This document shows positions 1 through 64,000 of a stretch of DNA of 64,000 nucleotides, piece after piece. Position numbers and translations under genes: made by a program. The notes beneath the pieces were generated by a model. It worked only from the letters and a program-made list of their open reading frames with translations, searched no databases and had not been told where the DNA came from. This DNA is from Lingula anatina (taxonomy: Eukaryota > Animalia > Brachiopoda), in NCBI GenBank assembly GCA_051362555.1, contig CM120643.1, positions 13,986,644-14,050,643 of the forward strand. The letters run 5' to 3'. Numbering within the stretch: the first letter of the stretch is position 1; each line of letters starts with the position of its first letter.

Positions 1-261
1 CGGTCTGTTAAAAAGTTAATGCAGACGTATCCTTGTTAAAGAAAATTAATTTCTCCATGATTTGGTATTCTATATAACATACGCCCAAATCCGTAGTCTA
101 TCCATTAAATCTTACTAATTATTTTGGAAATTACAACTTCTTTTTTATGTGTACGTGTGTGCAAATGGGGGGGGGGGGGGGTAAACCTGGAAAATATAAA
201 AGTAATGACTATCGACTAACCATTGACCATTAACCATTCTTGTCTTCTTTTTTTATCGTAG

Positions 262-387
262 ACATTGATGAATGTGATACAATCTCACTGAACACGTGCG
301 CGGACAAATCCTACTGCAGCAACACCCAGGGCTCCTATTCCTGCCAATGCTTTAACGGATTTACGGGGAATGGGCATACGTGTGACG
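262..387 (+). CDS. Internal exon (phase 1-1) encoding one calcium-binding EGF domain of an EGF-repeat extracellular protein
   Basis: Pyrimidine tract and TAG acceptor at 259-261, GT donor at 388. The 126 nt give (D)IDECDTISLNTCADKSYCSNTQGSYSCQCFNGFTGNGHTCD, matching the cbEGF consensus. Confidence 0.9.
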
Positions 388-500
388 GTGTGTTGTTGGC
401 AATCTTTGTTTGCCCGGTTAATTGTCCGTATTCTGCTTTTCTTTCGCATTAATTAATTAATTTATATATCTATAGATCTATTCATTTATCCATTCGGTCA

Positions 501-747
501 TTATTACCTCCGCCAAGGTACCTACTGTTTGTTTGTTTGTCTGTCTGTCTGTCTGTCATCAACATAACTCAAAAAGTTATGGACCGATTTTGATGAAATT
601 TTCAGGAACTGTCAGAAGTGGGCCAAGGAACAGATGATTAGTTTATGGTGGTGATTCGGATCAATAATCAATCAATAATCAATAATAATAATAATAATAA
701 ATCGCTGCCTTGGCGGAGGTCTGCGCTCTTGGAGTGCTTCTCTAGTT
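501..747 (+). mobile_element. Non-autonomous Helentron-associated (HINE/DINE-1-like) element in an intron
   Basis: Sub-terminal inverted repeat ACCTCCGCCAAGG (506-518) / CCTTGGCGGAGGT (708-720), internal (GTTT)n(GTCT)n microsatellite, 3' hairpin GCGCTC-ttg-GAGTGC and CTAGTT end. This is the established HINE layout. Confidence 0.75.
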
Positions 748-834
748 CTTTATATATTTTATTCTATATTTATCAATTCAATTTTTCTGCTTGTCCCTTT
801 AAATTCTATTTTACCTTATTTTAATACAGTTCAC

Positions 835-879
835 TTTATTTTATTTTATTTTATTTTATTTTATTTTATTTTATTTTAT
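835..879. repeat. (TTTTA)n microsatellite
   Basis: Directly visible pentanucleotide array. Confidence 0.9.
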
Positions 880-894
880 GTCATTCTGTCACAG

Positions 895-1017
895 ATATCG
901 ACGAATGTGCCCTGAGTAACGGCGGATGTGGTGGGGTGTGCAACAACGTGCCTGGTAGCTACTACTGCAGCTGTAACACCGGGTACATCCTTAGCAATGA
1001 CGGCCAAAATTGTAGAG
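895..1017 (+). CDS. Internal exon, calcium-binding EGF domain
   Basis: CAG acceptor ending 894, GTATG donor at 1018. The 123 nt give (D)IDECALSNGGCGGVCNNVPGSYYCSCNTGYILSNDGQNCR. Confidence 0.92.
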
Positions 1018-1425
1018 GTATGCGCACTTACCTCTCTCATAAATTAAACGGATATTTCGTTCGGTCTCAATGAAGCCCACTGTCATCTCTCATCAGCATT
1101 GTTTCATGGGCGAAATTTCGAATCCTCCCTTATTTTCTTTTGGCAAGTTATGAAACTCAGATGTTTTAAACAACATACATTCTATACAGAAAGTCTCAGC
1201 CAATCCCAACAGTTTCTGTATCTTAGTTGTTGTGAAACCTTAAACTTACCGTCCATCTTTTGCGTAAGAATAGTACAATTTTTGCAGCACAGATTTTAAA
1301 TCTTACAAACATGTCAAAACGTTACTTTTTAATAAGAAAGATTAAAAACACCAAATAAACCGTGCCATGAACAGCCTTTTAAACTGACTGCAGCGTTTTT
1401 CCTCCTTAATTTTATATACTTTTAG

Positions 1426-1548
1426 ACTATAACGAATGCAAAAGAAACAACGGGGGATGTGCACAGAACTGCACCAACACTGAGGGTTCATATCAGTGCC
1501 ACTGCACACAGGGGTATCAGCTCCATGTGAACCAGCGTGACTGCGTGG
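1426..1548 (+). CDS. Internal exon, calcium-binding EGF domain
   Basis: TTTAG acceptor, GTAAGT donor at 1549. The 123 nt give (D)[40 protein letters not shown]. Confidence 0.92.
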
Positions 1549-1567
1549 GTAAGTGCAGTTCTTATAA

Positions 1568-1836
1568 GGACCGTTCCCGTAAACCCATCACACTAGCTGG
1601 ATCGATTTAATTTTGCGGGGATTCTCGCTATTAAAGAGCTTTCATTGTAATCAGCTTAATTTTCTGGCACGCCCTCTTGAGTAACTAAGGGGTAATTTGA
1701 CTATCGTTAATTACCCCCTAGCAACTTGAATAGGCGTGCCAGACACTTACGCCGCTTACACTGAATGCAATTTAGTGAGAATCCCCGCAGAGTAAGATCG
1801 AACCAGCTTGTGCGATGGGTTTATGGGAACGCAGTC
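1568..1836. mobile_element. Fold-back MITE (Harbinger/Tourist-like family that recurs in the window)
   Basis: Long imperfect palindrome: CGTTCCCGTAAACCCATC...TCTGGCACGCC...GGGGTAATT / AATTACCCC...GGCGTGCCAGA...GATGGGTTTATGGGAACG. Related to 18644-18870, 40048-40262 and 60477-60716. Confidence 0.75.
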
Positions 1837-1874
1837 ATACTGTATTTATTGAAAGAAAGTTTCATTTTGTACAG

Positions 1875-1939
1875 ATCCATGGGGCGTAAACACATTGTCT
1901 CTCAATGGCTTAAAACGTTATCTTGACAAACATTGGTAA
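1875..1939 (+). CDS. Candidate terminal coding exon of the EGF-repeat gene
   Basis: Acceptor ttcattttgtacag. The phase-1 continuation reads (D)PWGVNTLSLNGLKRYLDKHW*, with AATAAA signals near 2189 and 2283. No domain support. Confidence 0.35.
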
Positions 1940-2245
1940 AAAAACCCCAAAAAACCCACGTATGAAAAACTTTTCTTGATGAATGTTCCTTGCGATTTCT
2001 AGGCTGACTTGATCACGTCTTGTATTCTATGAATCGATAAAATGTAAAACTTTCTTTCAGCATTACTATATGAGATCCTTTGATATTGTTTGAACTAATG
2101 TATCTATTGTATTTTGCGCTCATGTGTGTGACCTGTTGATTATTGTTGCATGTGCCTCTCCCCTTCCCCCAATCATCTTGTTTTTTTAAATAAATTGCAT
2201 GCTAACATCACCAGCATGCCAAGTGAAGCAGAGTTTAGAAATTAA

Positions 2246-2559
2246 AGGGATAACAACTCTTCGTGTGAGATTCATATTTTACAATAAATACACTGTAAAC
2301 AACTCATAAAAATATAATAAATTCCATTTTACCACAAAATTGGCGGTCATTATTCTGGAATCTTTGCTTGCCATCGGACCACGTGGGTCTTCATAGATGA
2401 CAACCCTCCGTTATAATATCTAAGAGATTATTACAAATACCAAACTTAAAAATACATGGGCTAACTTTGGATGTCGGAAAGAATTCATTAATTCATAAGT
2501 ATCGCAATATTGTCGTTTACCCCAGAAAAATCCAGCCAAAGTGCACAGATGTTATCCCT
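2246..2559. mobile_element. Kolobok-like non-autonomous DNA transposon (TTAA TSD)
   Basis: TTAA|AGGGATAAC ... GTTATCCCT|TTAA. Homologous copies at 36308-36643 and, partially, 56114-56270. Confidence 0.75.
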
Positions 2560-2714
2560 TTAATTTATGTTTGTTTGCCCTGTTCCTGACCGCCCCCCCC
2601 CCCCCCCGTCCCCTCTTAAGAAAATCTGATCGGCTCTACCAAGCAGTAAGAATAGCGGCCACGGCAATCAGCTGATAAACGTGTACATATCAATAAACCA
2701 GAATCATTATTCAG

Positions 2715-4189
2715 GTAAGTGAGGGTCGACTTCAACCTTTGATATTTGTTGTTGTTATATTATTATATATTATATTATGCTATTATAACTGTATTATGTT
2801 TTGTTTGTTTGTTTGCTTGATTTTCTGCCTATACGTTGAGAAGAAATTATATTAGCGAACATTGTATTTCATGTTTATTTTGGGAGAATTTACGTTCTGA
2901 CACACACTGAGTTTAAGCGTAGTAGTTCTAGTACTCGTACGCCCCTGGCGAACTGTTCGCACTACTAATAAAAGGGGAGGGGGGAGTCGCCGCAAATACG
3001 CTGAAACTCATGAGCGTGTATGGACTGGAACCTGTCACTACTCGATGCTGCATCCACACTACTTTGCAATTGATGGACCTGGCCGCAATGTATCATCTAT
3101 ATCTATACATGCAACATTCGTTTTGTGATGATGCGGTCATTTCATTTTTAGAGGACGTCCGAGACGAAGAAGTAGGCTAGCTATATACGATATATATTGT
3201 CAGATTATCAACCGCATTGAATATGGGTATCTCGGACGTTACTGTATCTTGGCTTACCTGTTACAAAGCTTCTACATTTCTTTAAAGACATAAGTGAGAT
3301 TTCTTGGCTCCAGCGTTTCTTAGTTTCTGATTTAAGAAAAATTAAAGAGATAGAAATAGAATAAAATAAAAATAAGATAAAAAAGGTTGCGATAAAAGTA
3401 ACAACATAGCTCAGAAAAATATCTTAGGTCTTTCATAGGAAAAATTCAATCGGTTGATTGAGTGGTCATTACACGTGCTCGAGTGTCGCTTTATTATTCT
3501 TTCTTTCTTTTTTTTTTTCTTAAGAATTTTCAGAATATAAGTTTGATATACCTATGTGTTTCAGTGGAACGCTTTTAAATTGTTATCTATAAAAATACAC
3601 ACGATCATTTTTTTTTAATTTTGAGACTAAATATGTGCTTATTTGTTTTTCCACTATCTGGCACCTTGCATTGGGGGAAAACAGGCTAGGGCCGCTTTAT
3701 TGATGTAATATTAATTTGTGATTTAAGATATATAAAAGAGGGACTGAGACTGAAACAAATTTGCAATGTTGAGTAACAGCACTTTTTGCTTTGAATGTTT
3801 TAAGACGTTGTAGCCACAAAGCCACGATATGGATATTTCATTTAAAAAAGAATACACGTACGAGACTGTACCAATGCAAATCACTCATTTCCAAGACAAT
3901 CTTCCATTACATATCTTCAACACATAAGTCATTGACGATTATTTACTGACTGACAAGGTACTAATTTTCCATATGGATCCATTCTATAAAACTTGCTGGG
4001 CCTCAAATAAAAACATGGTCATGAAAAGCTAATATCAGTACGCTCCATTGCAAAATATTCCCTTCAACATCGGCACGTAGTTATTTCCCACTTTCGCAGC
4101 ATTATCATAATTACCATATTATGGTAAATATCGTCGATTCTGATCTCTTTGTTCGCCTTGATGCGAGTTTTTTGCTGCTGGATCTACAG
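2715..4189 (+). other. Possible 5'-UTR intron of ZNF1
   Basis: Consensus donor CAG|GTAAGT at 2715 and acceptor ...tttttgctgctggatctacag at 4189, upstream of ATG 4353. The pairing is inferred. Confidence 0.3.
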
Positions 4190-4352
4190 GCAAAATCAAA
4201 GCCAAGGCTAGCTTAAGCTTCAGTGCTTTGCAATTCCAAAAAGCACACTGTAGTAGCATCGTAGAGGGAAGAGATGTAGCCGCTCCCATTCCAGCCAACG
4301 TGAGCAGCGAGCCATATCAATAGCGGCATCCCTGTCTCTGAAAAATACCAAT

Positions 4353-7300
4353 ATGAATGCGGGTAAGACTGAAATTGACGGGGGAACAGACCCTCTGATG
4401 CACGCATCTCGTGATAAGTTTCCAGAAAGTAATGATAAAACTGCTGAGAAAATACAAACTGCAATTTCTACGCCTGGCTTTGAGAATGTTGATTCTCCTA
4501 GTATTATAAATGCTAGTGAACCTGAAAGACTCACAGAAAGTGAAGGGGGGTTTCAAACAAAGATCCCTGTGTCTGAAGAACGTGTCAGTGATGTATGCGC
4601 TGAAGATGGAGATATCACAGTACCACCAATCTCACTGGTTAGTGACAGTACTGCAAACTGTACTGATGAGAAAAAAATGGAAAGTGACAATGAAGCTGAT
4701 ATTGCTCTAGCAATGTCTTTGGATAGTGAAAAAATAAATGCGGAAGACAATGATACTAATGGAGTAATTTCCCCAGCTTCTTTGCCAGAAGTTGATTCTC
4801 CTGGTAAAAGCAACACAGTCAGTTTGTCCAAACCAGCCATGAATCAAGACATGGATAAAGATGACGGTATGGCAGTTCCAATTTCTGTTCAGTACAATGA
4901 AGAATGTATGAATGAAGAACAGATGGGAACTGATGATGAGGTACCATCTTCACACGAACCTAAGAACCAACCCCAAACAGAATTGTCTGACTGTAGAGCA
5001 AATGTTAATGATAATGTACAAAAGACTGAAAGCAGTGAGCCTAATGAAGGCGGTGACAATGGACCAGCCTATCCTGCAGTATTTGATGGGAATATAGGGG
5101 ATAAACCCAACCTGAAGAAAATGATTGCCAAGTGTATAATTTGTGGCTCATTGCCGCGAAGATCTAGGTCTAAGTTCACAAAACTTATCACTTGCCCAGA
5201 AATTCAAAGTGAAATCCAAGAACTTCTGAAATTGTTGGCACCTCCAGCAAGGTCAGATGTTTGCTGTGGTAGGTGTGTCGGTATGATGAAGAGATTTTTG
5301 AGTGCAAAAAAAGTTTTTCTAAACTTAAAGTGTAACATCATTGCACTTCATGTTGATGCACAGACAAAGCCAAAAGTGGCCAGTGAGTCCATAGATGAGG
5401 ATGACCATGAAGAGTCAGATGGGCAAGATATTAATGATTCAGAGGAAGATGTTCAGGAAGCAAGCATTAATAATCGAACTTATAAAAGAAAACTAAGGAG
5501 TAGCAATGTGGTACAACGGGCAAGAACGCGCTCTCGGACTAATGCTGCTCGCAAAGAGTCCCAGCCAAAATTACAAAATATTAGCAACCTCAATGAATTA
5601 GATACTGAAGACCATGAAACAAGTGATACAGACAATAGAAATTGTGATATCAGTCATAACAAACAAGATGGTGAGATATTGGTCAAGCATGAAAACATTG
5701 ATATAGGATATGAGGTTGATGGTAATAGTAGTGACAAGGAGGTCACTCAAAAAGTAAGAGTTCCTCGCAGTAAAAGAAAAACCTTCAAATGTCAACACTG
5801 CAGTAAAATTATTAGTGGAAAAGATGAGTTGGTGGCCCATGAAAGGACACATACTGGGGAGAAACCATTTAAGTGTCGGTACTGTGACACAAGGTTTTAT
5901 AGAAAAAACTCCTGTGTACATCATGAAAAGAAGCACCAAGACAAGCCATTCAGGTGTAAACTTTGTGTCAGGATTTTTTCATCTGAAGGGAAATTAAAAG
6001 AACATGAGACTATTCACTCTTCGGTAAGACCATACCAGTGCCAACACTGTGACAAAACATTTACCAAAAATGAGGAATGTGTAATGCATGAAAGGGTGCA
6101 CACTGGTGAAAAACCTTACCAATGTCAGTTCTGCGATAAAACTTTTCACAGAAAAAGATCATGTGTGTTACATGAAAAGAAAAAGCACAAAGGCAGAGCA
6201 TCATTAAAGAAAAATGATAATGAATCCTCTAACACAGAATTACAGTCATATAAATGTCAATACTGTGATAAAATTTATCGCAGAAAAGATGAATTGACCG
6301 TTCATGAAATGAATCACACTGGTGAGAGACCATTTAAATGCCAGAACTGTGACAAAACATTTAACAGGAAGAGCACGTTTGTTAAACATGAAAAGAAGCA
6401 TGCAAATAAACCATTCAGGTGTTCTCATTGTGAGAAAAGCTTTTCTAAGAAAGTGAACTGTGCTGAGCATGAAATGACCCACACTTTACCTAGGCCATTT
6501 CATTGTCAGTATTGTACGAGGACATTTGACAGGAAAGATGAGTGGACGGCACATGAAAGAACTCACACAGGAGAAAGACCCTTCAAATGTAAAATATGTG
6601 AGAAAACATTTTTGAGGAAGAATTCCTGTGTTAAACATGAAAAGAAACACATGCCTGGTAATTCAACATCTGCGACACCTAAAAAAAGTATTACAGAGGA
6701 AGATGACAGCTCTGACTCTGAAGAAAAGAAATTCCAGTGCCAGCATTGTGATAAAACATTTTATGAGAAGAGGAACTGTGAAAAGCATGAAAAAACTCAC
6801 ATTGAGAAAAAGGCATTTATATGTAAGCATTGTGGTGAAGGTTGCGAGGGCAAACAGGCACTAGTGAGGCATGAAAAGACGCATTTTGGGGGAAAACCAT
6901 ACAAATGCTGGGGATGTGATATGTCCTTTGCCATTCCATCAAGATTAAAAGAGCATGAAAGAATACACACAGGAGAGAAACCATATTTGTGTCAGTACTG
7001 CACCAAAAAATTTACTCAAAGCTCCACTTTGAGATTGCATGAAAGAACCCAACACACAGGGGAAAGACCATTCAAATGTCAGTACTGTGATCAGCGATTT
7101 CCAACCAGATTGTACCGTGAAGAACATGAAAGATTTCACACTGGTGAAAAGCCTTTTAAATGTGATTTTTGTGACAAGAGATTTGTAAGAAAGGCAAATT
7201 GGAGAGATCATGTGCGGACTCACACAGGGATTAAGCCACATGTGTGCTCGTATTGTGGGAAAGGATTTCGCGACCGTGGAACTTGTGTTATACATGAAAG

Positions 7301-7772
7301 AACTCACACTGGGGAGAGACCATATGGATGCAAGTACTGCGACAAAACATTCATCAGGAAATCGAGGTGCACAGAACATGAAAAAACTCACACTGGAGAG
7401 AAACCAGTCAAAACTCAACAATCTGTTAACAAGAATAAAAGCCAGTCTAAGGTTAACAAAAGTCAACATATTGATGACACGTTCAGAAATCAGCACCCTG
7501 ACATCCCATACAAAAGTCACCACTCTGAAAACTCATTCAGAAGCCATCATTCTGAAAATACATATCGAAGCCAGCACTCTGAGAGTTCGTTCATGGGTCA
7601 GTTGTCTGAAAATTCATACAGAAACCAGCATTCTGATGGTGCTTATTTAAGTCAGCAGGGTGATAACACATTTAGGGGTCCTCATTCAAGTAATGTATTC
7701 CCAGCCCCTGAGGTAGTGTATCCTCCAGGGGAGAACCCATACATGTACAGTATGTTTATGCCAGGATTGTAA
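4353..7772 (+). CDS. ZNF1: ZAD-like domain + 18 C2H2 fingers + 9-aa-repeat tail (1139 aa), the most divergent paralog
   Basis: Single ORF with CIIC-x40-CGRC (5133-5363), VKHE motif, 18 C2H2 fingers with many TGEKP/TGERP linkers, and a tail ending MYSMFMPGL*. Confidence 0.93.
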   Translation: MNAGKTEIDGGTDPLMHASRDKFPESNDKTAEKIQTAISTPGFENVDSPSIINASEPERLTESEGGFQTKIPVSEERVSDVCAEDGDITVPPISLVSDSTANCTDEKKMESDNEADIALAMSLDSEKINAEDNDTNGVISPASLPEVDSPGKSNTVSLSKPAMNQDMDKDDGMAVPISVQYNEECMNEEQMGTDDEVPSSHEPKNQPQTELSDCRANVNDNVQKTESSEPNEGGDNGPAYPAVFDGNIGDKPNLKKMIAKCIICGSLPRRSRSKFTKLITCPEIQSEIQELLKLLAPPARSDVCCGRCVGMMKRFLSAKKVFLNLKCNIIALHVDAQTKPKVASESIDEDDHEESDGQDINDSEEDVQEASINNRTYKRKLRSSNVVQRARTRSRTNAARKESQPKLQNISNLNELDTEDHETSDTDNRNCDISHNKQDGEILVKHENIDIGYEVDGNSSDKEVTQKVRVPRSKRKTFKCQHCSKIISGKDELVAHERTHTGEKPFKCRYCDTRFYRKNSCVHHEKKHQDKPFRCKLCVRIFSSEGKLKEHETIHSSVRPYQCQHCDKTFTKNEECVMHERVHTGEKPYQCQFCDKTFHRKRSCVLHEKKKHKGRASLKKNDNESSNTELQSYKCQYCDKIYRRKDELTVHEMNHTGERPFKCQNCDKTFNRKSTFVKHEKKHANKPFRCSHCEKSFSKKVNCAEHEMTHTLPRPFHCQYCTRTFDRKDEWTAHERTHTGERPFKCKICEKTFLRKNSCVKHEKKHMPGNSTSATPKKSITEEDDSSDSEEKKFQCQHCDKTFYEKRNCEKHEKTHIEKKAFICKHCGEGCEGKQALVRHEKTHFGGKPYKCWGCDMSFAIPSRLKEHERIHTGEKPYLCQYCTKKFTQSSTLRLHERTQHTGERPFKCQYCDQRFPTRLYREEHERFHTGEKPFKCDFCDKRFVRKANWRDHVRTHTGIKPHVCSYCGKGFRDRGTCVIHERTHTGERPYGCKYCDKTFIRKSRCTEHEKTHTGEKPVKTQQSVNKNKSQSKVNKSQHIDDTFRNQHPDIPYKSHHSENSFRSHHSENTYRSQHSESSFMGQLSENSYRNQHSDGAYLSQQGDNTFRGPHSSNVFPAPEVVYPPGENPYMYSMFMPGL

Positions 7773-8335
7773 AAATGAATTCAAATGCATTAAAAGGTTA
7801 TGGTAATGCCTCAGTTACGTATATACAGAATTTAGCAGACATTGCTAAAATTTAATATTTTTTACAAGGAAAATGATATACAACATACCTTTAATTGCAT
7901 GTAAAAATAGTGTGAGTTACTTTAGGAAATCATTATTTTGATAAATGTTACTTTTAATATGCATACGATGGTAACATAGTAAGGCATGTAGTATTCATAT
8001 GCTTATATGAAATGGAATACCAGTGTTGAAAATTTGTAGTGCAATATTCATAGAGCAATACCCATCAAGAGAAAATTTAGTCACTGAGAGACAAAATGAT
8101 TCCATTTATTCATTACTTTCAATTATGTATATTTTAGTCCATTTAAAATATAGGGAACTTTTAATAAAATGTTAAATATGAATATATGAAGTAGTCCTGT
8201 GTCATTTGATAGAAGTCTACTGTGAAGAATCTCTCTCTCTCTCTCTCTCCCTCTCAATTTAAGTTGCAAACTACAACAGGAAAACATGCAGTATAGTTTA
8301 CCAAATATGAATAAGCTGGGGGGGGGGGGGGAGAG

Positions 8336-8450
8336 ATAATTACCTTCTAACAGCTTTACTAGGTGTGACAGACATTTAAGCCAGTAAAGGTGATATCAAT
8401 TTAGTGAGGCTCCCCAGGGAGATAGATCAATCCAAATATCTGTCCAGGAT
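8336..8450. mobile_element. Partial (right-arm) copy of the fold-back MITE family
   Basis: TAATTACC...TTAGTGAGGCTCCCCAGGGAGATAGATCAATC matches the right half of 18644-18870. Confidence 0.5.
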
Positions 8451-8544
8451 TAGCGTTTACAAAATAAGAAACATATGACATGAAATTGAAGATTATACAA
8501 CTGAATTTTCTTGTGCATAATTTGTATAACATAGGGAAAGCATT

Positions 8545-8635
8545 CTCTCTCTCTCTCTCTCTCTCTCTCTTTTGCTGTCCAAAAGGCTTGCAGTTACGCA
8601 AGCACGCACACACACACACACATACACACACACAC
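8545..8635. repeat. (CT)n and (CA)n microsatellites
   Basis: Directly visible. Confidence 0.85.
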
Positions 8636-10466
8636 AGGCACATGCCCAGCTCAAAAATAGTATTTTCACACATAATAGCGCTTAAAATCATTCAAGACTG
8701 ACGAAAAAGGTGGTAATACCAAAATCTATACCGGGTATAAATAAATAATATACTGAAACTGTCAGGGTAGCGGTTATGGGTTTGATTTTGGTGTAGTTTT
8801 AGGCAGACCCTTCCAACGAAAGATGCTAATTTTTTTTTTTTTTTTTTTTTTTTTTTTGTAGATCAGTTTTCACGTCTCACTCTCAAAGACTGCCTTTGTA
8901 GGCGACCAATAGTTAGAAAAGACGACATCATTTCCCCAGTTTCCAACCCTCTTCCCTATCACTAAATCCAGTGGGAGCGAAACGATTAGGCTCATCTCAT
9001 GTGAAGAGGGTTTTGCGGTCGTGGAGGAAAACGGCCGAAAAAACATCCCAATCATCACCTGGAATATTTACTAGTCTGCTCCACAATCCATCAGAAATAT
9101 ATATTGGTGTAGGATTAAGAGGGTGTAAACTTGGACATAATAACGATTCGTTCTTATGTCCAAGGTGTAAATTTACAATAAGAAGCTGGGTGTAGTTGTC
9201 ACAGCAATCACTGTTTATCATGTTAAAGTTAGTATGTACATGTATTAACATTTGAAAATGTTATTTGTTTATTTGTTACTTTTATATACATTTTTTTCTA
9301 CATGAAAAATGAAGATTTTAAGTTGATGATTCCAGCCTGCCCAAAGTACCGGTGTATTACAGTGGGACGTATCAGTGGATGACTTGATTTTATACAGGAT
9401 AAACATGAATAAAGCACGGCGTGGCCTATTGTCTTTTGTTAACATGCTTTAAATAGGCATTAAACTTTTTTGATAGCGGATATATTTTGAAATGAGTGTC
9501 TTATAATACCAAGGCTGGGTGTTCTTTGCACATAAGGCACATTCCATGTCAACAAATGAAAAATGAAATGGGTTATACATTTTCTGCCCCAAAACTAAAC
9601 GTACGCTGCAGTACATTACGTCGTCAGCTTGAGTTGGGAAATTTTAGCCCATGTTCTTTTGAGGAGACAGCTAGCATGCATTATCGAATAACGTAACAGT
9701 GTATATTTCCGCATTATCATAGTATTATCATCATAGTATATATATAAAAAAACATATCGAACTTCAACTATTTTACTCTCTAAGCGAACTTGCGGTGTAG
9801 GCCTATGTTAGTTTTTTTTTTTTTTTTTTTAGAATATTAGGCGCCCGCTTTCTATGTTTCTAATTAAATGTTTAATGAGAGCATTTAAATAGTTATTACT
9901 ACTATATTATGTAATGAGAAGTCATCTTAAACAATTAAGAAAATAAAAGTATTTTAATGCTATCGCAAACCCCTTTCGGGGGTTTGTACCTCGCTAAAAA
10001 ATTATAATGCTAGTTACGAAATCGGCCGGAATTTGCCGAATGCCGAATGAATTAGCTCAATTCGTCAAGAAAAGCTTCAACCAAGTCTTAAGGGATTATC
10101 GACAAGTGTTTCGTTACACAGTGATTTGCCGGATTTAAGTCGGGTTGAATAATATCAAACATCTATAGAGGAAGGAAACTATTATTTCTCTTAATTTGAA
10201 TTTGTTTTTACACAGAACCATATTAAATAATTCATTAGGTCAATGTTTTTAACTATGAGACTATCGCATCATAGGGATTTTCCTTTCGAAGGACCTTTGT
10301 GTTAATGGAGAAAACCTAAAATAGAGCTTTAATAGCTATAATAGAACTTCCTAAGGAGATCAAAGCTATTCAGTTTGAAGGCAGAATGGTGTTGCTGCAG
10401 CTAGGTCAGTCAAATATATTTTCTGCGCTGTGAACTTATCTCTGGACGAGTTATTAAGGTCGAAAT

Positions 10467-13022
10467 ATGTCCACACCTGAAGAAGAAGCCAGGCAAGAAG
10501 CCGTCTCATCTCCATGGATATCCTCCTCAGGTGATGATAATACAAGTGCGGCTGTTCCGAAAATGGATCTAAATTCAGCTAGAGAAAATGCACCTGGCAA
10601 CAAAGAAGGCGCTGAGACTGATTTAGCTATAGATAATGACAGAAATATACAACCTGTAGGGACAGCTGTTTGTGTTGAGAGAATGAATGAAGAGATTGGT
10701 GATAGCGATGTAAAAGAACCTCTTTCATCTCCCAGAAATAATCATACCGATTCCCAATGTATCTTAGGTGAAGATAATTCAAGCAGTAAAGATACAGAGC
10801 AGAGTCCCAGGTGCTTAGTCTGTGGACCTCGCAAAGACTCCCCCAAGACTGAATTCACAAAACTTTCCTCTTGTCCTGACATTGAGAGAGAAATAAGAGA
10901 ACTTTTAAAAGTCCTGTCCCCTCCTGATGAATCAGATGCTATTTGTGGCAGGTGCCTCGGTTTTATGAAAGTTTTTATTAACCTTAAAAATGATTTACTG
11001 ACAATGAAAAGGAAGATAATAGCCCTCCACATTGATGCACAGTTAGAACTACCAGAGAGTCACGGCTATGAGGAATCGGGTGGAGAGGATAATGAAACTG
11101 AAATGAGTGATTTAGAAAATAAATCGTGCAATCCCAACAATCAAGAACAAGATAGTGAGGTCCTAATCAAGCATGAAATTATTGATGTAGGGTTTGGTGA
11201 AGAAAATATTTCCAGTGAAGAAAAAGGAAGTCTCAAAAAATACAAGTGTCAGCACTGCAGTCAAAGTTTTACAGGAATGTATGATTTAAAGATACATCTA
11301 TTGAAGGAACATGAAAGTATTCACACTGGAGAAAAACCATTCCAGTGTCATTATTGTGACAAAAGTTTTCGCAGAAAAAACAACTGTGTACAGCATGAAA
11401 AAATACACAAACCATTTAAATGTAAGATTTGCTTCAAGAACTTTACAACTAAAGAAGAGTGTGCTGAGCATGAAAACACTCACACAGGGGAAAGGCGTTA
11501 CAAGTCAATTATAAATACATTTAAATGTCAATATTGTAATGAGAAATTTTTCAGTAAAAGTGCATGTTCAAAACATGAAAAAGGGTGTTTGGATAACAAG
11601 GCTTTAAAATCTCAAAGGAAAAGTGGACGCGAGGTAAAGAATGAAAACAAAAAAGAAGTCACCAACTCTGCAGCTCATATGTATAAGTGCTCACATTGTG
11701 ATAAAACATTTACTCGAAGAAATACACTTGTTTTGCATGAACTGATTCATACAGATGATAGACTCAAGTGTAAACAATGTGAAAAAACTTTCACCAGTAA
11801 AGCTGATTTATGGGAGCATGAAAAAATCCATGAATTGAAATGTTCTCATTGTGGTAAAACATGTCGGGGCATGAGAGCTCTTTACAAACATGAGAAAATT
11901 CATTCTGTGGAAAAGTCAAACTCCAATACAAAAATATGCAGGTGCTCACATTGTGATAAAACATTCAGCAGGAGAAGTGCACTTGTTTTACATGAAATGA
12001 TTCACACAGGGGACAGACTGAAATGTAAACAATGTGAACAATCTTTTATCAGGAAAGATGATTTAGTAGAGCACGAGAAAGTGCATGAATTTAAATGCTC
12101 TCATTGTGGAAAAACGTGCTGGGGAATGAAAGCTCTCAATAAGCATGAAAAGATTCACACTGGGGAGAAACCACATAAATGTAACACCTGTGATAAGTCA
12201 TTTGCCTCTCGGGTCGACTTAGAAGTGCATGAAAGATGCCACACAGGAGAGAAGCCCTATCTATGTCAGTACTGTACCAAAAGCTTTGCTCAAAGTTCAA
12301 CTTTGAAGTTACATGAAAGGACCCAACACACTCGCGAAAAACCATATAAATGCCAGTACTGTGGACAGGGCTTTCCTGTAAAATTAGCCTGTGAAGAACA
12401 TGAACGGTTTCACACTGGTGAAAAGCCTTTTAAGTGTGATTATTGTGACAGAAGATTTGTGAGGAAATCTAATTGGAGAGATCATGTGAAAACCCACCTT
12501 GGCATTAAACCGCATGTGTGCTCATACTGTGGAAAAGGTTTCCGTGACAGAGGCACCCTTGCTACACATGAAAGGACTCACACTGGGGAGAGACCATTTA
12601 AATGCAAGTACTGTGATAAAGCATTCATAAGAAAATCTAATTGCAATGCACATGAAAAAAGTCATACTGGAGAGAAACCAGTTAAACAGCGACCATCTGA
12701 AAGTAAAGCAAAAAGTCCAGCAAAAAATCACAGAAGTCAGCACCCTGAAGATGACTTTAACAGTGAGAACTCTGATAGCTTGGTAATGAGTCAGCAGTTG
12801 GACAGTTCATTCATCAGTCAACAGTTTGATAGCACATATAGACCCCAGCACAGTGAGAGTACATTTAGACCTCAGCACACTGACAGTACATTTAGATCTC
12901 AGCACATGGAAACCTCATTTAGGGGTCCACACTCCAGTAATGTGTTCCCTACTCCAGAGGCTGTTTATCACGGAGATAACCCTAATCCTTACATGTATGG
13001 CATGTATATGCCAGGGATGTGA
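10467..13022 (+). CDS. ZNF2: ZAD-like C2H2 zinc-finger protein (851 aa, ~16 fingers, 2 triplet cassettes)
   Basis: Single ORF with CLVC...ICGRC, IKHE, a 6-finger core shared with ZNF1, and a tail ending YMYGMYMPGM*. Confidence 0.93.
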   Translation: MSTPEEEARQEAVSSPWISSSGDDNTSAAVPKMDLNSARENAPGNKEGAETDLAIDNDRNIQPVGTAVCVERMNEEIGDSDVKEPLSSPRNNHTDSQCILGEDNSSSKDTEQSPRCLVCGPRKDSPKTEFTKLSSCPDIEREIRELLKVLSPPDESDAICGRCLGFMKVFINLKNDLLTMKRKIIALHIDAQLELPESHGYEESGGEDNETEMSDLENKSCNPNNQEQDSEVLIKHEIIDVGFGEENISSEEKGSLKKYKCQHCSQSFTGMYDLKIHLLKEHESIHTGEKPFQCHYCDKSFRRKNNCVQHEKIHKPFKCKICFKNFTTKEECAEHENTHTGERRYKSIINTFKCQYCNEKFFSKSACSKHEKGCLDNKALKSQRKSGREVKNENKKEVTNSAAHMYKCSHCDKTFTRRNTLVLHELIHTDDRLKCKQCEKTFTSKADLWEHEKIHELKCSHCGKTCRGMRALYKHEKIHSVEKSNSNTKICRCSHCDKTFSRRSALVLHEMIHTGDRLKCKQCEQSFIRKDDLVEHEKVHEFKCSHCGKTCWGMKALNKHEKIHTGEKPHKCNTCDKSFASRVDLEVHERCHTGEKPYLCQYCTKSFAQSSTLKLHERTQHTREKPYKCQYCGQGFPVKLACEEHERFHTGEKPFKCDYCDRRFVRKSNWRDHVKTHLGIKPHVCSYCGKGFRDRGTLATHERTHTGERPFKCKYCDKAFIRKSNCNAHEKSHTGEKPVKQRPSESKAKSPAKNHRSQHPEDDFNSENSDSLVMSQQLDSSFISQQFDSTYRPQHSESTFRPQHTDSTFRSQHMETSFRGPHSSNVFPTPEAVYHGDNPNPYMYGMYMPGM

Positions 13023-14150
13023 ATGTTGCATGTCACAAATTAAGCCTACTGTTCTGAAGACATACACATCTACTTCATACATTCATCTTTCATTACTTAA
13101 TTAAAAAAAGGTTGAGAAGCCAGCTGTCAAAAGCAGTTGCGAAGAGTCTAGTCAGATTCACACTTTATACTAACTGGGCTGGTCCAACTCTGCCGGGAAC
13201 TCTGCAAAAAGTGCAGTCGGTGGAATTAGTTATACAACACAAGATGGTTCACCTGGATAACGTCTACAACAATGTACTAAAAATAGGATGTCACAAAAAT
13301 AACTCGCGTATATGACTAGTATGCCAATAAATGACTAATATGCCAAAATCTTGTTCAATTCACTTCCCAATTGAGACGGCTCAGTAGGTAGAAAAATGTC
13401 CGGGTTGTGTCAGTATTAAAGACGAACGGTAATGGTATTATTTCAATGGGGAAAGTTATCAATCTTTCCATTACATAACTGTGAACACTCAACAGATTTT
13501 GCTCTGATTTGTGACATACAGCACCTGTAGAAATCGCACCCCTGCTGTGCTTCTGAATGAAGAAAGAAAGATTTCTAATAAACTTTGAAGAAAAAGTCTA
13601 ACGTACTCCTTGAGAGAGATTTGTTAAAAATTATATTAAAGTTAACGGTCCTATTTCGATCGTTAGAACTAATGTTAAGGATACCCAAAGTTATTACAAT
13701 AATTGAGTTTAATTTGCTGACTTTGTTCTTTTCTTACTTGTCAAACGTAGAATAAAAACAATTGTTAAGTTTGTTTTGCAAAGCGATGCCTCCGCGTCAT
13801 TAAATCGCAATAAAATAAATTATTCCCGTGGAACTTAGGACTTCAAATCTTGGGAGGAAGACGGGGCTAGTTTTAAAATGTGTCAGTTAAGTACACAGCG
13901 TTAACAGGAAACGTCTCAATGTTTTTTTTTTTTTTTTTTTAGAAGTTAAATTATGCGGTTTATATGCTTAAAGACGTACATCTTACAATCCAGCCGACAA
14001 CCGGACGCGTCGGTAATCTTTCCTCTTATCGTGCAAATAGGTAAATAAATAAAATAACAATGATAACAAAAACAGTGTAATCATAAGTCAGAAAAGGTTT
14101 GACCCCCCTCCCCAAACCGTCGAATTTACTCCGCGCAGAACGATGCTATA

Positions 14151-14409
14151 CAGTGGCAGATTTAAGGGGGTGGTCGGGGGGGGGGGGGGTTCTGAAAAAA
14201 AATCAAAGTAATATTCCCCTCTTAAAATTAGAATTTTGACAAGTTGAATCATAGTTCTAAACCGTACCGTATAACACCATTCGTACTCTAAAATACCTAA
14301 GTTTTGGGGACCCCGAACCTAAGGAAATACGGCAGGAGGGAGGGAGGTGGTCGGCTTCGCATCCGCGTACCCCTTCCCCCCCCTTCAAATAATCCTGGAT
14401 CCACCACTG
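14151..14409. mobile_element. hAT-like MITE (CAGTGGC termini), duplicated along with the gene units
   Basis: CAGTGGCAGATT ... GGATCCACCACTG. Copies at the same relative position at 25353-25630 (flanked by CTAAA/CTAAA) and ~32138-32413, and a partial copy at ~19610-19822. Confidence 0.65.
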
Positions 14410-14482
14410 CTAAATGCCATTATTTGAAATAAGAGGGACGTCAGCCAAGGGAGGGAAGGATCTCGGTATTTAACATTTACCA

Positions 14483-14644
14483 AACGAGGTAGACCAAGGA
14501 GACCTGGAGGAGAACCTTCGAGAATGACCTGCATAGAGGCAACATCAGGTGGGAGGAGATAGAGACGGCCGCTGCCGACCGAACAAGTTGGAAACAGTTT
14601 GCCGCCCAATGTCCTATGTTGGACAGGAGGACCTAAGACTAAGT
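14483..14644 (+). mobile_element. 3' fragment of an RTE-clade non-LTR retrotransposon
   Basis: Absent at the paralogous site near 32487 (tttacca|tgtttgaa). With one frameshift it translates as RGRP-ETWRRTFENDL...W...AADRTSWKQFAAQCP, a typical RTE ORF end, followed by a TAAGACTAAG tail. Confidence 0.75.
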
Positions 14645-14889
14645 TATTTGAAGGCGCCATGTACATCTTATCCGTCAAATATGTACCGGCCTAATTAAAT
14701 GCGATTTGATCCTAAATAAAAACTCGTGTAGAGGAGTCGAAGTGTTTAAAATTTCTTTCAGAAATAAGTAACTGCCATTCCCCTTTTCCAATTGTTATTA
14801 CAAAACCTTTAAAGACCAATTAAACGAAATTAATTGTCGCATCTCTCATAAGGTCCATGATGAAGCATAAATATTTATCGAGCAATTTG

Positions 14890-15303
14890 GGGCTATCCAT
14901 GACGTCATAAACAGGGCAGTGCTGTGGGTGTAACACTTGGAACTACTCGGATGTCTCCGCACTCGACAGTATGGAGCTTGCGGAGTCAGCCGAGGATTGC
15001 CGATTGGTGTAATAGTGTAATTAGCTAAAGAAACCAAGACAGGCTGAGCTTTAGGAGGTGAGCATATTGGTGATTTGCAACATTGCGTTATAATTCTATC
15101 AATTTGGCTAGGTTTTTATTTTCAGTCTATACTTTAAATAAACAAAAGAATACATTGATATACTCAGAAAAAAATTTTAAGTAAGAAAATATAAATGTCT
15201 TTATTTCATACAATCGAAAGACAGCACATTCCCTTTGTTCGCACTTGAATTGATTTTTCTCTAGCGAAACGACAAGATTGGGAGGTTATTGTTCGTTTTA
15301 AAG
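14890..15303 (+). promoter_or_regulatory. Conserved upstream block of ZNF3-ZNF8: CRE, putative 5'-UTR exon and intron
   Basis: TGACGTCA at 14900 (also 32750 and 41544; mutated in the ZNF4 and ZNF5 copies), GAG|GTGAG donor at 15058 and acceptor-like ttttaaag at 15303. The block is recognisable before each of six paralogs. Confidence 0.4.
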
Positions 15304-15364
15304 GTAATTTAAAGAAGATCTTGAGCAAGAAAAGACGACCCATAGCACAGCCATTACTGATGCC

Positions 15365-18196
15365 ATGTCTTCGTCAAGGGAAAGTTATAAAAACGCAATT
15401 AATGACGATCAAGAATGCGGATCAAATGGAAAGAATGTGACTTTGAACAAAGAAGGTACTTATAATGAATCCGATGAGGCCACAGATAATGATGGAGAAA
15501 TGCAACTAGATGCAAGGGATCATAGTGTGAAGGTTGAAAATGGTTGTGGCGATATGAATTCACCTGAATTCAGTAATCATGCTGATACACTGTGCATCAG
15601 CATCAAGATTTCTGATGATTCGATTAACAAAAAATTGAGAAGAAAACCTTTGTGCCTTATCTGTGGCCCACCCAAAGGCATCTTAAAAACTGAATACACA
15701 AAACTTTCTTCTTATCCTGATGTTGAAAAAGAAATCCGTGGACTGTTGAAAATACTTTCTCCTCCTCATGAATCAGATGCTTGTTGTGGCAGCTGTCTGG
15801 GTGTCATGAAAAATTTTTTGGTCATGAAAAGGAAGATAATAGCCCTCCACGTTGATGCACAGGTAGATCTACCAGACAGTCAAGGCGATGGGGAATCAGG
15901 AGAGGATCAGGAAATGAGTGATGGGGAAAATATATCTTGCAATACCAACAACCAAGATCAAAATAGTGAGGTGCTTATCAAACATGAAATAATTGACATC
16001 AGTTCTGGTGAGGACAATGACCATAGCAAAGAAAGGGAAAGCCTAAAAAAACATGAAGGAAATGGAAGGAAAACCCTATATTTGAAACCAAAAGTATACC
16101 ATTGCTCTTACTGTGAAAGAACATTCAACAGGGCAAATACACATGCATTGCATGAAAGATCCCACACTGGTGAAACAAATTATAAATGTGAATACTGTGA
16201 ATTGTCATTTACCAGGGCAACTGATCTGAAGGAGCATGGTAGAGTTCATGAGCTGAAATGCTCATATTGTGGAAAATCTTGTTGGGGGCCAAAAGCTCTG
16301 AAGAGACATGAGCTAGATTCTCACATTTCAAAGTTGCATCAGAGACCAAAAATATACAAGTGCTCTTACTGTGATAAAATAGTGACAAAGCAAAGTGCAC
16401 TTACTGTGCATGAAATGATTCACACTGATGATCGTCTCAAATGTAAACATTGTGAAAAATCATTTACAAAAAGGGATGATCTATTGGAGCACGATAAAAT
16501 CCATGAATTGAAGTGCTCTCATTGTGGTAAATCTTGTTGGGGAACAAAAGCTCTTTCCAGTCATGAAAGGATTCATGCTTGCAACAAATTGGACAGTAAT
16601 ACAGAAGTACTCAAATGCTCATTTTGTGATAAAACATTTACTCATAAGAGTTCACTTGTATTACATGAATTGATCCACACTGGTGATAGACTCAAATGTA
16701 AACACTGTGAAAAATCCTTTATGAGGAAGGAAGACTTATTGGAGCACGATAAAACTCATGGATTGAAATGTTCTTATTGTGGTAAATCTTGTAGGGGAAC
16801 AAAAGCTCTTAGAAAACATGAGAGGAATCACACTGTTGCACAATACCGCATGAAAATGGAAATATATCAGTGCTCTCAATGTAATGAAACATTTCAAAGG
16901 GAAAGCGAACTTTTCTTGCATGAAATAAGTCACACTGCTGACAAAGTCAAATGTAAACACTGTGAAGAAATTTTCAGTAAGAAAAGTGAGCTACTGGAGC
17001 ATGATAAAATCCATGAATTGAAATGTTCTCTGTGTGGAAAGTCTTGTTGGGGAACACAGGCTCTTGACAAGCATGAGAGGATTCACATTGATGATGAACC
17101 ATACACCACTGCAGAAAAGATAAAGTGCTCATACTGTGATGAAACTTTTAACGAAAGTGAACTCATTTTTCATGAAAAATCTCACACTATTGATGGATTC
17201 AAATGTCTCCAGTGTGAAAAGACATTTACTAAAAAAAGTGATTTAGTGGATCATGACAAGTCACATGAATTTAAATGTTGTCATTGTGGAAAATCTTGTT
17301 GGGGAAAGAGAGCACTTGACAAGCATGAGAAGTTTCATACTGTTGGAAGACCCTACAAATGTAACACCTGTGATAAGTCATTTTCATGTAGAAGATTTTT
17401 GCAAGACCATGAAAATACTCACACCGGAGAAAAACCTTATTTGTGCCAGTATTGTACCAAAAGCTTTGCCCAAACCTCGACTTTGAAATCTCATGAATTC
17501 ACCCAACATTCTGGAGAGAGGCCACACAAATGTCAATACTGTGGACAGGGCTTTGCCCTAAAATTGGCCTGTGAGGAACATGAACGCTTCCACACGGGGG
17601 AAAAGCCTTTCAAGTGTGATCACTGCGACAAGCGATTCGTAAGGAAAGCCAATTGGAGAGGTCATGTGAAAACCCACCTTGGAATTAAACCACAAATATG
17701 TTCATACTGTGGAAAAGGTTTCCGTGACAGAGGCACCCTTGCTAAACATGAAAGGACTCACACTGGGGAGAGACCATTTAAATGCAAATACTGTGATAAG
17801 GCTTTCAAAACTCAAACTCATCGCAGAACACATGAAAAGACGCACATTGGACAGAAAGCGGTTAAACATCAGACAGCTGAAAATAAAGTGAAAAGTCTAG
17901 CTAAAATTCACAATAGCCAGCGTGCTGAGGACGGATTTGACAGTGAAAACTCTGATGGTTTGGAAATGAGTCAGCAGTTGGACAGTTCATTCATCAGTCA
18001 ACAGTTTGATAGCACATATAGACCCCAGCAAAGTGAGAGTACATTCGGACCTCAGCACACTGACAGTGCATTTAGATCTCAGCAAACTTCATTTAGGGGT
18101 CCACACTCCAGTAATGTGTTCCCTACTCCAGAGGCTGTTTATCACGGAGATAACCCTAATCCTTACATGTATGGCATGTATATGCCAGGGATGTGA
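15365..18196 (+). CDS. ZNF3: ZAD-like C2H2 zinc-finger protein (943 aa, 21 fingers = 5 triplets + 6 core)
   Basis: Single ORF with CLIC-x40-CGSC, IKHE and tail YMYGMYMPGM*. Confidence 0.93.
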   Translation: MSSSRESYKNAINDDQECGSNGKNVTLNKEGTYNESDEATDNDGEMQLDARDHSVKVENGCGDMNSPEFSNHADTLCISIKISDDSINKKLRRKPLCLICGPPKGILKTEYTKLSSYPDVEKEIRGLLKILSPPHESDACCGSCLGVMKNFLVMKRKIIALHVDAQVDLPDSQGDGESGEDQEMSDGENISCNTNNQDQNSEVLIKHEIIDISSGEDNDHSKERESLKKHEGNGRKTLYLKPKVYHCSYCERTFNRANTHALHERSHTGETNYKCEYCELSFTRATDLKEHGRVHELKCSYCGKSCWGPKALKRHELDSHISKLHQRPKIYKCSYCDKIVTKQSALTVHEMIHTDDRLKCKHCEKSFTKRDDLLEHDKIHELKCSHCGKSCWGTKALSSHERIHACNKLDSNTEVLKCSFCDKTFTHKSSLVLHELIHTGDRLKCKHCEKSFMRKEDLLEHDKTHGLKCSYCGKSCRGTKALRKHERNHTVAQYRMKMEIYQCSQCNETFQRESELFLHEISHTADKVKCKHCEEIFSKKSELLEHDKIHELKCSLCGKSCWGTQALDKHERIHIDDEPYTTAEKIKCSYCDETFNESELIFHEKSHTIDGFKCLQCEKTFTKKSDLVDHDKSHEFKCCHCGKSCWGKRALDKHEKFHTVGRPYKCNTCDKSFSCRRFLQDHENTHTGEKPYLCQYCTKSFAQTSTLKSHEFTQHSGERPHKCQYCGQGFALKLACEEHERFHTGEKPFKCDHCDKRFVRKANWRGHVKTHLGIKPQICSYCGKGFRDRGTLAKHERTHTGERPFKCKYCDKAFKTQTHRRTHEKTHIGQKAVKHQTAENKVKSLAKIHNSQRAEDGFDSENSDGLEMSQQLDSSFISQQFDSTYRPQQSESTFGPQHTDSAFRSQQTSFRGPHSSNVFPTPEAVYHGDNPNPYMYGMYMPGM

Positions 18197-18643
18197 ATGT
18201 TGCATGTATCAAATTATTTACCATGCTCTGAAGCCTACTGCTCTGAAAACAAATGCATCTGCTTCAAACATACAACATTCATTATTTAATTAAAAATAAG
18301 TCGAGAAGCCAACTGCCAAAAGCAGTTGCTAAGGATCTAGTCATTATACTAACTGGGCTGGTCCGACTCTGTCGGGAACTCTGCAAAAAGTGCAATCAGT
18401 GGAATTCGCTATACAACACAATATAGTTCATTCCCCCCGCCCTGGTACTCAATACTTGTCAGACAATAAAGCTGATTTCATTGATTGCACTTCAGCAAGA
18501 ATCCCTTGCAGAGTTGGACTGATCAGTATGTGTGAATCTGATTGTGGTGTAAGAAATTTTAACTCCTTACATTAAAATGTGATTGATTTGCAAAGAAAAA
18601 AGTAAAATATTTGAAAGAAAAATTGAGCTCATGTTTTATCTTA

Positions 18644-18870
18644 GGGTGCTTTCCCAGAGATTTAGATCGATCTAAAGATTAAGTTTTAGATCGACCTAAC
18701 TCCCTGGGGGTTCACGCTAAATTGCAGTCAGCCTAGCGGACACCATAGTTAATTACCCCTCTTACAGCGTTTAGTAGACGGGACAAACGCTTAAGCCGGC
18801 CAAGCTGACAGTTATCTAGTGAGACTCCCCGCAGGGATAGATCGATCTAAAAATCTATGGAAATGGGGTG
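18644..18870. mobile_element. Harbinger/Tourist-like MITE with TTA TSD
   Basis: The paralogous empty site near 24271 reads ttttatc-TTA-cattatgg; here it reads TTA|element|TTA. Internal inverted TAGATCGATCTA motifs. Confidence 0.85.
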
Positions 18871-19996
18871 TTACATTATGGTACATAGACGAAGTTCGAG
18901 CCTTTCCCAAGTTAATAGTTCTTTAATAAAATGCTTGTTAAAAATGGAAGAAAGGGTAAAACGTCATTACCTTAAGGTCCCCAGGTCCTTTTTAATTACA
19001 TAAGCTAGGTTCACCAAGATTACAGTTAATTGGAAAGAAAGAGGGGGATGTTGGGGGATGATCCTGCACTTTGTAGATACTCTGTAGATATCGTGGATAA
19101 TGTCAACAACAAAGTACTAAAAAATAGGTGATATAAGTCAAAGTATTAAAAAGATGTCACAAAATTAACTCGCGTATATGACTAGCATGCCAAAATCTGG
19201 TTCAATTCACTTCCCAACTGAGACGGCTCAGTAGGTAGAAAAATGTTCGGGTTGTGTCAGATAAAGACGAACGGTAATGGTAATGAGGAAAAATTGTCAA
19301 TCTTTCCATTACATAATTGTGAACACTCAAGAGAATTTGCTCTGATTTTTGACATACAGCATCTGTAGAGATCTCACCCCTGCTGTGCTTCTGAAGGAAG
19401 AAAGAAAGATTTCTAATAAACTGTGAAGAAAAAAAGTCTACTCCTTGAGAAAGATCGTAAAAATTATATTAAAATTAACGGCCCTATTTCGATCGTTCTG
19501 GTTAGAACTAATGTTATGGATATTCAAAGTTATTATGATAATTGAGTTTAATTTGCTGATAATGTTTTTGTTTTTTACTTGTCGAACGTAGAATAAAAAC
19601 AAATGTTGAAAAAATTAAAGTAATATTCCCCTCTTGAAATTAGAATTTTGACAAATTGAATTATAGTTCTAAACCGTACCTTATGGCATCATTCGCCCTC
19701 TATAATACCAAAATTTTGGGGCCCCGAACCCAGGGAAATACGCCAGGGGGGAGGGGGGGGGGGTCGGCTTCGCATCCGCGTATCCCACCCCCGTCCTTCA
19801 AATAATCCCGGATCCGCCTTTGCTAAATACAATTACTTGAAATAAGAGGGACGTCAGCCAAGGGAGGGAAGGACCTCGGTATTTAATGTAGTATCAAATA
19901 TTTATCGAGCAATTTGGGGCTATCCACGATGTCATAAACCCGTCAGTGCTGTGGGTGTAACACTCGGAACTACTCGGATTTCTCCGCACTCGACAA

Positions 19997-20576
19997 TTGC
20001 ATGAATCCTAAAATACCGTCAGAAAAAAAGGCTATGCACGGTGTGCAACATGTGTTCAGTTGAAGATGAGTTCCATTTTATGATGATATGCCCCTGTTAT
20101 GCTCCACTGAGAGCCATATTCCTTAACCAGGTTAAAGATATACTGGGCAGTGCAGCCCCCGTGTCCATCAGTGAACTTTTTATTACCGTACTGCAATGTA
20201 ATGATTTTGATATTGCAAAATGCACAACTAATTTTATTTATGGTTGTTTTAAAGCTAGGGATATGAAAATTGCATCCATGCTGAATAAAACCTAGATTTT
20301 AACTGACGATGAAGTTTCCATATCCCCCTAAATAAAAGTTAGTTTAATATAAGGTTTAGTGTAGCCTATTATAGTTGAATCAGTTTTTTTCCCCTAGATC
20401 TATATTGATCTATATTGAGTAGGCCTAGTACTTGTACTTTCCCTGCTTTAGTCTAGACATTATATAATGTATATCAAACTGTATATGGTAATCACTCTGC
20501 GAATTACTTCTTGTATTTGTATTTGCTCATGCCCGGATGTAGGGCGATTGTCAATAAACTTCTGATTCTGATTCTA
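19997..20576 (+). mobile_element. 3' fragment of a non-LTR retrotransposon (CCHC-type ORF2 end; clade uncertain)
   Basis: Absent at the paralogous site near 14969. Encodes KRLCTVCNMCSVEDEFHFMMICPCYAPLR and ends with AATAAA plus a (TTCTGA)n tail. Confidence 0.75.
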
Positions 20577-20988
20577 TATGGAGCTTGCGGAGTCAGTCGA
20601 GGATTGCCGATTGGTGTAATAGTGTAATTAGCTAAAGAAACCAAGACAGGCTGAGCTTTAGGAGGTGAGCATATTGGTGAATTGCGACATTGCGTTATAG
20701 TTTTCTCAATTTGGCTAAATTTTTCTTTACAAAGTTGTCTATACTATAAATAAACAAAAGAATACATCGATATATACATAAAATTTAAATAAGAAAATTT
20801 AAATAAGAAAATGTAAATGACTTTATTTCATACAATCGAAAGACAGCACTTTCCCTTTGTTCGTACTTGAATTGATTTTTCTCTAGCGAAACGATATAAG
20901 ATTGGGAGATTATTTTTCATTTTTAAGGTTATTTAAAGAAGATCTTGAGCAAGAAAAGACGACCCATAGCACAGCCATTACTGATGCC

Positions 20989-23763
20989 ATGTCTTCGTCA
21001 AGGGCAAGTTATAAAAACACAATTAATGACGATCAAGAATGCGGATCAAATGAAAAGAATGTGACTTTGAACAAAGAAGGTACTTATAATGAATCCGATG
21101 AGGCCACAGATAATGATGGAGAAATGCAACTAGATGCAAGAGATCATAGTATGAAGGTTGAAAATGGTTGTGGCGATATGAATTCACCTGAATTCAGTAA
21201 TCATGCTGATACACTGTGCATCAGCATCAAGATTTCTGATGATTCGATTAACAAAAAATTGAGAAGAAAACCTTTGTGCCTTATCTGTGGCCCACCCAAA
21301 GGCATCTTAAAAACTGAATACACAAAACTTTCTTCTTATCCTGATGTTGAAAAAGAAATCCGTGGACTGTTGAAAATACTTTCTCCTCCTTGTGAATCAG
21401 ATGCTTGTTGTGGCAGGTGTCTGGGTGTCATGAAAGATTTTTTGGCCTTGAAAAGGAAGATAATAGCCCTCCACATTGATGCACAGTTAGATCTACCAGA
21501 CAGTCAAGGCGATGGGGAATCAGGAGAGGATCAGGAAATGAGTGATGGGGAAAATATATCTTGCAATACCAACAACCAAGATCAAAATAGTGAGGTGCTT
21601 ATCAAACATGAAATAATTGACATCGGTTTTGGTGAGGACAATGACCATAGCAAAGAAAGGGAAAGCCTAAAAAACCATGAAGGAAATGGTAGGAAAACCC
21701 TATATTTGAAACCAAAAGTATACCATTGCTCTTACTGTGAAAGAACATTCAACAGGGCAAATACACATGCATTGCATGAAAGATCCCACACTGGTGAAAC
21801 AAATTATAAATGTGAATACTGTGAATTGTCATTTACCAGGGCAACTGATCTGAAGGAGCATGGTAGAGTTCATGAGCTGAAATGCTCATATTGTGGAAAA
21901 TCTTGTTGGGGGCCAAAAGCTCTGAAGAGACATGAGCTAGATTCTCACATTTCAAAGTTGCAACAGAGACCAAAAATATACAAGTGCTCTTACTGTGATA
22001 AAATAGTGACAAAGCAAAGTGCACTTACTGTGCATGAAATGATTCACACTGATGATCGTCTCAAATGTAAACATTGTGAAAAATCATTTACAAAAAGGGA
22101 TGATCTATTGGAGCACGATAAAATCCATGAATTGAAGTGCTCTCATTGTGGTAAATCTTGTTGGGGAACAAAAGCTCTTTCCAGTCATGAAAGGATTCAT
22201 GCTTGCAACAAAATGGACAGTAGTACAGAAGTACTTAAATGCTCATTTTGTGATAAAACATTTACTCATAAGAGTTCGCTTGTATCACATGAATTTATCC
22301 ACACTGGTGATAGACTCAAATGTAAACACTGTGAAAAATCCTTTACGAGGAAGGAAGACTTATTGGAGCACGATAAAACTCATGGATTGAAATGTTCTTA
22401 TTGTGGTAAATCTTGTAGGGGAACAAAAGCTCTTAGAAAACATGAGAGGAATCACACTGTTGCACAATACCGCATGGAAATGGAAATATATCAGTGTTCT
22501 CAATGTAATGAAACATTTCAAAGGGAAAGCGAACTTTTCTTGCATGAAATAAGTCACACTGCTGACAAAATCAAATGTAAACACTGTGAAGAAATTTTCA
22601 GTAAGAAAAGTGAGCTACTGGAGCATGATAAAATCCATGAATTGAAATGTTCTCTGTGTGGAAAGTCTTGTTGGGGAACAGAGGCTCTTGACAAGCATGA
22701 GAGGATTCACATTGATGATGAACCGTACACCACTGCAGAAAAGATAAAGTGCTCATACTGTGATGAAACGTTTAATGAAAGTGAACTCATTTTTCATGAA
22801 AAATCTCACACTATTGACGGATTCAAATGCCTCCAGTGTGAAAAGATATTTAGTAAAAAAGATGATTTAGTGGAACATGACAAGTCACATGAATTTAAAT
22901 GTTGTCATTGTGGAAAATCTTGTTGGGGAAAGAGAGCACTTGACAAGCATGAAAAGTTTCACATTGTTGAAAAACCCTACAAATGCAACACCTGTGATAA
23001 GTCATTTCTATTTAAAAGCTCATGGCAGAGCCACGAATATACTCACACTGGGGAAAAACCTTATTTGTGCCAGTATTGTACCAAAAGCTTTGCCCAAACC
23101 TCGACTTTGAAATCTCATGAATTCACCCAACACTCTGGAGAGAGGCCACACAAATGTCAATACTGTGGACAGGGCTTTGCCCTAAAATTAGCCTGTGAGG
23201 AACATGAACGCTTCCACACGGGGGAAAAGCCTTTCAAGTGTGATCATTGCGACAAGCGATTCGTAAGGAAAGCCACTTGGAGAGGTCATGTGAAAACCCA
23301 CCTTGGAATTAAACCACAAATATGTTCATACTGTGGAAAAGGTTTCCGTGACAGAGGCACCCTTGCTAAACATGAAAGGACTCACACTGGGGAGAGACCA
23401 TTTAAATGCAAATACTGTGATAAGGCTTTCAAAACTCAAACTCATCGCAGAGCACATGAAAAGACGCACATTGGACAGAAAGCGGTTAAACATCAGACAG
23501 CTGAAAATAAAGTGAAAAGTCTAGCTAAAATTCACAAAAGCCAGCGTGCTGAGGACGGCTTTGACAGTGAAAACTCTGATGGTTTGGAAATGAGTCAGCA
23601 GTTGGACAGTTCATTCATCAGTCAACAGTTTGATAGCACAAATAGACCCCAGCAAAGTGAGAATACATTCGGACCTCAGCACACTGACAGTGCATTTAGA
23701 TCTCAGCAAATGGAAACTTCATTTAGGGGTCCACACTCCAGTAATGTGTTCCCTACTCCATAG
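20989..23763 (+). CDS. ZNF4: ZAD-like C2H2 zinc-finger protein (924 aa, 21 fingers), C-terminally truncated by a nonsense change
   Basis: The ATG homologous to ZNF3/5 is at 20989 (the track's TTG start is not used). GAG>TAG at 23761; the ancestral TGA is at 23824-23826. Confidence 0.88.
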   Translation: MSSSRASYKNTINDDQECGSNEKNVTLNKEGTYNESDEATDNDGEMQLDARDHSMKVENGCGDMNSPEFSNHADTLCISIKISDDSINKKLRRKPLCLICGPPKGILKTEYTKLSSYPDVEKEIRGLLKILSPPCESDACCGRCLGVMKDFLALKRKIIALHIDAQLDLPDSQGDGESGEDQEMSDGENISCNTNNQDQNSEVLIKHEIIDIGFGEDNDHSKERESLKNHEGNGRKTLYLKPKVYHCSYCERTFNRANTHALHERSHTGETNYKCEYCELSFTRATDLKEHGRVHELKCSYCGKSCWGPKALKRHELDSHISKLQQRPKIYKCSYCDKIVTKQSALTVHEMIHTDDRLKCKHCEKSFTKRDDLLEHDKIHELKCSHCGKSCWGTKALSSHERIHACNKMDSSTEVLKCSFCDKTFTHKSSLVSHEFIHTGDRLKCKHCEKSFTRKEDLLEHDKTHGLKCSYCGKSCRGTKALRKHERNHTVAQYRMEMEIYQCSQCNETFQRESELFLHEISHTADKIKCKHCEEIFSKKSELLEHDKIHELKCSLCGKSCWGTEALDKHERIHIDDEPYTTAEKIKCSYCDETFNESELIFHEKSHTIDGFKCLQCEKIFSKKDDLVEHDKSHEFKCCHCGKSCWGKRALDKHEKFHIVEKPYKCNTCDKSFLFKSSWQSHEYTHTGEKPYLCQYCTKSFAQTSTLKSHEFTQHSGERPHKCQYCGQGFALKLACEEHERFHTGEKPFKCDHCDKRFVRKATWRGHVKTHLGIKPQICSYCGKGFRDRGTLAKHERTHTGERPFKCKYCDKAFKTQTHRRAHEKTHIGQKAVKHQTAENKVKSLAKIHKSQRAEDGFDSENSDGLEMSQQLDSSFISQQFDSTNRPQQSENTFGPQHTDSAFRSQQMETSFRGPHSSNVFPTP

Positions 23764-26194
23764 GCTGTTTATCTCGGAGATAACCCTAATCCTTACATGT
23801 ATGGCATGTATATGTCAGGGATGTGAATGTTGCATGTAACAAATTATTTACCATGCTCTGAAGCCTACTGCTCTGAAAACAAATCCATCTGCTTCAAACA
23901 TACAACATTCATTATTTAATTAAAAATAAGTTGAGAAGCCAGCTGCCAAAAGCAGTTGCTAAGGATCTAGTCATTATACTAACTGGGCTGGTCTGACTCT
24001 GTCGGGAACTCTGCAAAAAGTGCAATCAGTGGAATTCGCTATACAACACAAGATAGTTCATTCCCCCCACCCTGGTACTCAATACTTGTCAGACAATAAA
24101 GCTGATTACATTGATTGCACTTCAGCAAGAATCCCTTGCAGAGTTGGACTGATCAGTATGTGTGAATCTGATTGTGGTGTAAGAAATTTTAATTCCTTAC
24201 ATTAAAATGTGATTGATTTGCACAGAAAAAAGTAAAATATTTGAAAGAAAAATTGAGTTCATGTTTTATCTTACATTATGGTACATAGACTAAGTTCGAG
24301 CCTTTCCCAAGTTAATAGTACTTTAATAAAATGCATGTTAGAAATGGAAGTAAGGGTGGAACGTCATTACCTTACGGTCCCAGCAGGTCCTTTTTAATTA
24401 CATGAGCTAGGTTCACCAAGATTACAGTTAATTGGAAAGAAAGAGGGGGACGTTGTGGGATGATCCTGCACTTTGTAGATACTCTGTAGATATCTTGGAT
24501 AATGTTAACAACAATGTACTAAAAATAGGTGATGTGTGTCAAAGTATTAAAAAAATGTCACAAAATTAACTCGCGTATATGACTAGCATGCCAAAATCTG
24601 GTTCAATTCACTTCCCATTTGAGACGGCTCAGTAGGTAGAAAAATGTTCGGGTTGTCTCAGATACATGTATTAAAGACGAACGGTAATGAGGAAAAAATA
24701 TCAATCTTTCCATAACATAATTGTGAACACTCGAGAGAATTTTCTCTGATTTTTTGAGATAGCACCCCTGCTGTGCTTCTGAAGGAAGAAAGAAAGATTT
24801 CTAATAAACTGTGGAGAAAAAAAGTCTACTCCTTGAGAGAGAACGTAAAAATTATATTACAATTAACGGCCCTATTTCGATCGTTCTGGTTAGAACTAAT
24901 GTTATGGATATTCAAAGTTATTATGATAATTGAGTTTAATTTGCTGATAATGTTTTTGTTTTTTACTTGTCAAACGTAGAATAAAGACAAATGTTGAGTT
25001 TGTTTTGCAAAGTGATGCCGTCGCGTCATTAAAGCGCAATATTAAAATGAATTTATTCCCGTGGAACATAGGACTTCAAATCTTGGAAGGAGGACAGGGC
25101 TAGTTTTCAAATGGGTCAGTTAAGTACACCGCGTTAACAGGAAACGTCTTAATTATGCGGTTTATATGCTTAAAAACGTACATCTTACAATCCAGCCGAC
25201 AACCGGACGCGTGGGTTATCTTTCATCTTAACGTGCAAATAAATATATAAATGAAATAATAATAATGATAACAACAACAGTGTAGTCATAAGTCAGAAAA
25301 GGTTTGCCCCCCCTCCAAACCGCCGAATTTACTCGCGCAGAACGATGCTAAACAGTGGCAGATTTAGAGGTGTGGTCAGGGGGGGGGTCCTGCCCCCGCC
25401 CCCTTTTTCGATTTCTGAAAAAATCAAAGTAATATTCCCCTCTTGAAAATTAGAATTTTGACAAATTGAATCATAGTTCTAAACCGTATCTTACGACATC
25501 ATTCGCCTTCTATAATACCAAAATTTTGGGGCCCCGAACCCGGGGAAATACGCCAGGGGGAGGGGGGGGGGTCGGCTTGGCATCCGCGTACCCCACCCTC
25601 GTCCTTCAAATAATCCTGGATCCGCCCCTGCTAAATACCACTATTCGAAATAAGAGGGACGTCAGCCAAGGGAGGGAAGGACCTCGGTATTTAATGTAGT
25701 ATCAAATATTTATCGAGCAATTTGGGGCTATCCACGATGTCATAAACCGGGCAGTGCTGTGGGTGTAACACTCGGAACTACTCGGATGTCTCCGCACTCG
25801 ACTGCGGAATTAGCCGAGGATTGCCGATTGGTGTAATAGTGTAATTAGCTAAAGAAACCAAGACAGGCTGAGCTTTAGGAGGTGAGCATATTGGTGATTT
25901 GCGACATTGCGTTATAATTTTCTCAATTTGGCTAAATTTTTCTTTACAAAGTTGTCTATACTATAAATAAACAAAAGAATACATCGATATACTCAGAAAA
26001 GAAAATTTAAATAAGAAAATGTAAATGTCTTTATTTCATACAATCGAAAGACAGCACTTTCCCTTTGTTCGCACTTGCATTGATTTTTCCCTGGCGAAAC
26101 GATAAGATTGGGAGATTACTGTTCGTTTTAAAGGTTAATTTAAGAAGATCTTGAGCAAGAAAAGACTACCCATAGCACAGCCATTACTGATGCC

Positions 26195-29032
26195 ATGTCC
26201 TCGTCAAGGGAAAGTTATAAAAACGCAATTAATGACGATCAAGAATGCGGATCAGATGGAAAGAACGTGACTTTGAACAAAGAAGGTACTTATAATGAAT
26301 CCGATGAGGCCACAGATAATGATGGAGAAATGCAGCTAGATGTAAGGGATCATAGTGTGAAGGTTGAAAATGGTTGTGGCGATATGAATTCACCTGAATT
26401 CAGTAATCATGCTGATACACTGTGCATCAGCATCAAGATTTTTGATGATTCGATTAAGAAAAGATTGAGAAGAAAACCTTTGTGCCTTATCTGTGGTCCA
26501 CACAAAGGCATCTTAAAAACTGAATACACAAAACTTTCTTCTTATCCTGATGTTGAAAAAGAAATCCGTGGACTGTTGAAAATACTTTCTCCTCCTTGTG
26601 AATCAGATGCTTGTTGTGGCAGGTGTCTGGGTGTCATGAAAGATTTTTTGGCCTTGAAAAGGAAGATAATAGCCCTCCACATTGATGCACAGGTAGATCT
26701 ACCAGTCAGTCAAGGCGATGGGGAATCAGGAGAGGATCAGGAAATGAGTGATGGGGAAAATATATCTTGCAATACCAACAACCAAGATCAAAATAGTGAA
26801 GTGCTTATCAAACATGAAATAATTGACATCGGTTTTGGTGAGGACAATGACCATAGCAAAGAAAGGGAAAGCCTAAAAAACCATGAAGGAAATGGTAGGA
26901 AAACCCTATATTTGAAACCAAAAGTATACCATTGCTCTTACTGTGAAAGAACATTTAACAGGGCAAATACACATGCATTGCATGAAAGATCCCACACTGG
27001 TGAAACAAATTATAAATGTGAATACTGTGAATTGTCATTTACCAGGGCAACTGATCTGAAGGAGCATGGTAGAGTTCATGAGCTGAAATGCTCATATTGT
27101 GGAAAATCTTGTTGGGGGCCAAAAGCTCTGAAGAGACATGAGCTAGATTCTCACATTTCAAAGTTGCAACAGAGACCAAAAATATACAAGTGCTCTTACT
27201 GTGATAAAATAGTGACAAAGCAAAGTGCACTTACTGTGCATGAAATGATTCACACTGATGATCGTCTCAAATGTAAACATTGTGAAAAATCATTTACAAA
27301 AAGGGATGATCTATTGGAGCACGATAAAATCCATGAATTGAAGTGCTCTCATTGTGGTAAATCTTGTTGGGGAACAAAAGCTCTTTCCAGTCATGAAAGG
27401 ATTCATGCTTGCAACAAAATGGACAGTAGTACAGAAGTACTTAAATGCTCATTTTGTGATAAAACATTTACTCATAAGAGTTCGCTTGTATCACATGAAT
27501 TTATCCACACTGGTGATAGACTCAAATGTAAACACTGTGAAAAATCCTTTACGAGGAAGGAAGACTTATTGGAGCACGATAAAACTCATGGATTGAAATG
27601 TTCTTATTGTGGTAAATCTTGTAGGGGAACAAAAGCTCTTAGAAAACATGAGAGGAATCACACTGTTGCACAATACCGCATGGAAATGGAAATATATCAG
27701 TGTTCTCAATGTAATGAAACATTTCAAAGGGAAAGCGAACTTTTCTTGCATGAAATAAGTCACACTGCTGACAAAGTCAAATGTAAACACTGTGAAGAAA
27801 TTTTCAGTAAGAAAAGTGAGCTACTGGAGCATGATAAAATCCATGAATTGAAATGTTCTCTGTGTGGAAAGTCTTGTTGGGGAACACAGGCTCTTGACAA
27901 GCATGAGAGGATTCACATTGATGATGAACCATACACCACTGCAGAAAAGATAAAGTGCTCATACTGTGATGAAACTTTTAACGAAAGTGAACTCATTTTT
28001 CATGAAAAATCTCACACTATTGATGGATTCAAATGTCTCCAGTGTGAAAAGACATTTACTAAAAAAAGTGATTTAGTGGATCATGACAAGTCACATGAAT
28101 TTAAATGTTGTCATTGTGGAAAATCTTGTTGGGGAAAGAGAGCACTTGACAAGCATGAGAAGTTTCATACTGTTGGAAGACCCTACAAATGTAACACCTG
28201 TGATAAGTCATTTTCATGTAGAAGATTTTTGCAAGACCATGAAAATACTCACACCGGAGAAAAACCTTATTTGTGCCAGTATTGTACCAAAAGCTTTGCC
28301 CAAACCTCGACTTTGAAATCTCATGAATTCACCCAACATTCTGGAGAGAGGCCACACAAATGTCAATACTGTGGACAGGGCTTTGCCCTAAAATTGGCCT
28401 GTGAGGAACATGAACGCTTCCACACGGGGGAAAAGCCTTTCAAGTGTGATCACTGCGACAAGCGATTCGTAAGGAAAGCCAATTGGAGAGGTCATGTGAA
28501 AACCCACCTTGGAATTAAACCACAAATATGTTCATACTGTGGAAAAGGTTTCCGTGACAGAGGCACCCTTGCTAAACATGAAAGGACTCACACTGGGGAG
28601 AGACCTTTTAAATGCAAATACTGTGATAAGGCTTTTAAAAGAAAATTTCATTGCAGTACGCATGAAAAGACGCACATTGGACAGAAAGCGGTTAAACAGC
28701 AGACAGCTGAAAATAAAGTGAAAAGTCTAGGTAAAATTCACAAAAGCCAGCATGCTGAGGACAGCTTTAACAGTGAGAACTCTGATGGTTTGGTAATGAG
28801 TCAGCAGTTGGACAGTTCATTTATCAGTCAACAGTTTGATAGCACATATAGACCCCAGCACAGTGTGAGCACATTCAATCGTCAGCACCCTGACAGTACA
28901 TTAAGATCTCAGCACATGGAAACCTCATTTAGGGGTCCACACCCCAGTAATATGTTCCCTGCTCCAGAGGCTGTTCATCATGGAGAAAATCTAAATCCAT
29001 ATGGACATAACGTGTATATGCCTGGGATGTGA
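26195..29032 (+). CDS. ZNF5: ZAD-like C2H2 zinc-finger protein (945 aa, 21 fingers), mosaic of ZNF4-, ZNF3- and ZNF6-type segments
   Basis: Single ORF nearly identical to ZNF3/4, with tail GENLNPYGHNVYMPGM* as in ZNF6. Confidence 0.93.
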   Translation: MSSSRESYKNAINDDQECGSDGKNVTLNKEGTYNESDEATDNDGEMQLDVRDHSVKVENGCGDMNSPEFSNHADTLCISIKIFDDSIKKRLRRKPLCLICGPHKGILKTEYTKLSSYPDVEKEIRGLLKILSPPCESDACCGRCLGVMKDFLALKRKIIALHIDAQVDLPVSQGDGESGEDQEMSDGENISCNTNNQDQNSEVLIKHEIIDIGFGEDNDHSKERESLKNHEGNGRKTLYLKPKVYHCSYCERTFNRANTHALHERSHTGETNYKCEYCELSFTRATDLKEHGRVHELKCSYCGKSCWGPKALKRHELDSHISKLQQRPKIYKCSYCDKIVTKQSALTVHEMIHTDDRLKCKHCEKSFTKRDDLLEHDKIHELKCSHCGKSCWGTKALSSHERIHACNKMDSSTEVLKCSFCDKTFTHKSSLVSHEFIHTGDRLKCKHCEKSFTRKEDLLEHDKTHGLKCSYCGKSCRGTKALRKHERNHTVAQYRMEMEIYQCSQCNETFQRESELFLHEISHTADKVKCKHCEEIFSKKSELLEHDKIHELKCSLCGKSCWGTQALDKHERIHIDDEPYTTAEKIKCSYCDETFNESELIFHEKSHTIDGFKCLQCEKTFTKKSDLVDHDKSHEFKCCHCGKSCWGKRALDKHEKFHTVGRPYKCNTCDKSFSCRRFLQDHENTHTGEKPYLCQYCTKSFAQTSTLKSHEFTQHSGERPHKCQYCGQGFALKLACEEHERFHTGEKPFKCDHCDKRFVRKANWRGHVKTHLGIKPQICSYCGKGFRDRGTLAKHERTHTGERPFKCKYCDKAFKRKFHCSTHEKTHIGQKAVKQQTAENKVKSLGKIHKSQHAEDSFNSENSDGLVMSQQLDSSFISQQFDSTYRPQHSVSTFNRQHPDSTLRSQHMETSFRGPHPSNMFPAPEAVHHGENLNPYGHNVYMPGM

Positions 29033-29535
29033 TGTTGCACTGCACATGTATTTACAAAAGTGATACCAACTGCTCTGACAAAATGTGTTTATTTCTACAA
29101 TGAAGCATTGAAGAAATATGTTAAGGTCAATTAAAGTCATGAAGCATTTGCTTCATACTCAAGGCTATTAATTAGTAAATTTAAAATAACTGAAATTCAG
29201 AAGTTGTCAAAAATAGACTTAAAGATATTGTAATTTCTTAAATAAATATCTGATTAATTTTCAAAGATAACTTAGAGCAAAATACTTTTTAGTTGTTTTA
29301 GTTCTTTTCATGTTTTATCTTTTGTCATATAGTAGAGGTCTGGGCTTTGTCTTTTATATTTAACAGTACTTTTGGCCCTGGGCACCTTAAAGGGGGAAAA
29401 GAGCGGAATGCCGAAGCCCCCAGAATCCAGCCGATCCTGTTAAGAACATTGCTTCTGAAGAGGCTGACTGAAGGAAATGAGAGAGACTTCTGATGAACTG
29501 GTGGAATAGGAAAGGCTAACTACATGTTAAAGATC

Positions 29536-29538
<3 letters not shown>

Positions 29539-29596
<58 letters not shown>
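29539..29596. repeat. (AT)n microsatellite
   Basis: Directly visible. Confidence 0.95.
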
Positions 29597-29600
<4 letters not shown>

Positions 29601-30549
29601 AAAAAGCTCAGGGGTGCTCCGCCCACCCTGCCCACAGTTAACAGTCCTGTATGATTGATAGAACTGATGTTATGGTTTCTCAAAGTTCTTATAATAATTG
29701 AGTTTTATTTGCTGTTTATTTTATTTATTTTGCAAAATTTAGACTTATATAAATAAAGAAGTAAAGTTTATATGCAAAGTTTTGTCATCATGTCAGTATA
29801 GCGCAATATAATGCATTACATTCTGTAGAACATATGACTTCAAAAAATGGGGGGAGGGGGGAGGGTAGTTTCGGAACGGTGTCACTTTGTAGTACAGCAT
29901 TAAAAAAAGTATAAAAGGTTTTAAGGATACTGTAAACGTTTTTCAAAAGCGCTTTATTTACTGCCTTGCATACATTCATTTTGGATAGCAGATAAATGTT
30001 CAGTGACTAAATTAATTAACATTTACACACGTAATCTTATGAGTGACAACATAATTGCGATTATGGGGTAAAATGGAAAAAAATCCGTTTTACACATTTA
30101 CCTTTACCTGAGGACCTCGAACACCCATAACGCCAATTTGATGAGATCATTTAGTATCCAAAAATCCTACCAGATAATGTTCTTAAAGGCTTTGGTCCAT
30201 TTTAATGTTTATTAAGCAATAATGCCTTTTTTTAATGGAAATCCGTAATTAGGGGCCCATAAAGAGAACGGGGGCCGTCGTTTTCGATTGGTAGCCATTG
30301 ATATTGGGCCTGGAGATATAACCTATTTACAATTATACGAAAGGCTGGTGGCGGCCAGCGATTATCGCCCGGAACATTACAGTGACATTTTGTCCAAAGC
30401 AGCACATACCAGGTTTTTTGTGGCGAAAAAAGGGTCGACCATGGCGTCGAGGTGGGCTGAAGGTCGGACAGGCCACCCGACAGTGTGAGGCGAAGTATAA
30501 AAAATGGCATCGACCGAAATGACCTTTAATAGCTTCAAATGGTCGTAGG

Positions 30550-31440
30550 CTAGCACGAAAGTTCATGCGTTAACACTCCTAGCACAGACAGTACATATCA
30601 GAATCGTCAATAGGTATGCTAACCAGGGCCGTAGCCTCCGGGGGGGGGGGTGTCATTAATTGCTGCCCCCCCCCCCCTGGGATTTGAGGTGTAAAAAAAA
30701 TAATCGCAAAGGTAAAAAAAGTTGCAAAGTTGGTATCAATTCTGTGAGAAAATGCACTCATGGCCACTAGACAATCATTCAACAATCTGTTTACAACACG
30801 CTCGGCTGTCACCTTGATTGGATAGTAAACGATTGTCGTAAAATCGCTAAATGATATTAAAACCGGGTGCATAAACTTGAAAACCACCTACAACAACCTT
30901 GGACTACCACATTAATCCAATACAATGCAAAAATAAACTATAACAAGTGGTTAAAGCCTTCAAACCGAATGTCGTAAAGTCCCCATATACCTCCATAGAG
31001 ACAATAAAATAGAAGAAGCTTGTGAAACAAGAAAAATCCAGTTCCAACATAATAATCGAAATAAAATACTGCCGGGCATCGGAGCGGCCTAAAACTTGGC
31101 ACGCTTACCGCTAATACTGCAGGCTACATCATCCCGTCGCTCGTTTGTAAATTCCGTGCATGGCCTACGCACAATCAAACCGTAAAAAACAAATTCTCGG
31201 GGTGTCGTTGGCTAGGTCCACTCAACAATCCAATTCAGGAAATGACGTAACCGCAGAGGTCGCATTGTCCAATGGCATGGCTTCTTTTTCGTAATGGTAG
31301 GTTAGAGTTTTCCACACCGTGGGAGGGGGACACCCCCTCCGACACCCTCCCCCCTCAGGTCGCTCCCTCGTGTCCGCTTACTGCCCCCCTGGCATTTTGC
31401 TCAGGCTACGGCCCTGCTAACGCATGAATTTTCGTGCTAG
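30550..31440. mobile_element. Small inverted-repeat element interrupted by a nested transposon
   Basis: CTAGCACGAAAGTTCATGCGTTA (30550-30572) and TAACGCATGAATTTTCGTGCTAG (31418-31440) form a 23-bp inverted pair with 1 mismatch. Confidence 0.55.
30624..31416. mobile_element. Non-autonomous hAT5-like DNA transposon (5-bp TSD CTAAC)
   Basis: Perfect 14-bp TIR CAGGGCCGTAGCCT / AGGCTACGGCCCTG, flanked on both sides by CTAAC. Confidence 0.8.
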
Positions 31441-32171
31441 TAGTAAGCCTTTTAAGCATATCTTTGCATCGTTTTTTTAAAACATTCCTGTGAAGTGTTC
31501 ATAACGCTTTTTATATTCTGAGAGTACGAATAAAGACACTGTTTGTTTGATATTTGTTTTATTGATTGCTATACCAACAAAATGCGTGAAGCAACCTTAA
31601 ATAGATTTGGTAATATGCAGCATATCTATTCATGACTTTTTTACCCTTTACGAAGTATTCACAATGCTTTAATATTTTGAGAGCATGGATAAAGACATAT
31701 TGTTAGTTTGGTGCGTGTTTCTGTGGTAAATTTGTGTTTCCAGCATTGTACTGACAGCATTCCTTTACTTAAGCAGTATTTTTTTGGGGGGGACTGTTTT
31801 TTTCCGCCCTCTCGCACCGATTTCGGGGTCCCCAGAGGATGTCATCCATAAACATAAAAAAAGTGTGGCCTTAGGTACACAGCGTTAACAGGAAACGTCT
31901 CAACGTTTTTTTAGAAGTTAAATTATGCGGTTTATATGCGTAAAAGCGTACATCTTACAATCCAGCCGACAACCGGATGCGTGGGTTATCTTTCATCTTA
32001 TCGTGGAAATAGATACGTGGAAATAGATAAATAAACAAAATAATAATGATAACAACAACAGTGTAATCATAAGTCAGTAAAGGTTTGACCCCCACCCCCC
32101 AAACCGTCGAATTTTATCCGCGCAGTACGATGCTATACAGTGGCAGATTTAGAGGTGTGGTCAGGGTGGTC

Positions 32172-32206
<35 letters not shown>

Positions 32207-33120
32207 TTTTTCGATTTCTGAAAAAATCAAAGTAATATTCCCCTCTTGAAATTAGAAATTAGACTTTTGACAAGTTGAATCATAGTTCTAAACCGCACCT
32301 TATGGCACCATTCGCCCTCTATAATACCAAAATTTTGGGGGCCCCGAACCCAAAGAAATACGCCAGGGGGGAGGGGGGTCGGCCTCGCATCCGCGTACCC
32401 CTCCCCCCCTCCTGCTAAATGTCATTATTTGAAATAAGAGAGACGTCAGCCAAGGGAGGGAAGGACCTCGGTATTTAACATTTACCATGTTTGAAAGCGC
32501 GATACATCTAATCCGTCAAATATGTATCCCGGTACGCCTAATTTAATGCGATATGATCCTAAATAAAAACTCTTGGAGAGGAGTCAAAGTGTCTAAAATG
32601 CCTTTCAGAAATATTGCCATTCCCTTTTTTCCAATTGCCATTACATAAACCTTAAAAAACCAATTAAGCGAAATTAAATGTTGCATCTCGTACATGTAGT
32701 ATAAATATTTATCGATGCGCGTGTATTAAAAGCATTTTGGGGCTATCCATGACGTCATAAACCGGGCAGTGCTGTGATAGTGTAATTAGCTAAAGAAACC
32801 AAGACAGGCTGAGCTTTAGGAGGTGAGCATATTGGTGATTTGAGACATTGCCTTATAATTTTATCAATTTGGATAAGTTTGTAGTCTATACTATAAAAAA
32901 CACAAGAATACATCGATATACACAGAAAAGACAGTTTAAATAAGAAAATCTAAATGACTTTATTTCATACAATCGAAAGACAGCACTTTCCCTTTGTTCG
33001 CACTTGAATTGATATTTCTGTAGTAGCAGGACGACAAGATTGTGAGTTTATAATCCAATTTAAAGGTCATTTTATCTTGAGCAAGAAAAGACTACCCATA
33101 GCACAGCCATTACTGATATC

Positions 33121-35550
33121 ATGTCTTCGTCAAGGGAAAGTTATAAAAACGCAATTAATGACGATCGAGTATTCGGATCAAATGGAAAGAATGTGACTTT
33201 GAACAAAGAAGGTACTTATAATGAATCCGATGAGGCCACAGATAATGATGGAGAAATGCAATTAGATGCAAGGGATCACAGTGTGAAGGTTGAAAATGGT
33301 TGTGGCGATATGAATTCACCTGAATTCAGTAATCATGCTGATACACTGTGCATCAGCATCAAGATTTCTGATGATTCGATTAACAAAAAATTGAGAAGAA
33401 AACCTTTGTGCCTTATCTGTGGTCCACCCAAAGGCATCTTAAAAACTGAATACACAAAACTTTCTTCTTATCCTGATGTTGAAAAAGAAATCCGTGGACT
33501 GTTGAAAATACTTTCTCCTCCTTGTGAATCAGATGCTTGTTGTGGCAGGTGTCTGGGTGTCATGAAAGATTTTTTGGCCCTGAAAAGGAAGATAATAGCC
33601 CTCCACATTGATGCACAGTTAGATCTACCAGACAGTCAAGGCGATGGGGAATCAGGAGAGGATCAGGAAATGAGTGATAGGGAAAATATGTCTTGCAATA
33701 CCAACAACCAAGATCAAAATAGTGAGGTGCTTATCAAACATGAAATAATTGACACCAGTTTTGGTGAGGACATTGGCCATAGCAAAGAAAGTGAAAGCCT
33801 AAAAAAGCATGAAAGAAATGCTAAGAAAACCCCCCTATGTTTGAAACCAAAAGTATACCATTGCTCTTACTGTGAAAGAACATTCAACAGGGAAAGTATA
33901 CATGCATTGCATGAAAGATCCCACACTGGTGCAAAGTTGCAACAGAGACCAAAAATATACAAGTGCTCCTACTGTGATAAAATACTGACAAATCAAAGTG
34001 CACTTACTGTGCATGAAATGATCCACACTGGTGATAGGTTCAAATGTAAACACTGTGAAAAATCCTTTACAAGGAAGAAAGACTTATTGGAGCACGATAA
34101 AACTCATAAATTAAAATGTTCTTATTGTGGTAAATCTTATAGGGGAACAAAAGCACTTGGGAAACATGAGAGGAATCACACTGTTGCACAATACCACTTG
34201 GAAATGGAAATATATCAGTGCTCTCAATGTAATGAAACATTTCGAAGGGAAAGTGAATTTTACTTGCATGAAATAAGTCACACTGCTGACAAAGTCAAAT
34301 GTAAATACTGTGAAGAAATTTTCTGTAAGAAAAGTGAGCTACTGGAGCATGATAAAATCCATGAATTGAAATGTTCTCTGTGTGAAAAGTCTTGTTGGGG
34401 AACACAGGCTCTTGACAAGCATGAGAGGATTCACACTGGTGATAAACCATATACTGCTGCAAAAAAGATAAAGTGCTCATACTGTGATGAAACTTTTACG
34501 GAAAGTGAACTCATTTTACATGAAAAATCTCACACCACTGATGGATTCAAATGCCTCGAGTGTGAAATGACATTTAGTGAAAAAGGTGATCTAACAAAGC
34601 ATGAAAAGTCACATGAATTTAAATGTTCTCATTGTGGAAGAACTTGTTGGGGAAAGAAAGCCCTTGACAAGCATGAGAAGTTTCACATTGTTGAAAAACC
34701 CTACAAATGCAACACCTGTGATAAGGCATTTCTATATAAAAGCATATGGCAGGACCACGAAAATACTCACACTGGGGTAAAACCTTATTTGTGCCAGTAT
34801 TGTACCAAAAGCTTTGCCCAAAGCTCGACTTTGAAATCACATGAATTGACCCAACACACTGGAGATAGACCACATAAATGTCAGTTCTGTGGACAGGGTT
34901 TTGCTCTAAAATTAGCCTGTGAAGAACATGAACGTTTTCACACGGGGGAAAAGCCTTTCAAGTGTGATCACTGTGACAAGAGATTTGTAAGGAAATCCAA
35001 TTGGAGAGATCATGTGAAAACCCACCTTGGAAATAAAACACAAATATGCTCATACTGTGGAAAAGGTTTCCGTGACAGGGGCTTGCTTGCTAGACATGAA
35101 AGGACTCACACTGGGGAGAGACCATTTAAATGCAAATACTGTGATAAGGCTTTCAAAAGAAAATTTCATTGCAGTACGCATGAAAAGACGCACGCTGGAA
35201 AGAAACTGGTTAGACAGGAGACAGCTGAAAATAAAGTGACAAGTCTAGCTGAAATTCACAAAAGCCAGCATGCTGAGGACAGCTTCAAGCGTGAAAACTC
35301 TGAAGGTTTGGAAATGAGTCAGCCGTCGGAGAGTTCATTCATCAGTCAACAGTTTGATAGCACATATAAACCCCAGCACAGCGAGAGCACATTCAATCCT
35401 CAGCACCCTGACAGTACATTAAGATCTCAGCACATGGAAACCTCATTTAGGGGTCCACACTCCAGTAATGTGTTCCCTACTCCAGAGCCTGTTTATTATG
35501 GAGAAAATCTAAATCCATATGGGCATAACGTGTATATGCCAGGGGTGTGA
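33121..35550 (+). CDS. ZNF6: ZAD-like C2H2 zinc-finger protein (809 aa, 16 fingers; two in-frame internal deletions relative to ZNF3-5)
   Basis: Single ORF. Junctions HERSHTG|AKLQQRPK and HEMIHTGDR|FKC skip 2 and 3 fingers. Tail ...VYMPGV*. Confidence 0.92.
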   Translation: MSSSRESYKNAINDDRVFGSNGKNVTLNKEGTYNESDEATDNDGEMQLDARDHSVKVENGCGDMNSPEFSNHADTLCISIKISDDSINKKLRRKPLCLICGPPKGILKTEYTKLSSYPDVEKEIRGLLKILSPPCESDACCGRCLGVMKDFLALKRKIIALHIDAQLDLPDSQGDGESGEDQEMSDRENMSCNTNNQDQNSEVLIKHEIIDTSFGEDIGHSKESESLKKHERNAKKTPLCLKPKVYHCSYCERTFNRESIHALHERSHTGAKLQQRPKIYKCSYCDKILTNQSALTVHEMIHTGDRFKCKHCEKSFTRKKDLLEHDKTHKLKCSYCGKSYRGTKALGKHERNHTVAQYHLEMEIYQCSQCNETFRRESEFYLHEISHTADKVKCKYCEEIFCKKSELLEHDKIHELKCSLCEKSCWGTQALDKHERIHTGDKPYTAAKKIKCSYCDETFTESELILHEKSHTTDGFKCLECEMTFSEKGDLTKHEKSHEFKCSHCGRTCWGKKALDKHEKFHIVEKPYKCNTCDKAFLYKSIWQDHENTHTGVKPYLCQYCTKSFAQSSTLKSHELTQHTGDRPHKCQFCGQGFALKLACEEHERFHTGEKPFKCDHCDKRFVRKSNWRDHVKTHLGNKTQICSYCGKGFRDRGLLARHERTHTGERPFKCKYCDKAFKRKFHCSTHEKTHAGKKLVRQETAENKVTSLAEIHKSQHAEDSFKRENSEGLEMSQPSESSFISQQFDSTYKPQHSESTFNPQHPDSTLRSQHMETSFRGPHSSNVFPTPEPVYYGENLNPYGHNVYMPGV

Positions 35551-36307
35551 TGTTGCACTGCACATGTATTTACAAAAGTGAAACCAACTGCTCTGACAAA
35601 ATGTGTTCATTTCTACAATGAAGCATTGAAGAAATGTGTTAAAGCCATTTAAAGTAATTTGCTTCATACTCAAGGCTGTTAATTAGTAAATTAAAAATAA
35701 CTGAAGTTCAGAAGTTGTCAAAATTAGACTTAAACATATTGCAATTTCTTAAATTAAAATCTGATTAATTTAGATATAACTTAGAGCAAAATACTTTTAA
35801 GTTCTTTTAGTTCTTTTCATGTTTTATCTTTTGTCATATAGTAGAGGTCTGGGCTTTGTCTTTTATATTTAACAGTACTTTTGGCCCTGGGCACCTTAAA
35901 GGGGGAAAAGAGTGGGAAAAGATCAAAAAGCTCAGGAGTGTTCCACCCACCCTGCCTCAGTTAACGGTCCTGTATGATTTTTAGAACTGATGTTATGGTT
36001 TCTCAAAGTTCTTATAAGAATTGAGTTTTATTTGCTTATTATTTTATTTATTTTGCAAAATTTAGACTTATAATAAAGAAGTAAAGTTTTATATGCAAAG
36101 TTTTGTCATCACGTCAATATGAATATAGTGCAATATTGACCGCATTCACAACGAGTTGAGCCATGGCTCTACAATCCACGAACTATGGCGGACGTACATG
36201 AAATAAAAACCGCCTAATCTTTTAATAGTCTCTCTGCAATAACAAGGGGCAGGAAAAAAATTCATTTTCGGTATCTGGATGATAATAAACCCTTACAATA
36301 TCCTTAA

Positions 36308-36643
36308 AGGGATAATAACTCTTCATATGAGATCTATATTTCACAATAAAAACATTGTGAATAAGTCAAAGAAATATATATTTTGTTTTACGACAAAAAC
36401 AGCAGTTATGGCTATTATTCTGATATCTGAGCTTGTCTTCAGATCACGTGACCTCCATTGATGGCTATACTCTGTTATAATCTCTGAAGAGATTTTAACA
36501 AAAAACCAAACTTTTTATGTAAAAATTTTTTTATGTAACTTTGAATGTAAAAATGGATTCATTAACCATTTGTTAGTATGGGAAAATTGTTGTTTATTCC
36601 AGGAAAATTCATTTTTTGGCCAAAATGAAGAGTTATTATCCCT
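36308..36643. mobile_element. Kolobok-like non-autonomous DNA transposon (TTAA TSD)
   Basis: Perfect 19-bp TIR AGGGATAATAACTCTTCAT / ATGAAGAGTTATTATCCCT between TTAA copies. Confidence 0.85.
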
Positions 36644-37577
36644 TTAAGGAAGTTTAGTATCGGGGTTTACATAATTTACATTAAAATATAGACATTACAA
36701 TTGGATGCGTGGGTAATCGTCTGACTCATGACAGATCCTTAACAGCTATCTCAAGTAATTAAAAGAAAGGAAAAAGGAATAACCAAATGTTAAAAAAAAG
36801 TTTACCAGCTCCCCCAACCTTCAGATAGCCCAGATCGACCCACCTTTGAATTTACACGAGCTTCTTCTTTATATAATTAAAACTTATGGAGAGGAGTTGA
36901 ACTGTAAAAAGAGTCATTCAGCTATAGTTATTGTCAACCCCCCTCCCTTTTCAGTTTATATAACAAAAAGCTTAAAATATAATTAAATGAAATGTTGCAT
37001 CTCATTCATGTAGGCTATGAAAGTGATGCACTCGCAATAAATTTCAGGGGCCATCCCTGAAATCATAGATCTACACCGTGCAGTGATGTGGGTGTCTTAG
37101 CTAAAAAAAAACAAAAAAAAAAAACAATAATAATAATAAAACAAGACAGGCTATACTACAGAATGTGTGTATATTGCTGATTTATTAAATCATGTTGTAT
37201 TTTTATATAATTTGGGTAATTTACGTAGTGTTTTTCAGCATAAATAAACAAAAAACAAAGGAAAGACCGAAGCACTTGTAAAAAAAATGAAAATAACTCT
37301 ATTTCATACGATCGATAGACAGTACTTTCCCTTTAATAGCACTTTCAATATTGCTTTGCTGAATCTCAAATCGTTAGAACAGAACGACCAGTTAGGGGGT
37401 TTGTACTACATTTTAAAGGCCACTGCTTGGAAAGTTCACACATAGCAAGGTTGAGGGTAAGATGACGTCAAGTCAGAATCAATTTCATGCTGCAAATTTC
37501 CATCTTAAAGAAGATCTCGAGCAAATAAAAAAAGGCTAGATCTACCAGTAGAACGGCCACTACTGCTGAGTGCTGTT

Positions 37578-40118
37578 ATGTCGTCAAGAGAAATTGAGAA
37601 AAACGCTGTTGATCACGGCCAAGTATGCGGAACAGGTGGAGAGGATGAGGCTTTGAATAAAGAAGGTAATGAATCTGATGATGCTACAGATAATGATGGA
37701 GAAATGCAACTAGAGATAGAGAATCACAGTATGAAGAAAGAAAACGATTGTTACGATATGAAAGCATTAGGTTCATCTGAACTCAGTCATGACGCTGATA
37801 CACTGTGCATTAACAGCAAGATTTCCGATGATTGGATTAACAAGACATTGCAAAGGAAAGCCTTGTGTCTTATTTGTGGCCCACCTAAAGGCATTGTAAA
37901 GACTGAATACACAAAACTTTTTTCTTGCCCTGATGTTGAAAAAGAAATCCGTGAACTGTTAAAAATACTTTCTCCTTCCCATGAATCAGATGCTTGTTGT
38001 AGTAGATGTCTGAGTTTAATGAAAACTTTTATGACCCTTAAGAAAGATTTTCTGAAAATGAAGTGGAAAATAACTGCACTTCACATTGATGCACATGTAG
38101 AACTACCAAACAAACACGACTATAAGGAATCGGAAGAAGGGGATCATGAAATGGGTGATACTGAAAATGAGTCTTGCAATACCAACAGCCAAGAACAAAA
38201 CAGTGAGGTGCATATCAAACATGAAATGATTGACATAGGTTTTGGTGAAGAAAATGGTCAGAACGAAGTTGGGGAAAGCCTTAAAAAGCACGAAAGCAAT
38301 GATAAGAAAACCACATACTTGAAACCAAAAGTATACAACTGCTCATATTGTGAAAGAACATTCAACAGGGCAAATACATGTGCTATGCATGAAAGAGCTC
38401 ACAATGGTGAAATAAATTTTAAATGCGAATACTGTGAAATGTCATTTACCAGGAAAACTGATCTGAGGGAGCATGGTAGAGTTCATGAGCTGAAATGCTC
38501 ATATTGTGGAAAATCTTGTTGGGGGCCCAGAGCTCTGAAGAGACATGAATTAGAAATTCACATTGCAAGGTCACAGCAGGACGCAAAAGCATACAAGTGT
38601 TCACATTGTGATAAAGTACTGACCAGGAAAAATGCATTTGTTGTGCATGAAATGATCCACACCGTTAAACCTTGTGGGGGAGCAAGAACTCTTAGGAAAC
38701 GTGAGAGGAAACCCACTGTTTTGCAACAACACACAGGAACGAAAATATATCAGTGCTCTCATTGTAATGAATCATTTCGAAGGGAAATCGAATTTTTCTT
38801 GCATGAAATAAGTCACACTGCTGACAAAGTCAAATGTAAACACTGTGAAGAAATTTTCAGTAAGAAAAGTGAGCTACTGGAGCATGATAAAATCCATGAA
38901 CTGAAATGTTGTCATTGTGGAAAGTCTTTTTGGGGAACATGGGCTCTTGACAAGCATGAGAGGATTCACACTGGTGATAAACCATATACCACTGTAAAAA
39001 AGATAAAGTGTTCATACTGTGATGAAACTTTTACAAAAAGTGAATTTGTTTTGCATGAAAAATGTCACACTGTTGATGGATTCAAATGCCTGCAGTGTGA
39101 AAAAACATTTACCAAAAGCGATGATCTAGCAAAGCATGAAAAATCACATGAATTTAAATGTTCTCATTGTGGAAGAACTTGTTGGGGAAAGAAAGCCCTT
39201 GACAAGCATGAGAGGTTTCACACTGTTGAAAAACCATACAAATGCAACAGCTGTGATAAGTCATTTTTATACAAAAGCTTATTGCAGGACCACAAAAATA
39301 CACACACAGGAGAAAAACCTTATTTGTGCCAGTACTGTACCAAAAGCTTTGCAAAATATTCAACTTTGAGATCACATGAAATGACCCAACACACTGGAGA
39401 TAGACCACACAAATGCCAGTACTGTGGACAGGGCTTTGCTGTTAAATTAGCCTGTGATGAACATGAACGTTTCCACACTGGTGAAAAGCCTTTTAAGTGT
39501 GATCACTGTGACAAAAGATTTGTAAGGAAATCCAATTGGAGAAATCATGTGAAAGCCCACCTTGGAATAAAACCACAAATATGCTCATACTGTGGAAAAG
39601 GTTTTCGTGACAGAGGCATGTTGGGTAGACATGAAAGGACTCACACTGGGGAGAGACCATTTAAATGCAAGTACTGTGATAAGGCATTCAATAGAAAATC
39701 TCATTGCAATACACATGAAAAGAGGCACACTGGAGAGAAACCAGTTAAACAGTGGTCATCTGAGAATGATGTTAAAAGTTTAGCTAAAATTCACAAAAGT
39801 CAGCATGCTAAAGACAGCTTTAACAGTGAGAATTCTGATGGTTTGAAAATGAGTCAGCAGTTGGACAGTTCATTCATCAGTCAGCAGTTTGATAGCACAT
39901 ATAGACCCCAGCACAGTGAGAGCACATTCAGACCTCAGCACACTAACAGTGCACTTAAAATTCAGCACAAGGAAATTCCATTGAGGGGTCCACACTCCAG
40001 TAATGTGTTCCCTACTCCAGAGCCTGTTTATCATGGAGATAATCTTACACCCCATTCTCATAGATTAGATCGACCTACATTGGATCGACCTAACTCCCTG
40101 GGGGTTCACGCTAAATAG
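37578..40118 (+). CDS. ZNF7: ZAD-like C2H2 zinc-finger protein (846 aa, 16 fingers + one remnant); last ~23 aa are MITE-derived
   Basis: Single ORF that reads into the insertion at 40048. The original end YPSGHNVYMPGV* is stranded at 40265-40303. Confidence 0.9.
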   Translation: MSSREIEKNAVDHGQVCGTGGEDEALNKEGNESDDATDNDGEMQLEIENHSMKKENDCYDMKALGSSELSHDADTLCINSKISDDWINKTLQRKALCLICGPPKGIVKTEYTKLFSCPDVEKEIRELLKILSPSHESDACCSRCLSLMKTFMTLKKDFLKMKWKITALHIDAHVELPNKHDYKESEEGDHEMGDTENESCNTNSQEQNSEVHIKHEMIDIGFGEENGQNEVGESLKKHESNDKKTTYLKPKVYNCSYCERTFNRANTCAMHERAHNGEINFKCEYCEMSFTRKTDLREHGRVHELKCSYCGKSCWGPRALKRHELEIHIARSQQDAKAYKCSHCDKVLTRKNAFVVHEMIHTVKPCGGARTLRKRERKPTVLQQHTGTKIYQCSHCNESFRREIEFFLHEISHTADKVKCKHCEEIFSKKSELLEHDKIHELKCCHCGKSFWGTWALDKHERIHTGDKPYTTVKKIKCSYCDETFTKSEFVLHEKCHTVDGFKCLQCEKTFTKSDDLAKHEKSHEFKCSHCGRTCWGKKALDKHERFHTVEKPYKCNSCDKSFLYKSLLQDHKNTHTGEKPYLCQYCTKSFAKYSTLRSHEMTQHTGDRPHKCQYCGQGFAVKLACDEHERFHTGEKPFKCDHCDKRFVRKSNWRNHVKAHLGIKPQICSYCGKGFRDRGMLGRHERTHTGERPFKCKYCDKAFNRKSHCNTHEKRHTGEKPVKQWSSENDVKSLAKIHKSQHAKDSFNSENSDGLKMSQQLDSSFISQQFDSTYRPQHSESTFRPQHTNSALKIQHKEIPLRGPHSSNVFPTPEPVYHGDNLTPHSHRLDRPTLDRPNSLGVHAK

Positions 40119-40262
40119 CTGTCAGCCGGGCGAACACGAAAGTTAATTACCCCTTAAAGCTTGTAGTAGGCGGGGACGGACACTTAAGGGGGATTATCTG
40201 ACAGTAATCTAGTGAGACTCCCCGCGGTGATAGATCGATCTAAAAGTTGTGAGAACAGAGCC
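40048..40262. mobile_element. Harbinger/Tourist-like MITE inserted in the ZNF7 coding tail
   Basis: Colinear with 18644-18870 (GATCGACCTAACTCCCTGGGGGTTCACGCTAAAT...CTAGTGAGACTCCCCGC). It interrupts sequence that is contiguous in ZNF5/6. Preceded by TTA; the right TSD is ambiguous. Confidence 0.85.
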
Positions 40263-41332
40263 TATATCCTTCTGGGCATAATGTGTATATGCCAGGGGTG
40301 TGATGTTGCACTGCACATGTATTTATGAAGTGAAACCCACTGCTCTGGAGACATGTTAAGGATATTCATACAGTAAAGTGCTTGCTTCATACTTAAGGCT
40401 ATTACTAGTAATTGCTAAATTTAAAATACTTGAAAGTTCAGAAGTCAGCTGTCAGAAGTAGGTGCTGAAAATTTTTTATTTGTAATTTTTTATTTGTGAT
40501 TGATCTGCAGATCTAACAAAATACTAGTCAGAAGTTTTAGTTCGTGTTTTATCTTTATGTCATATAGTTGAGATCTGGGCTTAAAAAAAAGTACTTTGGT
40601 CCTGTGCACTTTAAAAGAGGAGAAAGAGAGGAAATGCATAGCCCTCCAAATCCAGCTGATCCTATTTCAATGTAGTTAAAAGTACATTGCTCCTGGAGAG
40701 GCTGAATGAAGGAAGTGATAGAGACTTCTGATGAGCTGACAGAAAATAAAAAACTAACTTCTTAAGGATAAAAAAAATTATAAAAAAATTAAAAAAAAAA
40801 CAAAAAAACTTGGAGGTGCTCCACCCTCCCTCCACATTTTACAGCCCTGTGTGAGTAAGAACTGATGTTATGGTTACTTACAGTTCTTATAATGATTGAG
40901 TTTTATTTGCTAATTATTTCTTCTTGTAGGAGGTACATGTAGACTTAAAATAAACAAGTTAAGTTTATATACAAAGTGTTGATGCTACATCATTATATTG
41001 CAGTTATATATATTATAGATTCTGTAGAACTTGGGACTACAAAAATGGGGGGTAAGGGGCAGGGTAGTTTTGTAATGGTATCACTATGGTACGCAGGGTT
41101 AAAAGAAAGCGTCTTCAATAAAAGGTTTTAAAGAAATTCAGTAAAAGAGTTTACATGTTTTACTTTAAAACAGATCTTACAATAGGATTTGTGGGTAATC
41201 ATTTGAGTCATGACCAATTTTTAACAGCTATCTCAAATAATTTTAAAAAAAGGAAAAAAAGGAACCAAATATTTAAAAAAATGTTAACTAACTCTCCCAC
41301 CTCCAGATAGCCCACATCCGCCTTCCAATTTA

Positions 41333-41376
<44 letters not shown>

Positions 41377-41975
41377 TATATAATTAAAATGATGGAGAGG
41401 AGTTGAAATGGAAAAAAAGTTATTCAGGTATAGTTATTGTCACCCCCCTTTCCAGTTTATACAACAAAAATCTTAAAATCTAATTAAATGAAATGTTGTA
41501 TCTCAATACATGTACGTAAGTGATGTGCTTGCAATAACATCCATGACGTCATACACTGCAGTGATGTGGGTGTATTAGCTAAAAAGAACCAAGACGGGCT
41601 TAACTTTTAGATGTGCGCATGTTGCCTATTTGTGACAAAGTGTTATAGTTTTCCATGATCTGGATAGTTTTCTTTTTTTATATAGTAGTCTGTGCTATAA
41701 ATAAACGAAGAAAACATCTATGCGCTTGTCAAAGAAATGAAATAACTATAATTTATACGATCGATAGACAACACTTTCCCTTTTATAGCACTTAAATGTT
41801 TTTCTGAATCTTTAGAACAGAACGAAATGCTTTTTCAAGGCCACTTCCTTGGAAGTTCACTCATAGCAAGTATGAGGGTGAGATGACGTCATTCGTACCG
41901 CAAATTTCCATTTTAAAGAAGATCTCGATCTAGAAAAGGCTGACCATACCGCAATCAATACTGCTAAATTCTGTC

Positions 41976-44837
41976 ATGTCTTCGTTAATAGAAAGTAAGG
42001 GTTTTAAGGAAAACGCTATTGGTCACGACCAAGTATGCGGAACAGATAGAGAGGATGAGACTTTGAATAAAGAAGGCAATGAATCTGATGAGGCTACGGA
42101 TAATGATGGAGAAATGCAACTAGAGACAGAGAATAATAGTATGAAGGGAGAAAACGTTCATTGTGATATGAAAGCATTAGGTTCATCTGAACTCAGTCAT
42201 GACGCTGATACACTGTGCATTAACAGCAAGATTTCCGATGATTGGATTAACAAGACATTGCAAAGGAAAGCCTTGTGTCTTATTTGTGGCCCACCTAAAG
42301 GCACTGTAAAGACTGAATACACAAAACTTTCTTCTTGTCCTGATGTTGAAAAAGAAATTCGTGAACTGTTAAAAATACTCTCTCCTCCTCGTGAATCAGA
42401 TGCTTGTTGTAGTAGATGTCTGAGTTTAATGAAAACTTTTATGACCCTTAAGAAAGATTTTCTGGAAATGAAGTGGAAAATAACTGCACTTCACATCGAT
42501 GCACATGTAGAGCTACCTGACAAACATGGCTATGAGGAATCAGATGAAGATAATAATGAAATGAGTGATACAGAAAATGAGTCTTGCAATACCAACAGCC
42601 AAGAACAAAACAGTGAGGTGTTAGTCAAACATGAAATAATTGAAATTGGTTTTGGTGAAGAAAACGTTCAGAATGAAGTAGGGAAAAGCATTAAAAAGCA
42701 TGAAAGCAATGATAAGAAAACCCCTTACTTGAAACCAAAAGTATACCACTGCTCTTATTGTGAAAGAACATTCAACAGGGCAAATACACATGCTTTGCAT
42801 GAAAGATCTCACACCGGTGAAACAAATTTTAAATGTGAGCACTGTGAAATGTCATTTAGTAAGACAACTGATCTGAGGGAGCATGGTAGAGTTCATGAAC
42901 TGAAATGCTCATATTGTGGAAAATCTTGTTGGGGGCCCAGAGCTCTGAACAGACATGAGGAAACGCACATTGCTAAGCTGCACCAGGGCCCAAAAGTATA
43001 CAAGTGCTCCCACTGTGATAAAATACTGACTAGGAAAAGTGCACTTGTTTTGCATGAAATGATCCACACTGGTGATCGACTCAAATGTAAACACTGTGAA
43101 AAATCTTTTACAAAAAAGGATGATCTTTTGGAGCATGAAAAAATCCATGAACTGAAATGCTCTCATTGTGGTAAATCTTGTTGGGGAACAAGAGCCCTTT
43201 ATAAGCATGAGAAAATTCATGCTGAGGAAAAAATGGACAACAGTACAGAAATAATTAAGTGCTCATATTGTGATAAAACATTTACTAAAAAGAGTGCACT
43301 TGTATTACATGAAATGATTCACACTGATGATAGACTCAAATGTAAACAATGTGAAAAATCCTTTACAAGAAAGGAAGCGTTATTGGACCATGAAAAAATT
43401 CATGAATTGAAATGTTCTTACTGTGGTAAATCTTGTAGGGGAACGAGGGCTCTTATCAAGCACGAAAGGATTCACTCTGTTGGAAAACGCCAGATGGAAA
43501 CGAAAGTGTACGAGTGCTCTCATTGTGATGAAACATTTCGCAGGGAAAGTGAATTTTTCTTGCATGAAATAAGTCACACTGCTGACAAATTGAAATGTAA
43601 ACACTGTGAGGAAATTTTTAGTAAGAAAAGTGAGCTACTGGAGCATGATAAAATCCATGAACTGAAATGCTGTCAGTGTGGAAAGTCTTTTTGGGGAACA
43701 CGGGCTCTTGACAAGCATGAGAGGGTTCACACTGGTGATAAACCATACACCACTGCAAAAAAGATAAAGTGCGCATACTGTGATGATAGTTTCACAAAAA
43801 GTGAACTTGTTTTGCATGAAAAAACTCACACTGCTGATGGATACAAATGCCTTCAGTGTGAAAAGATATTCGTCAAAAGAGAGGATCTAGTGAAACATGA
43901 AAAATTACATGAATTCAAATGTTCACACTGTGGTAAATCATGCTGGGGGATGAAAGATCTTGCAAAGCATGAGAAAATTCACACTTTGGAGAAACCATAC
44001 AATTGCAAAATATGTGAAAAAGCATTTGCCTATAGGAGAACTTTGGAAAGGCATGAAATCACACACTCTGGAGATAAACCATTTTTATGTCAGTACTGTA
44101 CCAAAAGCTTTGCCCAGAGTTCAACTTTAAAATCACATGAAAGGACCCAACACACTGGAGAGAGGCCACACAAATGTCAGTACTGTGATAGAGGGTTTCC
44201 AACCAGATTAGCATGTGAAGAACATGAACGCTTTCACACTGGCGAGAAACCATTTGGTTGTGATTTATGTGACAAAAGATTCATAAGAAGATCTAACTGG
44301 AGAGATCATATAAAGACTCACCTTGCAATTAAACCACAAGTTTGCTCTTTCTGTGGCAAAAGATTTCGGGACAAAAGCACATGTGTTATACATGAAAGAA
44401 CTCACACTGGAGAGAGGCCATTCAGATGTAAATACTGTGACAAAACATTCATAAGAAAATCTAATTGCAATGAACACGAAAAAAGTCACACTGGAAGAAA
44501 AGTATTCAAAGATCGATTTAATTGTAAAAAAGTGAGGGGTCTAGATAAAAGGGAGAAAAATCAGCAAAAAGAGGATGGCATCAATGATGAGAACTCTGAT
44601 GATTTGATTTTGAGTCAGCAGTTGGACAGTTCATTCATCAGTCAACAGTTTGATAGCACACATAGACCCCAGCACAGTGAGAGTACATTCAGACCTCAGC
44701 ACACTGACAGTACATTTAGATCTCAGCACATGGAAACCTCATTTAGGGGTCCACACTCCAGTAATGTGTTCCCTACTCCAGAGGGTGTTTATCATGGAGA
44801 TAACCCAAATCCTTATATGTACATGCCAGGGATGTGA
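41976..44837 (+). CDS. ZNF8: ZAD-like C2H2 zinc-finger protein (953 aa, 21 fingers)
   Basis: Single ORF with CLIC...CCSRC, VKHE, 5 triplets + 6 core fingers, and tail PNPYMYMPGM*. Confidence 0.93.
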   Translation: MSSLIESKGFKENAIGHDQVCGTDREDETLNKEGNESDEATDNDGEMQLETENNSMKGENVHCDMKALGSSELSHDADTLCINSKISDDWINKTLQRKALCLICGPPKGTVKTEYTKLSSCPDVEKEIRELLKILSPPRESDACCSRCLSLMKTFMTLKKDFLEMKWKITALHIDAHVELPDKHGYEESDEDNNEMSDTENESCNTNSQEQNSEVLVKHEIIEIGFGEENVQNEVGKSIKKHESNDKKTPYLKPKVYHCSYCERTFNRANTHALHERSHTGETNFKCEHCEMSFSKTTDLREHGRVHELKCSYCGKSCWGPRALNRHEETHIAKLHQGPKVYKCSHCDKILTRKSALVLHEMIHTGDRLKCKHCEKSFTKKDDLLEHEKIHELKCSHCGKSCWGTRALYKHEKIHAEEKMDNSTEIIKCSYCDKTFTKKSALVLHEMIHTDDRLKCKQCEKSFTRKEALLDHEKIHELKCSYCGKSCRGTRALIKHERIHSVGKRQMETKVYECSHCDETFRRESEFFLHEISHTADKLKCKHCEEIFSKKSELLEHDKIHELKCCQCGKSFWGTRALDKHERVHTGDKPYTTAKKIKCAYCDDSFTKSELVLHEKTHTADGYKCLQCEKIFVKREDLVKHEKLHEFKCSHCGKSCWGMKDLAKHEKIHTLEKPYNCKICEKAFAYRRTLERHEITHSGDKPFLCQYCTKSFAQSSTLKSHERTQHTGERPHKCQYCDRGFPTRLACEEHERFHTGEKPFGCDLCDKRFIRRSNWRDHIKTHLAIKPQVCSFCGKRFRDKSTCVIHERTHTGERPFRCKYCDKTFIRKSNCNEHEKSHTGRKVFKDRFNCKKVRGLDKREKNQQKEDGINDENSDDLILSQQLDSSFISQQFDSTHRPQHSESTFRPQHTDSTFRSQHMETSFRGPHSSNVFPTPEGVYHGDNPNPYMYMPGM

Positions 44838-46055
44838 TGTATGTACTAGATAGAAGTAGTGCTGTGAAAATATGCCTGGGGAATCTTGTGCAGAAGATTT
44901 ATTTAAAAGACTCTCCATGCCCCTCCCTTCCCCCCGCCCCTTCCCACTGTAACAGTCTTATTAATGTACTGTAAAGATTATATTTACAAATCCAGTCCTT
45001 AAGATGACAAAACCCTTTAAATAAAACTTAATCTGATGTGTATCTTGTGTTGTCATTTCTTATTTAATGCAGAGTCGGGTGGTTTTGATGGTCGGGAGGT
45101 CTTGCGCTACAGGTCCTAATTCTGTGCTGGTCTGTTAGTCGATGTTTATTTATTTTTGATATTTTATTATTATTGATGTTTATTTATTGTATTTCCACAT
45201 AGACCTTGCCGGTCCAGAGGACCTGCATTATCAAGAATTTTGCCGATCCTCTGCTTTTTTAGGTGGTCGGACTGGCAGTTTCTCGTGTCTGTTAATCATA
45301 ATGTAGTATTCTATTTGAGGAAACAAAACAAAAAAGTGAAAAAAAAAATGAAATTAAAGATACAGTTGTATATTTGCAAATTCTGCTTTTTCTTAATCTC
45401 AGCTGGTGACAATAAGTGATAAATTTGGCTTTTTGTATAAGTCATTGATAATTTTAAAATTCATGCCTTGAAAGTACGGGGAATTCTCGTATTCATTAGC
45501 GAAGGTAAAGAAAGTTTTAAAAAATAACCCTTTCGGATATTATTTGCACGTTATTAATATCAACAACAAAAGCTGGACTACGCTAAAGGGATATTACGAG
45601 ATGCACTTTTATTTTAATGACACCTCCTTCAACCTGAAGTATAATTTTTCACAACGCCTGGTACCGAAGGTTTTGCACATTACTTTCTATGTGATGCGGT
45701 TTTGCCGTATTTCGTGTAAAACCTTTGACTGTGTCTTGTCACCATAGTGCCTTGCCTAATAATGGATGAAATTAATTTAATTAAGGATTTTACGAATGGG
45801 TAAAAAAAAAAAAAAAAAAAAAGCACTTGGCTAAAAGACGTAAGGAAGGTTTTTCGATATTAGTTTTTTAAAACCTGGCGACACCATGAAAGTAGCTATT
45901 TATTCAGTTACTTAAAATACACATTCAAGATATCATACTTGCTTCCTGACAAGTTACAGATTTTCAGCTATTGTAAAAAAATAATCTAGATCGATTGGAC
46001 AAAGTGAGACGGTGCTGCGGGCAACAGCAACGGAGGTTAAAAATTCCGTACATTT

Positions 46056-46058
<3 letters not shown>

Positions 46059-46135
<77 letters not shown>
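46059..46135. repeat. Compound (GT)n(GA)n microsatellite
   Basis: Directly visible. Confidence 0.95.
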
Positions 46136-46139
<4 letters not shown>

Positions 46140-47988
46140 CAGTTCAATCTTGTATTGATCATTTTTATTTTGAAATTGCTAGACTGATGTAAGTTAAGTT
46201 CCACTTGGACAATTCTTCCACTCGCTTGTCTTTAATAAAATAAAAAAGTGTTAAATGGACCTATATTTTGGAGGGTGGGGTCACATTTCCATCACGAAAT
46301 CATCGATCTCACAATTACTCTAGGTGTATTAGAATGTATATGGCCGTAGCATTAACATAACGTACATTGACAATTGGACTTGGTTGATGCGTGAACATAC
46401 AGTAGTAACTTAAAATCGGAGATCCATATCAGCAGCATTATTAATATTTTTATTATTTGAAAATGGACAAAGATGCATCATTTAGGGAATAAATGTTGAA
46501 TTTTTGTAATTGTCGGAGTTGTTTTAACGGCAGCATTGATTTTGAATGTCAAATATGGGATATTTTCTTACAACAACGATATGCAAAAATGATAAAACTT
46601 TAAAAAAGAAAGAACCAGCAATGAAAATAATAATTTTCTTGATGACCGGAAGATAAATAGGTGAAGCATAAATAACTCGAATCATCACTGAATGAACTGA
46701 AATTATCGTGGAATTAATTATCATGCTTATGTACTAGCTGGTCTTTATTTATTACAATTTTTCGAAAAGCTTTTTCACAGTTTGCATAAATATGTAATCT
46801 CAGAATGCACTAGAGCGAGTATCTCAAACTTCATAATAATTCCAGAAATCGAAGGGGGGGGGGGGGGGGGGGGGGGGCTCAAGATCCCCCTGAAAACCCC
46901 CTCAAATCCGCCATACATACATACATACACACTGCTGTATGTTGTTAAATCCATAGTGAATAATGAAGGGGGGTCTTCGGTGGGTCCTTACTTCCTTCAA
47001 TCCCTGCTTTTTCATGGTTTTTGCATTAAAAAAAAAGAAATGCCGAAAATATAGGCCTATGTTTCTAGGCTTAGAATCTATACATGTACAAATGCCGTTT
47101 AGATGGGATGTTATGCTAAGTTTGAAACAAATTATTTTAACGCGATTTTTTCTCCTAAAGCGAGCCTGCAACCTTTTGATTTTCCATCCGAAATTAACAT
47201 ATGAAATGAAAAAACGCGTTTACTTATCGATTGCAAGGATAGACCAAGACGAGCTACTGTTAGATTTTACAAAGTGGTGAATAGTTACCAATGAATCGGA
47301 TATATTTTATCGTTAGGTTTTCAATGTGAAAATCATTGTACGAGAACAGTCGTAAAATATTGATTATAAGATTATTTTTTTTCCATATTGGCACGATAAG
47401 TGGAAATTTCAGAGTATCGAGTGTCAGTAGTTTTCATTTCTCACGCTGAAGCTACACTGACAGGCTTTCTCTGGATCCCCCGGACTTTAATGTGGTTGTT
47501 AAGTTTTAAAATATTTTTTCAGGGTAAGTAATATTTTAAGTCCCAGATAGTAGCATGCAGTGTAGTGAGATCAGTTAAGTGCATTGCATCATCCATGCTG
47601 AAAATCTTTATCTCATTCTGGTTGCTTTTCTTTCTTCTTCGTTATGAATACGAGTTCCCCGCTGGGAATCGGAATAAAACGTCTGCACATGCGCCATGCA
47701 GGCCGATTATCGATCATCTGTTCAGTCAGAGGATTAGGCAAAGGATGTTGAAAGTTACAAACTGAGCAAAATCTACCCTTATCTTACGCAAATCAAATTT
47801 CCAGTGTTATGTTTTCACTATATTTCAACTTACTTACTTCCATAGATAAACTGCCGTGATGCTAAGTAAAAATATAATTATAACACAAACCAGGCTCATT
47901 TTTTTTCATTGTAATTGTGTATAGAGCGTTCCCGATACGTGACCTAATTAATGAGCCGCCGCCATACTGGGGGACACACAAATCCAAG

Positions 47989-50583
47989 ATGGCGGAAGTG
48001 CCGGTGGTGAAATATAAGCGACTGCGAGTAAAAAACAAGAAATCCACAAGTTTATCTGTTGGCAGCAAAGAAAATCAGTTAATACCATATTCAGAAGGAC
48101 TTCAAGAGGCGGAGAAAATACGGTATGAAGAGAAATTGGCCTATCTGAAAGGGCAAGACCCGTATGAAATTACAGAGTGGAGCGGCGATGTGGAATTACT
48201 ACCCAGAGTTACATACATAGACATAGTCAACTATCTGCTATTCAAGCCAAGTCCATACACACAAGACCAGTTAAAATGTTACAAGGGTTTGGATGCCTAC
48301 AACCAGTTCGTGTCAGGATGGGTCAGGGATGTGGCGTCGGTAGAAATCAACGGAAAACGTGTTACAACAGCCAAGGTAAGAAATTTTAAGTAGTGAACAA
48401 CATACAGTAGCTATCAAGTGTATTGACTAATGGTCGTTAGGACTTGCTTTTCTATTTCACGATCTTAATAGATGACAGCTTTATAATTAGGCACCAAAGC
48501 TAGGTTTGAATGCAGTGTTTTTATTAAAACCAGAGGTATTCAGTAGAATTGAAATGAAAGTGTCTATCACAGTCTGCCAACTGATTTTCTTATCTAACTC
48601 ATGGGTGACATGCATGTGCATTATCCTTTTCTTTTCAATTTTTTTTTTTTTAAGAAAAAGGGTCCAATAGCACTGAATTTTTATTTCTACACACATGAGA
48701 ATGTTTGCTTAAGCAAGTGTTTGTATAGTAGCTGAGAATGAGACTTCCTTCTTAGTTTTCAAACTAGATATTATCTCACATAGGAAACAGTTCTTAAGAT
48801 TCTGGTTATTGGTGTCACTGACAACATAAAATGGGATTGGGTTATGTAACATTTGAACAAAAGTGATGTCTTGTGAAAAACAGGTAACTCTCCAGGTAGA
48901 TGTAATTACAAGTAGTTACCTTTACGTCATATAGCAGTCACCTTTTATCAGCTTGGTAGCCTGAGACACTATTTGACAAAGAGTATTTAATTAAGTGGCA
49001 CCACAGATTTGCACGTGCAGTGTACCTTGATCCATAAAATTAACCCTACGTTAATTAATAAACCAATTTTTCTTTTAGGTATTGCACTCTCAGCGCCTTA
49101 ATGACAGTCCTCTGCGACCATGGGTTTTAGCTGACCAGGAAGGTGAAATAATTACGGGACACTGCAACTGTATGGCAGGACTTGGTGAGACCTGTACCCA
49201 TGTTGCAGCTCTGCTATTTTTTGTGGAAGCTGCAGTGAAGATCAGGGATGCCAAAACTGTCACACAAGAGAAGGCATATTGGAAGTTGCCAACACCCTTT
49301 TCAAGTGTCACGTACAGTAAGCTGAAGGACCTTGATTTTACATCTGCATCCTCCTTAAAAAAACAACTTGACACTTCGTTATGCTCAGACAGGCCAGTAA
49401 CTCCACCAACCCCAAACCAAAACAGATCCCAGCCATCAACAGTACCTCCCACACAGGAAAGATTGGACAGATTTTTCAATGCTCTCAGCAAGGTACCATC
49501 AAAGCCAGCTATTCTTGCCCATGTCCCAGAGTATTGTGAAAATTATGTCCCCTTGTTATTAAAAGGAGATTTCCCCATAGTGCTGACAGAGTTGAAGGAC
49601 AAGGAAACTTTTGGCTATACATATAACAATTTAATTGATCACTGTGAAAGCATACTTGAAGGTTTGACAATAACCGTTGAGCAAGTACTACAAGTAGAGG
49701 CAGTGACTAAGCGCCAGAGCCAGACTCCTCACTGGAATCGTTTCCGTGCTGGGAGAATAACTGCTTCGAACATGAAATCGGTATGTAAAACTAACCCTGC
49801 CAGCCCAGCCATGTCACTGATAAAGACGGTCTGTTATCCACAGGCAAGGCAGTTCTCCAGCAACGCCATGGAATGGGGGTGTAGTCATGAAAGTGTGGCA
49901 GTTGATGCTTTTTTGCAGCAGATGAGCCAAGACCACAGTAATATAAGGGTAGTGAACAGTGGACTTATCCTGACACCAGACTACCCTTATATTGCTGCTT
50001 CGCCAGATGGCATTATTGAATGCGATTGCTGTGGAAAGTCCATTTTGGAAGTTAAGTGTCCCTTTTGCAAAAAGGAAAGTACCCTGGATGGGAATGATGA
50101 GACTTTTTATTTGGTCAAGGACAAGGGAGGAGAGTTAAAACTTAAACGGGACCACCAGTACTATTATCAAGTCCAGACACAGCTAGGTGTTGCCAAATTG
50201 GAGAGGGCATTTTTTGTTGTGTGGACTGAACAAGATCTCCATGTTGAGGACATTTATTTTGATGTTGATTTTTGGGAGGGAATTTGCATGAAGTCTAAAC
50301 ATTTTTTTATGAAAGCAGTACTTCCAGAATTGGTAGCTAACTTTTTTCAAGAACCCCAATGCCAGTGCTTGCTGACAAAACAAATACTCGGTTATCTGAT
50401 GAGCAGTGGTGCTACTGCAAAGATATGGAATATGGGAGTATGGTGTGCTGTGATTCTAAGGACTGTTCCATTCAGTGGTTTCACTTCAAGTGTGTGGGGA
50501 TCAAGGGAGAGCCAAAAGGAAAATGGTTCTGTCCTGATTGTAGAAAAACTGTGAAAACGAGTAGAAAAAAGAATCGACAGTAG
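47989..50583 (+). CDS. Transposon accessory protein: SWIM zinc finger + YqaJ/lambda-exonuclease-like domain + C-terminal PHD finger (2 exons; 1-nt frameshift before the PHD)
   Basis: Exon 1 47989-48375 (AAG|GTAAG), exon 2 from 49079 (TTTAG|GTA), joining as TAK-VLHSQR. SWIM CNC..CTH; nuclease motifs RITAS, WG..HE, ASPDG, LEVKCP, YYYQVQ. PHD WCYC...CD..DC..QWFH..C...WFCPDC lies in the -1 frame after the T6 run at 50342-50347. Confidence 0.85.
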
Positions 50584-51113
50584 AAAAAAGTTGTTTCTTC
50601 ATTTTAAGATACAAACATTGACAATTGAATTATGTGCAGGTTTTTTTCTTTGCACACAGCTTAAGAAGCAATCTACATTAAATGGAGAATAAAATAGCAC
50701 TTCATTAGTTTTAGAGTACAACTGCAGTAAGTTGTCAATATTACTGTGGATGTTTTATCATTTGTATGAATTTCTTTTTTTTGTAAAAAACATGGCTCAG
50801 CCATGCAGCAGTCTATCATTTTATGTATGATTCACAAAGCAATACAAGGTTCAAATAATACCCACTTTTATTCTCGTTTATAGATGTGATTCTACAAAAC
50901 TTTACTGAAGGTACAACTCCAGCATGTTATTAAAGTACATGTTTTTAATGTTTGTATTTCTACAATCTTTGTAAAAAAAAATTGATCAGTCATGCAGCAG
51001 TCTGTTTACTATATATATATATATATGTCAGTGCAATCTTAATGTGCAATCTAAATGTGCAATATGCATTTGTGATAAAAGTTTCTTGCCATATGATGAA
51101 TAAATTATCCATT

Positions 51114-52890
51114 TCAATTGAATGGTACAACAGAATCACAAAGATTTGTCAATGCACAACAAACCTTAACAATTTTGTCAATAACAAGTGTGTCATCACC
51201 CTTTACTGGTGTAAAAAAATCGTGTGGTAATTTTGCTGATAATATTGAATACTTCTGACGAACAACGCCTATCACTCTCTCAACATGAATTCTACTGTTG
51301 GCTATCCTCCTCGTTTGTTCAACATCTAAAGCTCCGAGCTGTGATTTACCCCTGGTAAATGCTGGGATGTATAACCGTGCACACATGCTACCTACACTAT
51401 CCTGTATGTCAAAACCTCTATCTGCTAAAATTACATCCCCTGGCAAAAGCTTATTAAGTAAACCACAAGTTTCTGTAATTATTTTGTCACTCGCTCTGCC
51501 GCCATGCCCATCTGAGATGAAACATATCACTCCCTGAGGTGTAATACCTATCAAATATTTTGCTGTGTTATTGTGTTTGTAAGATGACCAAGTTTCATTT
51601 CTTGCTTTGAGGTTAGATGGACATTCTATAGGTATTTCAAAGCAATCAATAATCACTGCAACTTTTGTACCAAAATGCTCTCTAAAACTCATTGGCATTG
51701 TTTTTTTCAGTTGCTCTCTCTCAGGCCAATGAATGAGAGGTGACAAAAGAACAAACAATACTCCCAAAATGCTTCTAAATATTCGTGAAACAGTACTATC
51801 AGAAACACCAAATCTGACAGCCAAATCCTGGTTTGCAAGGTTAAGTCTCAGTTTCATAAGAACAAGGATCAATTGTTGAAATTTATCTAAAGCACTCTTG
51901 TGATGAAGAATAATATCAGACTCAACATAATCATACAATGATTTCAGAACTGGGTAATTTGGGAGGCCAGTGTAATATCTTACTTTTTCATCGTCATTTT
52001 CAAAAAAGTCAATATCAAATTGTTTTGCCTTGCAAGCTTTCTTTAGTTCGGCATTTTCACTTTGTAGTCTCATTATTTCCTCTTCCATGGCTGTATACAG
52101 CTTCATGTCAACAGTAGTTTGAGATGCTGTCCCAGTCTCAACATTTGTAGTCATCTCGACAGTTGCAGCTACTTCTCCAGACTTCTGCAAATCAAGTAAT
52201 GCAGTTGCTGCCTCATGTTGTTTCTTTTTTGTGGATCTCTGGACTGAGCGATGATATCTTGAGTGGGGTGTTGCTTGCTGATTTTCTGTGTCAGATGGCC
52301 TTCCCATTTTCACGGTTGGGGCCCAGTCAGGATTGAGCTTATCATACAGTGCCGCTGGTTTATCTGTAAATCACATAGCAATTTTTTTTGTTAACATATC
52401 AAGCAAAAAGACCGAGTTTCAGCATTTCAAGTGCATGCTATTATAACTTTCAAAACCTGTATGCTTACATGATGTAAACTGTGTCACTAGACTAAAATGA
52501 TTTAGAAATATAACTTTTCGTAGTTAAATACATAGCAGTTCCCTACACCATGTAGTGACTGGCCAGGGTCTACCCGGGCTCGATAGCTCAGAAGTTGAGC
52601 ACTCCACTCCACTCGGGTATTTCCCCCAAAACGATACAACTAAATTATCCTTTTCCATGTAATGTAAACTCACCTACGAAATGGTCTGAGCACACACGTA
52701 TGTGTTCATAGCTTGATTCTTTGATGTCTGATCTGCCGATGTTAGATAACCATTTATCACGCCTTGCTTGCGATAATTCCTTAGTCTGGTCACCTTGGTG
52801 TGTTATAACTTTTGGTAGCCTGTAGTATGATCGATCATTTTCTCGATTTCGCCTGTTCGAACAGCCAAAAACAGCACAAAACGACGGCAT
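51114..52890 (-). CDS. THAP-domain DDE transposase (DDE_Tnp_4/HARBI1-like), 2 exons, ~488 aa, open
   Basis: Exon 1 52890-52674 (THAP CAVFGC...RVCSDHF; GTGAGT donor); exon 2 52363-51114 begins in frame [34 protein letters not shown]; catalytic [21 protein letters not shown]. Confidence 0.92.
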
Positions 52891-53241
52891 TTTAATTCAA
52901 AGCCCGCAACCACGCTACCTGCCCATGCGCTTTGTTCCGGTCCCTCAACATGGCGGCGGCTAGAGATCGTGACGTCATTCAAGGACGCTCTATAGAAAAA
53001 AGCCTCATATTTTCGCTCTTCTTTCAGATCTTAGCACAAGTGAATTGAGGATGAATCATTAAATTTAAAAATAAATGAATAAAATAAAAATACATACTAC
53101 ATACAGCATATCTCTAATTCTGTCACCATCAACATTATGATTATCTACATTTTGAAGAAATGTTCATATTTGCTCTGTAAATTAAAATACTTAATTTGCA
53201 ATGTCAATATATTCTAGGTGTTCTTGGTCTCAACTGCAGTA

Positions 53242-55926
53242 ATGTCTGAGCACAAGAAGAATGAACATGAAGAAACGGCACCTGGTGAAATAGATATCCA
53301 TAGTCCATCAATGACTTTGTCAGACAAAAGTCCTGAATATATATCTGTTCCTGGTCAAAATGTTGACTCAAATAAAGAAGAAACGACTTTAAACAAAGAT
53401 GACACTGAGTCTGATGATGCTAGTACATATAATGATGGGGAAATGCCACAAGGGGCACTCAATAAAAGTGTGGATGATAAAAACATTCATGGCAATATAA
53501 AAATACCTCTTCCAACTGAACTCAGTCATGATACTGATACACTGTGCAATAATACCAATATAACTGATAATTTGAGGAGCAAAGATGTAAAACAAAGGCT
53601 CACGTGTTTGGTCTGTGGCCCACATAAGGACACTTCTAAGGCTGAGTATGTAAAGCTGTCAACTTGTCCAGATATTGAGAGAGAAATCCATGAGCTTTTG
53701 AAAATACTTTCTCCTCCTGCAGAATCTGATGTTTGTTGTGGCAGATGTTTGGATTTAATGAAAACCTTTGTTAACTTAAAGAATGATTTTCAGCAAATGA
53801 AACGAAAAATAACAGCTCTACACATTGATGGACAGTTAGAAATGCAAAACAGTCAAATGTGTGAGGAATCGGACACTGATGATCATGACATGAGTGATGA
53901 GGACAATCAAACACATGATCCCAGAAGCCAAGAACAAGACAGTGAAATGCTCATTAAGCATGAAATCATCGATATTGGATTTACAGAGGAAAATAATCCT
54001 ACTAAAGAAAAGGGAACATTTGAAAAGGACACTTCAAATAATGGAAGTATAGAAACCACACATTCAGTAAGAGAAATGTACAAATGTTGCCATTGTAATG
54101 CAACATTCAATAAAGCAAGTGCTCATGCTATACACGAAAGATCTCACAATGGGGAAACAATCTTTAATTGTGAACTTTGTGAAGAGACCTTTTCCAGAGC
54201 TGGAGACCTAAGAGAACATGAGAAAGTACATGAGATGAAATGTTCTTTTTGTAATAAATCTTGTCGGGGACCTAGAGCTTTGAGCAGGCATGAAAAAGCC
54301 CACACTGCAAAACTGAACAAGAAACCTGAAATATTTAAGTGCTCAGAGTGTGATAAAATTTTCAGTAAGAAGCTGGCTCTTGTTAGTCATGAAATAGTTC
54401 ACATTAGTGGCAGACTCACATGTCAGCAATGTGAAAGGACATTTAAAAGTAAAAAGGATCTGGCAAAGCATGAAAGGACTCATGCATTGACGTGCTCTTA
54501 TTGTGGTAAAATTTGCTGGGGAACTAAAGCACTTAACAAGCATGAAAGAGTTCACACTGGTGAAGATCATGAAAGCAAAACAAAAACATACAAATGCTCA
54601 CATTGTGACAAGACATCCAGCTCGAAAGGTGCAATTGTCTTGCATGAAATGATTCACACTACCAACAGACTCAAATGTAAACAATGTGAAAAATCTTTTA
54701 CAAAAAAGGATGACCTATTGGAGCATGAAAAAATCCATGAACTGAAATGTTCTTATTGTGGTAAATCTTGTTGGGGAACAAGAGCTCTTATTAAACATGA
54801 AAGGAATCACAATGGCGAAATACCACAAAAGATTGTGAATTATACATACAAATGTTCATACTGTAATGAAAGTTTCAGTGGGAAAAATCAACGGGATGTA
54901 CATGAAACTATTCATTTTGTTGAAGGATTCAAATGTAAACATTGTGGACAGTCTTTTACCATGAAAGAAGATTTTATTGAACATGACAAATCACATGAAT
55001 TTAAATGTTCTCATTGTGGAAAATCTTGTTGGGGAACAGAAGCTCTTAACAAGCATGAGAAATTTCACACGGTTGAAAAACCATACAAATGTAACAGTTG
55101 TGATAAGGCATTTCTATACAAAAGAGCATTGCAAGACCATGAATATACTCACACCGGAGAAAAACCTTATTTGTGCCAGTACTGTACCAAAAGCTTTGCT
55201 AGCAGCTCAACTTTAAAATCACATGAAATGACACAACACACTGATGATAGACCATACCAATGCCAGTACTGTGATCGCGGATTTGCATCCAGATTATCCT
55301 GGGAAGAACATGAACGCTTGCACACAGGGGAGAAACCGTTTAAGTGTGATCACTGTGGCAAAAGATTTGTTAGAAAATCATGTTGGAGAGACCATTTGAA
55401 AATTCATCTTGGAATAAAACCTCATGTTTGCTCATACTGTGGAAGAAGATTTCTTGACAAATCCCACCTTATTAGACATGAGAGAACCCACACTGGCGAA
55501 AAACCATATAAGTGTAAACACTGTGATAAAACATTCAATAGAAAAAGTAACTGTAACACACATGAAAAAAGTCACATTGGAAAGAAAACTGTAAAACTGC
55601 GTTCATCTGAAAATAAATTTAAAAGCTCATCTGAAAGAAGCATGCATGCTGAAGACAGTGTTAACAGTGAGAACTCTGATGGTTTGGAAATGAGTCAGCA
55701 GTTGGACAGTTCATTTATCAGTCAACAGTTTGACAGCACATATAGACCCCAACACAGTGAGAGTACATTCAGACCTCAGCACACTGACAGTACATTGAGA
55801 TCTCAGCACATGGAAACCTCATTTAGGGGTCCACACTCCAGTAATGTGTTCCCTACTCCAGAGGCTGTTTATCATGGAGACAACCCTAATCAGTACATGT
55901 ATGGTATGCACATGCCAGGGATGTAA
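53242..55926 (+). CDS. ZNF9: ZAD-like C2H2 zinc-finger protein (894 aa, 18 fingers = 4 triplets + 6 core)
   Basis: Acceptor attctag|GTG at 53217, ATG 53242, CLVC...CCGRC, IKHE, tail YMYGMHMPGM*. Confidence 0.92.
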   Translation: MSEHKKNEHEETAPGEIDIHSPSMTLSDKSPEYISVPGQNVDSNKEETTLNKDDTESDDASTYNDGEMPQGALNKSVDDKNIHGNIKIPLPTELSHDTDTLCNNTNITDNLRSKDVKQRLTCLVCGPHKDTSKAEYVKLSTCPDIEREIHELLKILSPPAESDVCCGRCLDLMKTFVNLKNDFQQMKRKITALHIDGQLEMQNSQMCEESDTDDHDMSDEDNQTHDPRSQEQDSEMLIKHEIIDIGFTEENNPTKEKGTFEKDTSNNGSIETTHSVREMYKCCHCNATFNKASAHAIHERSHNGETIFNCELCEETFSRAGDLREHEKVHEMKCSFCNKSCRGPRALSRHEKAHTAKLNKKPEIFKCSECDKIFSKKLALVSHEIVHISGRLTCQQCERTFKSKKDLAKHERTHALTCSYCGKICWGTKALNKHERVHTGEDHESKTKTYKCSHCDKTSSSKGAIVLHEMIHTTNRLKCKQCEKSFTKKDDLLEHEKIHELKCSYCGKSCWGTRALIKHERNHNGEIPQKIVNYTYKCSYCNESFSGKNQRDVHETIHFVEGFKCKHCGQSFTMKEDFIEHDKSHEFKCSHCGKSCWGTEALNKHEKFHTVEKPYKCNSCDKAFLYKRALQDHEYTHTGEKPYLCQYCTKSFASSSTLKSHEMTQHTDDRPYQCQYCDRGFASRLSWEEHERLHTGEKPFKCDHCGKRFVRKSCWRDHLKIHLGIKPHVCSYCGRRFLDKSHLIRHERTHTGEKPYKCKHCDKTFNRKSNCNTHEKSHIGKKTVKLRSSENKFKSSSERSMHAEDSVNSENSDGLEMSQQLDSSFISQQFDSTYRPQHSESTFRPQHTDSTLRSQHMETSFRGPHSSNVFPTPEAVYHGDNPNQYMYGMHMPGM

Positions 55927-56113
55927 TGTTTTCTTTGCATTTACAGTGTTACAAAGTGATACATGTATGATGGTCACAACGTCCTTTACATAGCTACGAA
56001 ATTCATGGCACATTACCTTAGGCAGAAGTGGAAATAGAGTAGTCAAACTGACACTGGTGGAATAAAAGTTGCATTTTTGGCAAATCATTGTGGCTGGACT
56101 GAATTAAAACTTG

Positions 56114-56270
56114 AGGGATAACAAGTTTTCATATGAAATTCACAATAAATACATTGTAAACAACTCATAGAAATATAATTAATTCTATTTTACCACCATA
56201 GCTGCGGTCATTGCAATTATTCTGGAATCTGTTTTTGTCTTTGGCCCATGTTACCTCCATAGATGGCTAA
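56114..56270 (+). mobile_element. Partial left half of the Kolobok-like element family
   Basis: AGGGATAACAA...CACAATAAATACATTGTAAACAACTCATA matches ~2246-2400. Confidence 0.6.
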
Positions 56271-56631
56271 AATCTCATAAGACTGGGAGAGGAAGTGGTT
56301 TTGAAAATTTTCCATCATTGACTTCCAAATGAAGTTGTATTAAAATGTTGCAGGTAGCATTAAAATTATGATGACAATTGGACTAAATTGGTGTGTATAT
56401 AGTAACTTAAAATTGGAGATCTATACCAGCATTTTTATTTCTGTTATTTGAGGATGGATAGACATGCACCATGTAGGAAATAAATGTTGAATTTTCATTA
56501 ATGCATTGATGTCAGAAAACCCATTTTGTACAACAGTGATATGGTAGAATTATAAAATTAAATAAGCATAAGCACTTTTATTTGGTCAGTGCTAATCAAG
56601 CTTCATCCTGTCTCATACTCTTTCTTATCTT

Positions 56632-58096
56632 GCGTCTCAATGTTCGTAAGGCGTCTGGGCCAGGTGGAATTTCACCTCGTGTTCTCAAACTCTGTGCTTA
56701 CCAACTTGCGTACATCTTTACTGTCATCTACAATTGGTCTCTACAAATCCGCAGAGTACCATTGCTCTGGAAGACGGCGTCTATCATCCCGGTACCAAAA
56801 TCCAACCGAGTTACCAGCTTAAACGATCTTAGACCCATGGCTCTGACTCCGGTGCCCATGAAAATTTTAGAAAAATTAGTTTTAAATTTTATTAAAGAAA
56901 TTGTGCCGAAAACCTTGGACCCACTACAATTTGCTTATCGATCTAACAGAAATGTTGAAGATGCAATTAATCTGTGCCTACACACTGTACTACAACACTT
57001 AGATAACAAATACTCTTATGCAAGGATTTTATTTATTGACTACAGTTCAGCTTTTAACACAATTGTGCCAAAAAAACTATATTTGAAACTTTTACACCAG
57101 CTTAAGCTGCCTGTTTTTATTTGTGACTGGATTTTAGACTTTCTTTTAGATAGAAGACAATCTGTTAAAGTCGGCTCTTATAGCTCAAAAATAACAGTCT
57201 TAAATACCGGTGCACCACAGGGATGCGTCCTTTCACCTTGTCTTTACTCCCTTTTTACCTATGATTGCACTAGTGTAAGCGACGGGACTTTTCTCATGAA
57301 ATTTGCGGATGATACTACGCTTGTGGGGCTAGTTACTGATAATGACGAGAGTACATATAGAGAATCTGTTGAGTCGGTGTTAAGCTGGTGCGAGAGTAAT
57401 GATCTCATCTTGAACATAGCTAAAACCAAAGAAATGATAGTGGATTTTAGAAGGAATCAGAATGTAAAGGTACCACTCACCATTGGTAATGTTGAAGTTA
57501 GTAGGGTAGAGGAATTTAAACTACTTGGTATACACCTTAACAGTAAATTGAATTGGAAAGATAACACCGCAAAGAGTGTAAAGAAGGCACGGCAAAGACT
57601 ATTTTTTTTAAAGATCATTGAGAACTTTTACTGATAGCGTGCCTATTTTAGTCAATTTTTACAGGTGTGTAATTGAAAGCATTCTAGCGTACGGAATTAT
57701 AATATGGTATAGCGGAACAGCTGGGGAGGAAAGGAAGAAATTAGCAAACGTTGTAAAAACTGCAAGCAGGATTAGCGGGCAGGATCTCCCCAAGCTGGAA
57801 GATATTTTTAAAGACAGGATGGAGAAAAGAATTGTCAACACCATGAAAGACTCTTTCCATCCTGCATCATCTCTTTTTACGTTTTTACCAAGCAACAGTA
57901 GACTTTTAACTTTTAAAGGCAATAAACGCTTTTTAAACAGCTTTTATCCAAGTGCAGTGACGCATTTTAATTTGATCTCAAAACTAAATTCTTAATTTAT
58001 TTATTTATTGTATAATTTTATTATTTTACTCTGTATACTGCTCCAAAAGGAAAATGATTTCCGATTTTTATAATTGGCTAAATAAACTCTTATCTT
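56632..58096 (+). mobile_element. 5'-truncated Rex1/Babar-like LINE (reverse transcriptase, one frameshift near 57610)
   Basis: Motifs WKTASIIPVPK, LNDLRPMALT, LDPLQFAYR, FIDYSSAFNTI, GAPQGCVLSP and KFADDT. The ORF continues in another frame to 57995, followed by AATAAA and a (TCTTA)n tail. Confidence 0.88.
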
Positions 58097-58267
58097 ATTA
58101 ACCTCTTACAACTGTAAAAGTGGGAAATTTTGAACAATATTCCTTTCAAATGTATGTAAGATATTAGATTGCATTAGTTTCAAATTATAATTTAAAACTT
58201 CCATGTGTGGTCGATTAAAAACTAAAACACAATCTTAATCCTTATTTTCATTCATCCATCAGCAAAA

Positions 58268-58440
58268 TAGGAAAAAACTGATGATAAATGATTTGGAAAA
58301 TTTATTCCATATTAAATTGTAAAGTCTAGGAAAAAACTGATAAAAAAATGATTTGGAAAATTTATTCCATATTAAAAGTCAAGTCTAGGAAAAAACTGAT
58401 GAAAAATGATTTGGAAAATTTATTCCATATTAAATGTCAG
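58268..58440. repeat. Tandem repeat, ~59-bp unit x3
   Basis: TAGGAAAAAACTGAT...ATGATTTGGAAAATTTATTCCATATTAAA occurs three times head to tail. Confidence 0.9.
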
Positions 58441-60476
58441 TATATAAATTAAAGAGCTTGGTGAGAGAAAAATTTCATCAGCTGTGTTATGTTAAAAGAG
58501 TGAAGTAATTTTTCTTCAGTCAACAGCTTAATATTGAAATGTTGGAGGTAAAAATTATTTTGCTGTTGGCTGAAGAAAAATCACTTCATTCGTAAAGAGC
58601 TTGGTTGTATGTAAGCGTTGGGCTATTAAAAGTTCTAATATCAATTTTATTACTTTTAAGTTTGAGCTTTTCATCAAACAGGTGAAATTGATCGAATTTC
58701 ATATTTAAAATATGTAAAAATCTACTAATGATATCAGTTTCTTATCATCCTAATTATTTTAAGGCATATGGGTTTCATCCAGATTCGCTCTTAGAAAAAA
58801 AAATCTCATTTCTTATTTAAAATGAGAGTCACAAATGGAAAACTTTCAGCTCTGGAGGCATTTTGTTCACTGAATATTATATAACAAAGTATAAAATGCA
58901 GCATGCTTACAGTAAAAGAAGCATAAAATGACTTAAGTTACTTGTGGTACAAAAATTATGTCAAAGAAAGACATACACATAAAAACACTACAAATGTTTC
59001 AGTCGTCAATAGAAAACCCAGGTACCTATTGCACTTATTGCTTGGGCAATAATAACCTTATTTTTTGGACATGGCCCTGCATCTAAATAATAAGAGAGAA
59101 TGTTCAAACCACTGGGCATGTGGGCGTTTGTGTGTGTGTACAAATGAGAGAGAGAGAGAAAAAGATTGTCGACTGACGTGCGCCAACATATACACTGTAT
59201 GTGAACAAAAACCCATGCTTCTTTGTTGAAACTTTATCTGTCCCCCATGTTCTTGATATCCGTGACCCTGACCTATGTTTAAAAACATATCTGTTTACTT
59301 TTGTTTAGTTTTATGTGAGGGCAAACAGTTAAATTAAAAATGAAAAAAGTAACCAGCATCGATAGAGGAATATGAAAAGTTATAAATACATGTACTAATT
59401 AAATTATGTCTCTTGACAAAAGAAAATTAAGCAGGACCAAAGCATCACCGGTTGCTTCTAAATTGCCCAAACGTACATTGTGAAGCATCATCATTGCATA
59501 TCAAAGGTGAAAAACATCTCTTTAGACCTTTCACCCTTTTATTAGTAGCGGCAGTAGTAGTAGTAATAGCAGTAGTAGTACTCTATCATTTTATAAATAT
59601 TATTTTTGTTATTATTATTTTTTTATGTAGTCCAGGGCTGGCTCATGTCACAGTCCTCTATAATTATTTTTATTTCAGCTAAATAAAGTATTTTTGTAAA
59701 AAGTGCGAAACAGAATATACTCCCTGGCAACTGTTGGGGTGGGGGTGGAGTCATAAGTTATTTTTTATTCATTGTTTTAAACAGTTAAAAATTTACTATT
59801 GTTGACGCGTGGTGAATAATGTGTATCTCGATCATTTAGCCGAAGTAACTTCGTTTATACATATGCACCACGTCTTGGTACATTAAGGCCCAGTTTATGT
59901 TGAGCTTTTCAAAACGGCTACCTCCCTATACATTGTACGTCCCTGCACCGTTACGTACGTACTCCCTGCCCCCGATAAACACTTTCGGTAGATTGAGAAA
60001 TTCTTCACAAATTGTTAGCTAGTTTTGATTAATCAAATAGAAAAAAATCAGATGTTCCAGTTGTTAATCACATAAAATATATGCATGTAAGACTAAAAAG
60101 AAAAGGCGCTACTGCATGACTACTGTATACCTTTTGCAAATGATCATCCTTACGTTCGTATGTCATCATAATTTTATTAAAAAATGGTTCATATTTATAT
60201 TTTTTTTATTTAAACCAAGCTCATATATGTTTGCTAGACATTCATGTGTATATTCATGGCCTCATATTCCAATAGAGTCACTTCCCTTATTTGGAAACAG
60301 GCCCCACTTTCCTCAAGAGTCCAAACAGGGCAGAGATATGTGGCTGGAATAAAAAGAACAAGACTTAATCATCCTAGTGCCTCAACAGATATTAAAGCAC
60401 TCTGAATTGGATTTATGTACTGCAAGGTGTGATATAGGACACAGAAAGATTGTCAGGTTGAAACATAAGCCACTAT

Positions 60477-60716
60477 GACCCATTTCCATTACTAAATTGG
60501 TCTAGCTGGATTGACCCATCTCCAAGGGGTTTCTCAATAAATTGCTTTCAGCTTATTGGCTTATGTCTGGCACGCCTTCTAAAGCTGCTAAATGATAGTT
60601 ATCAGCTTCAGTAGGCGTGTCAGACATCAGAGTTGCATAAGCTGAAAGCAATTTAACGAGAAACCCCTTGGAGATGGGTTGATTCTGCTAGATCGATCTA
60701 GGTATGGGAACATGAT
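60477..60716. mobile_element. Fold-back MITE related to 1568-1836
   Basis: Perfect 22-bp inverted pair ACCCATCTCCAAGGGGTTTCTC (60514-60535 / 60658-60679), plus TCTGGCACGCC / GGCGTGTCAGA arms shared with the family. Confidence 0.75.
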
Positions 60717-60956
60717 TGATGAGGCCTGCGGTGGATGCTAGGATGAAAACTAAGGCAAAGGTTTTCCAGATACACCATTTATTTCCATTTTAGCTCTGGT
60801 GGAATTAGGATGAAACATTAATAAATTGAAAAAATTCATTTACTAGTACAGCATATCTCTAATTTTTTCCACAATATGATTCTAAACAAAAAGATCATCT
60901 GCTTTTTAGAAAAATGTTCATATTTCAAAACCTGGTATGTAAATTAAAATACTTAA

Positions 60957-61367
60957 AGTTACACATGAATCATGCATTGGTTTTCTCTTATGCGTCATAA
61001 AGCACTTCAGTTAGTTTCTTATTCGGCTGAAATTAAGTCAATATGCTAAGGCATAGACCAAAACCATGTACTAGTACTCTTTCAGCTGTATCAAGTATAA
61101 ACTGCACTTTTTTCAAATTTCTGGTTGTAAATTGACAAAATTATTGTTACCTCAAGTTAATAAAAGTTTGCAAAAGTGATGTAGTAATGTGTGGTGCATT
61201 ACTGCTGCGCTTGCATGTATTCAAATGAGTTGCCAAAAACAACTGAGGTTGATACATAGAAAATATCCGGTACCTGTAAAGATATAATTTTTTTGGGGAA
61301 ATATAAAGAATTTTTATATGTTTTGCTGCTGAAAATATATGGGGGCATTTGGACTTCAAATGCATCT
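60957..61367. mobile_element. Degenerate TTAA-targeting (Kolobok-like) insertion upstream of ZNF10
   Basis: The ZNF9 paralog reads aaaatac-TTAA-tttgcaatg (near 53191); here it reads TTAA|AG...CT|TTAA with weak TIRs. Confidence 0.7.
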
Positions 61368-61435
61368 TTAATTTGCAATGTCAAAAATGTTAATTTTGTA
61401 ATATGTTCCAGGTGTTTTTGGTTTCAACAGTAATT

Positions 61436-64000
61436 ATGTCTGAGCCAGAGAAGAACAAAATTGAAGAAAGAGCATCTGGTGAGAAGGATATCCAAAGTCC
61501 ATCAAAGACTTTGTCAGAGAAAAGGTTTGAAAATATATCTTTTCCTGGTCAAAATGTTAATACAGAAGAAGAAGAACCGACTTTAAACAAAGATGATACG
61601 GAGTCTGAAGCTGCTTCATATAGCGATAGGGAAATGCCAGAAAAGGCACACAATAAAAGTGTGGATGATAAAAACAATGATGGCAATATAAAAGAGCCTG
61701 TACCAAGTGAACTCAGTCATTTTGGTGATACACTGTGTAATAATACCAAGATAACTGATAATTTGAGGAGCAAACATAGGAAACAAAGGATCAGGTGTTT
61801 GGTCTGTGGCCCACACAAAGACACTTCCAAGGCTGAATATATAAAGCTGTCAACTTGTCCAGATATTGAGAGAGAAATCCATGAGCTTTTAAAAATACTT
61901 TCTCCTCCCGCAGAATCTGATGTTTGTTGTGGCAGATGTTTGGATTTAATGAAAACCTTTGTTAACTTAAAGAATGATTTTCAGCAAATGAAACGGAAAA
62001 TAACAGCTCTACACATTGATGGGCAGTTAGAAATGCAAAACAGTCAAATGTGTGAGGAATCGGACACTGATGATCATGACATGAGTTATGATGATGATGA
62101 TCAAGCACATGAGCCAAGCAGCCAAGAACAAGACAGTGAAATGGTCATTAAGCATGAAATAATTGATATTGGGTTTGATGAGGAAAATAATCCTACTGAA
62201 GAAAAGGGCAGCCTTGAAAATGATAACTCAAACAATGCAAACATAGAGAATGCACATTCAAAAAGAAAAATATACAATTGTTGCCATTGTAATAGAACAT
62301 TCAGTCAGGCAAGTGCTCATGCCTTACATGAAAGATCTCACACTGGGGAAACAATTTACAAATGTGAATATTGTGAAGAGTCTTTTACTAGAGCTGGACA
62401 CCTGAGAGAGCATGGAAAAGTTCATGAGTTGAAATGTTCTTATTGTAATAAATCTTGTTGGGGGCCTAGAGCTTTAGGCAGGCATGAAGAAACCCACACT
62501 GCAAAACTGAACCGGAAACCGAAGAAAACTGAAAAATTTAAGTGTTCATACTGTGATAAAATTCTTACTAAAAAGCATGCACTTGTAATGCATGAAACGA
62601 TACACACTGATGACAGACTTAAATGTAAACATTGTGAAAAATCTTTTATGAGGAAGGAAGATTTAATGGAGCATGAAAAAATTCATGAATTGAAATGTTC
62701 TTACTGTGGTAAATCTTGTTGGGGAACAAGAGCACTTGTCAAACACGAGAGACTACACAAAGGCCAAAATTCTGAAAGCAAAACAAAAACATACAAGTGC
62801 TCACATTGTGACAAGACATCTAGCTGGAAAGGTGCAATGGTCATGCATGAAATGATCCACACTGGTGATCGACTCAAATGTCAACAATGTGAAAAAAATT
62901 TTACAAAAAAAGATGATCTATGGGAGCATGAAAAAATTCATGAACTGAAATGTTCTTACTGTAGTAAATCTTGTTGGGGATCCAGAGCTCTTATCAAACA
63001 TGAGAGTATTCACAGTGGTGAAATGCCACAAAAGAATTTGAATGCATACAAATGTTCATATTGTGATGAAAGTTTCAATTGGAGAAATCAACTCGATGCG
63101 CATGAAACTATTCATTTTATTGAAGGAATCAAATGTAAACATTGTGGACAATCTTTAACTGGGAAAGATGAGATTGTTGAACACGATACATCACATGAAT
63201 TTAAATGTTCTCATTGTGGAAAATCTTGTTGGGGAATGGAAGCTCTAAAGAAGCATGAGAAGTATCATACTATGGAAAAACGATTCAAATGCGACATCTG
63301 TGATAAGTCATTTCGAGTTCAAAGAGCATTGCAAAACCATCAAAATACTCACACTGGTGAAAAACCTTACTTGTGCAAGTACTGTACCAAAGGCTTTGCT
63401 AATGGTTCAACTTTGATATCACATGTGATGACCCAACACACTGGAGATAGACGACACAAATGCCAGTACTGTGATCGCCGATTTGGAGCCAGGTTGTCTC
63501 TTGAAGAACATGAACGCTTGCACACAGGGGAGAAACCATTTAAGTGCGATCACTGTAACAAAAGATTTGTTAGAAAATCATGTTGGAGAGATCATTTGAA
63601 GATTCATCTTGGAGTTAAATCTCATATTTGTTCCTACTGTGGAATGGGATTTCTTGACAAAACTCACCTTATTAGACATGAAAGAACCCACACTGGTGAA
63701 AAACCATATAAGTGCAAACACTGTGATAAAGCATTCAATAGAAAAAGTAACTGTACCACACATGAAAAAAGTCACACCGGTGAGAAACAATTTAAACAGC
63801 GGTCATCTGAAAATAAAGTGGAAAGTCTATCTGAAAAAAGTCTGCATGCTAAAGGGGATGTTAACAGTGAGAACTCTGAAGGCCTGGCAATGAGTCAGCA
63901 GTTGGACAGTTCATTCATCAGTCAGCAGTTTGATAGCACACATAGACCCCAGCACAGTGAGAGTACATTCAGACCTCAGCACATGGAAGCCTCATTTAGG
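61436..64000 (+). CDS. ZNF10: ZAD-like C2H2 zinc-finger protein (>855 aa, 18 fingers), runs off the window
   Basis: Acceptor ttccag at 61411, ATG 61436 (MSEPEKNK), closest to ZNF9. The frame is consistent to ...QHMEASFR at 64000. Missing from the ORF track because no stop is reached. Confidence 0.9.
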   Translation, partial: MSEPEKNKIEERASGEKDIQSPSKTLSEKRFENISFPGQNVNTEEEEPTLNKDDTESEAASYSDREMPEKAHNKSVDDKNNDGNIKEPVPSELSHFGDTLCNNTKITDNLRSKHRKQRIRCLVCGPHKDTSKAEYIKLSTCPDIEREIHELLKILSPPAESDVCCGRCLDLMKTFVNLKNDFQQMKRKITALHIDGQLEMQNSQMCEESDTDDHDMSYDDDDQAHEPSSQEQDSEMVIKHEIIDIGFDEENNPTEEKGSLENDNSNNANIENAHSKRKIYNCCHCNRTFSQASAHALHERSHTGETIYKCEYCEESFTRAGHLREHGKVHELKCSYCNKSCWGPRALGRHEETHTAKLNRKPKKTEKFKCSYCDKILTKKHALVMHETIHTDDRLKCKHCEKSFMRKEDLMEHEKIHELKCSYCGKSCWGTRALVKHERLHKGQNSESKTKTYKCSHCDKTSSWKGAMVMHEMIHTGDRLKCQQCEKNFTKKDDLWEHEKIHELKCSYCSKSCWGSRALIKHESIHSGEMPQKNLNAYKCSYCDESFNWRNQLDAHETIHFIEGIKCKHCGQSLTGKDEIVEHDTSHEFKCSHCGKSCWGMEALKKHEKYHTMEKRFKCDICDKSFRVQRALQNHQNTHTGEKPYLCKYCTKGFANGSTLISHVMTQHTGDRRHKCQYCDRRFGARLSLEEHERLHTGEKPFKCDHCNKRFVRKSCWRDHLKIHLGVKSHICSYCGMGFLDKTHLIRHERTHTGEKPYKCKHCDKAFNRKSNCTTHEKSHTGEKQFKQRSSENKVESLSEKSLHAKGDVNSENSEGLAMSQQLDSSFISQQFDSTHRPQHSESTFRPQHMEASFR

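What the first reader, a model, noticed from the sequence alone, without database searches (positions are those of the whole stretch)
4353..64000. Expanding cluster of ZAD-like zinc-finger genes with an unrecognised effector architecture: a candidate KRAB-ZFP analogue
Seen: at least 10 tandem, same-strand paralogs with uninterrupted CDSs share a 4-Cys N-terminal domain, an invariant SUMO-consensus motif, a variable finger array, a conserved 6-finger core and a 9-aa-repeat tail, and sit among many TE insertions. Established: lineage-specific C2H2 expansions with a dedicated effector domain (KRAB in tetrapods, ZAD in insects) evolve by tandem birth-and-death, and KRAB-ZFPs repress TEs. Inference: this may be an independent family of that kind, probably outside insects, with its own C-terminal module.
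Basis: partly seen in the sequence, partly recalled or inferred. Interest (0 to 1): 0.85.

Follow-up and report, generated by a model that had tools for sequence, protein, structure and literature searches.

The report
Brachiopod ZAD zinc-finger gene cluster
Ten neighbouring zinc-finger genes in the lamp shell Lingula carry a front domain predicted to fold like the insect ZAD pairing domain, and they swap DNA-reading fingers with each other, so this gene family likely expanded outside arthropods too; a role in silencing transposons is untested.

Summary
Largely confirmed: ten same-strand genes, each with a single-ORF coding region, a 4-Cys domain, an (I/V)KHE SUMO-type motif, 16-21 C2H2 fingers and a repeat tail. 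Gene 4 stops 21 residues early; gene 7's end is displaced by an insertion. All database relatives are Lingula anatina (brachiopod), so the host is not an insect. The 'unrecognised' domain is a divergent ZAD: weak Pfam zf-AD match (E 4e-4, below cut-off); the only 5 of 48,161 solved chains at Z>=5 are Drosophila ZADs. At least 16 members were found, against 295 ZNF ORFs published for Lingula: not KRAB scale. Five terminal fingers keep their contact residues (omega 0.19-0.47); the finger before them is hypervariable (omega about 2, p 0.011, 0.064 corrected). Paralogs are mosaics, and a 168-nt tail block is nearly identical even at silent sites. The tail looks disordered, not a folded module. Transposon enrichment is not shown; expression, dimerisation, binding and repression are untested. 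Best reading: a brachiopod expansion of ZAD-ZNF chromatin regulators diversifying by recombination. Nine paper searches surfaced no spiralian ZAD-ZNF cluster; the scan had not reported this one.

The parts
4353..7772 (+). Gene 1, 1139 aa, 18 fingers; most divergent window member; ZAD 5133-5363, SUMO motif 5682-5693, last six fingers 6906-7391
   Evidence: 98% identical to Lingula anatina protein P0001
10467..13022 (+). Gene 2, 851 aa, 16 fingers; ZAD 10812-11042 (the domain modelled), SUMO motif 11166-11177, last six fingers 12180-12665, homogenised tail block 12789-12956
15365..18196 (+). Gene 3, 943 aa, 21 fingers; ZAD 15653-15862 with a helix 7 residues shorter; hypervariable finger 17360-17422
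20989..23763 (+). Gene 4, 924 aa, 21 fingers; early TAG removes the last 21 residues; mosaic with a gene 6-like segment around the hypervariable finger
26195..29032 (+). Gene 5, 945 aa, 21 fingers; gene 3-like body with gene 6-like last finger and tail
33121..35550 (+). Gene 6, 809 aa, 16 fingers; internal finger losses
37578..40118 (+). Gene 7, 846 aa, 16 fingers; hairpin element inserted in the last codons; database allele P0002 (98%) has the normal ending
41976..44837 (+). Gene 8, 953 aa, 21 fingers; front part close to gene 7 (ZAD dS 0.11), terminal fingers far from gene 7 (dS 0.90)
53242..55926 (+). Gene 9, 894 aa, 18 fingers; ZAD 53605-53835
61436..64000 (+). Gene 10, at least 855 aa, 18 fingers, cut by the window end in the tail; sister of gene 9
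47884..52896 (.). ISL2EU-like DNA transposon between genes 8 and 9: THAP + HTH + DDE_Tnp_4 on the minus strand, YqaJ and PHD on the plus strand; ends not found
   Evidence: domain set as in PMC4482050 (passages)
56540..57992 (+). LINE-type reverse transcriptase fragment in two frames between genes 9 and 10
   Evidence: RVT_1 E 5.8e-28

Best explanation
This is a tandem cluster of ten C2H2 zinc-finger genes in Lingula whose front domain is predicted to fold as a ZAD, so the proteins likely work as dimeric, sequence-specific chromatin regulators like insect ZAD-ZNFs. Step 1 (fold predicted and matched; dimer inferred from the family): the ZAD pairs two copies of a protein through its long helix. 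Step 2 (anatomy shown, binding inferred): the last six fingers, joined by canonical linkers, read a site of about 18 bp; five fingers keep similar contact residues across paralogs and so would read a related core motif, while the first finger of the six changes fast and would retune one flank. Step 3 (motif shown, use inferred): an invariant psi-K-x-E site in the acidic linker would be SUMOylated and help engage chromatin cofactors. Step 4 (shown): copies arise by local duplication and exchange finger segments and tails with each other, which gives new combinations of reading fingers. The likely output is locus-specific chromatin organisation or silencing at a limited set of related sites, which may include repeats, rather than one-gene-per-transposon defence.
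For: ZAD: C-x2-C-x40-C-x2-C plus long helix in 10 of 10 window genes; Pfam zf-AD is the only family hit on the isolated domains, 5 of 10 members, best E 3.9e-4; ESM Atlas zf-AD cluster at 0.90, 181 shared features; AlphaFold model pLDDT 84 with helix 49-82; the top five Foldseek rows are ZAD chains, probability 0.96, 0.93, 0.90, 0.25, 0.33; 5 of 48,161 chains reach Z>=5 and all are Drosophila ZADs (best Z 7.3, rmsd 3.0, 79 aligned; best unrelated 4.2); ZAD dN/dS 0.20 over 30 pairs. Reading head: 46 of 50 linkers among the last six fingers are canonical against 10 of 126 upstream; contact omega 0.19-0.47 in five fingers and 1.96 in the sixth from the end. SUMO motif: K and E invariant in 15 of 15 aligned members while x varies H/Q/K. 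Exchange: 45 informative sites among genes 3-6 fall in 5 runs against 25 expected, 0 of 20,000 permutations as low; gene 8 is a chimera. Family functions: PMC7913770, PMC12649048, PMC12947871, PMC7655104 (passages).
Against: The zf-AD score (21 bits) is under the curated cut-off of 28 and the full-length proteins give no zf-AD hit at E<=0.1. No Foldseek match reaches E<=0.001 and the best Z is under 8, which the tool calls middling. The helix's hydrophobic moment did not exceed shuffles in any of 16 members (P 0.07-0.50). The domain starts at residue 97-261 of the window proteins, not at the very N-terminus. One member (P0005) lacks the SUMO motif. No functional or expression data bear on steps 1-3.
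Confidence: 0.6

Rival explanations
1. A KRAB-ZFP-like defence family: each paralog would bind a different repeat or transposon through its variable finger and silence it through SUMO-dependent heterochromatin machinery, in an arms race.
For: Contact codons of the sixth finger from the end have omega 1.96 (p 0.011; 1.86 and 1.96 with p 0.05 and 0.03 on local trees); young duplicates with dS near 0.05 already differ in that helix; finger shuffling; invariant SUMO motif; ZNF and retroelement numbers correlate across animals (PMC10547256, passages) and recent repeat expansions are reported in L. anatina (PMC13121700, passage).
Against: That finger was singled out after inspection, the corrected p is 0.064, and recombination breaks the tree assumption. 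The other five reading fingers are under purifying selection (each p<=0.009 for omega<1). About 16 members found against 295 ZNF ORFs in Lingula. No KRAB-type domain. Recognised repeats cover 13% of the window, no more than the 31.7% genome figure. In flies ZAD-ZNFs do not appear to target TEs specifically (PMC10547256).
Confidence: 0.2
2. Mostly neutral birth-and-death: one or two old members do the work and the young tandem copies are redundant products of unequal crossing-over that are already decaying.
For: Gene 4 has an early stop, gene 7 an insertion in its last codons, genes 6 and 7 have lost fingers; near-identical copies 3-5 are about 95-96% alike including flanks; several young pairs have omega near or above 1 in N-terminus, linker or tail on few changes.
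Against: All ten frames stay open through every finger; ZAD and core keep dN/dS 0.20 and 0.16 across pairs with mean dS near 0.8; genes 9 and 10 differ by 8 silent and 1 replacement change in the ZAD.
Confidence: 0.12
3. The 4-Cys domain is not descended from the arthropod/vertebrate ZAD-ZNF ancestor but is a ZAD-fold treble-clef domain captured independently, for example from a transposon protein.
For: No sequence relative outside Lingula at E<=0.001 or E<=1; 10-19% identity to the five matched ZADs; the Atlas lists unnamed short mollusc-leaning clusters (0.91, 0.90) and a RAG1 N-terminal cluster (0.87, a lead only) near it.
Against: [quoted passage not shown]
Confidence: 0.08

Closest known systems
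Insect ZAD-ZNF proteins (Pfam PF07776; Serendipity-delta, M1BP, Grauzone, Pita, CG2712)
   Same: 4-Cys ZAD fold, variable linker, C-terminal C2H2 array, tandem lineage-specific duplication (PMC7913770, PMC7655104 passages).
   Different: Host is a brachiopod; 16-21 fingers, most with non-canonical linkers and built from a 255-nt three-finger unit; the sign of positive selection sits in a finger, whereas in Drosophila it is mainly in the linker (PMC7655104); family-specific repeat tail; about 16 members against 90-150 in many insects (PMC7913770).
Vertebrate ZNF276/ZFP276
   Same: ZAD-like domain plus C2H2 cluster outside arthropods; its solved domain appears at Z 3.5.
   Different: Single gene with five fingers (PMC12649048); no expansion; structurally further from the model than the fly ZADs.
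Tetrapod KRAB-ZFPs and cyprinid FiNZ-ZNFs
   Same: Tandem clusters, long finger arrays in one coding stretch, finger gain and loss, fast change at some contact residues.
   Different: No KRAB domain; the front domain is in the family known for dimerisation, not for corepressor binding; hundreds of genes there (684 FZNFs in zebrafish, PMC10547256) against about 16 here; five reading fingers conserved; TE targeting untested.

Membership tests
ZAD-ZNF | Four invariant cysteines as two CxxC pairs in an N-terminal domain | tested here: met
   10 of 10 window genes and 6 of 6 other members; first Cys at residue 48-261
ZAD-ZNF | ZAD treble-clef fold with a long C-terminal helix | tested here: met
   Predicted model pLDDT 84; top five Foldseek rows and all five VIA rows at Z>=5 are ZAD structures; a prediction, not a solved structure
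ZAD-ZNF | Sequence match to the zf-AD profile | tested here: inconclusive
   5 of 10 isolated domains match, best E 3.9e-4, 21 bits against a cut-off of 28; Atlas 0.90
ZAD-ZNF | Variable linker followed by a C-terminal tandem C2H2 array | tested here: met
ZAD-ZNF | Homodimerisation through the ZAD | not tested
   No complex prediction could be run; bench test needed
KRAB-ZFP | KRAB domain | tested here: not met
   No KRAB family among Pfam hits at E<=0.1 in 10 of 10 proteins
KRAB-ZFP | Positive selection on DNA-contact residues | tested here: inconclusive
   1 of 6 fingers omega 1.96 (p 0.011, 0.064 corrected); 5 of 6 below 1; upstream array not tested by site class
KRAB-ZFP | Binding to and silencing of transposons through a recruited corepressor | not testable with these tools
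   Needs binding and knockdown data
FiNZ-ZNF | 28-aa acidic FiNZ domain on its own exon, cyprinid fish only (PMC10547256) | not tested
   No FiNZ profile was compared; the host is a brachiopod and the front domain lies in the same ORF as the fingers

The most novel reading that the evidence does not exclude
Brachiopods independently turned a ZAD-ZNF into a recombining, adaptive repeat-recognition family: a fixed five-finger anchor plus one positively selected finger that paralogs swap, with a SUMO site and a tail kept uniform so that all members use one silencing route. This would be a spiralian counterpart of KRAB- and FiNZ-ZNF defence built on the ZAD, and the 168-nt tail block, constrained at silent sites, could be a shared DNA or RNA control element for the whole cluster.
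Probability: 0.2. Interest if true: 0.8.

Novelty: new variant of a known kind. Interest (0 to 1): 0.5.

Why it matters
[quoted passage not shown] A cluster of at least 16 ZAD-fold ZNFs in a brachiopod gives an independent expansion in a third bilaterian branch, so shared causes can be tested. It also shows that the standard Pfam cut-off misses spiralian ZADs, so more may hide among genes labelled only 'zinc finger protein'. The single hypervariable finger next to a conserved core gives a sharp, testable prediction about what the family is tracking.

Tried and rejected
No whole genome was held, so no genome-wide count; family size rests on protein databases. Sequencing runs: no RNA holder listed; laying reads returned no data, so expression, promoters and 5' introns remain open. 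The dimer prediction was never queued because the queue was full. Sequence search of solved structures gave only RING2 at E>=0.11 over part of the domain: rejected as chance. Tail as a folded module: pLDDT 56, pTM 0.10, no secondary structure; no usable Atlas hit; Pfam only single-member low-complexity hits. Tail block as an RNA structure: folding energy no better than synonymous shuffles (z +0.48, -0.08, -0.56). Helix amphipathicity test: null. HP1-type PxVxL and CtBP-type PxDLS motifs (consensus recalled): none in the 10 window proteins. Terminal inverted repeats of the ISL2EU-like element: not found. Pfam scan of 142 of 200 intergenic frames of 50 aa or more (left out: mostly frames nested in the two known elements, overlapping frames and microsatellites): 5 had hits (3 EGF, 1 PHD, 1 THAP). 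Literature: nine searches (one search was on the transposon) surfaced no ZAD-ZNF cluster in a brachiopod, mollusc or annelid; no paper listed holds 'ZAD' with Lingula or brachiopod; zf-AD terms were absent from the held supplements of two Lingula genome papers. Subscription papers (Chung 2007; Bonchuk and Georgiev 2024) were not available and may mention such genes; 3 supplement files of PMC10547256 were not searched.
Full report
Observation. Six-frame translation shows ten long + strand frames with C2H2 arrays between 4353 and 64000. From the aligned start codons they encode 809-1139 aa with 16-21 fingers and cover 43% of the window. All ten share a domain with C-x2-C-x40-C-x2-C, an (I/V)KHE motif in an acidic linker, six terminal fingers that align without gaps and an S/Q/H-rich tail with a 27-nt period in 7 of 10 genes. 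Two are damaged at the very end: gene 4 by a TAG 21 codons early and gene 7 by an inserted hairpin element that displaces its last codons. Gene 10 runs off the window.

Host. The gene 1 domain found one protein among 20 candidates, named Lingula anatina by its sources; it is 98% identical to gene 1 over 1139 aa. A profile of the ten domains found 5 proteins among 1.84 billion representatives, all L. anatina. A broader profile found 9 clusters among 7,988 scored candidates, all L. anatina. The host is therefore this brachiopod or a very close relative, not an insect. P0001 and P0002 are alleles of genes 1 and 7, P0003 is a fragment 98% like gene 5, and P0004, P0005, P0008-P0011 are further paralogs (30-62% to the best window gene). 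That gives at least 16 members, counted across two different sources. The supplement of PMC10547256 lists 295 ZNF ORFs for Lingula (row seen). Other, more divergent ZAD subfamilies could lie below my searches; no genome was held to check.

The 4-Cys domain is a divergent ZAD. Full-length proteins gave only finger families and weak chance-level hits in Pfam, but the isolated domains matched zf-AD and nothing else, 5 of 10 members, best E 3.9e-4, 21 bits against a cut-off of 28. The Atlas put a zf-AD cluster second at 0.90, between two unnamed mollusc-leaning clusters. AlphaFold gave pLDDT 84 with a helix from residue 49 to 82. Foldseek had no match at E<=0.001, but its top five of 31 rows are chains of Serendipity-delta, M1BP and Grauzone ZADs. 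The exhaustive aligner found 5 of 48,161 chains at Z>=5, all Drosophila ZADs (7.3, 6.4, 6.2, 5.5, 5.4; best rmsd 2.5-3.2 over 69-79 residues), the next unrelated chain at 4.2 and rabbit ZNF276 at 3.5. The tool warns that Z under 8 is common, but here five of five belong to one family and span the whole domain. The domain is under purifying selection (dN/dS 0.20). A test for helix amphipathicity was null and the dimer could not be modelled, so dimerisation is inferred from the family (PMC7913770, passages).

The reading head. Among the last six fingers 46 of 50 linkers are canonical; upstream only 10 of 126 are, and 37 are of 4 residues or fewer. I infer that the last six fingers read DNA. In a fixed-site codon model of my own on these 162 codons, framework sites have omega 0.17 and the 24 contact sites (-1, 2, 3, 6; positions recalled) 0.50, significantly below 1. 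Finger by finger, five have contact omega 0.19-0.47, each below 1 at p<=0.009, and the sixth from the end has 1.96, p 0.011, with 1.86 (p 0.05) and 1.96 (p 0.03) on local trees. This finger was noticed first by eye, six were tested (corrected p 0.064), it rests on four codons, and recombination breaks the model, so this is a hint of positive selection, not proof. Between alleles, 0 of 72 contact residues differ in gene 1 and 1 of 60 in gene 7.

Exchange between paralogs. Among genes 3-6, 45 informative sites fall in 5 runs where 25 are expected; none of 20,000 permutations was as low. Gene 4 carries a gene 6-like segment around the variable finger and gene 5 a gene 6-like last finger and tail. 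Gene 8 is close to gene 7 in the ZAD (dS 0.11) and far from it in the core (dS 0.90), and trees of the two regions differ (several forks open, P0005 left out of the finger tree). The cluster thus makes new finger combinations by recombination.

The linker motif and the tail. Aligned on the motif, K and E are invariant in 15 of 15 members while the middle residue varies (H, Q, K), inside a hydrophobic patch in an otherwise variable linker; P0005 lacks it. This is the pattern expected of a SUMO acceptor (consensus recalled); modification is untested. The tail profile found 5 proteins among 5,971 candidates, all family members. It is predicted unstructured, has no Atlas or credible Pfam match and is missing in P0005, P0010 and P0011. 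Its last 35 or so residues are kept in the old members (gene 1, P0004, P0008), which suggests a short functional motif. In genes 2-9 a 168-nt block is nearly identical at silent sites too, which protein-level selection cannot explain; conversion is the simpler cause given the mosaicism, there is no RNA-folding signal, and a DNA or RNA element is not excluded.

Transposons. The window holds an ISL2EU-like element (THAP, HTH, DDE_Tnp_4, YqaJ, PHD; domain set as in PMC4482050, passages), a LINE RT fragment and ten short repeat copies, together 13% of the window as a lower bound. With 31.7% repeats reported for the species (PMC13121700, passage) there is no sign of enrichment, and neighbouring insertions would not show targeting in any case.

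Mechanism and rivals. Most likely (0.6) these are dimeric sequence-specific chromatin regulators in the manner of insect ZAD-ZNFs, many of which sit at insulators or heterochromatin (PMC12947871, PMC7655104, passages), sharing a related core motif and differing at a flank. That the domain is a ZAD I put near 0.9. A KRAB-like arms race (0.2) is supported by the variable finger, shuffling and the SUMO motif, and opposed by the small family, five conserved fingers and no KRAB. Neutral turnover (0.12) and independent capture of a ZAD-fold domain (0.08) remain.

Novelty. The architecture is known; the host and the expansion appear not to be in the literature I could search. [quoted passage not shown] What I saw of each paper: passages for PMC10547256 (plus one supplement row), PMC7913770, PMC12649048, PMC12947871, PMC7655104, PMC13121700, PMC4482050; term look-ups only for PMC5291267 (no ZAD mention) and the supplements of PMC13121700 and PMC4595640; search listings for the rest. 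Verdict: new variant of a known kind, interest 0.5.

Noticed in passing
window 12789-12956, 17969-18130, 23593-23760, 28799-28966, 35317-35484, 39852-40019, 44613-44780, 55693-55860: A 168-nt coding block in the tail differs at only 2-12% of same-amino-acid codons between paralogs that differ at 23-48% in ZAD and core (Fisher p 5e-8 to 1e-5 for four non-independent pairs). Gene conversion is likelier; nucleotide-level constraint is not excluded. Gene 1 does not share it.
   Followed up: partly
window 1572-1831, 8334-8441, 18684-18852, 40080-40245, 60483-60710: Five copies of one hairpin (MITE-like) element; one sits in the last codons of gene 7, where the database allele P0002 has none.
   Followed up: partly
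window 47884-52896: ISL2EU-like transposon with long open frames for DDE transposase and YqaJ nuclease, ending about 350 bp before gene 9's start codon.
   Followed up: partly
window 234-1607: Three calcium-binding EGF exons of an unrelated gene on the + strand bound the cluster on the left; the cluster likely continues to the right, since four further members share the database contig length of P0001 and P0002.
   Followed up: no
proteins P0002, P0006, P0007: Three database 'isoforms' of gene 7 differ only in the tail, with endings like those of genes 8 and 9; probably annotation joins caused by the near-identical tail block.
   Followed up: no
window 15653-15862, 21277-21486, 26483-26692, 33409-33618: The ZAD helix of genes 3-6, and of P0004 and P0005, is exactly 7 residues (two turns) shorter than in the other members, which could limit cross-pairing between paralogs.
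   Followed up: no
window 16409-17341 and equivalents in genes 4, 5, 8, 10: The upstream array is built from a 255-nt three-finger unit with 3-residue linkers and a G-K/R-A-K/R helix; these fingers may not read DNA in the usual tandem way.
   Followed up: no
window 2242-2563, 36304-36647, 56114-56275; 46322-46504, 56333-56495: Two further dispersed repeats at 70-75% identity, not classified.
   Followed up: no
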